A DNA stretch of 62,251 nt, filler included, from Kipferlia bialata (Eukaryota), in NCBI GenBank assembly GCA_003568945.1. It is 6 parts of 6 records of this genome, joined end to end, with 100 filler letters (N's around TTAATTAATTAA, not from the genome) between each part and the next. Parts side by side here need not be neighbours in the genome. Positions count along the whole stretch, not along the records: positions 9,708 to 21,755 come from BDIP01001138.1; positions 21,856 to 33,903 come from BDIP01001139.1; positions 34,004 to 46,045 come from BDIP01001140.1; positions 46,146 to 58,182 come from BDIP01001141.1; 2 more parts are not named here. One strand, written 5' to 3'. The notes under the pieces are model-generated. The model ran no database searches and had not been told where the DNA came from. It was given only the letters and a program-made list of their open reading frames with translations. The position numbers and the translations under genes were made by a program. Below are positions 1 to 62,251 of this stretch, one piece after another. How positions within the stretch are numbered: the stretch's first letter is position 1; each line of letters starts with the position of its first letter.

Positions 1-75
1 TATATGTTAGTCACTGCAAGTACCCCCCCCCCCCTACCCCCTCCCCCCCCCCACACACACACCTTCTGACCCTAG

Positions 76-3000
76 GTCATCGACCTGGGCCTTGAGTTCC
101 AGTGCGAGATCACCATGGAGGGCGTCGGCCCTGGGTGCCACGTGACCGTGTGCAGTGTCGTCTACCTGCCACACATCGGGTGTGGCGAGATCCTTGCTGA
201 GGTACACACACTGGTTCATACACTTATATATCTATGTATACTGCGGTTGGTTGAGTCAACTCATCCCCAGGGTGAGACTGACGAGAACGGCGTGTTCCTC
301 GCCTCCCTCCCCGGCTCCACAGGCCCTGTTGTCTACGTCACCATCGACCCCTGCCAGCCATACCTCAACGGTGAGTGTGGTGGTATATATATATATATAT
401 ATATCTATGCCTAGTGTACTGCTGTCTCTCACCCCCAGAGGCCCCTCCCTACTACCTCGTCGGCATCCCCCCCTATGGCGCCATCTCCACCACCCTCGAC
501 GTGCCCTGCGACCTCCTCAACCTCTCCGGCTGCGTCACCTCCCTCCTCACTGGTGAGGCCATCGAGAACGCCCTGGTCTGCGTCGAGTGCGAGCCCTTCA
601 ACCTCTACGACGAGACTGACCAGAACGGCGAGTTCGACATCAACCTCGCCACATGCGGCATGCCAGGCGACATCATTGTCGTCACAGCCAGCGCCGAGGG
701 CTTCGAGGACGTCGTCATCGACTACCAGACAGACCCCGTCGAGCCAGACAACGTCATCTGCCCCATCGAGCTGCCCTGCGACTCCAGGTACATACTCTCT
801 CTCTCTCTCTCTCTATCCTTCCCCCCCACCCCCCTCCTCTTACCTGTAGGTGCTTCACAGGCATCGTCATCGACAAGGACTCAGAGGAGCCCATCGCCGG
901 AGCCACCGTCGTGCTCTACGACGACGCCGAGCCCCCCGTCGAGATCGGCAACACCGTCACCGACGAGGACGGCTACTTCGAGCTGTGCATCCCCGAGACC
1001 ATCCCCATGCATGCCGCCCTCACCATCGTCTTTGACGCTGAGCTCTACGGAGAGCGCACCTTCGGCTTCTTTGCCCCAGGTATGGTCCTATGTAGTTTGT
1101 TAATAGTGCATTCATCTTGAAGTGCACCCACCTCAGGCTGCGAGGACATCCCCATGGTTGTCGAGCTTGACTGCGACACCATCGAGCTGTGCGTCAAGCT
1201 TGAGTGCTTCGAGTTCCCCGTCGCCGGCATCGAGCTTGAGATCATCACCGACAAGCAGGACAGGTTCTCTCTCGGATACACCGACGAGCTCGGCGTCCTC
1301 TGCGCTGACCTCCCTGCCTGCCTCTCCGGCCACGTTGTCGACGTCATTGCTGACAATGTGCCAGAGTGCTGCGTTGAGCCTGTGATCCCCCCCCTGGAGG
1401 AGCCCGAGTGCATCGGAGAGGAGTGCAACGACGAGTACTCCGGCAAGGTACAGCGGCTGTTTACCTTTTATCACTACTCCTTGTGTGACTGTACACTCAC
1501 CCCAGGGCTACTACGACCCCTGCTACGGTCCCGACTGTCCTCAGATCCCTGACGGTCTCGACCCTGTTGGAGGCGCCGGCGATTGCCCCGTCCTCGTTGA
1601 CCTGGGACAGAGCATCTGCCTCGAGTGCGGCACCAACTACCTGAACATGACTGCTGAGGGCTGCTGCGACGAGTACGTGTACCTATTACACTACTAGACA
1701 AGATATGCTGTATCCTATCCACCTTCCTCTCACCCTAGGGACGTGCAGTCTGAGATCAAGGTTCAGGTGCTGGACGGTGTGACTGGAGAGCCAGTCTACA
1801 AGGCCCATGTCATCTGGTATGACCTGCTCACCGGCAAGAAGGTACGCACAGGGTGTATAACTGTACGAGGCCTAGTACCCTAATGTGTGTCTCTGACCCT
1901 TAGGTTGACTATGCCAAGACCGACTACCACGGCAAGATCTACTACGAGATCGACCCCGAGGAGACCAAGTGCCCCTGCCAGGACGACGACCACGACGATG
2001 ACTATGATGATGACAGTGACGACGATGAGTACAGGCGTCCCAAGTGCGGGTCCCAGTGGCAGGGTATCGAGATGGGCGGCCTCTACCTGATCAAGGTGAT
2101 CGACCACGAGTTCCACGACCAGACCTCCATCATGTACATCCCCCACGGCTGCTCCAGCCTCTTCAGGAAGTTCTACATGGAGTGCTGCGAGGCCAAGATC
2201 TCTGGGGTGGTCAAGGACGAGAACTGGCACCCCATCGCTGACGCCAAGGTCATGGCCTACGACCTCAACCCCGAGGTCTACCCCGGTGAGTGGTGGATGT
2301 GTCTCTATACCATACCATAATGTACTTGGTTCTATGAGTATCTCACCCTCAGAGGCCAAGCTCCTGGGTCAGGACGTGACTGACCTCGGTGGCGACTGGT
2401 CTATCAGGATGGTCGACATCGGTCAGGACGAGGTGGGTGCACTTATGTATATAGTGCATATACTACATTCTCTCTTACACTGTCTCACCTTCAGGTGTGG
2501 GTTGTGATCCTCGCTGAGGGCTACGCTCCATCTGTCTCCCTCCACTACATGAAGTGCGGCTACCTCTGCCTCGGTGTCTTCAAGCTCGTGTGCACAGACG
2601 ACATCGCTACTATCCAGTTCGTGCGTGACTCCCCTGTACCCCTCGAGCCCAGGTTCGTGGGTGGAGTGTGGTACGTGGCCACCAACAAGCAGCCCCCCTT
2701 CGCCGTTGAGCCATTCTTCGACCCCGAGCTGCTCATCCAGGTGTGTGACATTGTATACTACACTATGCCCCCCCCCCACACGCATACACTGTATAGCCAC
2801 CCCTGACCCCTCAGGAGGGCATGTCTGACTACATGGGCAAGGCTGACATTGAGCTACACAACGTCCAGGGCGAGAGATGGGTGCTCGACGCCCACAAGGA
2901 CAACTACGACGAGATCCACCACTCCTTCACCACATGCAGGTGCCCCATCGAGGACCTCCAGGTATATCATTACTATCTATATATATACTTATACTATTCA

Positions 3001-6000
3001 TATATACTGACCTTCAGGTGCTCATGCCCTGCTCCGGCACATGGATCTCTGGCTACGTCACCAACAACGGAGTCCCCATGGTGGACAAGGCAGTGGAGGT
3101 CTCCTCCGACGAGGGCGTGCTTGTTGCCACTGTCCGCACCGACGACATGGGCTACTACGTCGCCTACCTCCCCAAGGACTTCCAGTTCTCCCCCTACGTC
3201 ACCATCAAGGTCATCCTCAACTGCGAGCAGTACTGCTCCAAGGTGGTCTTCCCTACCTGCGGACCGAACGTGGAGGATATCGAGGTGGACTTCCTGTCTG
3301 TCCTCATCTACGGACACGTCTTCGACCCAGTCACCGGTGCTCCTATCAAGGGAGCACTTGTGGAGATCATCAACCCTTACACACACGCCGTCATCGGAAG
3401 CGAGCTCACCGGCAACAACGTACGTTACGTCTCATTGGATTCGTGAATCATTATTATACTAACCCCTCCCATCCCCTCCCCTCCCCTCTCTCACCTTCAG
3501 GGTCACATCACCCCCATCTCCGTGCCCACCCTTGCCTACGTCGAGTACCGCATCAGCGCTGATGGACGCACCCCCGTGGCTCTCTCCACCCTCCTGCCCC
3601 CATGTGGCTCCATCGTGCTGCACCAGGGTCTCTACTGTGACGGTGCTCAGCTCAGGATCCTCGTCAAGGATGTCCTCGACAACCCCGCTGACATGATCCC
3701 CGTTGATGTGTATGCCAACGGAGACCTGCTGCGTGAGGGATACACCGAGGAGGATGGCTACGTCACCTTCGAGGTTGACTCCATCTACAACTCTGGCAGG
3801 ACCACAGTCACCGTCGTGGTGGGCTCTGGCGGTGTCTTTGACGTCCTCACCCTGCACCGCGACGTTGAGCTGACCTGCGGCCTCACCGAGGAGGAGTTCA
3901 TCGTGCAGTGCGAGTGCAAGGGCAAGGAGCTGCTGATTGCCGTGCAGAACGCCGCAGACGAGTGTCTGTCCGCCGTGATCCGCACCTACTACATCGACGA
4001 GGAGTGTGGCAACGAGGTCACCATCGACATCGACTACTACAAGGACGGCAAGAAGCACGACTACGGAAGGTGCGACGGCGGCAAGAACGACCCTAGGAAG
4101 CTGACTGGCGAGTACGCCATGTCTTACTCTGAGGAGATGTTCGCCAAGTTCGACAAGCGCTACGACGGAGACTGGGGTTGCAGGTACGGGTGCCACTACG
4201 AGAAGGTCAACATCTCTGCCCTGGAGCCAGGCACCAAGGTGTTTGTCGAGGTCACCCCCGTCAGCAAGGACTACTACATGGGCTACAACAAGAACGGCAG
4301 GAAGGACATGTACAAGAAGAAGTTCGAGTACATGCCCACCACCGTCTGTGCCTTCGTGCCCTTCTGCGGATGCGTCAAGGTACATTGCATCTACCTATAT
4401 ATAGACACTTCTTACATATGTGGATATGTTTAGTCTCATACTAGGTCGTTGCCGAGCTTGAGTGCCGCGACGCCCCTGTCTTCTGCCTCGAGGTGCTCGA
4501 CTGTCACGCCAAGGGCCTGCTGGTGCGTATGCACATATATCAGTATGCTCTTGGCATCTATACACCTATCCATACACCTCTCCATATACCTCTGACCCCC
4601 AGTACAAGTGGGGCGGAGAGGGCATCGAGGGCATTGCCGTCCAGATCTTCAACGAGGAGTGGGACTCTCTCGAGGGAATCACAGGTCAGGGCATATGTAT
4701 GAAACATAGTCTCTCTCTCTCTCTTATCTCTCATGTTCTGCTAACCATAGGCTCTGACGGTCTGGCATGCTTCGACCTCGAGGGCTTCGCTGAGGTTGGC
4801 GACAGGATTGTTGCCCGCTACAGTGACGACGACTACTACCCCCAGTGGCCTGTCTGTGACATCACAAAGTATGTGGCTGTCCAGTGTGTCTCAGTCTCTA
4901 CCCTTGCTCTCTCTAACACCCCCTCACCCCTAGCTGTGGTCTGAACATCGAGACTGTGTACCCCAAGTGTGACGTCGGTGTCACCCTCACCGTCAACGTG
5001 GAGCTCGCTGACCTCATGGTCGTCGACTGGCCCGTGGGTGATGGTAACGAGGTTCTTGTGGATCTTGTGTGCTGCGACGACCTCGACAAGTACTGCTGCA
5101 ACACTGCCCCCGTCATCGATGGTGTTGCTGTCTTCGAGAACGTCGATACCTACGCATGCCTCGGCAAGGAGATGGTCATCCGTGTGCGCCTTGAGAAGCT
5201 CGATAACACCGACTACGAGTGCTACATCCACGAGATGGAGGAAATCGACTACAGCTGCCGTTGCAACGATGAGGTTCCCGAGTTCAGGACCACACAGTAC
5301 TTCGACTTCTGCTATGAGATGCCATGGTACGGTCGCATTACTCACCCTCTGTATCTTATTGATTATCGCTCCATATCCTCTCATATCTAGCTGTGGCGAG
5401 GCTGAGACCACAGTTGTGGTGCCCTGCTACTGCACTGACAAGGGATCCATCACAATTGAGAACCAGAGTGGTGAGGTGAGGAACAGTAGTGTTCTTCAGT
5501 ATGGCTCTGATCTGTTTCTTCTGACTTCCCAGATGTTCACTGCCAACGCCACCAAGCTCTCCAACCCCAACCTGACCGAGACCATCCAGGAGATCGGTGA
5601 CATCGACTCTCCTTTCGATGAGGACATCATGCTTGAGGAGCAGTGCTTCGCCCGTTACACTGAGACTGTTCTGAGGTGAGGAGTCTGTATCGGTTCGATT
5701 TTGCATGACTACACAGTTACTCAATGACACAATCAATATATCTCACATCAGCTACGAGTACGAGCAGGGAGACATCCCCGTGTACACTGTGTACAGAACA
5801 TACCCTCTGGAGTGCAGCATGGACAACGAGATCGAGGAGATCGTCCCCACCAGGGACGAGTGCCTTGCTAACCTCAACACCTGGACCATCGGTACGTGTG
5901 TCTATACTCTTACTGTACCTTATCCCTCTCTCTGTACATACCTCACCCCCAGAGGTCTATGACGAGACCGGCACCCCCCAGGTCAACGCCATCATTGAGG

Positions 6001-7521
6001 CCACCCTCGACCCCCTGGCCCCCATCTACCCCGACATCGAGGCCCTGGGTGTCTACACCTTCCTCGGCACCTCTCTACAGCACGGTACATACGACTTCAC
6101 AGTCGCCAAGGAGGGATACGTCACGGTACGTCATGTAAGGTTCCTCCTTCTATCTCTTCTACAGTGTAGTCGCTCACCCCAGGTTGTCTCTGACCAGTAC
6201 ATCCCCGTTGCTGTCAACGCCTGCTACAACATTGTGCGCACCATCACCCTCGTCCCCGCATGCTACTTCATCGACCTCGACATTATCGACATAGCTGACT
6301 TCGACAAGAAGTACTACGGAATGGTGCTAGACAAGGTGCCCCTCCAGGACTTCACCCTCTGGAACGGCGCCCTCGGCCTTCTGCCCATGCAGAACGTGGT
6401 TGAGAACAGGACAGGTCTCGACGGAGGTTAGTAGGGCCAATTGTCATATATCCTATATTCTTTAGTGACACAGAAGGCAATCAGATCTCCCCCTCACCCC
6501 CAGACTACCAGACTCGCCTGATGTCCGGTGGCAACACCTCCTTCGCCCTCGATGCCGGTGTCCTCGACAACGGATACGATGTGAGTGACCCATTATTCCG
6601 CAACCGTACTATATGTGTAAGTACATATGTATCCACCCACCCTCACCTCTAGGACATCCCCGCCATCTTCACGGTGCCAGGCAGGAACTGCACCTGTGCC
6701 GACTGCCAGCTCTGTGACTGCTGCATCTGTCCTGAGGGAGAGGACTGTAACTGTGATGACACTGACTGCACAAAGAGGGGAGGATGGGGATGGGGCTGTG
6801 ACCCTCTCGACAAGTGCCCCGAGCAGGAGTGCGACACCAAGGTCTGCCACGGAGTGCCCAAGAGCATCGGCGACAACGTACGTACACACACACATATATA
6901 CATATACTATGCACTGTATAGGTATATGTCTAGTCCATGCCTGACCCCTAGGAGTTCCTGATGGTCGTTGAGATGGACGTCGTCGAGTACGACCTCAACA
7001 TCGACTTCGTCGCCAACTTCGACTATGCATGCTGCTCCGAGACCCTCTCCTGCCTCGACGACCCCGAGATCATCGTCCCCGATGATGTGGACGACGAGAA
7101 CGGATACAAGCTCGACTTCGGATGGCCCAACCCTCCCCCTCCCCCCAGCTGCGAGTGCGACCACTGCGACCGGTCTATCTTCTACTGCACACCCAACTTC
7201 TTCTGTGGAGAGTTTGAGGCCAAGTGGGAGATCCTGCCTTGCGACGAGAGGTGCATCCTGGCCGTCTTCCGCTGGACATCCCTCTCCGACGAGACGTGGG
7301 AGGATGTGAAGGACAGATGGACATTCACCGTTGAGAACATGGAGCCTGAGGACAAGGCCGAGCGCATCTACACCTACCAGACCGGCAACGGCACATTCTC
7401 CGCCAACGGATGGACCACCTCCTTCCCTGCCCAGATTGTGTACGACCTGACTCAGTTCGCCAACGGCACCACCCTGGAGCCCACCATTGAGTCTCAGCTG
7501 CCTGAGCCCATCCCTGTGTAG
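76..7521 (+). CDS. Large Cys-rich acidic protein with repeated carboxypeptidase-regulatory-like (prealbumin-fold) modules; about 25 short introns; 5'-partial
   Basis: Exons join in frame across GT-AG introns (e.g. 76-201, 271-370, 439-787) with strongly C-ending codons. Repeated motifs such as FTGIVIDKDSEEPIAGATVVLY...TVTDEDGYFEL and ISGVVKDENWHPIADAKV. Stop TAG at 7519-7521 after EPIPV. Confidence 0.8.
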
Positions 7522-7781
7522 AGAGAGAGAGAGAGTGAGTATGCGGTAGGGTGAGTGTCTGAAGGATCACTTTGGACTTCACCTAGCGTGATGAGAAATA
7601 GATTGAGTTTAAAGGCTGTCTTTTACCAGTGATATGCAGTATAGTATTACCTGAAGACCTCTTCTGCATATATATATAATGAATCGATAATTGATCAAAG
7701 TACCACCTAATATCCCACTATGTTATGTTCTATTGGGTTCATATTGTACATCAAAGTGGCACTCAAGACATGACCATAGCA

Positions 7782-9537
7782 TCACCACCTCTTGTGCTCC
7801 AGACCGACCCATGCCCCGGCCACACCTGCAGTGAGAGAGGAATACACATTATAACCCATGAGAGAGTGCTAGAGTGTAGTGTCAGTACATAGTCATCCCA
7901 TCTACACCTCTTTCCATACCTGGCTGAGTGGCCTTTGTGATCCTTGGTATTGTGATTGGGTGCCCATCGTCTGATATGGCACCTAGAACAGCAAAGCATG
8001 CAGCCTCTCTGGCCTCAGACGGTACCTGAGTGTCGTCACTACGCTAGGGGTAAGAGCCACAGGTACACGGTACATATACATACTGGTATACACCTTGCTA
8101 GCAGTATAGTATATATATGTATATACGCTATATACCTGTAGTGTGAGTCCTGGGCACAGTGCCCCTATCCTGTCAAAGAGCAGTGTGTGTCTGACCCCTC
8201 CTCCTGCCACTATGCCATGGACAGTACCCACTCTGCTCAGCTCACCAGCCACCATACCAGCCACCACCTCCACACCACTCCTCAGGATGTCAGAGGGGGA
8301 GGGAGAGGACGGGAGGGCGAGGCATGCGTCGGTCAGCTTGCGGATGCTGCTCTTGTGATACAGCTCTCTACCTGATAATTAGACCAGGACTCCGCTCACA
8401 GCAGGAACTATTAACTAATGACATAATAGGTACCTAGAGACACTGCCCCGGCCGTGTTGCTTGTCACATAGGCTGTCAGCATGTCACATACGGTCTGGTC
8501 TACGGAACCGGCCCTGGCTGCATCTCCGTTGTTATCGTATGGGAGGTCTAGCAGACACTCACAGAGACCTGATGTGAATAGTTGGAGAAGGGCAACAAAA
8601 GGAAGATACTATCAACATTAGCACAACAACCCATACTATATACGCATCCACTCACCATTGAGGAGAATGTTGCATGGACACACATCCTGCCCTGAAACCT
8701 CGAGTGCCTCCCCCGGCCTTGTCACGAAGTGGGTTTGGTTGCAGATGCCACCCAGGTTGATGATTGAGACAGTTCCCTTGGTGCTGTCACACCCATAGAG
8801 TATGGGGTCGGCAATGGGGGATATAGGTGCACCTGAGAGTCAGAATGTAACGCTCAACTCTCTTTCGCTAGAGCGTGTCATAATAGTAGTCTTAGTACCG
8901 TACCCTCCCCCCCTGCTATGAGGTCTGCCTGTCTAAGGTCATAGAGCACGGGGACACTGCACTGTCTGACTACAGGCCAGGGGTCAAAGAGCTGGAGGTG
9001 AGAAGGTACAGGGTCAAGTATACTGACTAACAACTGTGACGGTATCGAGTATATGGTATATCTACTAGGCCTAGTAAGGTGACAATGTGACAAGCACTAC
9101 CTGGAAAGACAAGTTCTCCTTAGGTTCATGGTGTATGGTCTGACCGTGTGCCACTACAAAGTGAATGGCCTCTCTCTCTCCCTCCTCCCCACCCTCTCTG
9201 CCCTCCATCCAGGTCTGTCCCTCCTTGGTCATGTCGGCATACACCTGGCCTGGCAGTCAGGTACAGCAATACTAGTAGAGGATGAAGGGTCAGGCATATA
9301 CACACCTAGACCCCTAGCTGCCCTTAGGAACTCCACAGGGGCAGTGGGGGTACCCTCGGCCAGAGACCTTAGGTAAGGAAGAGAGAAGAACGCTATATAT
9401 AGAGACATACATACAGGGATGGAGGGGAGACTTCACCTGAGCCTGGTTACCAAGTCTGGGGGCAGGGGCATGGAGTAGTGGTGCAGGAGAGTGGTGGAGT
9501 AGCTGGGGTACTCCCCCTCAATGCGACAGATGGCTCC
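7782..9537 (-). CDS. anmK: Anhydro-N-acetylmuramic acid kinase (AnmK / levoglucosan kinase family); 5'-partial at scaffold end
   Basis: Manual splicing of 9 minus-strand exons gives family motifs in order: VAHGQTIHHEP, FQLFDPWP...YDLRQADLIAGGEGAPISPIAD, IINLGGICN, GQDVCPCNILLN, PYDNNGDAARAG, SLGRELY, VAGGGVRH, EAREAACFAVLG. Stop TGA at 7784-7782. Confidence 0.9.
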
Positions 9538-9607
9538 TGGGTGAGAACACGTATACATTAGGTGGGGGGGGGGGGGGGGGGGGGGGGGGCCAAAAAAAGT
9601 ATTATGG

Positions 9608-9707
9608 NNNNNNNNNNNNNNNNNNNNNNNNNNNNNNNNNNNNNNNNNNNNTTAATTAATTAANNNNNNNNNNNNNNNNNNNNNNNNNNNNNNNNNNNNN
9701 NNNNNNN
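9608..9707. other. Artificial scaffold spacer N44-TTAATTAATTAA-N44
   Basis: Exactly 100 nt with stops in all six frames; identical at five places. Confidence 0.97.
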
Positions 9708-9740
9708 CTATGTATATATGTATGTGCTGATACTACCTGA

Positions 9741-12700
9741 CTACGAGTACATGACCACACAGTTCAGGTGGGTGTATTTGCATAGGTCTTTGTATGAATA
9801 CATATTTTCTATATGTTTACATATTGTATATATACCCTTACCATACGTTATGTGAATATCCGTTGCTGTTACTGTTACATACGAGTACATGACCACACAG
9901 CTGAGGTGGGTGTATATAGTATATATATATAGTATATAGTATATATATATAGTATATATATAGTATATATAGTATATATATATATATATCAATATGACCA
10001 CACAGCTGAGGTGGGTGTATATACCCTTACTGTTTTCTCTCTGCACCTCTCTCATCCCTAGGGGTCTGCCCTCCGAGTGTCCATAAGAATAGTATGTATA
10101 TTTATATATATATATATGTGTGTGTGTATGTGTATATCTTATGAATATGTCCCAAATGCTCTCACCCCTAGGGGTCTGCCCTCCGAGTGTCCAGTTGCAC
10201 TTCAAGTACCTACACCAGCTGGGGGTCTACTACTCCAGAGGTATGAATTGTGGCCACATATAATACAATACACCAGTTTGGGGTATATAGTATAGTGTGT
10301 ATATCTAGTGTATACTTATACAGTGTATTATAGTATAGTGTTGTATTCTCATACTCAGGCTTGTCATCCAGGAGAACGAGCAGCGTCTCGTTGCCTCCAG
10401 GCCCAGTCTACCCCACTACGGGACACTCCTGTCAGGTGGGGATATCTCTACCTGAATTGACCACCACCCCTCTGTTACATTCATGTGTGTAATATTCATA
10501 TATAAGTGTTCCCCTTACCTTACCCCAGGCCCCAAGGGCTCTGTCTCCCGTGTCTCAGCAGAGCAGGGCCCTGACAGGTCTCTACCCCCCGAGCTAGTGA
10601 TCGGTGACCCAGAGTCACTTCTGGAGACGAGGTCCCTCCTGTACCCACTCCACTACCCCATATACAGAAAGGTAAGCAAGTCCCATCTCTCACATTTACT
10701 CTCTCCCTCTCTCCTCTCTCCCTTCTGACTGTCAGTGGTGGCCCTACCTCTCCCTGTACATGACATCCCCCCAGATGTGTCTGCTGCTGACCGCCTTCAG
10801 TGTCTGTGTCAGGTAAGGCTTTTCAAATTCTAAACCGCGTGTATCTACATGCGCCTACAGTTACCATTGGTTTAGAAGACCCCAACTTTCCTCTACAAGT
10901 CCATGAACACTGCCGCGGGTAGGTATTCTACAAATGTCTGACCCCTAGCTTTGCCCTCAAGGCCCTTAACACTGTTGTTGGGGAGCTCAACTCCTCCCTG
11001 CCTGCCGATGCCCTGGTCAGTCGGACCATACCCGCCAAGCCAGTCGAGATACAGGTAATAGAGTAGTATATAGACATAGATACTTGTACATATCCAGTAT
11101 TACTATGTGATCCCTAATGTCTAGGTCCCTGTGAAGAGGGCCTCCCGTGCTGCCTCTCGGAGGCATAGGTCGAGGACTGACCCCCATATGGCTAACGTGG
11201 GCACTGCACCCATAGCAACACCGAAGACCACCAGCAAGAGCCATAAGAAGAAGGTGGCAGTGGCTGTGCCTGAGGTACCTGTAGCCAAGGTGGAGACCAA
11301 GCCTCCTGTAGTGGCTACCACTGTCACTGTCACTGCACCTGCCCCTGTAGTACCCGCAGTGCAGCCTGTGCCTATTGCCCAGGCTGTCAAGGTGGAGACT
11401 GTACAGGCACCATCTGCAGCACCTACTACTGTTACAGCACCTGTAACCACACAGCCTACTGTCCCTACTGCCACTCTCACTAAGACTGCTGGTGCTAGCC
11501 TAGCCGCTGTCGCCAAGGTGGAGCCTCTCGCATCTAGTACCTCTAGTACCTCTAGTGCCTCTAGTGCACCTGCCCAGCCTCTCCCTACCCCTGTCCCTGT
11601 CCCCACTGTGACTGAGGTACCTCCCAAGGCACAGGCACCCTCTGTTCAGACTGTACCTGAGGTCACTGCCGCTGTAGTAGAGACTGGGGATGTGCAGATG
11701 ACTGCATCTACCCAGCCAGAGACAGCCCCTGCCACTGTCACAAGTGGCGATGCCCCAACTGAGGTGGTCACTACAGCTGCACCTGCTGCTAGTGTGGCAG
11801 CCCCTGCTGAGCCTACCTCTAGTGTCACCCTCCCTGTCCCAGAGACACGCACTGCTCCCACTGTAGCCGTGGCTCCCACATGCACTGTAGAGCATGCACC
11901 TCCTGCTACTGCCATCACAGAGAGTGTCGGTGCTGTACAGCCCCCCATTGAGGTTACCCTCCCTGCCCCTGTGCCAGTTGAGGCACCTGTACCAGTCTCT
12001 CTCCCAGAGACCACTACCTCAGAGGCTGCTGCCACAGGAGATGTGGACATGGTATCTACTACACCCACGGATACACATGTACAGGAGGTCCTAGCAGCAA
12101 CTGTGCCTGTAGCACTGCCTGAGGGTGTGGCTCCCTCCATCCCTTCAGGGACTGGAGAGACTGTGCCTGTCACTGTACAAGGCACCACTGATGTCACAGC
12201 CACCCAGGGACCACAGGCTGTGGTCAGTCTCCCACAGGTGACCAGCACTGCTCCTGCTCTCCCAACCCAGGGTGCCCCTCTGACTGTTCAGCTGCCCACC
12301 CCCCTAGGGTCAGTGTCCACCCCTGTGCCAGTGGCAGAGGGTACAGGCACTGTCCTCCCTGCCCCTGCCCAGCCCTCTGTCCTGTCTGACCCCATGCTCT
12401 CAGTCACCCAGGCACCCACCCTCTCCATCATGCTGCCCTCACCCGTACCCTCACAGTCTGTGCTGCCAGTACAGGGAGAGGCCACCAACACGGTCACAAT
12501 CCCTCCCTCCCAGCTGTCGCAGCAGGTGCCAGCCCCTATGCCCCAGGTTACGGTACCCCCTGTACCGGTCGAGGCTGCCCCTCTGCCTGACCCCTTCCTC
12601 CCCGTCCCCAGTCCCTCCAAGGACACTGACTCTACAGTGTGTGCACCCCCCTCTCCCTCGTCCCACCCCCTCCCCACCTCTGTGCCCGTGTGCCTACCTA

Positions 12701-15653
12701 CTGTGCCTGTTGACACTGTCCCTACACAGCCTGCAGCAGGGCTGGAGCCTGTCCTGCCTGTCCAGCCCATGCTACTGGCCAGTGGGGTGGGTACAGTGAC
12801 ACTGACACAGAAACAGGGGCAGACACATACCCAGACGCAGAGTCAGACCAAGGTGGATGTACAGGCCAAGCCTCCCACACACCGCGTGCGTCTCGTGTCA
12901 CTCCCCGTGGCTCTCCCCGCCCCTGCCCCTGTTGCATCTCTGCCCACCCCCTCCATCCCATGTGCTACCCTGCAGACTGGGGAGGGAGTGACTCTCCCTG
13001 TTAGTGACGGTCCCCTGCCCAAGGCACTGGATACACCTGTAGATAGTGCCTCCACAGTACCCACTGCACCTACTGGGTCTGTTGGAGTGCAGGGACAAAG
13101 TGATGTAGAGATGGTGGCCCCTGGGGGGTCTGGTACCCACACCCCCATTCCAGAGGTGTCGGAGCTCCACGACCCCCTCCCCCCTCCTTCGACCGTGGCT
13201 GCAGTGCTTGCTGGTACTGTGTCTCCCACCGTCAGCAAGCCAGGTCCCGCCCAGCCTGTAGCCTCTACTTCTGATGCTTCATCATCACTGATCATCGACT
13301 CTGCCGCCCCTACCGCCCTAGCCCCCTCTGGTGGGTCTAGGTCAGGGGACACCGCCATGCACTGTAGAGTGATTGACACCGACACGGAGGACAGCAGTGA
13401 GACGTCAATGGTACCTGAGGGAGAGAGAGAGAGAGAGGCTGTCAAGGGGGAGCCCAAGATGCCCGAGGTGCCTGGGATGCCGGCACTGCAGCTCGAGGAC
13501 AGCGACATGGTATGTGCTATATATGTACATGATCTCTCTCTCCCTCTCTGTGTGTGTCTCTCTCTCCCTCTCTGACCCCTAGGACATGACACCTTCTGAG
13601 CAGGAGAGACTCCATGCTGCAGTCTCCCCCCACAAGGCCACTCTGCGTACAGACCCTAAGGAGACAGTCCCCACCATAGCTGAGGTAGCTACACCAGCTA
13701 CACCAGCCAGGGTCAAGAAGGAGAGAGAGAGAGAGAGAGAGACACTCGCATCCTCCAGGCCCTCCAGGGCACACACCCGCAATGTCAGGGAGAGGGAGAG
13801 GGAGAGAGAGAGAGAGGCACACAGGGAGCAGGAGACACAGTATGAGACGAAGATCGTGCCCCCCTCCGAGCAGAGACTGCCCAGCTGGACTAGCGAGACA
13901 CTCCTCTCTGACTTTGAGGGGCTGACAGCAGGTATATCAGTCCTAACAATGTAGTATATACATTGCTTGGTATATATATTATAATGTATATTCACTTGGC
14001 ATTCCTGTCAGACTTTGAGGGGTTGATGGCAGGTATCAGTCCTAACAATGTAGTATATACATTGCTATACATCAATATATATATGTCGATAATACAGAAT
14101 GTACATGCTATGCTGACGATTCTTAGACACCAACCCCAGGCCCTCTATTCACCCTTCTGCTCCACAACGTATCCTCCCCCAAGCCCATCGATGTGCCCAC
14201 TGCCCTGGCCTCTGCCCTAGTATCTGCCACATGCCTCAACGAGCAGAAGCAGAGGTATTGATAGATACATGTAATGTATAGTATATATATATATATATAT
14301 ATATATATTGGTATAAGTATGGGTATGGGTGCCCTGGTATCTGTCACATGCCTCAATGAGCAGAAGCAGAGGTATGTATACACATATACAGATATATATG
14401 AGTATGAATATATGTATGTGTGTGCATATATGGGTAGAGGTGCCCTGGTATCTGCCACATGCCTCAACGAACATAAGCAGAGGTGGGTGTATGTATATGT
14501 TTGTTGTTATGAAGATTAAGAAGGAGATGTTGGAGTATACCTGGCTTCTCTCCCCCCATGTCTCTGCTCTCTCTCTCTCTCCTCCTCCTCTCTCTCTCTC
14601 TCTCTCCCCTCTCTCTCTATCTCTCTCCTTCTAACCCCTCAGTGACAAGACCAGGAAGGACAGGAAGGACAGGGAGGAGACACAGGTATTGTATATCACT
14701 CACATTATATATATTATATATATATTATATATATAGTATGTATATATACAATGATAGAGGGACAGGGACAGGTAGACAGAAAGGACAGGGAGGAGACACA
14801 GGTATGGATATGTGGTGATGGGTAGCTGCTCTAGTCTCTCTACCCCTCTCATCCCAGGCCCATAACACCGAGCCCTCCCCCCCCCCCTCTCTCTCTCTCT
14901 CTCTATATATATATGTATGTATGTATACAGTGATGACGATATACCCCTCACATCAGGCCCATGACACCGAGCCCGGTCTCATTGCCGGTCACACAGGCAT
15001 CCACCCGGAGCTGCTGCTAGTGCTGCAGGTACTCAGTCCCTATCCGTATTAGTGCATAAATATTGATACATGTTTGTTCACGTGTGTATATACCTACCCT
15101 CACCCCCAGGATTTCCTCAACACCCTCCGGACCAGCATCATATCTCTATATCCATATCAATCCATATCCATATATTCATATATCTATTCATATACACACA
15201 CCCTTATCCGCAGGACTTCCTCAACACCCTCAGGACCAGCATCACCTCCATGCCCCAGATCAGTGGGAGGGCAGCCAGAAGAGCACGGTGAGTGGACACT
15301 ATACTGTATTGTTTATAGTATATATGCTATGTCAGTGGTAGGGCAGCCAGGAGGGCTCGGTGAGTATATGTGTATATATATGTATATACTCAATAGTATA
15401 CGGTATTAAGAGGGAGTATGCCTATCACTTGTGTTGTGGGTTATATTGATACTGATACTGACACTGGTCGAAGTACCCAATGAGTGTCTCTTCCATCTGT
15501 CTTAGTATCTCTTCTGTCTCTCTCTCACACCCAGTCGTCGCTCTGTGTCCCGCCCCTCTGCCCTCAACGTGGCCACACCCACTGCAGCACACGCGGCACT
15601 CAAGCCAAGTGCGTAGATACTATGTATATATATATATGTGTGTGTGAGTGTGA

Positions 15654-15695
<42 letters not shown>

Positions 15696-15920
15696 GCCAC
15701 ACCCACTGCGGCACACGCTGCACTCAAGCCAAGTATGTATACATGGATATGGTACTAATAGAGATAGTATTTTTATATACACTATGACAGTCCATCTATA
15801 TCTCACCCCCAGGCTCAGCCCACTCTAGGTCAGAGAGAGAGAGACAGAGAGGGAGAGAGGCAGGACACCGCGGTGGTCCCTACGATGCCAACGTTCCCAG
15901 TGGTACGTAACTCTCCACAA

Positions 15921-15957
<37 letters not shown>

Positions 15958-17853
15958 GTACCTCTCTCCCCCTAGCCCCTTATTCCTCACTGTCAGATGC
16001 CGGTCAGAAGGACACCTCTGGTTGCAAGGCGGACTATGTAGGCTACCCCAACACTAGGAGTGGGTCGATGAAGGCTGGGCAGCCGCTGGAGGAGGAGGTA
16101 TGTATGCGTATATATATGAATATTCATTAATATATGAATGTGTTTTCTATACATTGACACATTCAATATTCATAGACGGTTATTAGAGGAGGAGGTATGA
16201 CTGCACGTGTAAGATACATACAATTTACTCATGTACACGCACTTTATCATACTGACCCTCCAGCCCTACCACCTCACCTGGGGAGAGCGCAACCTGCCTG
16301 CCCACCTCCTGTGCACAATGCCCCACATACAAGTACAAGTAAGTAGTATATATATAGATGTATATACATATATATACATACAGGTGCAGGTGCGGGCATG
16401 TGTGTATAGATATGTAGATTCATAGTAATATATATGTGTGTTAATGTATTGAAGCTATATATTTCCTCTATTCAACCCCCTGTGCACCATATAGGTGGCA
16501 CTACCTTATGTCTGTCTCTATTGCGTGTTGTATTTACAAGTGTACGTCTCCCCCCAGCTTGCCCTTCTAGCTGACCAATACATATACATCATAGATACAT
16601 TATATATGTATTTGTTTTTCTATATTTATCATTATATGTATATATACTGATATCCAACCCCAGCTTGCCCTTCTAGCTGACCAGTCCGACCCCACCAGCG
16701 ACACCCAGACAGAGCAGCCCAGGGAGGGGTACTGCGAGCCAGTCCAGGCCACATACCACTCCGTATCAATCTCTGAGGTATGGTATATGGAGAGATAATA
16801 GTATATGTATTATTGTGTATTTTTAATAGTGTAATATATAGTAGTATATATAGTGGGACCTCTCTCCCTCCACCCCCTTATACCAGGCTGGCATCGATGT
16901 GCAGCACGTGACCTCTGAGGGTGAGGGAGAGGGTCACCAGACCATTGTGCCTGGGCTCAAGGACCAGAGAGAGAACCCCGCCCTCGCTGCCCTAGGGCCA
17001 TGCATACCCAAGGAGAGGGAGAGAGAGGGAGAGAGAGAGGGTGCCGAGGCCAAGGCCAAGGCGGTGTCTGGACTCAGGCCCTCCCCCGCCACACATATGG
17101 GAGAGAGAGAGAGACCCACGTCCAGGCCTAGGGAGAGAGAGACCCCGCGCCAGAGGGGAGACGTCACAATGCTACCAAGCACATCCCCTAGCAGGTATAG
17201 ACACCACATCATATATGATAGTAACATGAATGGCTAGATGTAGTGATATATATGCTCTTCTCTGATGCCAGGATCACCCCCTCCTCCCACGGTCCCCCCC
17301 ACCTCAGGGACAGGGACACTACCCTCCACACCACACCACACAGCAGGAAGTGGGAGAGAGAGAGAGAGAGGCCCGAGATCAAGAGAGAGAGAGAGGGCGG
17401 ACTGCCCCAGAGGATCCAGGCTGAGAGGGAGAGAGAGAGAGAGAGAGAGAGAGAAAGGGAGAGAGAGAGACTCCAGGGCAGACCCTCGAGACGGCTCGCG
17501 GAATACGAGAGAGAGAGAGAGAGGAAGAACGAGGAGGCCGAGGGTAAGAGGGAGAGAGACCGTGACGGAGAGCGTGAGAGAGACAGGGTAGAGGGAGAGA
17601 AGTCCCAGGCTCCCAGCAGCGGAGGCCCATACCCCAACCGTAACAGGTACACATATTCACAGTATAGTCTTACCGCCCACCGTATATGACTACACAATGT
17701 TCTCTATATGTACATATATATACATATACTCACGCCAGGTACAATAGGAGCTGGGACGGCGGCAGGGGGAGAGAGAGCCGCGAGAGAGACCTCGGCCCTA
17801 GGAGGGGACCAGGCTCCAAGGACTTCAGAAGGGGTCCAAGGGACAGGTGGTGA
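9741..17853 (+). CDS. Large hypothetical multi-exon protein with an ~800-aa Pro/Thr/Val/Ala low-complexity exon and an Arg/Glu-rich C-terminus; 5'-partial
   Basis: Chain of GT-AG exons (10172-10240, 10359-10435, 11125-13509, 14141-14254 etc.). Last exon ends ...RRGPRDRW with TGA at 17851-17853. No family recognised. Confidence 0.65.
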
Positions 17854-18069
17854 TCCCATGCTCTACCATGTTTTTGTCTCCATTCTGGAGTGACTGTGTT
17901 ACTCATATGGAGTGTAATGGTCTCTTTTCTCTGCTAGCGGAGGGACTAAATGTATCGTTGATGTCATCAGTGGTGTTGTACGTTGACAAAGGGTTTATCA
18001 TTCTCCGGTTCTATCCGATTCCATTTGACACTGGAGCCTTCTCAAAGCATCTCTTCACACTTGTACTGA

Positions 18070-18560
18070 ATGCCCTGTGTGTGTGTGGACATTGTGTTTG
18101 GGTGGCGGGTGGACGATGCCAAGGCGAGGGAGTGGTTTGCCGACCACCCCTGGGCCAGTCAGGCCTGGAATATGATGGACTCTGACTGGAAGAAGAAGTG
18201 GCGCCGCAAGGAGCTCCCCAAGGGGGTATATGTCGTGCACCACACTGAAGAGTTTAGTGACCGGCAGCCATACTACGTCAGCCTCACATCCACAAATGGG
18301 AGCCACACCGAGGTGGTGGGGATGTCTCTGGAGGAGTTAGAGGTAGGAGCTGAATCTGCTCAGATAGAGGTCTCTCTCTCTCCCTCTCTCTCTCGCCCCC
18401 CCCCCCCTCCTAAACATTCTTAGACATTCTATGCTCTTCTCTTACCCAGGCCCTCACTTCTGATGAGGCTCTCGTGGAGCGTGGGAGGGAGTTTGCCAAG
18501 AAGCTTGGAGCTAGGGACACTGTCTGCCGTGTCCACGCTTACGCATCCTGTACATACTGA
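18070..18560 (+). CDS. Hypothetical 127-aa protein, 2 exons
   Basis: Exons 18070-18342 and 18450-18560 join in frame (…SLEELE|ALTSDEALVERG…CTY*). Confidence 0.7.
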
Positions 18561-19665
18561 GTCCATATCCATATCTATTATTAGTCAGTATGACAATGTC
18601 GTTTACATACCATAATAGACCTCTAACCTACCTAATCACTGACAAATGGGTGGATAGGAAGTTGAACAGCAGTAAAATACTAGGCCTAGTACTATATATA
18701 TACCTATGCTCAGTATAGGCTACTGTTCATAGTATGAACTTCATATTGTTGAACAGTATTTCTCCTGACGGGAGTCTGATTGTGTTATTGGGATTGCATT
18801 CGCTGAATCCTTGATAATAGCCACATGGGCTGTCACTCCCTATATAGACCCCCCCCTAGTACGAAAGTGTCTATATGGCCTCTGTATTTACCCCTCTTTT
18901 GACTCCCGGTACCTATATAGAGTATATATCATTATAGACCGGGTCTAAAATAGACCCTACTCAAGTTTGTGCTACCCCCACGGTGGGGGCCCCACCCCCG
19001 AATTTCACCTATCCTTCCATGTCTCATACCCTGTACCATACTCTACACTCTATTACCATATGTACCAGATACATAATTTTCAACATGGCATTTGTGATGC
19101 AAGTACATGTGTGTCTGACTCCCACCCTTCTCCCTCTCTCCCCCCGCCCCACCTAACTTCGTGGTACGCCGAGATTACATTGTCTCCGAAAGATAGAGCG
19201 AGGGTGTCTCCCAGACTCTGAGGGGAGGAAGCATAAGGAGCAATATATATATGGACACACTACAACAAGCACAATCAAAGCTGAATACATGTTACTGCAA
19301 GCCTCTGCTTCGTGCCGCTTTGACCCCGTGTACTCACTGTGTTTAGCTGTACCTATACAGATACCCCTGTATGTGAATGTATGCCCTGTGACTCTAAGCC
19401 TAATAGGCATTGCCTATACCTGCATGACCCTACCAGTGGTGATTTCATACTGCACCATGTCTCGAACACTAGTTTGGAGTGACTCTGTTGCTCTTATATT
19501 GCATATGGACTCCATATGCAATCCATATTATGGAGGCTCTGTTAGCTGAAGGACATAGTGTATCATTGATGGTGGGAACGGAGTTGCCAAATATGATATT
19601 TGGAATATCTGCCAAGAGATACCTTACTTGCCAGGAAATAGCTTACGATAGGCTGGACAGATAGT

Positions 19666-20709
19666 ATGGCCCAAAGTACGCAACCACTCTCTCAAGTTAC
19701 GGACCGTAACCTCTCTATCTTTTCATCGTTACAGGGGTTAAACGGCACCAAATACCTGTCTCCAGGACACGTTTTCCCCATGACACACAAGTTACCACTC
19801 TTCTTCGAGCACTCTACAGTGACCACTGAGCTGTCTCCATGGGTAGATGGTGCAGATGTGGGACACAACACTGCTTTCTACTACTCTTATCAGGAGGATG
19901 TTGCGCGCACATTCCATCTGAGTGAAGAGGGGTCTATGTCGGACTCTGCTGTCGCTCAGTTCTCAGGTATTCACAGTAATGTGGGGCTATCATTGATGGG
20001 TGGAGTGCTCTATGGGTTTTCAGAGAACACGCTTGTATCGATGCGACTTGACACCCAAACACCAAGTCGCGAGTCCCTCCCCCGAACCACAAGAGGTTTT
20101 GCCTCCAACAGTCACGGTTTCATACTAGATGGATTCCTGTACCTGTTGCACTCAATATACACTTCGTCCATCGGCTACCAACCACAGACACTCTGTCGTG
20201 ACACTGAACACCGTAGAGCTGGGTGGAGGTCACTGGACTATACTACACCTGTGCTGTGCAAGACAAGAATGCACCTGCCAGTGATAGACGGCCGAGCCTA
20301 TGGAGTGACCAAAACAGGGCTAGTGGTGACCTTCCACCCACTCAGTGGGTGGACCCACTGTTCCCAAAGCCCTATCCCAGACTGGAATACTAGATACGCT
20401 AACCTTGTCTTCTTACTCCCACTAGGACGGTATCTATTCGTATCCAAGAGGTCAAGCGTAATTCCCGGCCAACCAAGGGTGTACCGCTGGACGGCATTCG
20501 ATACCATTTCTGGAGAGATTGGACGTCTGCAAGACTGTGATTTCAGTGGACGTGCCGGGATCCTCTCTCCTGCCCTTGCCGTGCCCTCTCCTCCTAACCA
20601 CCTGCACTACATCGACCCAGGGCTAGTCTATCCACACCCCGAAATGAGGTGGGCCAGTATTCCCCCGGCTGCTGTTGTTACACAGTGCCCTGAAGATGAA
20701 GGGGACTGA
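19666..20709 (+). CDS. Divergent Kelch-like beta-propeller family protein
   Basis: 347-aa ORF with strand-like repeats (MGGVLYGF, LDGFLYLL, IDGRAYGV, LGRYLFV…AFDTISGE) and C-terminal LVYPHPEMRWA, shared with the gene at 41094-42460. Confidence 0.6.
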   Translation: MAQSTQPLSQVTDRNLSIFSSLQGLNGTKYLSPGHVFPMTHKLPLFFEHSTVTTELSPWVDGADVGHNTAFYYSYQEDVARTFHLSEEGSMSDSAVAQFSGIHSNVGLSLMGGVLYGFSENTLVSMRLDTQTPSRESLPRTTRGFASNSHGFILDGFLYLLHSIYTSSIGYQPQTLCRDTEHRRAGWRSLDYTTPVLCKTRMHLPVIDGRAYGVTKTGLVVTFHPLSGWTHCSQSPIPDWNTRYANLVFLLPLGRYLFVSKRSSVIPGQPRVYRWTAFDTISGEIGRLQDCDFSGRAGILSPALAVPSPPNHLHYIDPGLVYPHPEMRWASIPPAAVVTQCPEDEGD

Positions 20710-21365
20710 CCAGTCACTGGGAGACTAGCAGTCTTGGAGTCTTACAGTGTAAGAGTCATACACTCAGACTCCTATTGCAGCAACAAGTTCATTAGTTCCG
20801 TACAGCCCTAACACCCAATATATATTATAGTATAATAGCCATATATTGATGTATATATTATTAATACATTTTTAATAGAATTAATCATTCTGTATGAAGG
20901 ACGCAACAATGTATATAGCTCATTAGAGCTGTTGGGCTTTGACCATCTTGGAGTCCAAGACTTGGACCGTAGCCTACTATTCGTAGGGCTTTCCAAACCA
21001 CATTGTTTAGCACCGCGAGCGTCATTGGCCGAGAAAACCCTCAGAAAAGATCTCATCAGGGGAATATGCACACATTGTGAACTACACAGTGATACTGGAT
21101 AGCAGTAAGGGTATCTCAGTCTAGGGACTGAACAAATCCATGAACGCTGTAAAATATATATGCACTTACTTCCCCATAAAGTTCTACTAGCAAGACTCGC
21201 CCATCTATTGCACGTATCCGTCAATGTTTGGCACTGCCTGGGTCTGAGAGTCTCTGACACTCGCATAAGGGTTTAGAGCCAAAAACACCTGATTCTGAAA
21301 CACCCTCTCTTGACCCTACTCAGTACTCCGTGAGTCTGAGGCCCTCTGCTGGACTCTCTGTTACT

Positions 21366-21755
21366 ATGGATGTGGATATGGATGGGGGCCACGCAGAGGT
21401 GAGTCACATGTGATGTGTGTGAGGGTATACGTTGGTGTGGACGTCAAAATACAGTGGTGTATACGCGCTAGTATCAGACAGTCCTCTAGATACCTCTCTG
21501 TGTCAAGTAATGTCTTCTCTCTCACTCTAGGCCGGGCAGTTCGATCCCATGACCCTGACATCGGCCGAAGTGGCAAGGCTTCTGCTAGGTATGCATGTAT
21601 GGATGCATAAAGAGTGCATGATATGTCTTCTCTGAAGTGTAGTGAGAGTATGTGTCTGACTGGTGTTCAGAGTGCCTGTGTGGCAGCCCTGTATGTAGAT
21701 ACTAATATTACGTGTATGTACCCTCGCCCCCAGACTTTGGCTCCATCCCTGTGGC
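21366..21755 (+). CDS. 5' fragment of a hypothetical gene, cut by the scaffold end
   Basis: Exons 21366-21398, 21531-21588 and 21734-21755 splice in frame: MDVDMDGGHAE|AGQFDPMTLTSAEVARLLL|DFGSIPV. Confidence 0.5.
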
Positions 21756-21855
21756 NNNNNNNNNNNNNNNNNNNNNNNNNNNNNNNNNNNNNNNNNNNNT
21801 TAATTAATTAANNNNNNNNNNNNNNNNNNNNNNNNNNNNNNNNNNNNNNNNNNNN
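21756..21855. other. Artificial scaffold spacer
   Basis: N44-TTAATTAATTAA-N44. Confidence 0.97.
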
Positions 21856-21913
21856 AGACCCTTGCCCCTTGCCCGTCAGCCCCCCCCCCCCCCCCCCCCT
21901 TCCTTGGGACGGG

Positions 21914-24392
21914 ATGCCTGAGAGTAACTCGCCCCTGGACAGGCACTTCAGGTCCATCCTCTTTGAGATAGAGAGGGAGTATGTGGGTCTTCCTACGGCA
22001 CAGGTGAGTATTACAGCCACAATAGCACCTGGGAGGTGCAGGGATTTAGCATATAGAGCATTATCGTAGAGCATTGTTAACGCTCTCATTGCGTACTCTC
22101 TCACTGCAGCGTATTATCGTGGAACGGTGGGTACTGCGTCTGAATGAGCCCCAGAAGCTGATCACATGGAAGAAGAACAGGTGGGGATCCAGTCATGGAT
22201 GTCTCTCAACTGGAAGGAGAGAGCCAATGCACTCAATATATGATAGACTATACTAACCTCAGGAACCTGTATGCCCAGCTGCTGCTGCACTTTGTGAGGA
22301 AGGGCAAGCTGGAGAAGCCTTTCAACAGAAGACCTCCTGATGGGTCTCTGCCCAACGTGCCCAAGTGAGTGTGTAGTATATAGTGTACAATTATTATGGA
22401 GAAGTCACCCCAAGTACTATATGTAGCTCTGTTGCTTGAGTGCCGTCATGAAATATGTTAAGAACTCTCTCTTCCCTGTCCCCCCCCCCCCACCCACGTC
22501 ATTCTTCCTCTCCATCCTCTGTCATTTCACAATTGAATACATACCCTCTCTCCTGACCCCAGGTACATGACTATGCATCTCAAGGGCGAGGCCAAGCGGC
22601 GAAAGGATGCAGAGAGGCAGAGGGCGGCCCCCCGTGAGAGTGGGCGTGTGTCTGACTCATTCCGGCACTCACAGACACCGGCCAAGGAGAGAGAGAGGGG
22701 GAGGCAGGAGAGACAGAGCCCTGCGGCCCCTTCCCCTGTTCCCATCCCGATGGCACCCCCTGTACAGGTATATCTATACCTCTTTATTATTATACATCTA
22801 TATTTCTACAGGTAGGGTATCTTTGTCAGCATAGAGATACATGGAGCTGTCCTCCTACCCTTCCCCCCTCTCCAAACACCTCACCCCAGACCTTCCCCTA
22901 TGATGGCAGGCACCGTCGCAGCATTGTGGCCAGCAGGGGTCCCTCCGACAGACCCAGCCAGAGGTATCAGTGTCAGTATCAGTATCAGTATCATATATTT
23001 ACATATATACACATACATCTATATACATACTGACACAGACCCAGCCAGAGGTACAACGTGGGTGGGTCCCAGATAGGGGACAGACCCTCTAGTCTGAGAC
23101 ACAGCCAGATGGCAGATGGGGAGGAGGAGAGAGAGATTGAGGAGAGAGAGGAGGAGAGGCAGGTGCAGCCCAGGTACCAGGGCAGGAGAGATGCCTACCA
23201 GGAGCCCAGTGTGCCCCAGAGGCAGAGGCAGGGTAGAAGGGGTGTAGAGGAGGCAGCCAGGGGGACTAAGAGTAGTGGTGCACTCCTTCGCAGTGTGAGG
23301 CCCTCCACCGCTGACCCTGCCTGTGATGTGTACAGTACCTCCCACTCCTTCCTGGAGACTGAGAGGGAGATTGAGGAGGAGATGCAGAGGGAGAGAGAGA
23401 AGGAGTTGGAGAGAGAGAGAGAGGAGGAGGAGAGGGAGAGGGAGGAGAGGGAGAGAGAGGTGGAGCCTGTCACTATGGCCCACCACCTTAGTGACTCTGT
23501 GTTCACTGACAGTCCTAGGCAGACAAGAGACAGAGGGGGGGATGCAGAGGGGGAGAGAGAGACACTGCACACAGCCCCTGGGAGTCTCGCCTCCCTCGCC
23601 CCACCCCTCAGGTCACAGCGCCCTGCGGCAGTGAAGAGAGGGGGAGAGAGAGAGGGTGCACAGCCGAGAAGAGTCTCTAGTGGCCAGGCAGCACGTGCCA
23701 GTCCCCCTCGCCAGGTTAGGAGAGAGGAGGAGAGAGAGGATGCCCTTGCTCGCAGGGTGAGGGAGCTGGAGGATGAGCTGGCAAGGGTGTCTGATGAGAG
23801 GGAGAGGTTCAAGAGGCTGACGGATGCCCAGAAGAGCAGGATAGCTGAGCTGGAGAGAGAGGTCATGTCCCAGGCACCAGTGGCTGATACACGGAGGGTG
23901 CTCTACGATAGTGGCAGGGTGGAACAGGGAGAGGGAGAGAGAGAGGAGGAGAGGAGAGAGGGCAGGTCCAGGAGACGTGTCAACCTCTACGACCAGTCTG
24001 ACTTCATTGATGAGGACTGTGGGGGGATAGGCGATATGGAGGGGGAGAGCGAGGGTGAGGAGTGGGACGGAGGGGTGCACACTCTGACATCATCCAGGGG
24101 ACCTGCCACTGCCACCATTGATCACAGGAGGAGAGAGAAGGGGAGGGCGAGGGAGACCGGTAGAGATACAGCCGCTGCCGGTGGGCCCCGTCGGCTGATG
24201 CCCACCACCAACTCCCCAGCCATGGTACCTAGGAGGAGGGAGAGGGAGAGGCAGAGGGAGAGAGATAGGGAGAGAGGCAACCCCACCCGTCCATCCAGAC
24301 CCGCCTCTGGGGGTCTAGCCGGGGGTGTGGATCTGTATGACCTGGAGGCCTACCACAGGGAGACGCTCTCTCTCGCAGGGAGGGGAGAGTGA
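21914..24392 (+). CDS. DUF4485-domain (CEP112/CCDC46-like) protein with coiled-coil and Arg/Glu-rich tail
   Basis: Spliced N-terminus LDRHFRSILFEIE…RIIVERWVLRL…WKKNRNLYAQLLLHFVRKGKLEKPFNRRPPDGSLP matches my recollection of the DUF4485 pattern. Coiled coil LARRVRELEDELARV…IAELERE in the last exon. Confidence 0.7.
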
Positions 24393-24598
24393 GTGTGAGA
24401 GAGAGAGACACTCTCTCTCGGAGGAAGGGGAGAGTGAGATATATATGTGATATACCGTAGGTAGACAGACGTAGCCATCCATTCATTTGGCGTTCTCATA
24501 GGAGCTTTCTACGCGTTGTGGTTAATCCAATAGACACAGTGTCCGCTAAGAACACACGCAGATCTACATGACTCTATTGACACATCCTACTACAGCTC

Positions 24599-26565
24599 CT
24601 ACCCCTCTGTCTGGGAAGGGGATGCCATGACCCCTGAGCACACCCCCTCGAGGTCAAGGTCATACCCACCCCCCATGCACCCATAGCACATACTGCCAGT
24701 GTCAGAGGAGGCAGCTGCAGTGGCCACCCTGCGTCTGGACTCTCTCTCCTTCTCTCTTGCCATAAGAGTGTCCAGCACATAGGAGCCTGGGGTGTAGGTA
24801 CCCTGGAGAGTGAGAAATAGGATAATATAGTAGTAGATACCGAGGCAACCCTCACCTTCCCTATCCACTGCATCCCCTTCAGCCACTTGGCAGTGTGTGA
24901 GGGTGAGAGACAGGCAGCATACATGGGTGCTAGGTACTCTACCAGGAATACACCCTCCACTAAGGGGACTGAGGGGGTGGAGTCAGAGTCACCCTCAGAG
25001 CTGTAGCTGCCTGTGCTACTGTCCTGTCTCTGTGTCTGTGTCTCTGGGGTGTGGGCCTCTCTCTCAGCCTGTCTCTCGGCATCTGTCTGCCTCACCGACA
25101 CACAGGTGCCTGACAGTAAGAGACGGGAGACGGGAGACGAGATAACAGAGAGATGAGACTAGCCATGGGTTATAGTCAAAGGAGAGTTCAGAAGGACCAC
25201 TCTGGATAGCTCACCGGATAGCAGCATCTGGGCAATGGGTGAGAGAGACTGTGTCATGGAGTCGGGTAGTGGCAGAGGGGTGATGGGGGCAGGTACATGG
25301 GCAACCCTAGCGTCCCACCCCACATACCACACCCTCATGTGCAGGTTGTGTGTGTGTGAGGACCCCTCCCCAGGTGTCACCACCATCTCCAGCCCAGTAG
25401 GCAGTGTCTGACCTGGGGGCACCTCCTTCTGTCTCTGGGTGTGGGAGAGGGTACCCCCGATAGTCCTCTTCCGCCTGGCCTGATGCAGCTCCCTCTGCCG
25501 CTCTGCCTCCCTCTCCCTCTCTCTCTCCCTCGGGTGGGTGAGGACAGCACCCGTGGACACACACCGGTTGTAGAGGTCACGGGCACCTTGTATGGAGGTA
25601 GGGGGGAGACCTAGAATCAGAGACGGGAGGGCGATAAAGGGGCATAACAATAGACATATGAGAGTGAGAGAAGTGACATACCTGGCCCATTCACGATCCA
25701 GGCTGTGCCTGCTCCAACAAGGTGGGAGAGGTCCTAGGGGTTACATAGATATGGGTAAGGGGAGTGAGGAGGAAGAGCAAGTGATATGAAATGACTACTG
25801 AAACAGATGATGTGGACCTGAGAGAATAGAGTAAGAGACAGAGTATCCATACCATAGCAGACAGGAGACCTCTGCTGAGGACAGTGGCGCAATGCACTGC
25901 CAGCCAGTCTGAGGGGCGGTCTGATGGTTAGGATGGGACTGGAATTGTTGGGGAGGAGAGAGAGGGGGAGAGAGAATAGAGTCGCAGAACGCACCCCCAT
26001 TCTTCACAATCTGTGACAGGGGACGGAACCTGGTAGTGCAGGGGTGAGGGTCTGGTACAAGGGAGTACCCAGATGCGGCCTTCTTACCAGCCCCCTTCCT
26101 GGTATGGGTATGAGAGCCCCCCCCTGTGCCTGGTTCCCTTGGAGAGGGTGCTGACACTCTACTCTGGTTGTGCCGGGTAGCTGAGCAGGGGGGGAGAGGG
26201 AGGTCACCGGGCTTGTGTCTCTGAGCACCACGGCCACCATCTGCAGTCTGTGGAGCTGTGATGGGGTAGAACGGGAGGCTGAACTTGGAGGCAGCAGACC
26301 TCACCCTCCTGACAGAGAGAGAGAGGGTGACCCCAGGACCCATCACAGTGCCATGCTTCGTGGCAGTGGCACTAGGGAGCACGGCATACACGTTCTGGGA
26401 GGTGCTACTGTCACTCAGGGAAGCACGGACCAGGCCTAGCGGAGTGGTGGTGTCTGCCGTCTCTCCACTGTCACCCTCACCACAGTAGTCCAGGACAAAG
26501 CCTGTGGCGTACAGCTCATTGGTAAAGTCTACCACAGACAGAATATCGTGCACTGGTTCAGGCAT
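24599..26565 (-). CDS. Hypothetical multi-exon protein, possibly OB-fold-like
   Basis: ATG at 26565, long first exon, then GT-AG exons (DLSHLVGAGTAWIVNGP; GARDLYNRCV…). Last exon ends …SPSQTEG*. Confidence 0.55.
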
Positions 26566-26792
26566 ACGCGTTCAGCGATAGCTGAAGAAGCATTGTCCAT
26601 CCACAAATCATTTGGTAGTGAAGTGGGCTGTTTCGCGGCTTAAGCTTTTGTCCGACGGAGGTCCGATTTTCCGACATCACTATATGACGATACTGTGACT
26701 CAAGTGATGATGGCGACGGGAACAGTCTATTATCTGCCAGCACACACTAGCAAAAGACCCAGCAGCGAAGCCTTTTCAGCTTGACACGATGA

Positions 26793-29700
26793 TCAGACGT
26801 TGCCCATGTATATCCGGACCTCCTCCCAGCTGACTATGAGCTCATCCAGGCCCATGAGGCTGTGTGCCTCGACACACTCTACCAGAGACACCCAGTCACA
26901 GTACATGGAGCGGTACCTGGAAGTGAGAGGCAGAGAGAGTGAGACAAATTGTATGTATAGACATAGATATACCTGACTTCGAGGCTCTCCCTGACTGCGT
27001 TCAGAGGTGTGACGGGTCTCACTCTGGTGGTACGGGCCTGGTACGGTGAGAAGATAGAGAGAGGTATAAGAACATACAGACATGTATATACTCTATACTG
27101 ATGATTACTGGTAGCGTACCTCACTGACATCAGCCATGTCGTACTCCAGTCGAAGGATATATACGTAGAGAGAGGTATGAGATAACACACACATATGTAT
27201 ATATACAACAATATAATGATTCCCTTGTACCTCACTGACGTCTGCCATGTCGTACTCCAGTCTCCCCCCCTTGCCAGGTGGCACCTTGAGCACAGGGGTG
27301 CGCACTATGCTGTTGGACACAAACAGAGACATCGGCCCAGGTGGGTGTGCCCCCATGGGTGTGTGTGGCTGGTGGGAGGCAGGGGTGGGTGTGTGGGTGG
27401 ACACTGCAGCCTTGGCCTGGGAGAGGGCATCCCTCCATGTGCCGCAATAGGACACCAGGGCAGATCGGAGGGTGTCAATGTACTTGGCGTCAGCCTCGGG
27501 TCCACTCCCTACACTCCCTATCGGTGGCATCACCACCATGCCGTCCACTGAGGACGGACGGGAGAGGGGTGCAGGGGCGTCATCATCCTTGGGCTCAGCT
27601 GAGGAAGCAGGGCGTCTGGCCTGCCTCACAATGTGGTAGATATCCCCTAGACACCCCATGCAGGCTGCCTCTGTGTAGGTCTGGGCGGCACCAGCTATCT
27701 CGCGTAGCAGGACGTTCACAAGCCAGTACCTGCTCCCCCTCTGGTGGCAGAGGTGGTTCTCTCTAGCCCCGTACTGCATCTGGACTATATCTAACAGCAG
27801 GGCATGGCAGTTGAGGAGGTAGGCAGTGGTGAGGGTGCCCTGGGGATAAGACTCATATATATATATATATAGAAGAAAGGGGGGTGGAAGGAGGTATACA
27901 CATATAGTATATCTATATACAGTCACTGTGCCGCACCCTGGGTCTGAGTCTGGCTGCCCTCCTCTGGTACTGGCTCAGTTCCTTGTACAGAGCAACCACG
28001 TGCTGGGAGACTATGAGAGCCAGTCCGGCGTCGGGGTCCTCTCCCTCTCCCTCTCCCTCCTCCCCGTCCTCCCCGTCCTCAGGCAGACATGCCTCGTGCA
28101 GTGTCAGCAGCAGCTCTATCAGACCAGCTGTCCTGGCAGTCACGGAGTCGGCCTCACACACAGCACGGTGCTTCTCATCCTTAGATAGACCACCGGGGGC
28201 CTGGTAGGTGAGCAGAGAGGAGGGGTGATGGGGTATAGATATATGACACTATATACCTCGACAATGGCCGCAAAGCTGACGTCGATGGTGCTAGGACACT
28301 GCTCCTCTTCTGTCTTCCTCTTGGGCGGAGCACTCACTATGGACCTCAGGTGTTGTATCTGCTCACTCACCCTGGCCTGCAGTGCAGCAGTGAGGCCGTC
28401 CCTCAGTCTGAGTACATAGGCAGATACAGCAGTGGCAGAGGACGCACGGGCGGCAGCACCTCCGGCAGCAGCGTTCCTGGCAAACCGCCTCTGCATCCTG
28501 ACGACATGGCCTAGGGAGAGGGCAGCGGGGACAACACCTGGGAGTAAGGGTATATATACAAATATGGTGGGGGAGGGGGGGGGGGGAAGAGAGAGAGAGA
28601 GAGAACACCCTGCCTCACCTGAGCTGGCGTGACTAGTGGGTGAGAGCAGCACCCTCACACACACGTCTGTGATGTTGCGCAGGAGTCTGTCGCTCTCCTT
28701 GTCCAGGGGTGCAGGGGCCTCTACACTGCCTCCAGTATCAGTATCAGTCTTCTCAGCAGCCTCCTCGGTAGTAGGCACCTCAGTCACTCCCTCCCCCTCC
28801 CCCCCTGCGGCTGTCTCTGCCTCAGCCTCTGGGTCGAATGCATATGCCAGCACCTCTCTCTCTGCCATACCCAGTGACACCAGGCACTCCAACCCTGCCA
28901 GCAGCACTCCCTCTGGTGGTAGGGAGAGCAGGTCCACCCTTTCTGTGATGCTGGTCTCGTCTATGAGGCGTCTCTTCCCCTTCTCCCTCCTCTCCATCAT
29001 GTTGGACAGGCCTGTCTGCCCTACCTTAAGAGTGGACATGGCCGCCACAGCACCCTTGGAGGCCATCAGCCTCTGCCGCAGGGTCATCTTGGGTGCCTTG
29101 GGGGTAGTACCCTCGGGGGAGTCCACTGTAGGTGCCACAGAGGCAGTGGTGCCTGCAGGTGTGGGGATGGATGCCTTGGCAGGGGCCTTGACAGAGAGCA
29201 CCTCTCTCTTCCTCTCCCCTCTCTTCCCCTTCCCTCCATCTCCAAACAGGGTGTGCATGGGGTTGTTGAGCCTCAGCCCGTGCAGCCTCCTCTCTGGGAT
29301 GGGGTACCCCACACCCACAACCTCTGCGATGAGTGGGGCCTCACCCCTGGCCGCCCTCTGTCTATCCACACTCTCTCTGTAGGGGGTGAGGGCTATACCC
29401 AGGGACGGACACGCCTCGTCGTACAGACACTGGGTCAGACAGAGTGGAACATTGAGTGGAAGTACATCCATATGATCTCCCTCACTAGTATGATATACAC
29501 TATACCCTCCCAACCTGTATGTACCCTGGGGATGTGTAGCGGAGGCTGCTGGGTGGGAGTGCGGTGGCTGCGTAGTATGTCTCCTTGGACCTGGCCAGCA
29601 CCGATGCCGTCTCCCTCTCTCTCTCCTTGTCCTCTACCAGTAGGGGCAGAGAGGACAGGACCAGGTTGTAGTTGTGGCTGTGGGTCCACTTCCTCTGGTG

Positions 29701-30240
29701 CGAGGCATCGGAGACGCGCAGCTGGCGCTTCAGCTCCTCCACATACCTGGGTCAGACGCATTCGATCAATTATATAATCAATTATTATATAATTGATTCC
29801 GCAGTGCAGTATGTCATCTTGACCTCTATATATACTCTATTAGATACCCACCACAGCTAATATTAGACACTATACAGATAGTATTAGATACCTCATTCTG
29901 ATTGCCGTGCAGTATGTCATCTTGACCTCTATCAGGTACTGGGGGGACAGGATGCCAAGGGCCATGACCAGAGGCCGGTGCTTGACAAGGGACAGGACCT
30001 GTAGGGTCAGGGGGCTATAATACTACATATAATAGAGCAATATAATAACACTTAGATCACTGAGTCACTTCAGGACAACTTCCATATATCCTCACCTGGA
30101 TCTCCTTGATGTCGGAGTATGGCACAGAGCCAATCTTGCGGATGGCGTCAACCAGAAAGGCCCTAAAGATGAGACACGTGACTATAATACACTCACACCT
30201 ACTACTTATACGCCCCCCCCCCCCCACCAGAGATGCAACT

Positions 30241-30271
<31 letters not shown>

Positions 30272-32148
30272 GGTCTATAATACTATGATACCCACCTTAT
30301 GCGTCCTGCCACTGTCCGTGACAGTCTCTCCCTCAGCTCTGAGAGCTCAGCCACAGCGGGAAGGGGGCCAGACCCTGGGGTTACTATCATATGTATATAC
30401 AAATATATCACAACATTCAACACCTGGGGATGTAAATACAAATATTGATGTAAACACATATTACACAAAATACATACACCACCTTAACAAATATATAGAT
30501 GTATAGATATATAACCCAATATATACACCACCTGGGGATGTGGATATGGCAAAACTATACATCTATAGTACCTGTGGATGTGGCCACTCTCTGGGATGGA
30601 CATATATATACACATACACAACTCTATATATATACTATATATACTATATATACTATATATACTATATCTACTGTATATACTATACACCACACCTGTGGAT
30701 GTGGATGTGGCCACTCTCTGGGATGGTTGGTGTGAATGTACATGTATAACACAGTAACTATGACTGTATATACTATATATACTCTATATACTATATACAC
30801 TGTATATATATACACACCACCTGTGGATGTGGATGTGGCCACCCTCTGGGCTGGGCTGGACTCCATGCCCTGCCTAGCAGAGGACAGGACCTGGGGTAAG
30901 AACATATACATACCTCATAAATGTATATATCAGTATCAATAGAGGACAGAACCTGGGGTAAGAATATATATACATACTTCATAAATATCTGTTAAAGAAA
31001 ATCTATAACAGTGTCAGAGAAGAGGAACAGGACCTGGGGTTAGTATCCCATGAATATTGACACACAATAGAACATTTTCAGAGACGAGAGGCACTATATT
31101 GTACTCAGCTCATACCTTGAGGAACTGCTTCAACTTGCTGGAGTAGTCTGGGGTGGTGACGTCATCGTGGGTCAGGGCCTGGGTCAGGGACATGTCTAAC
31201 TACTACTATGAAACTAAATACACAATAGGTGACATCATCATGAGTCAGGGCCTGGGTCAGGGGGATACAAATAATCATATACCAATATGTATACATACAG
31301 GAAGGATACTACAGACACAATATATGACATCATCGTGGGTCAGCGCCTGGGTCAGGGGGATATATGTTATATTATATAGATACCGAATAATCACTCCGGA
31401 GACACTCATACATGCAAGTCTACCGCTAACAGCGAACATATACACACAAAATGTGCTCCAAGAGTGATAAGGAGAGATATGCAACGCACCTGCTCTACAC
31501 TAGGGGGAATGTTGTTGTCGAGGAGGAACAGGGACAGAGGTACATCGGCAGCCTGCCTGTTCCTGAATGGTGAGGAAGGGATAATAATAACTACATTTAC
31601 AATTGTCTTCGGGATGTCTGAGGAGGCTCACACTGACAAAGACCATCTCTGACCCAAACATGCATACCTAAGCTGCAGCGCTGTCTCATCAGCACTGGTT
31701 CTGACACGGGTCAACTCATCACCAAGAGAGGACACCTATGTTAGACAGAGGGATACAAAGGTAGAGATAGGCAGGAAGAGACAAAGGGAGAGCCAAAGCA
31801 ATACAATGCCTTGACAGCCAAGCAACGTGCTGAATAGACACATGAGAAAGGGGGATGACACGACTCATATCTTAGGGCCAATTAGAGAACACACATACTG
31901 TACCTTAGTCAGGTAGGCACCCAGTACTGACTCCATCTCTCCTAAGGGTGAGGGGGGGGGAGGGAGAGAGAGAGAGAGAGAGAGCAGTTGAATGTATATA
32001 CCCCTTCATACCTAGTGTCTCCTCGAGCCTTGCACAGTCTGCATCGAGTGATGTGTAGTCATCCACCCGGCCCACGAGCTTCTGGATGTATGTTCGCTCA
32101 GCACTGAGCAGGGCCTCCTCCTGCTCCTTGACCAGATCACGCACATCC
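26793..32148 (-). CDS. VPS52: Vps52 (GARP/EARP tethering complex subunit); own start exon not visible
   Basis: Spliced sequence DVRDLVKEQEEALLSAERTYIQ…GEMESVLGAYLTKVSSLGDELTRV…LQLRNRQAADVPLSLFLLDNNIPPSVEQALTHDDVT…RIRAFLVDAIRK…LVKHRPLVMAL follows the Vps52 N-terminal pattern (LRNRQ, +PP, KIREF+, LLKY). Stop at 26795-26793. Confidence 0.8.
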
Positions 32149-32256
32149 CTGGGTTATAAGTGGATAGTGTGTGTGTGTGGGGGGGGATATGTAGAATGGA
32201 GAGACAGAGAGAGAGAGAGATCACGCACATCCCTGGGTCAGACACATGTACAGAGT

Positions 32257-32288
<32 letters not shown>

Positions 32289-32382
32289 GGGGGGGGGGGG
32301 AGGGAGGGGGGGGGGGGGGGGGGGGGGGGGAGAGAGAGAGAGAGAGAGATGTCAAATAGAGTATCTATATACACATACACAC

Positions 32383-33325
32383 CCCAGCTCTGCCACCAGT
32401 GCCTCTCCCTCCTTCTTGGACACCACTCTCTGTCTCTTCAGATCGGCCTTGTTACCCACAACAAGCACTGGGGTGAGAGGGCGAGAGGGTAAGGATAGAC
32501 AACTTAGCAACAGATACAATTGACTCACATGTGTGTGACCCTATAATATATATATGCAACATACTCTCACCTGGCAGCTTGTCTGCACTCTCCAGGTTCC
32601 CGAACACGTTCTCCCTCCACTTGGAGACAGCACTGAGGGTGAGGGGGTAGGGATGAATATTGAATAGAGTACAGAGTAGAGAGTAGAGGCACAACACAAG
32701 TGCGTAACACTTACTCACTTGAATGAGTCTCTGTTTGTGACATCAAACACTATGAGCACACCGGTGGCACGGCGGTAGTACACCCTAAAGGTAAGAGAGA
32801 CCGAAAGCAAAGAGGGGAGCGTGTGAGGTCACAGAGAGAGACGAACACATAGAGGAAGACTCAGTACCTGGTGAGTGGCGTCTGGTGGAACTCCTGTCCG
32901 GCAATGTCCCACACCTAGGAGTAAGTACACAGAGTGCATAATGAACACATAGAGGGGTGGGGAGAGGGAGGGGGAGGGTGAACACACTCAATGTGTCAGT
33001 ATGTGGGAACTGTACCTGAAGCTTCACATTGGTCTTCCTGGCCTGCTCTGGAGACTGCACCACCAGAGACTTCAGCAGGAAGTCAGCACCGATGGTAGCC
33101 TACACATGAGGGGTTGAAAAGGAGGGTGAGACACAAGCAGACCGATGCAAATAGTGGCCGAAATACCCATCTCACAGTGCTGAAGCTGGCCCATATCTCA
33201 AACACAGGGGTGTATAGTACCTGGTAGTTCTTGTCAAAGGTCTGCTCGGTGTACCGTCTCACCAAACAGGTCTTTCCAACCATCCTCTCCCCAACCACAA
33301 TGACCTTGAACCTAACAGCACTCAT
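32383..33325 (-). CDS. Rab GTPase, Rab32/38/29-like; G5 motif and C-terminus not found
   Basis: G1 GERMVGKT, ATIGADF, WDIAGQE (Rab32-subfamily signature), TRVYYRRA, VFDVT and G4 NKAD across 6 exons. Confidence 0.85.
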
Positions 33326-33903
33326 ATCGCACTACTATGGAAACTAGGGTCCCAAAAGTACAGCAATGACGGTAACAGCTACTCAGACGACCAGTTACAG
33401 GCGTATAATCAGCAGAATAGTGCTCACTGACAGAAGTCAGACCGGGACCCTTTTTTGTTGGGTTATTTTGCCTCACTTTTCGTCTGCTTTTGACATGCAC
33501 TTACGTCTCACTGAGACTCTCATCTCCATCAAGGACGCCCTGATACTCCAAACCCCTGCGAAACCAAACTAAACTGTCTATTCAGGTCACCAAGCGCAAC
33601 CACAAAAGCCAATGAAAATTCTAACTACTAAGAAGCCCAATACTCCTCTATCATTCTACCACTCCAAGGCTACCTGCTTAGAACTTGTAGGCAGCAACGG
33701 CCCTCATGGCAGCAATGCCGCACTGGAACTCCCTCTCGTGCTTGAGGTCCATGGAGGCAAACTCGTCCTTGCGCCTAGGGTAAAGATATACCTCTCTAGT
33801 CATATATATTTAGAGAGAGAGAGTGAAAGAGAGTAAGGCATATATAGAGAGAGGATGGGGCTGGGGCTGGGGGGGGGGGGGGGGGGGGGGGAGGAGGGAG
33901 AGA

Positions 33904-34003
33904 NNNNNNNNNNNNNNNNNNNNNNNNNNNNNNNNNNNNNNNNNNNNTTAATTAATTAANNNNNNNNNNNNNNNNNNNNNNNNNNNNNNNNNNNNNNNNN
34001 NNN
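33904..34003. other. Artificial scaffold spacer
   Basis: N44-TTAATTAATTAA-N44. Confidence 0.97.
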
Positions 34004-34130
34004 CACTCCTATCTCTCATGCACACACACACACACCCTCACCCTCCCCCTCACCCCCCCAGCCCCCCCCCCCCCCCCCCTCCCCCACCCCCACCCTGGGT
34101 ACTAATGCTCTATTCCCTCTCTCACTCCAG

Positions 34131-37100
34131 TTGAACTGCAACCCTGACCTGGAGTGTCCCTCCCCATCCATGTCCCCCTCCTCCTTCCTCCTCTGCAGTG
34201 ATGCAGGGTGCGACAGTGCCTGCACCGAGGGTCCCTCCCAGCCAGGCTGTGACGAGTTCATAGTCATACAGGGGTATGTCATTCAGTTCTCTCTCCTAGC
34301 TCCCACGATATATGCCTGCCCCCCCTCCCCATAGCCTCATTCCAGATGCGGTCCCTACTTCCTAGAGGCCCCTCCCTGTGAACTGTTCTCCCTCACAGGT
34401 ACTGCTCTCTCTCTCTCTCTCTATCTCCCTGTGTCAGACTGGGGATATCACTGACCCAAGGCACTGCTGTCGAGGAGGGTACCTCAGACGGCATCCCTGG
34501 TGTTCTTGTGACCGCCTACCCCCCTGCCTCCCTCACCCCCCTGGCCTCCTCCCTCACAGACCCCGTCGGTGTCTACACCCTTGACCTGACTGAGTACGCA
34601 GGGATGTACGACGCCCTCCGGGTTGAGTATGAGAGGGAGGATTATGTGAGCCGTACACTAGAGGTGCCTGTACCCACCTGTGGCACTGTAGACCTGGACA
34701 CAGAGCTGGTGCCATTAACCTGTGACGCTACACTCTGCGTGACCACTCTCGATGAGTGTGGACTCCCCATATCCGGTGCTACAGTGTCTCTCACCACCTG
34801 TGTCGCCGAGGTGGAGGTTGACACTGCAGTCACAGATGAGACTGGCGAGGCATGCTTTCCCCTCTATGCCATTCTTCCTCCCACCCAGGTCACTGTGGCT
34901 GTGTCAGCTGATGGATACCTGCCTAGTGTTCCGACTCCAGTTGAGATTAGGCAGTGTGGCGGCAACACCCTGTCACTTGAGATGGTCTGCGCTGACACCC
35001 CCTCCCTCAGGGTCGCGGTCACCACTGCTGAGCCCTATGCTGCTGCTGCCCCGGGTGCCACTGTGACCTACACCACTGTGGGTATGGAGTACTCAGACTC
35101 TGCTGTCACAGATATCAGAGGAGTCGCCTTCTTCTCTCCCATCCCCCCTGAGGTGATTGGCCTAGGTGTCACCCTCGGTGTCACTGGGATCGAGGGGTAC
35201 CTAGCCTACTCCGACGGCATCACATACACCATCCCCTGCTGTGGGCATCTGACTGTACCGCAGGTGGTACCCTGCACCTCACAGTCCGTGTGTGTGTCAG
35301 TGAGTGAGGACTGTGACGCTGAGGGCCCTCTCTACATAGGGGGACTGGTCATATCCTACTACACCCCCGACTCCCCACCTGTCCTCCTTGGTACCACAGT
35401 CACCACGGACACCGTTGAGAGTACATGCCTCGACATTCTACCCGACATACTTCCTGTCCCCCTTACTAGTGTACTGACCGAGTTCACATTCGATGGGACT
35501 GAGTACAAGGACACTATTGAGTTGGCATGCATCGATAGGCAGGAGGCGTGCCTCGAGGTGACATGTTGGCATGTCATATCGGGTACTGTGACAGGCGAGA
35601 CTGGAGAGTCCGTCCCTGGCGTCGACGTCTCCATCAACACAGACCCTGCTCTCAGTGCTACCACTGATGTCAACGGGTTCTACGAGATCCTTGGTTTACT
35701 GGAGGGTGTCTACACTCTGACCTTCACCCCTCCCGCTCTGTCTGAGTTGGCTGAGACCACTCTGGAAGGAGTGGACATCCCCACATGTGGATGTATCGTG
35801 GTGGACGAGACACTGCCATGTGAGGTGCCTCCCTCCCTCTGTGTCACATTCACTGACCCATGCGCCAATCCAGCTGTGTCTGTACCCGTTACTGTGTACA
35901 CAAGTGGCACAGATGTGACTGGTGTCACAAACCAGGCAGGAGAGGTGTGCTTCGAGGGCCTTGAGACTGGTGATGCGGTTGTTGTTTGGACCAGCGACCT
36001 CTACAATTGCGGTTCCCACACTATTGATCTCGGCTGTGGCCCCAACGATGCGTCTGTGTACCTGACCTGCCGTGACCCTCTATCTCTCACTGTTGCGGTT
36101 GCCACTGCCCCGCCCTTCCTCGATGCAGTTGCTTATGCCACTGTCACATGGACCACTGTTGATACCCTAGAGACCGGGATGGGGCAGACCGACATCTATG
36201 GACGCGTCATCTTCTCCAACCTGCCCCCAGGTGTGTCAGAGAAGGCCTTCACTCTCGAGGTGTCTGGCATACCCGACCACCAGGACTATTCGCCTGCTGC
36301 CGTGTATCAGTTCCCCTGTTGCGCTGACCTCTCTCTCTCTGTGGTGGTGCCGTGCACAGAGCAGAGCCTGTGTGTGGTAGTAAGCGAGGACTGCAAGAGT
36401 GGCCAGGCCACCCTCTACGCGATAGACATCGAGGTGGTGCTCTTCTCAGACCAAGACACCGTCATTGCCAACATCCTCTCTTCCACCACCCAGCCGGTGT
36501 GCGAGCCCATCTTCCCCAACAACCTTGTGCCTGGGCTTCCAGTCCAGGACACAGTCATCCTCAACTACACCTTCCAGGGTGTCGAGGACCAGCAGCTTGT
36601 CACCCTCGGGTGCGGCGAGAGCTTTACCTGCATCGCTGTGTGTCCTTGTGAGACGTTCATCTCTGGCACCGTCACTGATCTTGCCGCCGACCCTGTATCG
36701 GGTGTTGAGGTGACTATTGGTGGCGAGGTCATTGATGCTACTGCTGCCGACGGTACCTATGCCGGAGTAGTCCCCAGGGAGATGGCAGACCAGCTGATAG
36801 ACGTGACATACACTCCTCAGGGGGTCAATCTGGACCCAGTCACACTCGCCGTAGTCCCCGTGGCCTGTGAGTGTAACGTAGTCAACCCAGAGCTGCCCTG
36901 TGCCGCTATCGTTGGAGACACTGTGTGCCTAACCCTCACCGAGCCAGCTCAGTGTGGTGGGGCTGGTGCTGAGGGTATCGATGTCACCATGCACTCCCTC
37001 GACGGCTTGAGACTGGAGGCAACCGATGTTAATGGTCAAGTATGTCTGAACTCCTGGCCTGTCCCCCTGAATGCTTGGAGTGCCCAGTGGGGAGAGACAG

Positions 37101-40100
37101 ACGGGTTCAGTGCTGGTGTAGTGGCACTAGATAGCATAGGCTGTGGTCCAGATACCCTTTCCTACCAGCTGGACTGTGTGGAGCCCCCATCCCTGTCTGT
37201 GCGTGTCACCTTCGATGACCCCTTCTGCGGCCCTGTCGAGGGTGCCCTTGTGGTGTGGGAGGACGATGTCTTGATGGAGGGGTCTGTGCGCACCAACGCA
37301 GAGGGTGTTGCCACCTTCGAAGGCTTTGGAAATGTCCCGGGGACTGGAATGCACTATCTACTCGATATTCAGGATGTGACAGGGTATCTCGACATGGGCA
37401 GCACCGATGGATTCGGTCCCTTCCCATGCTGCGGACAAGAGGAGATCAGCCTCTCCCTCCCCTGCTCCTCCCAGGAGGTGTGCTTCACGGTCAGCCCTGA
37501 CTGCGGTGGAGGTCCCCTCATTGGTGCTGTGCCGGTCGAGTTCTACGATGCCGCTGGTGCTTTGATCAACTCGGGCACCTCTCTAGATAGTGGGGAGGTG
37601 TGTGTAGACATCTACGCTCCNNNNNNNNNNNNNNNNNNNNNNNNNNNNNNNNNNNNNNNNNNNNNNNNNNNNNNNNNNNNNNNNNNNNNNNNNNNNNNNN
37701 NNNNNNNNNNNNNNNNNNNNNNNNNNNNNNNNNNNNNNNNNNNNNNNNNGCCGCATCGACCTCGCCCTAGACTGTGGCACCACAACCACCTGTCTGGAGG
37801 TGTGTGACTATGAGTGTCAAACAACTGTGGTGGGTGAGGTGAGGGACTCACACGGTAACCCAGTCTCTGGCGTAATAATTGTCCTCGACGGGAACTCCAC
37901 CGATGCGCCTGAGACAGACGTCAATGGCGCATTCTCCCTCCCCGCCTATGCTGGGACCGACCTTGACATAGTCTTTGTTCCTCCAGTCATTGACCAACTC
38001 GCCGAGATCGCCGAGACGGGCTTGACCATTGCTGACTGTGAGGCATACCTGCTCAACGTCGTGATGCCCTGTGCCACACAGACACTCTGCCTAGACCTCA
38101 GCCTCGACTGCCCTGCTGACCCCATTGCTGGTGTGGACGTGGTGTTGAAGGATGCTTCTGGTAGCGAGGTTGGCATGCTCGTCTCCACAGATACCATAGG
38201 GAATGCATGTTCTGTAATCTATGATCCCATTGTCAACCCTGCCGGTTCCTCAAGTGTACCACTCGAACTCGTGACAGCCGTGTTCTCTATCGATGAGTGC
38301 GACTACGAAAGGGAGGTGTGGCTTGGCTGCGGAGTCACATTGGCGTGTCTTGATGTGTGCGAGTGTGAGGGTGATTGCATCACCTCATTCGCGGGTACTG
38401 TACTCAACTCTGCCGGTGCTCCCATTGAGAATGTGTCGGTCAGTGTAGGAGGCCAGACAGGTTCTACAGATGCTAATGGCAACTACTTCTTCCCCAGTGA
38501 CATGCCAGTTGTCAGCACTGCAGTGCTCTTTACCCCCCCAACAGATAGTGGATACGCCCCCTTCGATACCATTGTTGAGTTTGGAGAGAGCATGTGCACT
38601 GTTTCTCTACTTGATGTGATACTTGACTGTGACATTACACCCGCGGTGTGCCTGACCTTCACAGACGAGTGTGGCATGCTTGTCAGTGGCATCGACGTTA
38701 CGGCCACAGCCACCCCTGGGGAGCCATTCACTGGCAGTACAGGCGGGAACGGGTTTGTGTGTTTCTCGTACGGGGATCTACATGACAGTGACGTGACTCT
38801 ATCCTGGGACAACAGTGGGTACAACGAGTGCGGCTGTCTTGTCACACCCCTCTTCTGCGGCATCCAGGAGTTTGACATCGACCTCACCTGTCGGGAGCGC
38901 GGTCTCCATGTGAACGTCTCCTTGGCTGACCCATACCTGTCACTCAACCCGGTAGAGAATGCGGTTGTCACATGGACAGACGTAGCTGATTCTGGCAACT
39001 CGGGTTCTGCGACGACTAATTTCGAGGGCCTTGCGAGTACATGGACAGCGCTGCCTGCCCCTGGAGTCATGTACAACATTGAGGTCGACATTCCAGTCGA
39101 CTTCGGCATGTTTGATACCTACACCATTCCCAACGGTCCCTTCCAGCTCATGTGCTGTGAGCTCCAAGAGCATGCTGTGGTTGTACCCTGTGGTGGACAG
39201 GAGGTGTGCGTTATCATTGGCCCCTTGTGTGAGGACACCACTGGGTTCTACACCGGGGTCGATGTGTACTACTACCAGCCATGCACCGGAGAACTTCTCG
39301 GTACCTCTGTGACAGGTGACTCATTCGCAACCACTGGGTGTCTCACTCTTCCAGATGGCGACGCGTCCGTACTCAACACCATCGGTATCTCTTACTTCGA
39401 CGACGGTCAACCATACGACGCTATTGTCCCTATCCTCTGTGGCCGTACGGAGCAGTGTTTCGAGGAGTGTGTGCGCATACTCTCTGGTACCGTCACTGAC
39501 TCTGACTCTGGGCTTGGCATAGCAGGGGTGATGGTGACTGTGGAGGGCACAGGGCTAGTTGGGTTCACAGACGCTGCGGGTTTCTACATGATAGAGGGCC
39601 TTGATGAGGACAACTTGTTACCTGGCTACACGATCACATTCTCTAAGGCCGGGTACACCACCGTTATGGTAACTGACGTGCTTATGCCTGAGTGTGCGAT
39701 TGTGGTTGAGGACGTGTCCCTCACCCCAACGGGCACACCTGCTTGCGACTGCGAGATTTCCCTGGAGGACGGTCTGCTGCTGGACCAGGCTGATAACAGT
39801 GAGCTCTGCGGGTATCGCGTAGGATTGTGCATCACTGGCCCAGACGGTGATGGAAACTACGATGTCCTAGTAGAGCTGTACCTAGACGAGAAGGACAACA
39901 GGTGTGGCCTCTCCCACTTCACAGTGGCCAGTAGCGTTGACGGGGCCATCACTAACCCCTACGGATGTGCTGACAACGACCCTTTAACCGGCAACAACAA
40001 CGACGTCGTGTACCTCACAGATCTCATGGAGTACCCTCCCTTGGGTCCCTTTGACACTGGGTTCAAGATGGATGCGGAGACTGGTTGCATTGATGACTTT

Positions 40101-40271
40101 GAACCAGACGGCGGCACAGAGTACGTAATGTTCCAAACCGATCAGCTGATTGACCTCATCATCATCGCCAAGACAGGGGCCGGACATGAGAGCATCAAGG
40201 TCACCATGGACAAGCTGGGGAATGGGACTCTGAACTGCGATATTGTCCCAACCAACAATAACAATGCATAA
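34131..40271 (+). CDS. About 2000-aa Cys-rich acidic protein with tandem carboxypeptidase-regulatory-like repeats; probable paralogue of the gene at 76-7521; 5'-partial
   Basis: Two small exons, then one ~5.8-kb exon (34461-40271, internal N gap 37621-37749). Repeats such as ISGTVTGETGESVPGVDVSI…TTDVNGFYEI and LSGTVTDSDSGLGIAGVMVTV…TDAAGFYMI. TAA at 40269-40271. Confidence 0.8.
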
Positions 40272-41093
40272 TCGCTTGATAGAAGAAGAGTCATAGTAAA
40301 GATGCAACGACGGGCGAGGGGTTGCATTTGGTGAATGTCTCAAACGTCACGTGGATCGATTTACGGAGATAAATAGTCTCAGATAAATGTATTGAGTCAG
40401 AATTAGAGTCGATAAATACTATTTATCGAAATAGTTTTCGATACAGTTATCGATATATATATATCCAATCGAGGGCCGTGCGGCAAGGCCACCTTGCCAT
40501 ACATGTCATGTATCACATATGCCATTTACTATCGATATTCAGAGGTACACGGCCACAACGGCACCGTAAGACACACAACACAGTGTCCGAAACATGTTGA
40601 CTTCGGACTACGCGACTCTAGTGACGAGAGGCTCTCGTCGAGAGCGACTCTCTCTCTCAGGAATGAGGCCTGACATTCAATGACAGGACCCCTTATCAGT
40701 GAATTTCACTGTTAGTCTGACAGTGAGGGTTGCGACTCTCAAGTTGAGAGTTATGTCTTGAGAAATATCGTAATACACATGCATTGTGACACAAACTATG
40801 TTGTAAAAACAGACCAGTGGCTGGCAGCGCAAGTATATATATATGTATAGATGCATACTGTCATGTACGTATTCATGTATGTATTCATATTAGTATATCC
40901 CTTGAGTGCGAGGACAGACCAGATGCTGGCAGCTCTGGTATTTTACATGCGTTGTCATGTCTATCATATCCTATGCATCTCACCCTCAGTCCTCTCCGCT
41001 GTCACTGTCGCTCGCATTCACACCCTCGAAAACTCTCGGCATATCCACTCTCGGCATATCCACTCTAGATATATCCGCTCTAGTCCTATCTGC

Positions 41094-42460
41094 TCACCCC
41101 ATATCCACTCTATCTCTCCTCTCCACACCCTGTCTTTCTCTCCTCCCTACCTCCACTCTCTCTGTCCTCTCCAGAGGAGCGTCATCCGCTCTACCCAGCT
41201 TCCTCTCTCGGTGCAGGTCCCACTCTATCAGGCGCCCCCACCCCATCTGCTCGTTGGGGTAGAGCAGCGACTCGTGCACAGTGTAGTATGACAACACGTA
41301 TCCTCCGCCACTCTCCATGGAATACCCACTCTCACTGTCTTCCCCTCTTACCCTAGCGTCCTCTAGAATCATCGGAACCTCCAGCAGCATGTTGTGGCCC
41401 ACTGGTGCATAGTCCACCACGGGTGCGTTTTGACCCGCCATATTTCCCTCATGCACACCTGGCTCTAAAAAAACCTCAGGGGCCTCCCTCACCCTGGCCC
41501 AGTCCCCACTCACTGTATCATACAGGTGGGTGCCCCCAAGGCACATGAGGCACAGGATGCGGTCGAAGGTCTGGGATAGGCATGACACAGTCACTTACAA
41601 GGAGGGGAATAGAGGCTACTTTGGACTTCAAGAGATGTCAGAAGAATATGACTCACCTGCACACTGAATATCTCTCCAATCTCTGGTATCATATCCTGTG
41701 TTGCCCACCCGTGTCTGATAGAGTACGTCCAGTGCTGACGAGTGAATGGACGGAACACATGGAGCGTCTCGTGAACTACAGAGTGTCTGAGGGGATAGGG
41801 TTCTCTATGGTCCTCCCTATGAAGGAGGGGAGAGGGTCTGATGTCCTTGGTCCACTCATCTGTATCAACCTCGTACAGATATACATCATGGTTGGGGGTC
41901 AGGTTGCCGTGAGGCGTATCGGTATCTCGAAACCGGTAGCCCCCGAACAGCATGAGCATGCCATCAAGTGAGCGTACCCCTGGTTTATCCATGTCTGGCG
42001 TGTCCAGTGTCTGACCGCCGAGAAGGGGGTAGGTCACTCCGTCTGTACCTATGTACTTGGTAGTCCAGGTTGGGTTCTTATCCTCCCTCTTGTCAACGAG
42101 GGTCGATACTGGGTCGTACACACACACACTGGAGATGCCGGAGGTGTGGTAGGCCACCACCCTGCCTCCTATGCATACGACTGGCTCAGTTTCATATGAG
42201 AACCGGTCATACAACTCCATGCACTTTCTGTCGAACACTTCAACCTCCAGTGTTCCGTCTAGATCGAGAGTGGTTCCATCGAGCAGCATGGCCTCCCCAG
42301 GTGGCTCCTGCACCAAGACGCCATAGGGCGGGATGGCCACAGGGCTAGCGCCCTCGCAATAATACTCGGGTGCTTGCACCTCACACTCTTGTTGAGTCAG
42401 GGCCTCATTGGGGGCAGCATGGGCATCAGCGTAACAATAGACACCTCCAGTCTCACTCAT
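41094..42460 (-). CDS. Kelch-like beta-propeller family protein, 2 exons
   Basis: Exons 42460-41657 and 41570-41094. Kelch-type motifs LDGMLMLFGGY…VYLYEVDTDEW, IGGRVVAY…VYDPVS, LYDTVSGDW. C-terminal LLYPNEQMGWG. Confidence 0.7.
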
Positions 42461-42583
42461 GTGGGGAGTCAGGCAGAGGAAGAGACACTCGACTGGGGTG
42501 AGACATAGACGGACGGGGGCGGCGGGGGGGGGGGGGGGGGGGGGGGGGTTGAAGGTCAGAGGAAGAGAAAGAGGGTGGTGTAC

Positions 42584-43550
42584 CTGCTTGTTGAATATGC
42601 CCCTGGCCCTGCTGATGAGCTGGTTGATCTCCTCTCCCTGGGTGTGCTCTACATCACTCTGGATGGCAAGGTTGTACTGGTCCTGAGGGTGAGTACAATA
42701 TGATAGAGAGAGAGACTATTATGCATACATATATATATTCACACACAAATACACACCTTGTGCCTCTTGACCTGTGTCACATCTACGATACATAGAGAGA
42801 CTAATATATACACACATATATATACATATATATCCACCCATATTGTATAGTACCTTGTGCCTCTTGATCTGTGTCACGACTCCGTCAAGCTCGGCAAAGC
42901 GCCTCTCCATGTTCTCAACAATGAGGTAGAACTAGGGGTGAGAGGTGATAGTACATACACAATATGAATGGAAGTCAGGAATGGACAACGATGCATATAT
43001 ATAGATGTCACTCAAGAAACCACGCTGTTGTATCAGAAACCGAGCGCTAGTGTGCAGTGATTGTCGGGTAGGTATTACACAGAGAGACATACAAGAGGGA
43101 CGAATACCAAATACACAATCATACACTATTATGGTAATATTGACACTCAGGCAAGAGCTTTCACCCTTCCACGTCCATCACACACCCAACACAGCCCCAA
43201 TATTCCTAAACACACCCAGTATACTCCGCAGGGGTGGGTAACACTGCCCCAATTTCCCCCCATCCCACCCCTGATACGGTTGCCCCCCTCTATACTCTGA
43301 CAGTGTATGTGTCACTCACCGATGGCATGGTGGCCAGGGGGTCGGAGGACATCGACAGCTCCCCGATGGAGATCTGGGGGATGTCGTTCATGTCCTCTGC
43401 CTCGTTGTCTCCCTCCCTGCCGTCGAGGCGGGCCTCCTGACCATCAGGCAGAACAGGGGGGGATACACGGTAGGCAGGGATAAAAAGAAGACGAAAATGG
43501 GGATAGGGGGAGTCACTCACCTGCCGAAGCTCTGCCAGACGGTCAATCAT
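42584..43550 (-). CDS. Syntaxin (plasma-membrane-type Qa-SNARE), N-terminal Habc part only
   Basis: MIDRLAELRQ start, then FYLIVENMERRFAELDGVVTQIKRHK|DQYNLAIQSD…EEINQLISRARGIFNKQ, matching syntaxin-1-like Ha/Hb helices. No SNARE or TM exon beyond the poly-G run at 42524-42548. Confidence 0.7.
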
Positions 43551-43806
43551 GTCTCAGTGGTGCTGGTATCGGGTAAGAGAGGTGGCTGCTTGCTTCCTTG
43601 GCTTGCCAAACTCTCTAGCGTAAGGGTGCAGTGTTTTTGTCTGTTTTGACCTAGTTCGTGATCTGCCCACCACTCAACTTCTCATTGGCTGAGGCAGTCG
43701 ACCGTACTTACCAGATACCCATGAGTCCTTGATGCAGTCACCAGGAAAACCTATTGGTGCTGATACTGATGCGTCAGAGGATTCTGGTCGCGCTACCTCT
43801 CTTGAG

Positions 43807-45803
43807 ATGTCTGCGAGTGTCGACCCCACCTCCCTGACCCTGCACTCCACTGGGTATGGACATGGCAAGGCCCTCTTCATAGGGGGGTACGCCATCCTTC
43901 ACACACCGTCCTTAGGGCTGGCATTAGGTCTGACTCCCGCATTCAGGTGAGAACAATTATACTTGTGGCAATATGGCTATACAGATGTGTATTATCTACT
44001 CTCAAGCGGCTCTACCTCTACCATCCATTGGTTCTCACTTATGTATATATCCGTATCTTGCTAATAATGGCTCTTTCATCCTCCCCATGACTTACGGTTG
44101 TTGCTATCCTCTCCGACTCACACTGCCTTGTGTCATCCTTCCCTTCACATCCTGCCTCTATACACATACACACTGTCATACCTTATGGATATCCAACACT
44201 GTATGAATGTATATTTTTGCGCTATGACTATGTCTTACGTTCAGATGTGACATCAATGCCACATACACTAAGGGCAATGACAGAGACCCAGCCCCATGTG
44301 TGCATGTCCAGTACACATCGGCAGAGCCCCCCCTCACATGCACTGTGTCTGTCTCCCTCTCTCTGCCCCTTCTGCCGCAGCTGCAGAGTACCATGTGTGA
44401 GGTGCCATTACAGGGTGCAAGTGACACTAGTCCTGTGGAGTGTGTGCCTACCCCAATCTCCCCCTTCCTGGCCCATGGACTGGACATGGTAATAGGGCAC
44501 ATCACTCCCCCGCCCTCACTGTCCCTCTCGTCTGTATCCATTAGAGTCAGACCCACTGTTCCCAACTGCTTCCACCACACACATCCTGCAATGCAGGGCA
44601 ATAAGTGCGTACCGCCTTCTGTCAACACAGAGAGTGAGTGTTCTTCTGTCAAGACCGGTCTTGGCTCCTCCTCTGCCCTGATAGCATGTCTGGCAGATGC
44701 CGCATACAGGATAAGGGGGCAGATATGCCCTACCCTATCAGATGTGGTAGATACACACACACACACCCAGACCACCACCTCTGAGCCTCTCTCCTCTGCC
44801 TTGATGTGTCATAGAGTAGCACAGGGGGGCAGGGGCAGTGGGTACGATGTGGCCACTGCTCTGACTGGTGGGTGTCTACTCATATCCAAGGGGGTGGGTG
44901 CTGATACTCTCCCTCTTGGATGTACTGTCCACCCCTCGGTGGATGTGTGCATGGTGTCAGTGGCAGTATCTACTGGAACTGATACCAATACTCTGTCCAA
45001 TGTGCGTGTGTCGCCTGTGGACACTGGTGTGGATGGGACTGTATCTGTTGGGGCACCCTCTGCTTCCTGTGACACCAGGGTGGCCATGGGAAAGGTGGGA
45101 GTTATATATATATACCGCTACCATAATCAGTATGTGTTCGTTTGTGTTCCTTGATACTGACTCTAGGTCAGGGACCGTGTCCCCCTCCCTGCCATGTATG
45201 CCTACACCCACCTCTGCACCCATGCCACCCATGCAGTCTGTACATTCATCCACACACCCTGCACTGCATCATACACCCATGCCCTCAGTGCTGTATGTGC
45301 CGTCAGAGACTGTATCAAGGGATGGGTGGGGGAGTACCAGGTGGAGGTCGAGCCCAGAGAGGTATATTCCTACTATCTATCCATATATAAACTTGAGTGG
45401 TTTCAATATAGGGCATCTCTTGTGTATATGCCCTCCCTCACCCCCTCAGCTCTCCCCCTTCCTGGATGCTGTCAACACAGAGGGCACACACATGCTCGGG
45501 ATGTGTCCAGGTATCACGTATTCTATAACCAATATATACTGCTACTAGTGTATCTTGACCCCAGGCGCTGGTGGGTGGGACGCAGTGTGTGTCATCACAT
45601 GGGACCCAGCTCATATACAAGGTGAGGGGTCACATGCAGGAGGGACGTGTATAGAAGGGGATGGGCCACACTCTGCCTCTGGTACCAACCCATGCACACC
45701 CACCCTCCTCTCCCTCTGTACCCAGCATGGACTGAGGGCCAGTGTGTTAGAGGGGTGCAGTCTAGATAGGGAGAGAGGGATATCCCTGTTTGTCAATGAC
45801 TAG
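43807..45803 (+). CDS. ERG8: Phosphomevalonate kinase, ERG8-type (GHMP superfamily)
   Basis: Motifs GKALFIGGYAIL, KTGLGSSSAL, HRVAQGGRGSGYDVA and PGAGGWDAVCVI in order across GT-AG exons. TAG at 45801-45803. Confidence 0.85.
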
Positions 45804-46045
45804 AGTCTTGGAGGTGTTTAGTTGGCAAACAGCGGTCTGTATGTGTTCTCAACGTAGGTTGTCACTAGAGGGAATATATGACATCTCTCACTTGTTGTCC
45901 TGGGAGTCAGATCTCCTGCACCACTGATCCACCAAAGTTATAGTAGCGGCATAAGTTGACCGATGTTAGCCTATAACTTATAGAGTCTTTGATCTTTGGC
46001 GGACCCTTAATATTTGGCGGTCCGTAAAAAGTGCTTTTTTGCCCA

Positions 46046-46145
46046 NNNNNNNNNNNNNNNNNNNNNNNNNNNNNNNNNNNNNNNNNNNNTTAATTAATTA
46101 ANNNNNNNNNNNNNNNNNNNNNNNNNNNNNNNNNNNNNNNNNNNN
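46046..46145. other. Artificial scaffold spacer
   Basis: N44-TTAATTAATTAA-N44. Confidence 0.97.
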
Positions 46146-46146
46146 G

Positions 46147-46187
<41 letters not shown>

Positions 46188-46455
46188 CTAGGTGTATGGG
46201 TACATATAATTTCACAGGAACATAGACTGAATGAGTAGTACATTAGGACTGCCACTCATCTCAGCCCCTGCCACTTCACCAGAGACTATATAAATACATA
46301 GATCTCTATATATACATATAGATAGACGTATCCACCAGGACATATGTAGCGTGTATGCCCATCTCTACCCCTGCCCCCTTCATCAGAGACTCTATATACA
46401 TAAATATAGATAGGTATAACAGATGCAGTAGGATACTTGCAGTATATACACTCAC

Positions 46456-47393
46456 CTCTGCCCCTGCCCCCTTCATCAGGTAGTCATCCTCATCATCGTC
46501 ATCTGGGGTGAGATATATACATGGATTGGCAAACATATCAAGGGAGAGAGTAAATAGTGGAAGAGTCAATCGTCATCTGGGGTGAGATACACATTGGGGC
46601 ATATACATGTATATATATATATATATATACAGAGAGAGAGATACACTTTTGAACAGACATCCAGATACAGATGAAGAGAGCACACAAAAGGGGACTGAAA
46701 TCAACATGAATACAGTTGCACTCACAGTGGTGTATGGTAGTCAGATGGCAGGTATAATACTACAACACAGACACAATGGGCGGATATAGGTAGCAAATAT
46801 AGCAAAAACACAATACACAGAGATAGGGAGACCCATAGGCATATATATCATGCACATATACACCTTCTACACCCACCTTCTGGCTCCATCTCCTCCATGG
46901 CGTCGAACCCGTCCAGCACCTTCTCCAGGTCTATCTGGTCCAGGTCTATGATGCCGTCCTCCTCCCCCTCTGCCCCTCCCTCAACCTCCATCCCATTGTC
47001 CTCCTCGTCTGTCGACAGCAGCTCAGGGTCAATCTCTCCCTCATCCTCCTCCTCCTCGTCGTCTGTCTCCCCTGTGATGTACTGCCCCTCGTCCATATCA
47101 CTCATCTCCTGCCCCTCCTCCTCTGCAGTCCTCTCAGCAATCTCATCCACAACCTCCTTCAGGGAGTCGTTAGACATCTCAATCTGGGACCAGACCTGCT
47201 CAAAGTGCAGCCCCTCCGTAATAAGCTCGGGCATGGGGGGTGTGGTGTGGGGATAAGTGGCGAAATGGTCGTAGAACTGCTTTGTGAGGCCCATGAAGGT
47301 CGAGGCGAGCTCAGCGCCATCTACCTCAGCCCCAATCAGTGCAGATGCCTGCTCCTCACACTGAGTGAGCAGAGCATCAATCTGGGCGTCCAT
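46456..47393 (-). CDS. MPP10: U3 snoRNP protein Mpp10, N-terminal part; 3'-partial at scaffold end
   Basis: PMPELITEGLHFEQVWSQIEM matches the Mpp10 P(L)xxLxxxGFDxEQIWQQ motif and is followed by the typical acidic tract. Exons 47393-46877 and 46502-46456. Confidence 0.75.
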
Positions 47394-47527
47394 AGCTGCC
47401 TCAACTCCAGCTCTGAAGATGCGAAGAGGGAAGAGTTGTTTTTGAGTCGGGTTGACTGCACCCTTTCTTACTGGCCTACACCCTTACACCCCAAAGGTGT
47501 TTGCCTTCTTCTCTCAAGCCCAGAGCA

Positions 47528-48395
47528 ATGCCAAGAGGCCAATTCAGGGGACCTGTGACCAAGGAGATCAGGGAAAGGTGCGTGTCAGTGTCAAATAATA
47601 GCTGTCTTCTATATGAGTTTTGTTTGGAACATTCGCAAACGTCCATTTTCCCATTCTCAGTTGGTTTTACCCTGTTCCCGTCCTCATAGAGTGATATTTC
47701 TCGGTCTAAAGGCAGTAGTATGGGGTCCTATGCATAATGTGACATGTCATTAGTGTTTTAGAAGCATAGGTTTGCATATTCGACTCCCTGTCTTCATCGC
47801 CCTGACCCCAGGTTAAAGACTGGCAACCTCTTTTCCCTTGAGGAGCTGAGGGATGCCATGCAGCATGTGGTGAGGTCCATAGGAGTCGATGCCAAGAAGG
47901 ACTTTGAGCAGCTGTTCCACCTGGAGAGTGTGTACAAGGTATTTGAGTACTCAATACATTATTATTGCATTACATTACCTACATTCACCCTGTATAGTAG
48001 TCTCTTCACATCTCCCCACCCTTCTCTACACTGCAATGTACCTCCAGTGGTCATCCCTCTCGCAGCAGGATCCATTTGCTACTGGACTGGCAACGCAAAC
48101 ACACACTCTGTATTGTTCTCACTCCCTTCTCCTTTCATTTATATCCCTCCCCCACGCTTACCCTAGGACCTCTTTGCTACTGAGCAGCCCCCCCAGCTCT
48201 CTCTCTCTATATATATAAGTATATCAAGTTGTATGTGTCTCTAACATATCAGGACCTCTTTGCCACTGAGCAGCCCACCCTCTCCTGTGTCTCTCTCTAT
48301 ATATGAGTATTCATATGAGTTATTCTTTGTTTTTGTATATGCCTAGTACTTAGCGTCAGGACCTCTTTGCCACTGAGCAGCCCACCCTGTCCGGC

Positions 48396-48427
<32 letters not shown>

Positions 48428-49369
48428 TCTTTCTCTCTATCTCTATAAGTATATCAAAGTTGTATACGTCTCTAACATGTCAGGACCTCTTTGCCACTGA
48501 GCAGCCCACCCTCTCTCTCTCTCTCTCTCTCCCCCCCCCATCTTTCTCTCTATAAGTATATCAAAGTTGTATATGTCTCTTACATGCCAGGATCTCTTTG
48601 CCACTGAGCAGCCCACCCTGTCTGGCCCCTCTCTGGTCAGGTCCAATGAGGAGTACACTAGCACAATACAGAAGACAGTCGAGCAGCTGGAGGTATGTAT
48701 ATACATGTATATACACATATAACAATCTAGTTATGATACATTTCCAGTAATTCCCCCCTACCTCCCTCCCCCCGACCTCAGGCTGGAATAAACACCAGCA
48801 TGAACATATACTTATGTACTGTTCATACTACATATTCTCCTTTCTCTCCTTTCTTTTATGTCCTCACCCCAGGTTGGAGTCAACACCAGCATGAGGGGTA
48901 GCAGATCAGGGGCAGGATACCAGGTGAATATATGTGGATATTCCTACTATTATACACCTTCTCTACGTCATATAGTGTGTTGCATATACTATTTCATACT
49001 CAAATGAAAGTGTACTGTGGTAATTTCTCTGTTGTACCTTACCCCCAGGAGGTTGTGATTGAGCTGCACCGTGCCCTTCTCAAGCTCACTAGCACAGCCC
49101 TGGCACAGAGGCAGGACAGACAGGCGGTGATTGAGGTATGTATATTGGATATGTATTTATATATATAGAGAGAGAGAGAGAGTATGTATCAGCACAGCCC
49201 TGGCCCAGAGGCAGGTTAGACAGGCAGTGATAGAGGTATGTTCAGTGTATGAGTAATTAGCATTCCTATATGGAGGGACTAATTCCCACCACAGGCCATG
49301 TTCTCTGACCTTGAGTCCCGGGGTGTCTCCAGGGACAAGCTGCCAGAGCCCCTCCCACTCCAGCTCTAG
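47528..49369 (+). CDS. Hypothetical helical protein of about 170 aa, 6 exons
   Basis: MPRGQFRGPVTKEIRER|LKTGNLFSLEELRDAM…VYK|DLFATEQ…QLE|VGVNT…YQ|EVVIELHRALL…VIE|AMFSDLE…LQL* joins in frame. Confidence 0.65.
48167..48620 (+). repeat. Exon-echo array, acceptor type, 5 copies
   Basis: agGA(C/T)CTCTTTGC(C/T)ACTGAGCAGCCC repeated at about 48167, 48253, 48360, 48485 and 48591 (the real exon). Confidence 0.9.
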
Positions 49370-49830
49370 GGAGAGAGAGAGAGAGAGAGAGAGAGATTCT
49401 TTAAGACACAACTCTGAGATATTGTGGGAGAGTGTGTTGGTCTTCTGTCGGCCCCATCCATTGTGAGAAGTGTGTGTGTGTGTATCTCCTATATAGTGGC
49501 GGGTCGACAACCATGTAAATTGTACTGATATCAAGAAGAGTTTGGTTCCTCTAATTGTTGAATGCCTCATTCGAGATTAATGGACACATACCTCAAAGAT
49601 TATGAATATGTATATATATGCGTGTGTATATATAGCTGGCCAGTAGCCCTCCTACGGTAGCGAGTGGGGAATCGACAGTGAGCGAGATGCGACGTTTCAA
49701 ACGGTCGGTGGGAGCCCATGCTTTCTGATGTCTCTAGCCAACACTTTCCATTGACCCTGACAACTTGTCAAACCACACCCTTGACTGATACTGATCAGAT
49801 CACCCATAAGAGACACAAAGGACTAGATAG

Positions 49831-50169
49831 ATGTCCGTGTCACCCGTGAGAGTGCTGCACAAGGGGCTGGGGTGAGTATGAGTATAGTATGTGTGATAGT
49901 ATCCGTTGTAGTTGGTGTGTGTGTGTAGTTAGTCTATATACTAGATAGCTGCACAAGGGGCTCGGGTGAGTGACATCCACTTATCCTACCTCTCCCCCTT
50001 GTGTTTCCTTACTCCCTCACTACACCTCACTGTGGTCACTCAATACACTCACCCATTCTCTCTCTCTCTCTCTCATTGTCCCTATCTCTCTCCCCTTTAC
50101 CCCAAGCCCCCTTGCCCCCCTCACTGTGGCCATGTTATTCAACACAGGGTCAATGCTGGAGTCGCCAGG

Positions 50170-50215
<46 letters not shown>

Positions 50216-50323
50216 GTCTCGTTCTCCTTATGCTATTCAACACAGGGTCAATGCTGGAGTCACCAGGTGTTGTGTCTATCAAAGCTCTCATATCTATATC
50301 TCTCTCCCATCCCACTCAACATG

Positions 50324-50356
<33 letters not shown>

Positions 50357-53300
50357 GTCTCCCCCTCTCTCACACTCACTCTCTCTCTGTGTATATATAT
50401 GTCTCCCCCTCTCTCTCACTCACTCTCTCTCTGTGTATATATATGTCTCCCCCTCTCTCTCCCTCCCTGACTGTCAGAGGAGCACGGGGCAGCCCACTTG
50501 CTGGAGCACCTCTGCTTCAAGGTATTTATGATATGTATATTCATATACCATTTACTTACATTTGGATGTTCCATATATATCATAACCCCAGGGCACCGAG
50601 TCCCTCCCCTCCACCCACTCTGTCTCAATTGAGTAATTTGTGTGTACTGGAGACATGTATATACTGTGTATATTCCATATAGATGTGAACTAATCCTAGG
50701 GCACCGAGTCCCTCCCCTCCACCCACTCTCTCTTTGCCCATGTCGAACAGAGAGGGCTGGCCCTAGACGCATACACAGCTAGAGAGGTATAGAATACTCA
50801 ATGAATAGTATAACAATTATGTGGAGGAGAGTATACATAGTATGTAATAATAGTATGTATCTTCCTACCTCCTTCCCCACCCCTAGGGTAGGGCACCCGA
50901 GGTAGATACATAGTACTCATTCTATTGTATAGATATATTGTATACATTATACTATATGTATATATTATCCTATCATCATACTATGTATTTGTATACATTA
51001 TACTTTGCGCCTATTTCCAGGCATCATTTGCCTTGCTTGGGCGCTTTATGTATATACACTGAACACTTCATACTCTTCCTCTATATATATGGAGTATACC
51101 CCCTTATCCCCCAGGCTTGATATATATACCCACATATATGTATATATATATATACATATATCCTCTACCCCCAGGCCACCATGTTCCTTGCTAGGGCACC
51201 CGAGGCAGAGCAGGTCTCAGAGTGCACACAGCTACTAGGTATATACATACTTATATATATATATGTGTGTGTGTGTGTGTATGTGTGTGTGTGTGTGTAT
51301 ATTTATATNNNNNNNNNNNNNNNNNNNNNNNNNNNNNNNNNNNNNNNNNNNNNNNNNNNNNNNNNNNNNNNNNNNNNNNNNNNNNNNNNGTGAGACTGGT
51401 ACCAGAGGCAGAGCAGGTCTCAGAGTGCACACAGCTGCTAGGTAATGAGGCATATATGCTTATGTATATACACTCATATACTATGTATGTGAGACTAGTA
51501 CCAGAGGCAGAGCGGGTCTCAGAGTGCACACAGCTGCTAGGTAATGAATCCTTATGCATATTTGTTACTTTATATATATTGTGGTACACTGTGTATAAGT
51601 GTGAATACTGCTAGTACCCGAGGCAGAGCAGGTCTCAGAGTGCACACAGCTATTAGGTATATATGTGTGTTTACAATATGTACTTTTGTGGATTTATCTA
51701 ACCCCAGCCGACATGCTTGTGTCTGACCTTGCCCCCTCTGTCATAGACCAGGAGAGGGCAACGGTATTGGCAGAAGGTATATGTATATAGATATAAATGG
51801 TATATGTGTTTGTATATATATGGAAGCCTGCATGAATGACAACGTATATGTATGGAGAGATTATGTGAGTGAGAGAGAGGAGGGGGTACCGTAATTCGCA
51901 GAAGTTACTAATTGATAAAGTATTCCTGATTTCATTGCATATGGGTGTTCATGCTTCTTACTGTAGGCAATGAGGTTGCTGCCGATCCCTTTGAGACCCT
52001 AATGGATCTGTTGCACGTGGCAATGTACAGGTGTAGATATATGTATAGATATATGTATAGATATATGTATAGATATATGTATAGATATCCGTGTAGATAT
52101 CCATGTAGATATCCATGTAGATTTATATATCTCTCTCTTTAGCACACACACTTACCTCAGAGACACCAGCTCCCTCCATGCCTCTGGTGATGCCTCTGGG
52201 GTGCTCACATTCAACAGACCAGTTCTCGGGACAAGGTATAGTATATTCTAGTGTTTTCATATGTATGGATATACTGGTGTTGATCTATTGAACTGTATAT
52301 ATATACATTTTATGTGTTTGTGCCTCTGGGGTGCTCACATTCAACAGACCGGTGCTGGGGACAAGGTGTGTATGTGTATACTAAACAAGCCAAATTTATA
52401 CACTATATACTATGTACTCACATTCAACAGATCGATGCTGGGGACAAGGTATACCCACAAACACACATATGCATATATGTATTTTTATATGTTGAACACT
52501 GTTGTGTGAATATATACACACATTTAACAGACCAGGTCTCGGGACAAGGTATACCCGCACACACATATATATGTAAATATGGATATTTATATGTTTAAGG
52601 CGTTGTATGTATATACATACACATTCAACAGACCGGTGCTGGGGACAAGGTATGAGTGTGTCTACTAGTTACTAGGTATCCTCATTCATTTTTGTAGTTT
52701 ATCATGGTAATTCCCCTGACCCATGGACACCATCCAGACAATCTATTCTAATCTATAAACACACATATCTATACATGGGAAAGTAATCAATATTCTCTGA
52801 GTATTATTGATTACATATTCATATATATATATACAAACCCCTCACCCCCAGGACCACCATCCGGACAACTATGTATACATTCTAACATCTATCAATGCAC
52901 TTGTCTCTGTATCATATTGATACCGCAGGACCACCATCCAGGACGGACACATATATACTCATGTATACATATGTACATTTATATACATATATTTACATAT
53001 AACCAATTCTTATATACCCCCCCCCCCACCCCAGGACCACCATCCAGGACGGACTCAAGAAGGACCTGCTGCTCAAGTTCAGGTGGGGTTGTTGAAGTAG
53101 ACTATATCTATATATTCGTGTATGGAGAGAAATTAAGTACTTCTCAAGAAGGACCTGCTGCTCAAGTTCAGGTTGGTTTCATGCGTATGTCTAACATATA
53201 GGAAGTACATATCAGGTGGCTAGAATTCATAGTAGCAATGTATCTGTGAGTGTATGTAGAATGGACACTTCAAGTTCATGTGGGGTTACCAACGTATAAT

Positions 53301-56277
53301 CGCAGTTGTATGTAGCAACTATGCACTGTGTGGGTCTATGAACACACATACTATCTTTCGATTCATTCGTTCAGGTCATATGTATTTCTGTACACTATCT
53401 AACCCCCAGGTCCAAGGCCCACACCAACAGCCATGCCACCCTACTCGTGATGGGACCAGAGGTATCTCTCCCTCTCTCTGTATATCACTATACGTTTCAA
53501 TGTCATATCTCATTTCAAGGGTGTGACTGATCACACCCATGCTACTCTCCCTCTCTCTCCCAACTCTCTCTCTCTCTATTTACACTAATATCAAGGGAGA
53601 GATTGACCACCACACCCCCAGCATCCACCTGGCCAGTCCAATGATACAGGGTATGATATGATATACTCTATATGTGTATATACACTGATACCGATGGCAC
53701 TGAATATAGGATATTGATACAGACACATAGTGTACTAGATAGAGAGAGAGAGAGAGAGTACTAACATGGCAGAGGGCACAGACAAGACAGAGGGAGGGAG
53801 ACTGCCCAGCAGGAGTGACGAGGAGAGATGCCTGGTCAGGGAGTACCACCCAAGGTACCCATGCACACTACTACTTGTATGTAATTTATATATATATACT
53901 CAGGGTATCCATATCAATAACACGCATTCTCTCCGCCACTTTTCACTCAGCCCTCCCCCTCCCATATCCACTGCATACTATAATGACTGGTATTGTGACT
54001 ATGTTTCATGGTAACCTTACTCTTCAGAGCCATCCACTAGAGTCTCACTATATATGTATATACATTAGTATATTTCTTCTATATTCACTTTATACATACA
54101 CTTACAACAGAGCCATGCATTCAGTGGTCCCTCATCATCCACTTAGCCTTATCCATATGTCACCATATACAGATATGTATATATATCGCTATACTTACAA
54201 TAGAGCCATGCACTCCATGGTCCCAACTGTCCACTTTGCCCTATCCCTCCCCATGCCATCCCCCCAGAGCCATGCATTCCCAGCATCGTTTGGACTGTCT
54301 GCCGCATTGACAGCGGCACTTCCCTTGCCCTTTAGGTACTACTCTCTCTACACGTACANNNNNNNNNNNNNNNNNNNNNNNNNNNNNNNNNNNNNNNNNN
54401 NNNNNNNNNNNNNNNNNNNNNNNNNNNNNNNNNNNNNNNNNNNNNNNNNNNNNNNNNNTGTCATCCACTCCTGTGCAGTGCTCTCTCTCCCTCCCTCTCT
54501 CCTGTATATATATGTAAATGGATATTTGTGTATGGATATACTAACACCCAGGTGTGTGATGTCATCCACTCCTGTGCAGTTCTCTCTCTCCCTCCCTCTC
54601 TCCTGTATATATATATGTGTATGTATATATATTGATATGTATATATACTAACATCCAGGTGTGATGTCTCCTCTCTAACTATATGTATATATATATATAT
54701 GTACTTATCTCCAGGTGTGTGATGTCATCCACTCCTGTATGCTGGCAGCAGAGGAGAGGGCACAGGACGATATATACGCAGGTAGAGTATGGTATATATA
54801 CACACACATATATATACACCTCACCGCTATATACAAACACTCTCTGAGTGCTATATAGAAATGTACTACAATACTTTCATTCACCGCTAGGAGGCGTGGC
54901 AGCTACCATTGCCGCCAACACCACCACTGGTCTATCCATAGCACAGCAGATGGCACCATGTCTGCACACCAAGTATGAGGTATAGTGAGAGTATAGTGAG
55001 TGTATACACGTGACATGTGTATATATAGTGTCTGGAGGGTATATGAACCAATATTTATAATAATAATGTATGTACCACGCTAACACGTCTACATACTCTA
55101 ACTCAAGGACACAGACACTCTTATCCGCGAGATATTCCAGCCAGTCTCTGTCAGTATGATGACATCCCCGTCCTGTCCCATATCTCGCGGATCAGGGGAG
55201 GAGACCAAGAATGACGTCTATCTCTCGGGTATGTAGTGTACTCGTCGTATTGCGGGTGTTTCTTCTATACTAGAGTATTAAGCACCTGAAACAAATAGCA
55301 CGTATAATTATATATGTAAGAAGTGATTGTTACCCCAAGTGCCTGCCCCCAAGAGCACCCTAGTGATTACATAAATATTTTGACTTTTTGTATTTATGAC
55401 CTCTATATACATATATTTTTGTATTATTTAATAATACTATATCTCACCCCAGGCGCCTGCTCCCACGCCCCCACCAAGAGCACCCTGGACTGGGGCCTGG
55501 AGAGAGACATTGCATTTGCAGCACTGGTGGAGGGGGTGGCAGTCCCACACGCCAAGGTATGAGTATATGTATTAACTGATACACTTCCCATGTCGGATAG
55601 ATGTAAAAAAGAAAATTGTATTATTATATTTTTTAAAAATATCTTAATATTCTTTACTGCTCTAGTATTACTATATACTTCAGCACTGGTGGAGGGGGTG
55701 GCAGTCCCACATGCAAAGGTGTGTACTAGTCTATACTAGTGTATATATACTAGTCTATACTCTAGTTAGATGATGCATAGTGTAAGTCTTCTTGATACAC
55801 ATGCTGCAGCACTGGTGGAGGGGGTGGCAGTCCCACACGCCAAGGTATATAATGTTTATACATGCACTATACTCGTGACTCATCCGAAGACATTCCTGCC
55901 CATATTCTCAAGTTTAGGGGGATATACATCTCTCTCTCTTATCTAACCTATATCTCTCTTGTCTTGTTATAGTATGTCTCAAGTGTTCTCACCCCAGGAC
56001 CTCCCTGCCCATGACGCATCCTCCCCAGACACAGTCATGGTACGGACCTATACTAGACCTAGTATTCTATTTGTATTTAACAATATACTAATGAAATATG
56101 TGCTGTGCATATCTTCTCTCCCTCTCTTCCAATACACTTACTTGTATACTACTAACCCTCTAGGCCCTTGACGTTGGCTTTGGCCGTGTGCAACGCGAGA
56201 TACCCCTAGACACTGAGGGACTGGACCTACCAACCTTGGAGGAGATGAGGGATGTGATATTCTACGGCCCTTACTAA
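49831..56277 (+). CDS. M16B zinc peptidase, beta-subunit-like mitochondrial/MRO processing peptidase
   Basis: Spliced GSMLESPEEHGAAHLLEHLCFKGT (HxxEH) …LDAYTARE…LLADML…IDQERATVLAE…RPVLGT; ends LPTLEEMRDVIFYGPY with TAA at 56275-56277. Start codon uncertain; two internal N gaps. Confidence 0.8.
52031..52122 (+). repeat. 12-bp intronic minisatellite (GTAGATATCCAT / ATAGATATATGT)
   Basis: About 7 tandem units directly after a donor site. Confidence 0.8.
52192..52652 (+). repeat. Exon-echo array, donor type, 5 copies
   Basis: CACATTCAACAGACC…GGGACAAG|gt repeated five times with unrelated AT-rich spacers. Confidence 0.9.
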
Positions 56278-56523
56278 AGGGTCTTTTGTGTATATAATCC
56301 TGCATGAATAGATACCACTAGACACAGAGGGTCTGGATCTATCCACCTTATAGGAGAAGAATTATTGCCGTTTTGGGTTGTCATATATATTGAACTTGTT
56401 CGAAGACATCAGTGTTTGATCCAATGGTGGAATTACTATGCAGTAGCTCTCAACAAGAAACCAAGTGGTTGATGGTAGAGGGCATTCATATTCAATATAC
56501 ATTCTATTGTCCTGTCTCTGCCC

Positions 56524-57316
56524 TCACTCCACCACGGCATATGCAAAGCTCTCCTGGGCAGCGAGATCAAAGGCGTCAAAGACCTCTAGCAGCAGATAGT
56601 TGCCTGCCAGAAGGTCTTGGGGAGACATGTGGAACCTACTACAGTACGTCACTGGTCCTCTAGCCTCACTACTCCAAGGGGTGTCGTCGAGATCCTTCTC
56701 CTCCCAGGCCAGGTGGTCACGCAGAGACTCCATCATCACTAGGGTGAGACACTAGACACTGTGGATATGGTAATGTATTGATAACGATCCAATAATGTTC
56801 GTATATAATGTATACTCTGTATACAAGAGTCGAACAGAGACTCCATCATCACTCGGGTGAGAAGGCATGAGAGAGTAGTAGTGCATACTTTCGCACTGAG
56901 TATATGTATTCACAACAGTCAAATATCACCCACGTCATCTACCACTCACCTGATGCCTCCCGAATCAGATCGATGGACATCTCTTTCTCTCCAAAAAGGA
57001 GCTCCTTTATGGGGCCTAGACCAGCCTCTGCTAGAATCTCAGCAGTTGATGGGTCAACAACTGCCTCCTTACATATCTGGCGATCCGAAAGTGGCAGCAC
57101 CGCCTCTATAGCAGCTAGTGCCTCAGTGTTCCAGGGCTCTAGCAGCTGAATGCGTCTGTAGCCTGCCACGTAGACTGGGATGAAGTAACGCGGCCAGGGA
57201 CCGCCGCTTCCGATGCGGAAGCTGACTAACTCAGACGACATGCATCCATACTCGTCCTCCCTTTCATCAGCTGTTCCGTCTGGGTTAGTCAGCCACACTG
57301 TCAGGTATGTACCCAT
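56524..57316 (-). CDS. Hypothetical protein, 2 exons
   Basis: Exons 57316-56950 and 56738-56524 join in frame (…IREAS|VMMESLRD…AVVE*). Confidence 0.65.
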
Positions 57317-57783
57317 CTCAGACTGCGCTTACAGTGATATGTCCCCTTATTACAAGGCGTCTTGAACAGATAGACAGATGATACTCCACTGTTAGAATAG
57401 TGTGATGAACTTGTGTCAGAGTCTGAGTCTAAGTGATATCATCAGTATTCTACGACAGAGTGTCAATAGCAGCGAGTATCATATGATCCTACAGCCGGTC
57501 TCCCACACTGTCTCACTAACTGTAGAGTCTACATTTACTCAATATCATTTCTTGTTTAGTCTTCAGTGTAGACTGCACTCTGTAGAAGCTACTGCTTGGC
57601 AACACGGTGTTATAACGTAGGTATTCACATTGAGTACACGTGTCCTTCATATATATCATAGTGAGTGATTTCGCATGTCTATTCTCAACATTGATTGATT
57701 GTTGAAACAAGAGTCAACAATTGATTCTACAGAATACTGTATTCCATAAGAGACTCCATGGATACCTATCCCCTACTCCTCCA

Positions 57784-58140
57784 TCATGGAGGCTCCATGG
57801 TGCATGTGTACACCCCTACCATGTGCTGGTTTAGCACCAGATACTCTGTGTCAGTCAGTCGCACACATGACTCTGGGAGGTGACTCACATCCCGACCCCC
57901 ATGGTTAGTCCACTGTCCAGAGACCATGTCACAGCTCAGTGTCACTACACGGAAGCGACCTCTACCGGGTCCGTACCACGGTAGCCTGATTCTGCCACGC
58001 TTTGTCCGAGACATTTGTGGTGGAAAGCCTTCCTTTCCGGTGGCTGGGTGTCTCTCAGTTGTGGGGTAGGTATCCACCAGGTTCCAGACCAGGTGTGTAC
58101 CCACTCTGACCACTGACCTTAGGTGCAGCCGGTCAGGTAC
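57784..58140 (-). CDS. 3' fragment of a hypothetical protein at the scaffold end
   Basis: Open frame running from near the scaffold edge to the stop at 57784 (…TLSCDMVSGQWT…). Confidence 0.4.
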   Translation of the reverse strand, partial: VPDRLHLRSVVRVGTHLVWNLVDTYPTTERHPATGKEGFPPQMSRTKRGRIRLPWYGPGRGRFRVVTLSCDMVSGQWTNHGGRDVSHLPESCVRLTDTEYLVLNQHMVGVYTCTMEPP

Positions 58141-58182
58141 TGGAGGAGAGGGTGAGAGAGCTAGCCTTGTTGCAACAGTCCC

Positions 58183-58282
58183 NNNNNNNNNNNNNNNNNN
58201 NNNNNNNNNNNNNNNNNNNNNNNNNNTTAATTAATTAANNNNNNNNNNNNNNNNNNNNNNNNNNNNNNNNNNNNNNNNNNNN
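58183..58282. other. Artificial scaffold spacer
   Basis: N44-TTAATTAATTAA-N44. Confidence 0.97.
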
Positions 58283-61200
58283 TCCACCCTCTTCTGACCC
58301 ATAGTGGGGAGGTAGACCACACACGCAGAGTGGGGGGAGAGGGTGAGGTCACCATAGTGCCTGTATGCACCATGGAGTGTCTCCCCAAAGCGTAGCCCCA
58401 GCTGCCGCCTCACCATATCCTCCACCGTCTCATTGTTCATGAGTAGATGGTCGAGGGCGTCCTCTGCAAACTGGGGGTCCCCGTACATGGTACCTCTCTG
58501 CCACTCCTCGACCTGGGTGAGGTGGGGGTATCATAGCGTATGGAGAGGGGAGTATCAATGGAATGCAGGAGGTATCATACTCAGGTTATGGCATAATATC
58601 CAATGTATATCCAATGGATGTAGAACCCTGACCGCAACGAGATAACCAACAGGAACAAACTCTGCAATCACTACATTTACACACCTCGTTGCGTGGCGGT
58701 TCTCTCTCTAGGACAGCGTCACATGCTGCCTGCCCGTGCTCCAGCTGACAGTGCCGGCAGAAACCCCCATGAGCCATGCGGTCCTCGCTCTTCTGGGATA
58801 TTAGCATGGATGGAGTGGAACCGTGTTACTCCAAGACAACACCAGCTATACTGAGAGTACTGATGTGGTTTGTGAGTAGGTGTGAACAGATTCCCGATAA
58901 TTATAGTCAGGGTATGAAGAGTTATAGTGGAATATGCGAAGTAATCACTACCAAGTACTCACTATTAGGTATGGAAACAACAAGGTGGAAAATTGATCAC
59001 CTTTACGAACTCGTAGCACCTCCGGATCTCGAAATTCTGTGGGTGTTCTGCCAAGGCACTGCCAATGCAGTCGCCGATGTTATGGTCGGCCAGTACTCTC
59101 ATGTCATCTGGGGGGTTATATACAACATATATACAACATATATACAACTTATATACATGCGGATGAGTTCCTATTGTACATCATGATCGTACAGTATTAT
59201 ATATCCCATCATCACCATATATAGTTCGTGGATAATAGTAGAATCACAAAACATCTACATACTGGCGGTAACCTGCCAGTTGCCGGCTGCTACACGTAAT
59301 AACATGGAAAAGGGACCACTGATATGTGCAATACAGACTACCTTCCACGTATACATATAGTGGTATACTTGTATGTGAATGGTCTGCACTCACCACATAT
59401 GGCAAACATGTTCTGGAACAGAAGCACAATGATCTTTGCCGGCCCCTCATGTGCCCTGTGCATGTTGAGCGATGCCAGGAGGGTACGGACATTGTCCTCT
59501 TCGAGCACACACTCAAGAGCAACGGGGTCTGGGTGGAGGAAGAACCGGTAACCGATACGGATAGTGAAACTGTTACTGACACCAAGGACTCCAGATGTCT
59601 AGATGTAGCAAGAGTGCAATCGACGAATAGAACATATGCCAGACGTGTGGTCGGTCCAGGTTCTGAATGTACATACTCACCACGTCATACCTGCCTTGGC
59701 GCACCTCATCAGTATCGAGGCGCAGGAGTGACAGAGACTCCAGGCCTCTGGCTGACGTTAAAATGTACATGCCCTGGGAGACAACTCGTAAGCAACACCT
59801 TACACAAGGGTACACATCTTGTCGCAGGCGCATACATTTCCCAGTGTGTTACTGCACACTGTACTCATATATATATAATATATACATTCATAGTATGAAT
59901 AATACCTGCATGAAGTCGGACATGGCTTGAAGGGCCCACTTGTGGACACCAATCTCAACAACAGCCCCAATGCAGGAATCTACGGGTAAGGGTATATACA
60001 GAGGAACCTGAGGAGGAGGTAAGAGAAATAGAGATCTCGCAGATACCAATGTGCCTTCCCGCATACTGTATGTCTGTACAGTGCCCATACTCAAAGACTA
60101 GATTCAGACGAGTCATCAAATACCTCCTAGTACCCGGCCCATACCAACAGCCATGAACACAGTCATGGCGTGCTTGGCTAGACCCATCTCATCAGGATGG
60201 GTAAGCATCACAGACCGAATCGCCTGGAGTGCACCCGCCTGTATGTTGGTGATAGTGACAATATCCAAGTATATACATGAGCACCTATATGTATGCAGGA
60301 GGCACTGGATACAATATAGGCTACAATAGAAGCTACAACGTCACACCTCAAGAAGAGCAACTTGGGTTTCGCGGGAATCACGAGCTGGAGTAAGCGTTGA
60401 GAGCAGGCAAGCTATAAGTGTTAAGCTGACAAACAGAGACACAGCATAACCTATCAACCGTATACCAGGCGTGTAAAGTACGAGATTACCAATATTTGAA
60501 CACTAGTGTGTACAATATCACAATACACAGAGACCCCAGGCCACCCACCCCCGGACACCCCCAAGATCACGGACACAAACCCCTCGCACAGGTCAACGGG
60601 TAGGCCTGGGGTGGCCATGGCGGCCATTGCAAAGTGGTGGACACCGAGGGAGATGGCAAGGGGCCCGTTGGCTGGGGTGATATACCGCATCGATATATTT
60701 ACTATATCGACGTCTGTGTGTGTATATATATGATCAGAGGGAAATATTCACCACGGTAGTTGAGAGACAGAGGGAGGGAGAGAATATACGACAACGACCA
60801 GTACAATTACAGTACTCAAGAATGGAGCACAACAGTCGGAGGATTGTCTTCTCACTTCCAAGCGCAGGAACCACGGGCCCACTTTGGGTAACTGTTAGGT
60901 CCTACCTCCTGCTGCTATGGACACTGCACCCATTGTTTGCATGAGTGCATCATACTCTGTGTCATCTAGCTCAGGCCGACTCTGGACCACCTTGTGTAGC
61001 CTCTTTAGAGCTCCTAGGAGGCTAGGCAGCATGCCAGACTTGAAAGAGACACTGTCTGGCCATGAGGCGAGGGTGTAGCGAGAATGGGGGCGGGGGTAGA
61101 AGACAGAGCCTTACAATGTCTGATATATTGGGTTACGCTCACATGTACCAAACTATCACCCTATTGAAGGGCGCACGATAGAAATAGGCATATCTAGCTC

Positions 61201-62181
61201 TAATGTACCTCTACGATCGAACTCCATGATACTGCGTATAATGGACAACACCCAAAGCAGGGTGTCAGAGCTGCACGTGTTAACAGTGTCTGCCAGGTAT
61301 GCTAGGAATGACTTGGTGTGAAGACGGGGGGAGGCGGGGGCTGGGTTTAGAATAGGTGATGTTCTTACCTATAGAGAGTACAAAGGTTACATGCATCTGA
61401 GTAGCTGTACATATGCATTCATACCTAGATGGCACAGCATGTCCAGCAGATGGAAGCCGACGCCGTGAGTGGCAAACTCTGACGGGTACTGGGGCACCCC
61501 TAGTGTCACCAGGGCCCCTACCACCCACCTCACTGCACCTAAGGACACCAGTTCAGCCCGGTAACGCTCCTCTGTAATTAGACGGGAAGAAATACTATCA
61601 TCATTGCGATGAAGTACCAAATCTACAACACAATATGGTGATCACTTGTGCACCTGTCTTGGCCACCTTGCTGTTGTGTATCTCGCATGCTTCTAGCTCT
61701 GGGGTGCCTGAAGTCAGTGGGAGAACAGAGAAAAAACAGAGAACATAATGAATGTATGCATTCCTACCTATATACATATAGTCCTTAGTCCCGGGAATCA
61801 GGATGCCACTAATACTAAACTGTTCTATACCTTATACTCTAGACTATAGTCTAATCACACACATAGAGATACCCAGTGATAAGTAAGTATCAAGGGATAA
61901 GACAATATCACCAACAGTAGAACACGAGGGCGGACACAGGATATGAAAATTCCAGTGCCAACAACTACTAATGGAAGGGAAGGGAATATACACACATTCA
62001 TAGACAATATCCAAGATTGGGGGTGATACTTGCCTTCCGCTATCGCACGCAAAACCACGAGAGCAAATACGGTGGTATAGTGATTATGTCCGTAGTGCTT
62101 CAGCACCTCCAGCGCTACAGTGTGTGCCCCCAGGCGGTATAGACCATGACACCCTGTTGAGTTGGCAAATGGCATAAACAC
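58283..62181 (-). CDS. ARM-like helical-repeat protein, multi-exon, partial at both ends
   Basis: Exons encode ARM-like helices (LGAHTVALEVLKHY, AGALQAIRSVMLTHP, IGVHKWALQAMSDF, NIGDCIGSALAEHP), then splice in phase 0 to KSEDRMAHGGFCRHCQ… Not all junctions resolved. Confidence 0.55.
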
Positions 62182-62251
62182 AAGCTATAACTACACCAGT
62201 CTGCGAGGGGGGGGGGGGGGGGGGGGGGGCGGCTAGAAAGTGTGGGACATA

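Follow-up and report, generated by a model that had tools for sequence, protein, structure and literature searches.

The window analysed here, a 62,251-nucleotide stretch of six joined records from Kipferlia bialata (GenBank assembly GCA_003568945.1), holds genes in which copies of exon edges recur within the adjoining introns. We refer to these copies as echoes, and all statistics rest on this window. Gene models were built by hand and supplied the reading frames, which were checked against RNA only within 46190-52020; a candidate exon at 10861 was dropped from its model to keep the frame. Echoes were identified using a repeat scan and an edge-anchored scan of 146 exon edges (73 donor, 73 acceptor). 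The cut-off was a score of at least 10, reached by 7 of 10,256 unrelated edge-intron pairs. At this cut-off, the modelled edges gave 44 matches in 29 clusters. The matches at 42570 (low-complexity chance match) and 30599 (misaligned through a 6-nt deletion) were dropped from the "clean" counts, results being given with and without them. The 9742 cluster, which has no parent exon, and the cluster of the 54268 exon, whose frame is ambiguous, were left uncounted. So were copies scoring below 10; omitting these weak, older copies may miss non-synonymous changes, and the simulations used the same filter. The features are as follows, with differences from the exon given as synonymous/non-synonymous.

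9742-10020, + strand: three donor-type copies (9742, 9880, 9994), parent exon off this scaffold (repeat scan)
10062-10083, + strand: acceptor echo of exon 10172-10240, no differences in 22 nt (edge scan)
14003-14066, + strand: donor echo of exon 13583-13931 (repeat and edge scans)
14330-14482, + strand: two donor echoes of exon 14140-14254 (edge scan)
14775-14875, + strand: donor echo (14775) and acceptor echo (14858) in the same intron (edge scan)
15110-15140, + strand: acceptor echo, 2/0 (edge scan)
15332-15359, + strand: donor echo, 4/0 (edge scan)
15695-15732, + strand: donor echo, 2/0 (edge scan)
16558-16577, + strand: acceptor echo, identical (edge scan)
22948-23053, + strand: 19-nt direct repeat containing AG|GT, flanking a candidate intron (repeat scan, gene model)
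24402-24437, + strand: 3' UTR copy of a CDS end (final ~36 nt with the stop codon)
27120-27151, - strand: donor echo, 2/0 (edge scan)
29804-29829, - strand: copy of near-donor exon sequence, donor end lost; uncounted
30532-30726, - strand: three donor echoes of exon 30890-30821 (edge scan)
31228-31346, - strand: two acceptor echoes of exon 31178-31116, 3/0 and 2/0 (edge scan)
32218-32232, - strand: acceptor echo, identical (edge scan)
42757-42780, - strand: donor echo, 0/1 (edge scan)
46260-46589, - strand: Mpp10 gene, two donor echoes whose GT has become AT; short acceptor echo at 46569-46589
48167-48516, + strand: four acceptor echoes upstream of exon 48591-48692, all skipped in RNA
48782-48803, + strand: acceptor echo, 1/2, skipped in RNA
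49191-49235, + strand: donor echo, three silent codons and one changed codon, skipped in RNA
49948-50625, + strand: presumed M16-type peptidase gene with two donor echoes (49948, 50230) and one acceptor echo (50592)
51401-51656, + strand: three donor echoes of exon 51175-51238 (edge scan)
52321-52649, + strand: four donor echoes of exon 52161-52235 (edge scan)
52852-53171, + strand: three echoes of exon 53035-53082 (two acceptor, one donor), without differences over the counted part
54028-54575, + strand: acceptor-type copies around exon 54268-54335 (frame ambiguous, uncounted) and of exon 54715-54781 (54552 counted)
55681-55844, + strand: two donor echoes of exon 55453-55556, one 2/0 and one identical (edge scan)
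56309-56359, + strand: near-terminal coding sequence copied in the 3' UTR; differences mostly silent, splice site absent
56835-56851, - strand: acceptor echo, identical (edge scan)

The product of the gene at 49948-50625 contains an HXXEH motif, and we take it to be an M16-type peptidase. Of six single exons scanned against Pfam, two received names (Ras/Roc and DUF4485).

The exon-edge echoes are real. They occur in 26 of the 75 modelled introns on four scaffolds, in line with the first-pass annotation's estimate of about 25 introns on four scaffolds; because genes were modelled for bearing echoes, this fraction is not a genome rate. The echoes group by gene (26/75 versus 0/24 introns), which could reflect programmed break hotspots, although selection could explain this grouping too. 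Each echo carries 11-45 exonic nt from a single edge rather than a whole exon with both splice sites. The unit length has a median of 103.5 nt and lies between 72 and 130 nt in 38 of 42 echoes. As first described, the copies keep their GT or AG (40/42), and donor echoes lie downstream of the exon and acceptor echoes upstream. This polarity is strict, the reversed arrangement matching in 0 of 146 edge tests. Inverted copies gave three weak matches in 140 tests at a 99.5th-percentile threshold.

The physical structure was evaluated by comparing the window over 46190-52020 with contigs from DNA and RNA runs of one sample. None of the runs is recorded as RNA; X2 was taken as such based on spliced joints that are absent from X1. 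Runs X3 and X4, which bear the same species label but come from another sample, shared next to no words with the window and gave no evidence either way. Independently built DNA-run contigs bridged 6 of 14 echo junctions with at least 31 letters on each side and no other letters, so the tandem structure in the first-pass annotation is present in them. At four to five of these six junctions, the bridging contigs were at single-copy depth. Specifically, four had depths of 415-426, contigs of spacer alone had depths of 426-446, and one bridging contig was shallower (325 versus ~425). Bridging at single-copy depth makes stitched haplotypes very unlikely. In RNA, five joints with canonical ends skip eight echoes, and the pieces 48589-48690, 49045-49133 and 50698-50787 carry the exon's own letters and no others. 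Thus, in the main isoform, the authentic outer splice site is used and the echo sites are silent; rare isoforms are invisible in contigs. The joint 50787 to 51616 is ambiguous: it was placed on an echo, yet 22 of its letters are those of the true exon, a bin with zero RNA depth, which suggests that the exon was masked and the joint misplaced. On this evidence, echoes are genuine tandem duplications in the DNA, each of ~100 bases, and the main mRNA passes over them wherever it was checked.

Differences between echo and exon are predominantly silent. In the full set, unique differences were 47 synonymous and 23 non-synonymous over 838 sites, with 44 of the 70 at third codon positions. The corresponding dN/dS was 0.21 (CI 0.12-0.36; cluster bootstrap 0.11-0.35). 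Conditioning on the base-change spectrum or on CpG left it at 0.19-0.23, and we rejected both as the source of the bias. The hand counts in the first-pass annotation were reproduced for the echoes at 15332 (4/0), 52321 (3/0), 15110, 15695 and 55681 (2/0 each) and 49191; for 27151, the recount gave 2/0 instead of 3/0. Its 4/2 for 14330 and 14441 together agrees with the per-echo count, the unique differences being 3/2.

Its neutral expectation, a quarter to a third synonymous, was too low. Since the exon keeps accepting silent changes, an echo of the same exon compared with its living parent should show a synonymous share of 0.41-0.48. The full set rejects this null (47/70, P 4e-4; range over the tests 1e-4 to 6e-4). 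Simulated self-duplication likewise gave 0.41-0.45, with a 97.5th percentile of at most 0.62 and P of at most 0.006 for the observed data, while simulated allele models with synonymous diversity of 0.1-0.3 gave 0.64-0.70. The observed share was 0.70 (45/64), or 35/46 using one echo per cluster. The earlier statement that echoes are not simply decayed tandem duplications thus holds for the full set against the corrected null but weakens without the hand-picked echoes: removing these nine gave a dN/dS of 0.28 (CI 0.14-0.54) and P 0.046, and removing their whole clusters gave P 0.059. Differences private to a single echo (13 synonymous, 10 non-synonymous) were above neutral (P 0.01) and near the self-duplication value. 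The predicted increase in non-synonymous change farther from the exon was weak (10 in 812 nt versus 9 in 422 nt). Conversion of an echo solely with its own exon was rejected on the argument that dN/dS would stay at ~0.5.

The intron parts of the units behave differently from the exon parts. Spacers are usually unrelated, as had been noted: of 43 adjacent flank pairs, 5 showed likeness at p<0.01 and 9 did so at p<0.05, with a median p of 0.24. Near-identity of units through the intron part was confined to a few arrays, such as 48167-48590. In that array, three spacers are homologous in the manner of a minisatellite, and it looks self-amplified; the 52417/52519 and 30726 units also have shared spacers. 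By contrast, the identical echoes of 29 and 40 nt (53143 and 55805) have flanks that are unrelated from the first intron bases. Base skew in the spacers follows the intron end, with the donor side G-rich (+0.23) and the acceptor side C-rich (-0.34). We rejected a main route through random filler with target-site duplication, as it leaves the silent bias unexplained and the spacers carry this skew. Mosaics were also found. At 14003, 5 of 30 exonic positions differ (4 synonymous) versus 0 of 33 in the intron flank (Fisher P 0.02). The 52161 cluster contains two synonymous haplotypes in the order A exon, B, B', A', B, with all four combinations of haplotype and flank type. Such mosaics could come from conversion within one array.

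We consider it probable that echoes arise by exchange between divergent alleles with unalignable introns, ending in end-joining. Homology between such alleles would be confined to exons. Following a break within ~45 nt of an exon edge, one end would invade the other allele, and copying would run past the splice site into an intron without homology. With too little homology remaining to re-anneal, alternative end-joining to the other broken end would leave behind a displaced exon edge with some intron attached; the same product would result if offset breaks on two homologs were joined. Selection would retain only products that leave a whole exon, which would account for the strict polarity, and later unequal exchange and conversion may amplify and scramble the units. 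On this view, every echo would be the neutral and short-lived remnant of an allele that once functioned. According to passages of PMC8516963, metamonads are without Ku-type end-joining but keep meiotic genes, fornicates have two Dmc1 paralogs, and sex or parasex is unobserved in Metamonada. Inter-homolog end-joining and aborted gap repair are documented for mouse meiosis in parts of 10.1101/2020.06.23.168138. The tight ~100-nt unit is not explained by the allele-exchange mechanism.

Capture from divergent alleles, as first proposed, fits everything tested, but the second allele itself was not found. Over long exons, the DNA run gave one contig with flat depth and no other letters. No second contig at 90% likeness was present over 46775-48139 or 49505-49894 (flat depth 425.7 and 414.6). 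A protein search covering 94-301 aa returned one Mpp10 protein with one member, and metagenome scans for other isolates gave 78 and 86 pattern matches, none confirmed. We accordingly infer the allele-capture step, with allele diversity and intron hypervariability fitted rather than measured. These searches also bear on whether the donor was a paralog or homeolog from an old hybrid or polyploid state, joined by the same mechanism, instead of an allele met in sex. With such a donor, silent bias and mosaics would be expected just as with an allele, rare variants are collapsed in contigs and the protein search was limited to 94-301 aa; yet the single contig, the single protein and the many copies required for up to five variants per cluster make it improbable. 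Duplication of the exon's own edge alone, by the process behind splice-junction minisatellites, deserves more weight but is still unlikely. On this reading, the exon would keep gaining silent changes, AT-rich flanks would mutate fast and the excess over a dN/dS of 0.5 would be partly chance and partly window choice. The process is known in human genes (passages of PMC1557585), and the shared spacers, the private differences and the marginal P without hand-picked echoes all fit it. It is opposed by the full-set and simulation P values, by identical echoes with unrelated flanks and by the 14003 flank, identical though its exon part diverged.

The two remaining readings concern transcripts and assembly. 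Translation of echoes by unusual splicing or template switching, with protein selection keeping differences silent, would suit the silent bias and intact splice sites, and the joint placed at 51616 and the isoforms hidden in contigs leave it some room. The first-pass annotation had raised this route, but it is not supported for the main transcript, where the five joints bypass the echoes, the three RNA pieces carry exon letters and no others, and the 51616 joint has true-exon letters. Moreover, an echo has one splice edge without a partner site, and copies past stop codons are untranslatable in frame. We regard it as very improbable. Tandem stitching of haplotypes by the assembler is more improbable still. 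The DNA run is possibly the source sample, the evidence comes from contigs rather than long reads, one bridging contig is shallow and the unit length is near a common short-read length. Against this, independently built contigs bridge 6 of 14 junctions without other letters and mostly at single-copy depth; from stitched alleles, only part of that depth would be expected.

Where exons are duplicated in tandem and spliced in a mutually exclusive way, flanking introns also hold exon-derived copies with low dN/dS; echoes differ in comprising a single edge of 11-45 nt rather than an entire exon, and in being left out of the main mRNA. Echoes most closely resemble human splice-junction minisatellites and the products of meiotic inter-homolog end-joining. 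The minisatellites, in which the first monomer spans the exon-intron boundary, are described in passages of PMC1557585 for F7 IVS7, CBS IVS13, lamin B2, PDGF and 6-16. In echoes and minisatellites alike, the unit reiterates the splice site head-to-tail in the intron and the outermost authentic site is used, and the human monomers include some of 81-100 bp. The human cases are single loci with near-identical monomers, whereas echoes, in one to four units, occupy 26 of 75 modelled introns and occur at donors and acceptors alike as well as beyond stop codons; their intron parts are mostly unrelated and their exon parts differ silently. In mouse meiosis, offset breaks or aborted repair can join two homologs non-homologously and yield a direct tandem duplication with haplotype switches. 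Direct tandem duplication is likewise present in the bridged junctions here, and the low dN/dS and the mosaics would imply that the two copies come from two haplotypes. The mouse events are rare and occur mainly without ATM and at hotspot pairs (parts of 10.1101/2020.06.23.168138); in K. bialata the products would be frequent and fixed, with a length of ~100 bp and limits set by exon-intron edges.

Copies also follow 2 of 9 CDS ends examined (24402-24437 and 56309-56359), where no splice site is required, and the process thus looks DNA-level. The modelled 87-nt intron at 22964-23050 has the 19-nt AG|GT direct repeat at both ends, and its removal leaves an open frame. This anatomy matches intron gain by tandem duplication or double-strand-break repair, for which passages of PMC3443670 give two routes, a duplicated AGGT-bearing exon segment or direct repeats around filler. 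From its sequence, the intron is a candidate product of the echo-forming process. Most echoes differ from intron gain in sitting in existing introns and creating none, and allele-derived, silent-biased copies are not described in those passages of the review.

Tentatively, K. bialata may be a recombining, hyperdiverse species (synonymous diversity 0.1-0.3) with unalignable introns, in which exon-to-exon recombination routinely fails at exon edges and files allele fragments into introns. If so, one homozygous-looking genome would contain many thousands of fossil alleles. It would serve in effect as a sample of the population and would document sex in a lineage in which sex is unobserved. Introns would lengthen in ~100-nt steps, new ones would sometimes be created, and the spliceosome would be shown to pick sites by exon definition. 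With ~124,912 introns in K. bialata (PMC5874029), even a modest echo rate means thousands of cases. As captured alleles, echoes would testify to exchange, allow allelic diversity to be estimated and map recombination, all from a single genome, and their variants would predict alleles of isolates yet unsequenced. Echoes provide a route by which introns can grow or arise, and they can mislead both the mapping of reads and the annotation of genes. They are also natural decoy tests: four intact-looking acceptors were passed over for the last, and the first donor was used. This pattern suggests exon definition in a short-intron protist whose spliceosome is reduced (87 of 174 proteins, PMC6679479).

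Exon models were built by hand for nine gene parts of Kipferlia bialata, a free-living, intron-rich fornicate, and for a control gene on scaffold 1. Frames were open in all nine gene parts, and exon 54268-54335 was left out as it had no fitting frame. All statistics were drawn from the window, which comprises six scaffolds with N-linkers between them. Echoes, intronic copies of the neighboring exon's edge with its GT or AG, were sought using a model-free repeat scan and a scan anchored on the 146 modelled exon edges. The latter yielded 44 matches in 29 clusters, including one chance match and one misaligned; 7 of 10,256 unrelated pairs reached the same score. Echoes were present in 26 of the 75 modelled introns. 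Their exonic part was 11-45 nt, the units had a median length of 103.5 nt (72-130 nt in 38 of 42), and the GT or AG was intact in 40/42. Reversed polarity was found at none of the 146 edges tested. The copies described in the first-pass annotation were thus borne out by both scans and proved more general than first described. In addition, a 3' UTR copy lay behind 2 of 9 CDS ends, with silent/changed differences of about 6/2 and 2/1 as counted by eye from the alignments.

The spread of echoes across genes is uneven. None of the 24 introns of the compact, GC3-rich gene on scaffold 1 contained one (Fisher P = 3e-4; the other genes were picked for having echoes), and the model-free scan found none on the last scaffold or in the multi-exon gene at 43800-45750 (+), which we take from its GHMP-kinase-like motifs to be phosphomevalonate-kinase-like. 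The scaffold-1 gene, at 76-7521 (+), encodes a partial 1,950-residue, cysteine-rich surface-type protein (24 introns of 56-81 nt, GC3 0.83, no echoes); a nearly intron-free gene resembling it lies at about 34130-40271.

Over 838 sites, echo and exon showed 47 synonymous and 23 non-synonymous differences when each was counted once per cluster; 44/70 fell in third positions. The expectation of a quarter to a third synonymous changes under neutral decay, adopted previously, is too low: the exon keeps taking silent changes after copying, so that the expected fraction is 2s/(1+s). For self-duplication, conditioning on the base-change spectrum and CpG gave a fraction of 0.46-0.48, and simulations passed through the same detection filter gave 0.41-0.45. 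The full set exceeds this expectation (P = 1e-4 to 6e-4; simulation P ≤ 0.006), with a dN/dS of 0.21 (CI 0.12-0.36). Accordingly, the claim that echoes are not simply decayed tandem duplications holds against the corrected null. When the nine echoes named in the first-pass annotation were dropped, dN/dS was 0.28 (CI 0.14-0.54) and P was 0.046; dropping their clusters weakened it to P = 0.059. Dropping named echoes tilts the test the opposite way, yet reveals the small sample. Synonymous/non-synonymous differences private to one echo numbered 13/10, and shared ones 8/0. Adjacent flank pairs were alike at p < 0.01 in only 5 of 43 cases, although with a median p of 0.24 a trace of homology may be present. 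Two echoes that match the exon perfectly, over 29 and 40 nt, carried unrelated flanks, which is not expected of a young self-copy of edge and intron. Overall, self-duplication as the only source is rather unlikely.

DNA contigs (run X1) were compared with 46190-52020, the figures being based on 8 of 61 pieces. These contained 0 letters differing from the window and bridged at least 6 of the 14 echo junctions in this region, with at least 31 letters on either side. Four bridged junctions were on contigs of depth 415-426, the single-copy depth; the remaining two shared one contig, of depth 325. Where contigs were mostly spacer, the depth was 426-446. Stitched haplotypes, the artefact that would undo the tandem structure, would give part depth, and the structure is thus supported. 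As X1 comprises assembled contigs rather than long reads and is possibly the assembly's own source sample, the bridging is strong though not independent proof. No second allele or close paralog in the culture was seen over the long exons of 46190-52020 (one X1 contig, flat depth). That assembly artefact makes the echoes is extremely improbable. The second run, X2, was treated as RNA, and its contigs carried canonical joints absent from X1. Five X2 joints skip eight echoes, with joint 47936 -> 48589 passing four acceptors in a row, and three pieces were letter-for-letter identical to exon. Joint 50787 -> 51616 was placed on an echo, with 22 letters that belong to the true exon left over, and RNA depth was absent in that exon's bin; we tentatively read this as masking. 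Contigs lose rare forms, and for the main isoform the suggestion that echoes are still translated by unusual splicing was not upheld. Hidden translation is very unlikely. At the present sample size, plain self-duplication, assembly error and main-isoform translation each fail to explain the echoes. Low-depth X2 intronic contigs at 47985-48150 (4.8) and 48249-48385 (3.7), versus 277, within the four-echo intron may stem from unspliced RNA, intron retention or DNA. At 50880-50910 (+), a decayed acceptor echo that has lost internal sequence resembles a 15-nt micro-exon between AG and GT; it was not included in the RNA contig.

A codon-aware pattern in untranslated DNA implies a source translated until recently, the simplest being another allele. 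Origin from other alleles is the best reading, and we infer a two-haplotype origin as somewhat probable. Allele models with fitted synonymous diversities of 0.1-0.3 reproduced the counts. Donation of the divergent copy by a paralog is distinctly improbable. In the proposed mechanism, alleles would be homologous in exons only. A break near an exon edge would invade the other allele and copy into its non-homologous intron; with less than ~45 nt of homology, re-annealing would fail, end-joining would follow, and the old edge and intron piece would stay as an echo. The identical product would result if two homologs were broken at offset positions. Selection would retain only products with the whole exon, resulting in polarity; the same logic would cover the copies after stop codons. 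The narrow unit length is outside what this mechanism accounts for. According to PMC8516963, metamonads lack Ku-dependent end-joining, wholly or partly retain alternative end-joining, and retain meiotic genes, with Dmc1 paralogs instead of Rad51A in fornicates; sex has so far not been observed in metamonads. The allele reading gives a sharp prediction for other isolates.

Donor spacers were G-skewed and acceptor spacers C-skewed. The acceptor-spacer skew fits that of real 3' intron parts (-0.34 versus -0.31); the donor-side control was near zero (-0.05), making that evidence weaker. In the donor echo at 14003 (exon 13583-13931), 5/30 exonic and 0/33 intronic positions differed (P = 0.02). Judged by sequence, mosaics here and in the 52161 cluster (four donor echoes) point to conversion. 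The 48167 array of four acceptor echoes shares spacers among its units and looks to have been amplified from itself, so more than one process is at work.

Human splice-junction minisatellites are similar in anatomy but are defined by near-identical units (PMC1557585), which echoes lack. Mouse meiotic inter-homolog end-joining (10.1101/2020.06.23.168138) resembles the proposed route, although for echoes the two-haplotype origin is putative. One intron is built like those gained by duplication (PMC3443670):

22948-23053 (+), 19-nt exact AG|GT-containing repeat bounding the modelled 87-nt intron 22964-23050, a candidate recently gained intron

Removing one repeat unit keeps the frame. Titles and abstract openings in the literature surveyed, which covered few subscription papers, contained no description of the Kipferlia pattern or of allele-derived exon-edge copies, nor did term searches of PMC5874029 and PMC6679479 return an echo description.

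The protein translated from one exon was 100% identical to a K. bialata Mpp10 record. CpG was far below expectation across the window, with observed/expected ratios of 0.34 in modelled CDS and 0.28 in introns. Three of 70 modelled introns, all in the peptidase gene, had AAG at the acceptor (50105-50106, 53594-53595, 55106-55107). In this expressed M16-type gene, exon 54268-54335 (+) misfits the frame, its most peptidase-like reading hitting TAG at the donor. Either this is a decayed copy of a whole exon whose true version lies inside the N gap 54359-54458, or the assembly may be in error. Members of an expanded Kelch-like family were as follows:

41660-42487 (-), Kelch-like exon
about 19400-20709 (+), Kelch-like family member

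A protein search with the former matched only K. bialata paralogs, four at 64-78% identity. Finally, a predicted Rab/Ras-type GTPase gene at 33325-26793 (-) has one open 22-exon frame whose exon 1 matches Pfam Ras/Roc. The GTPase domain presumably ends ahead of its usual last motif, and the predicted frame continues for ~1,030 more residues, starting with a coiled-coil-like stretch.
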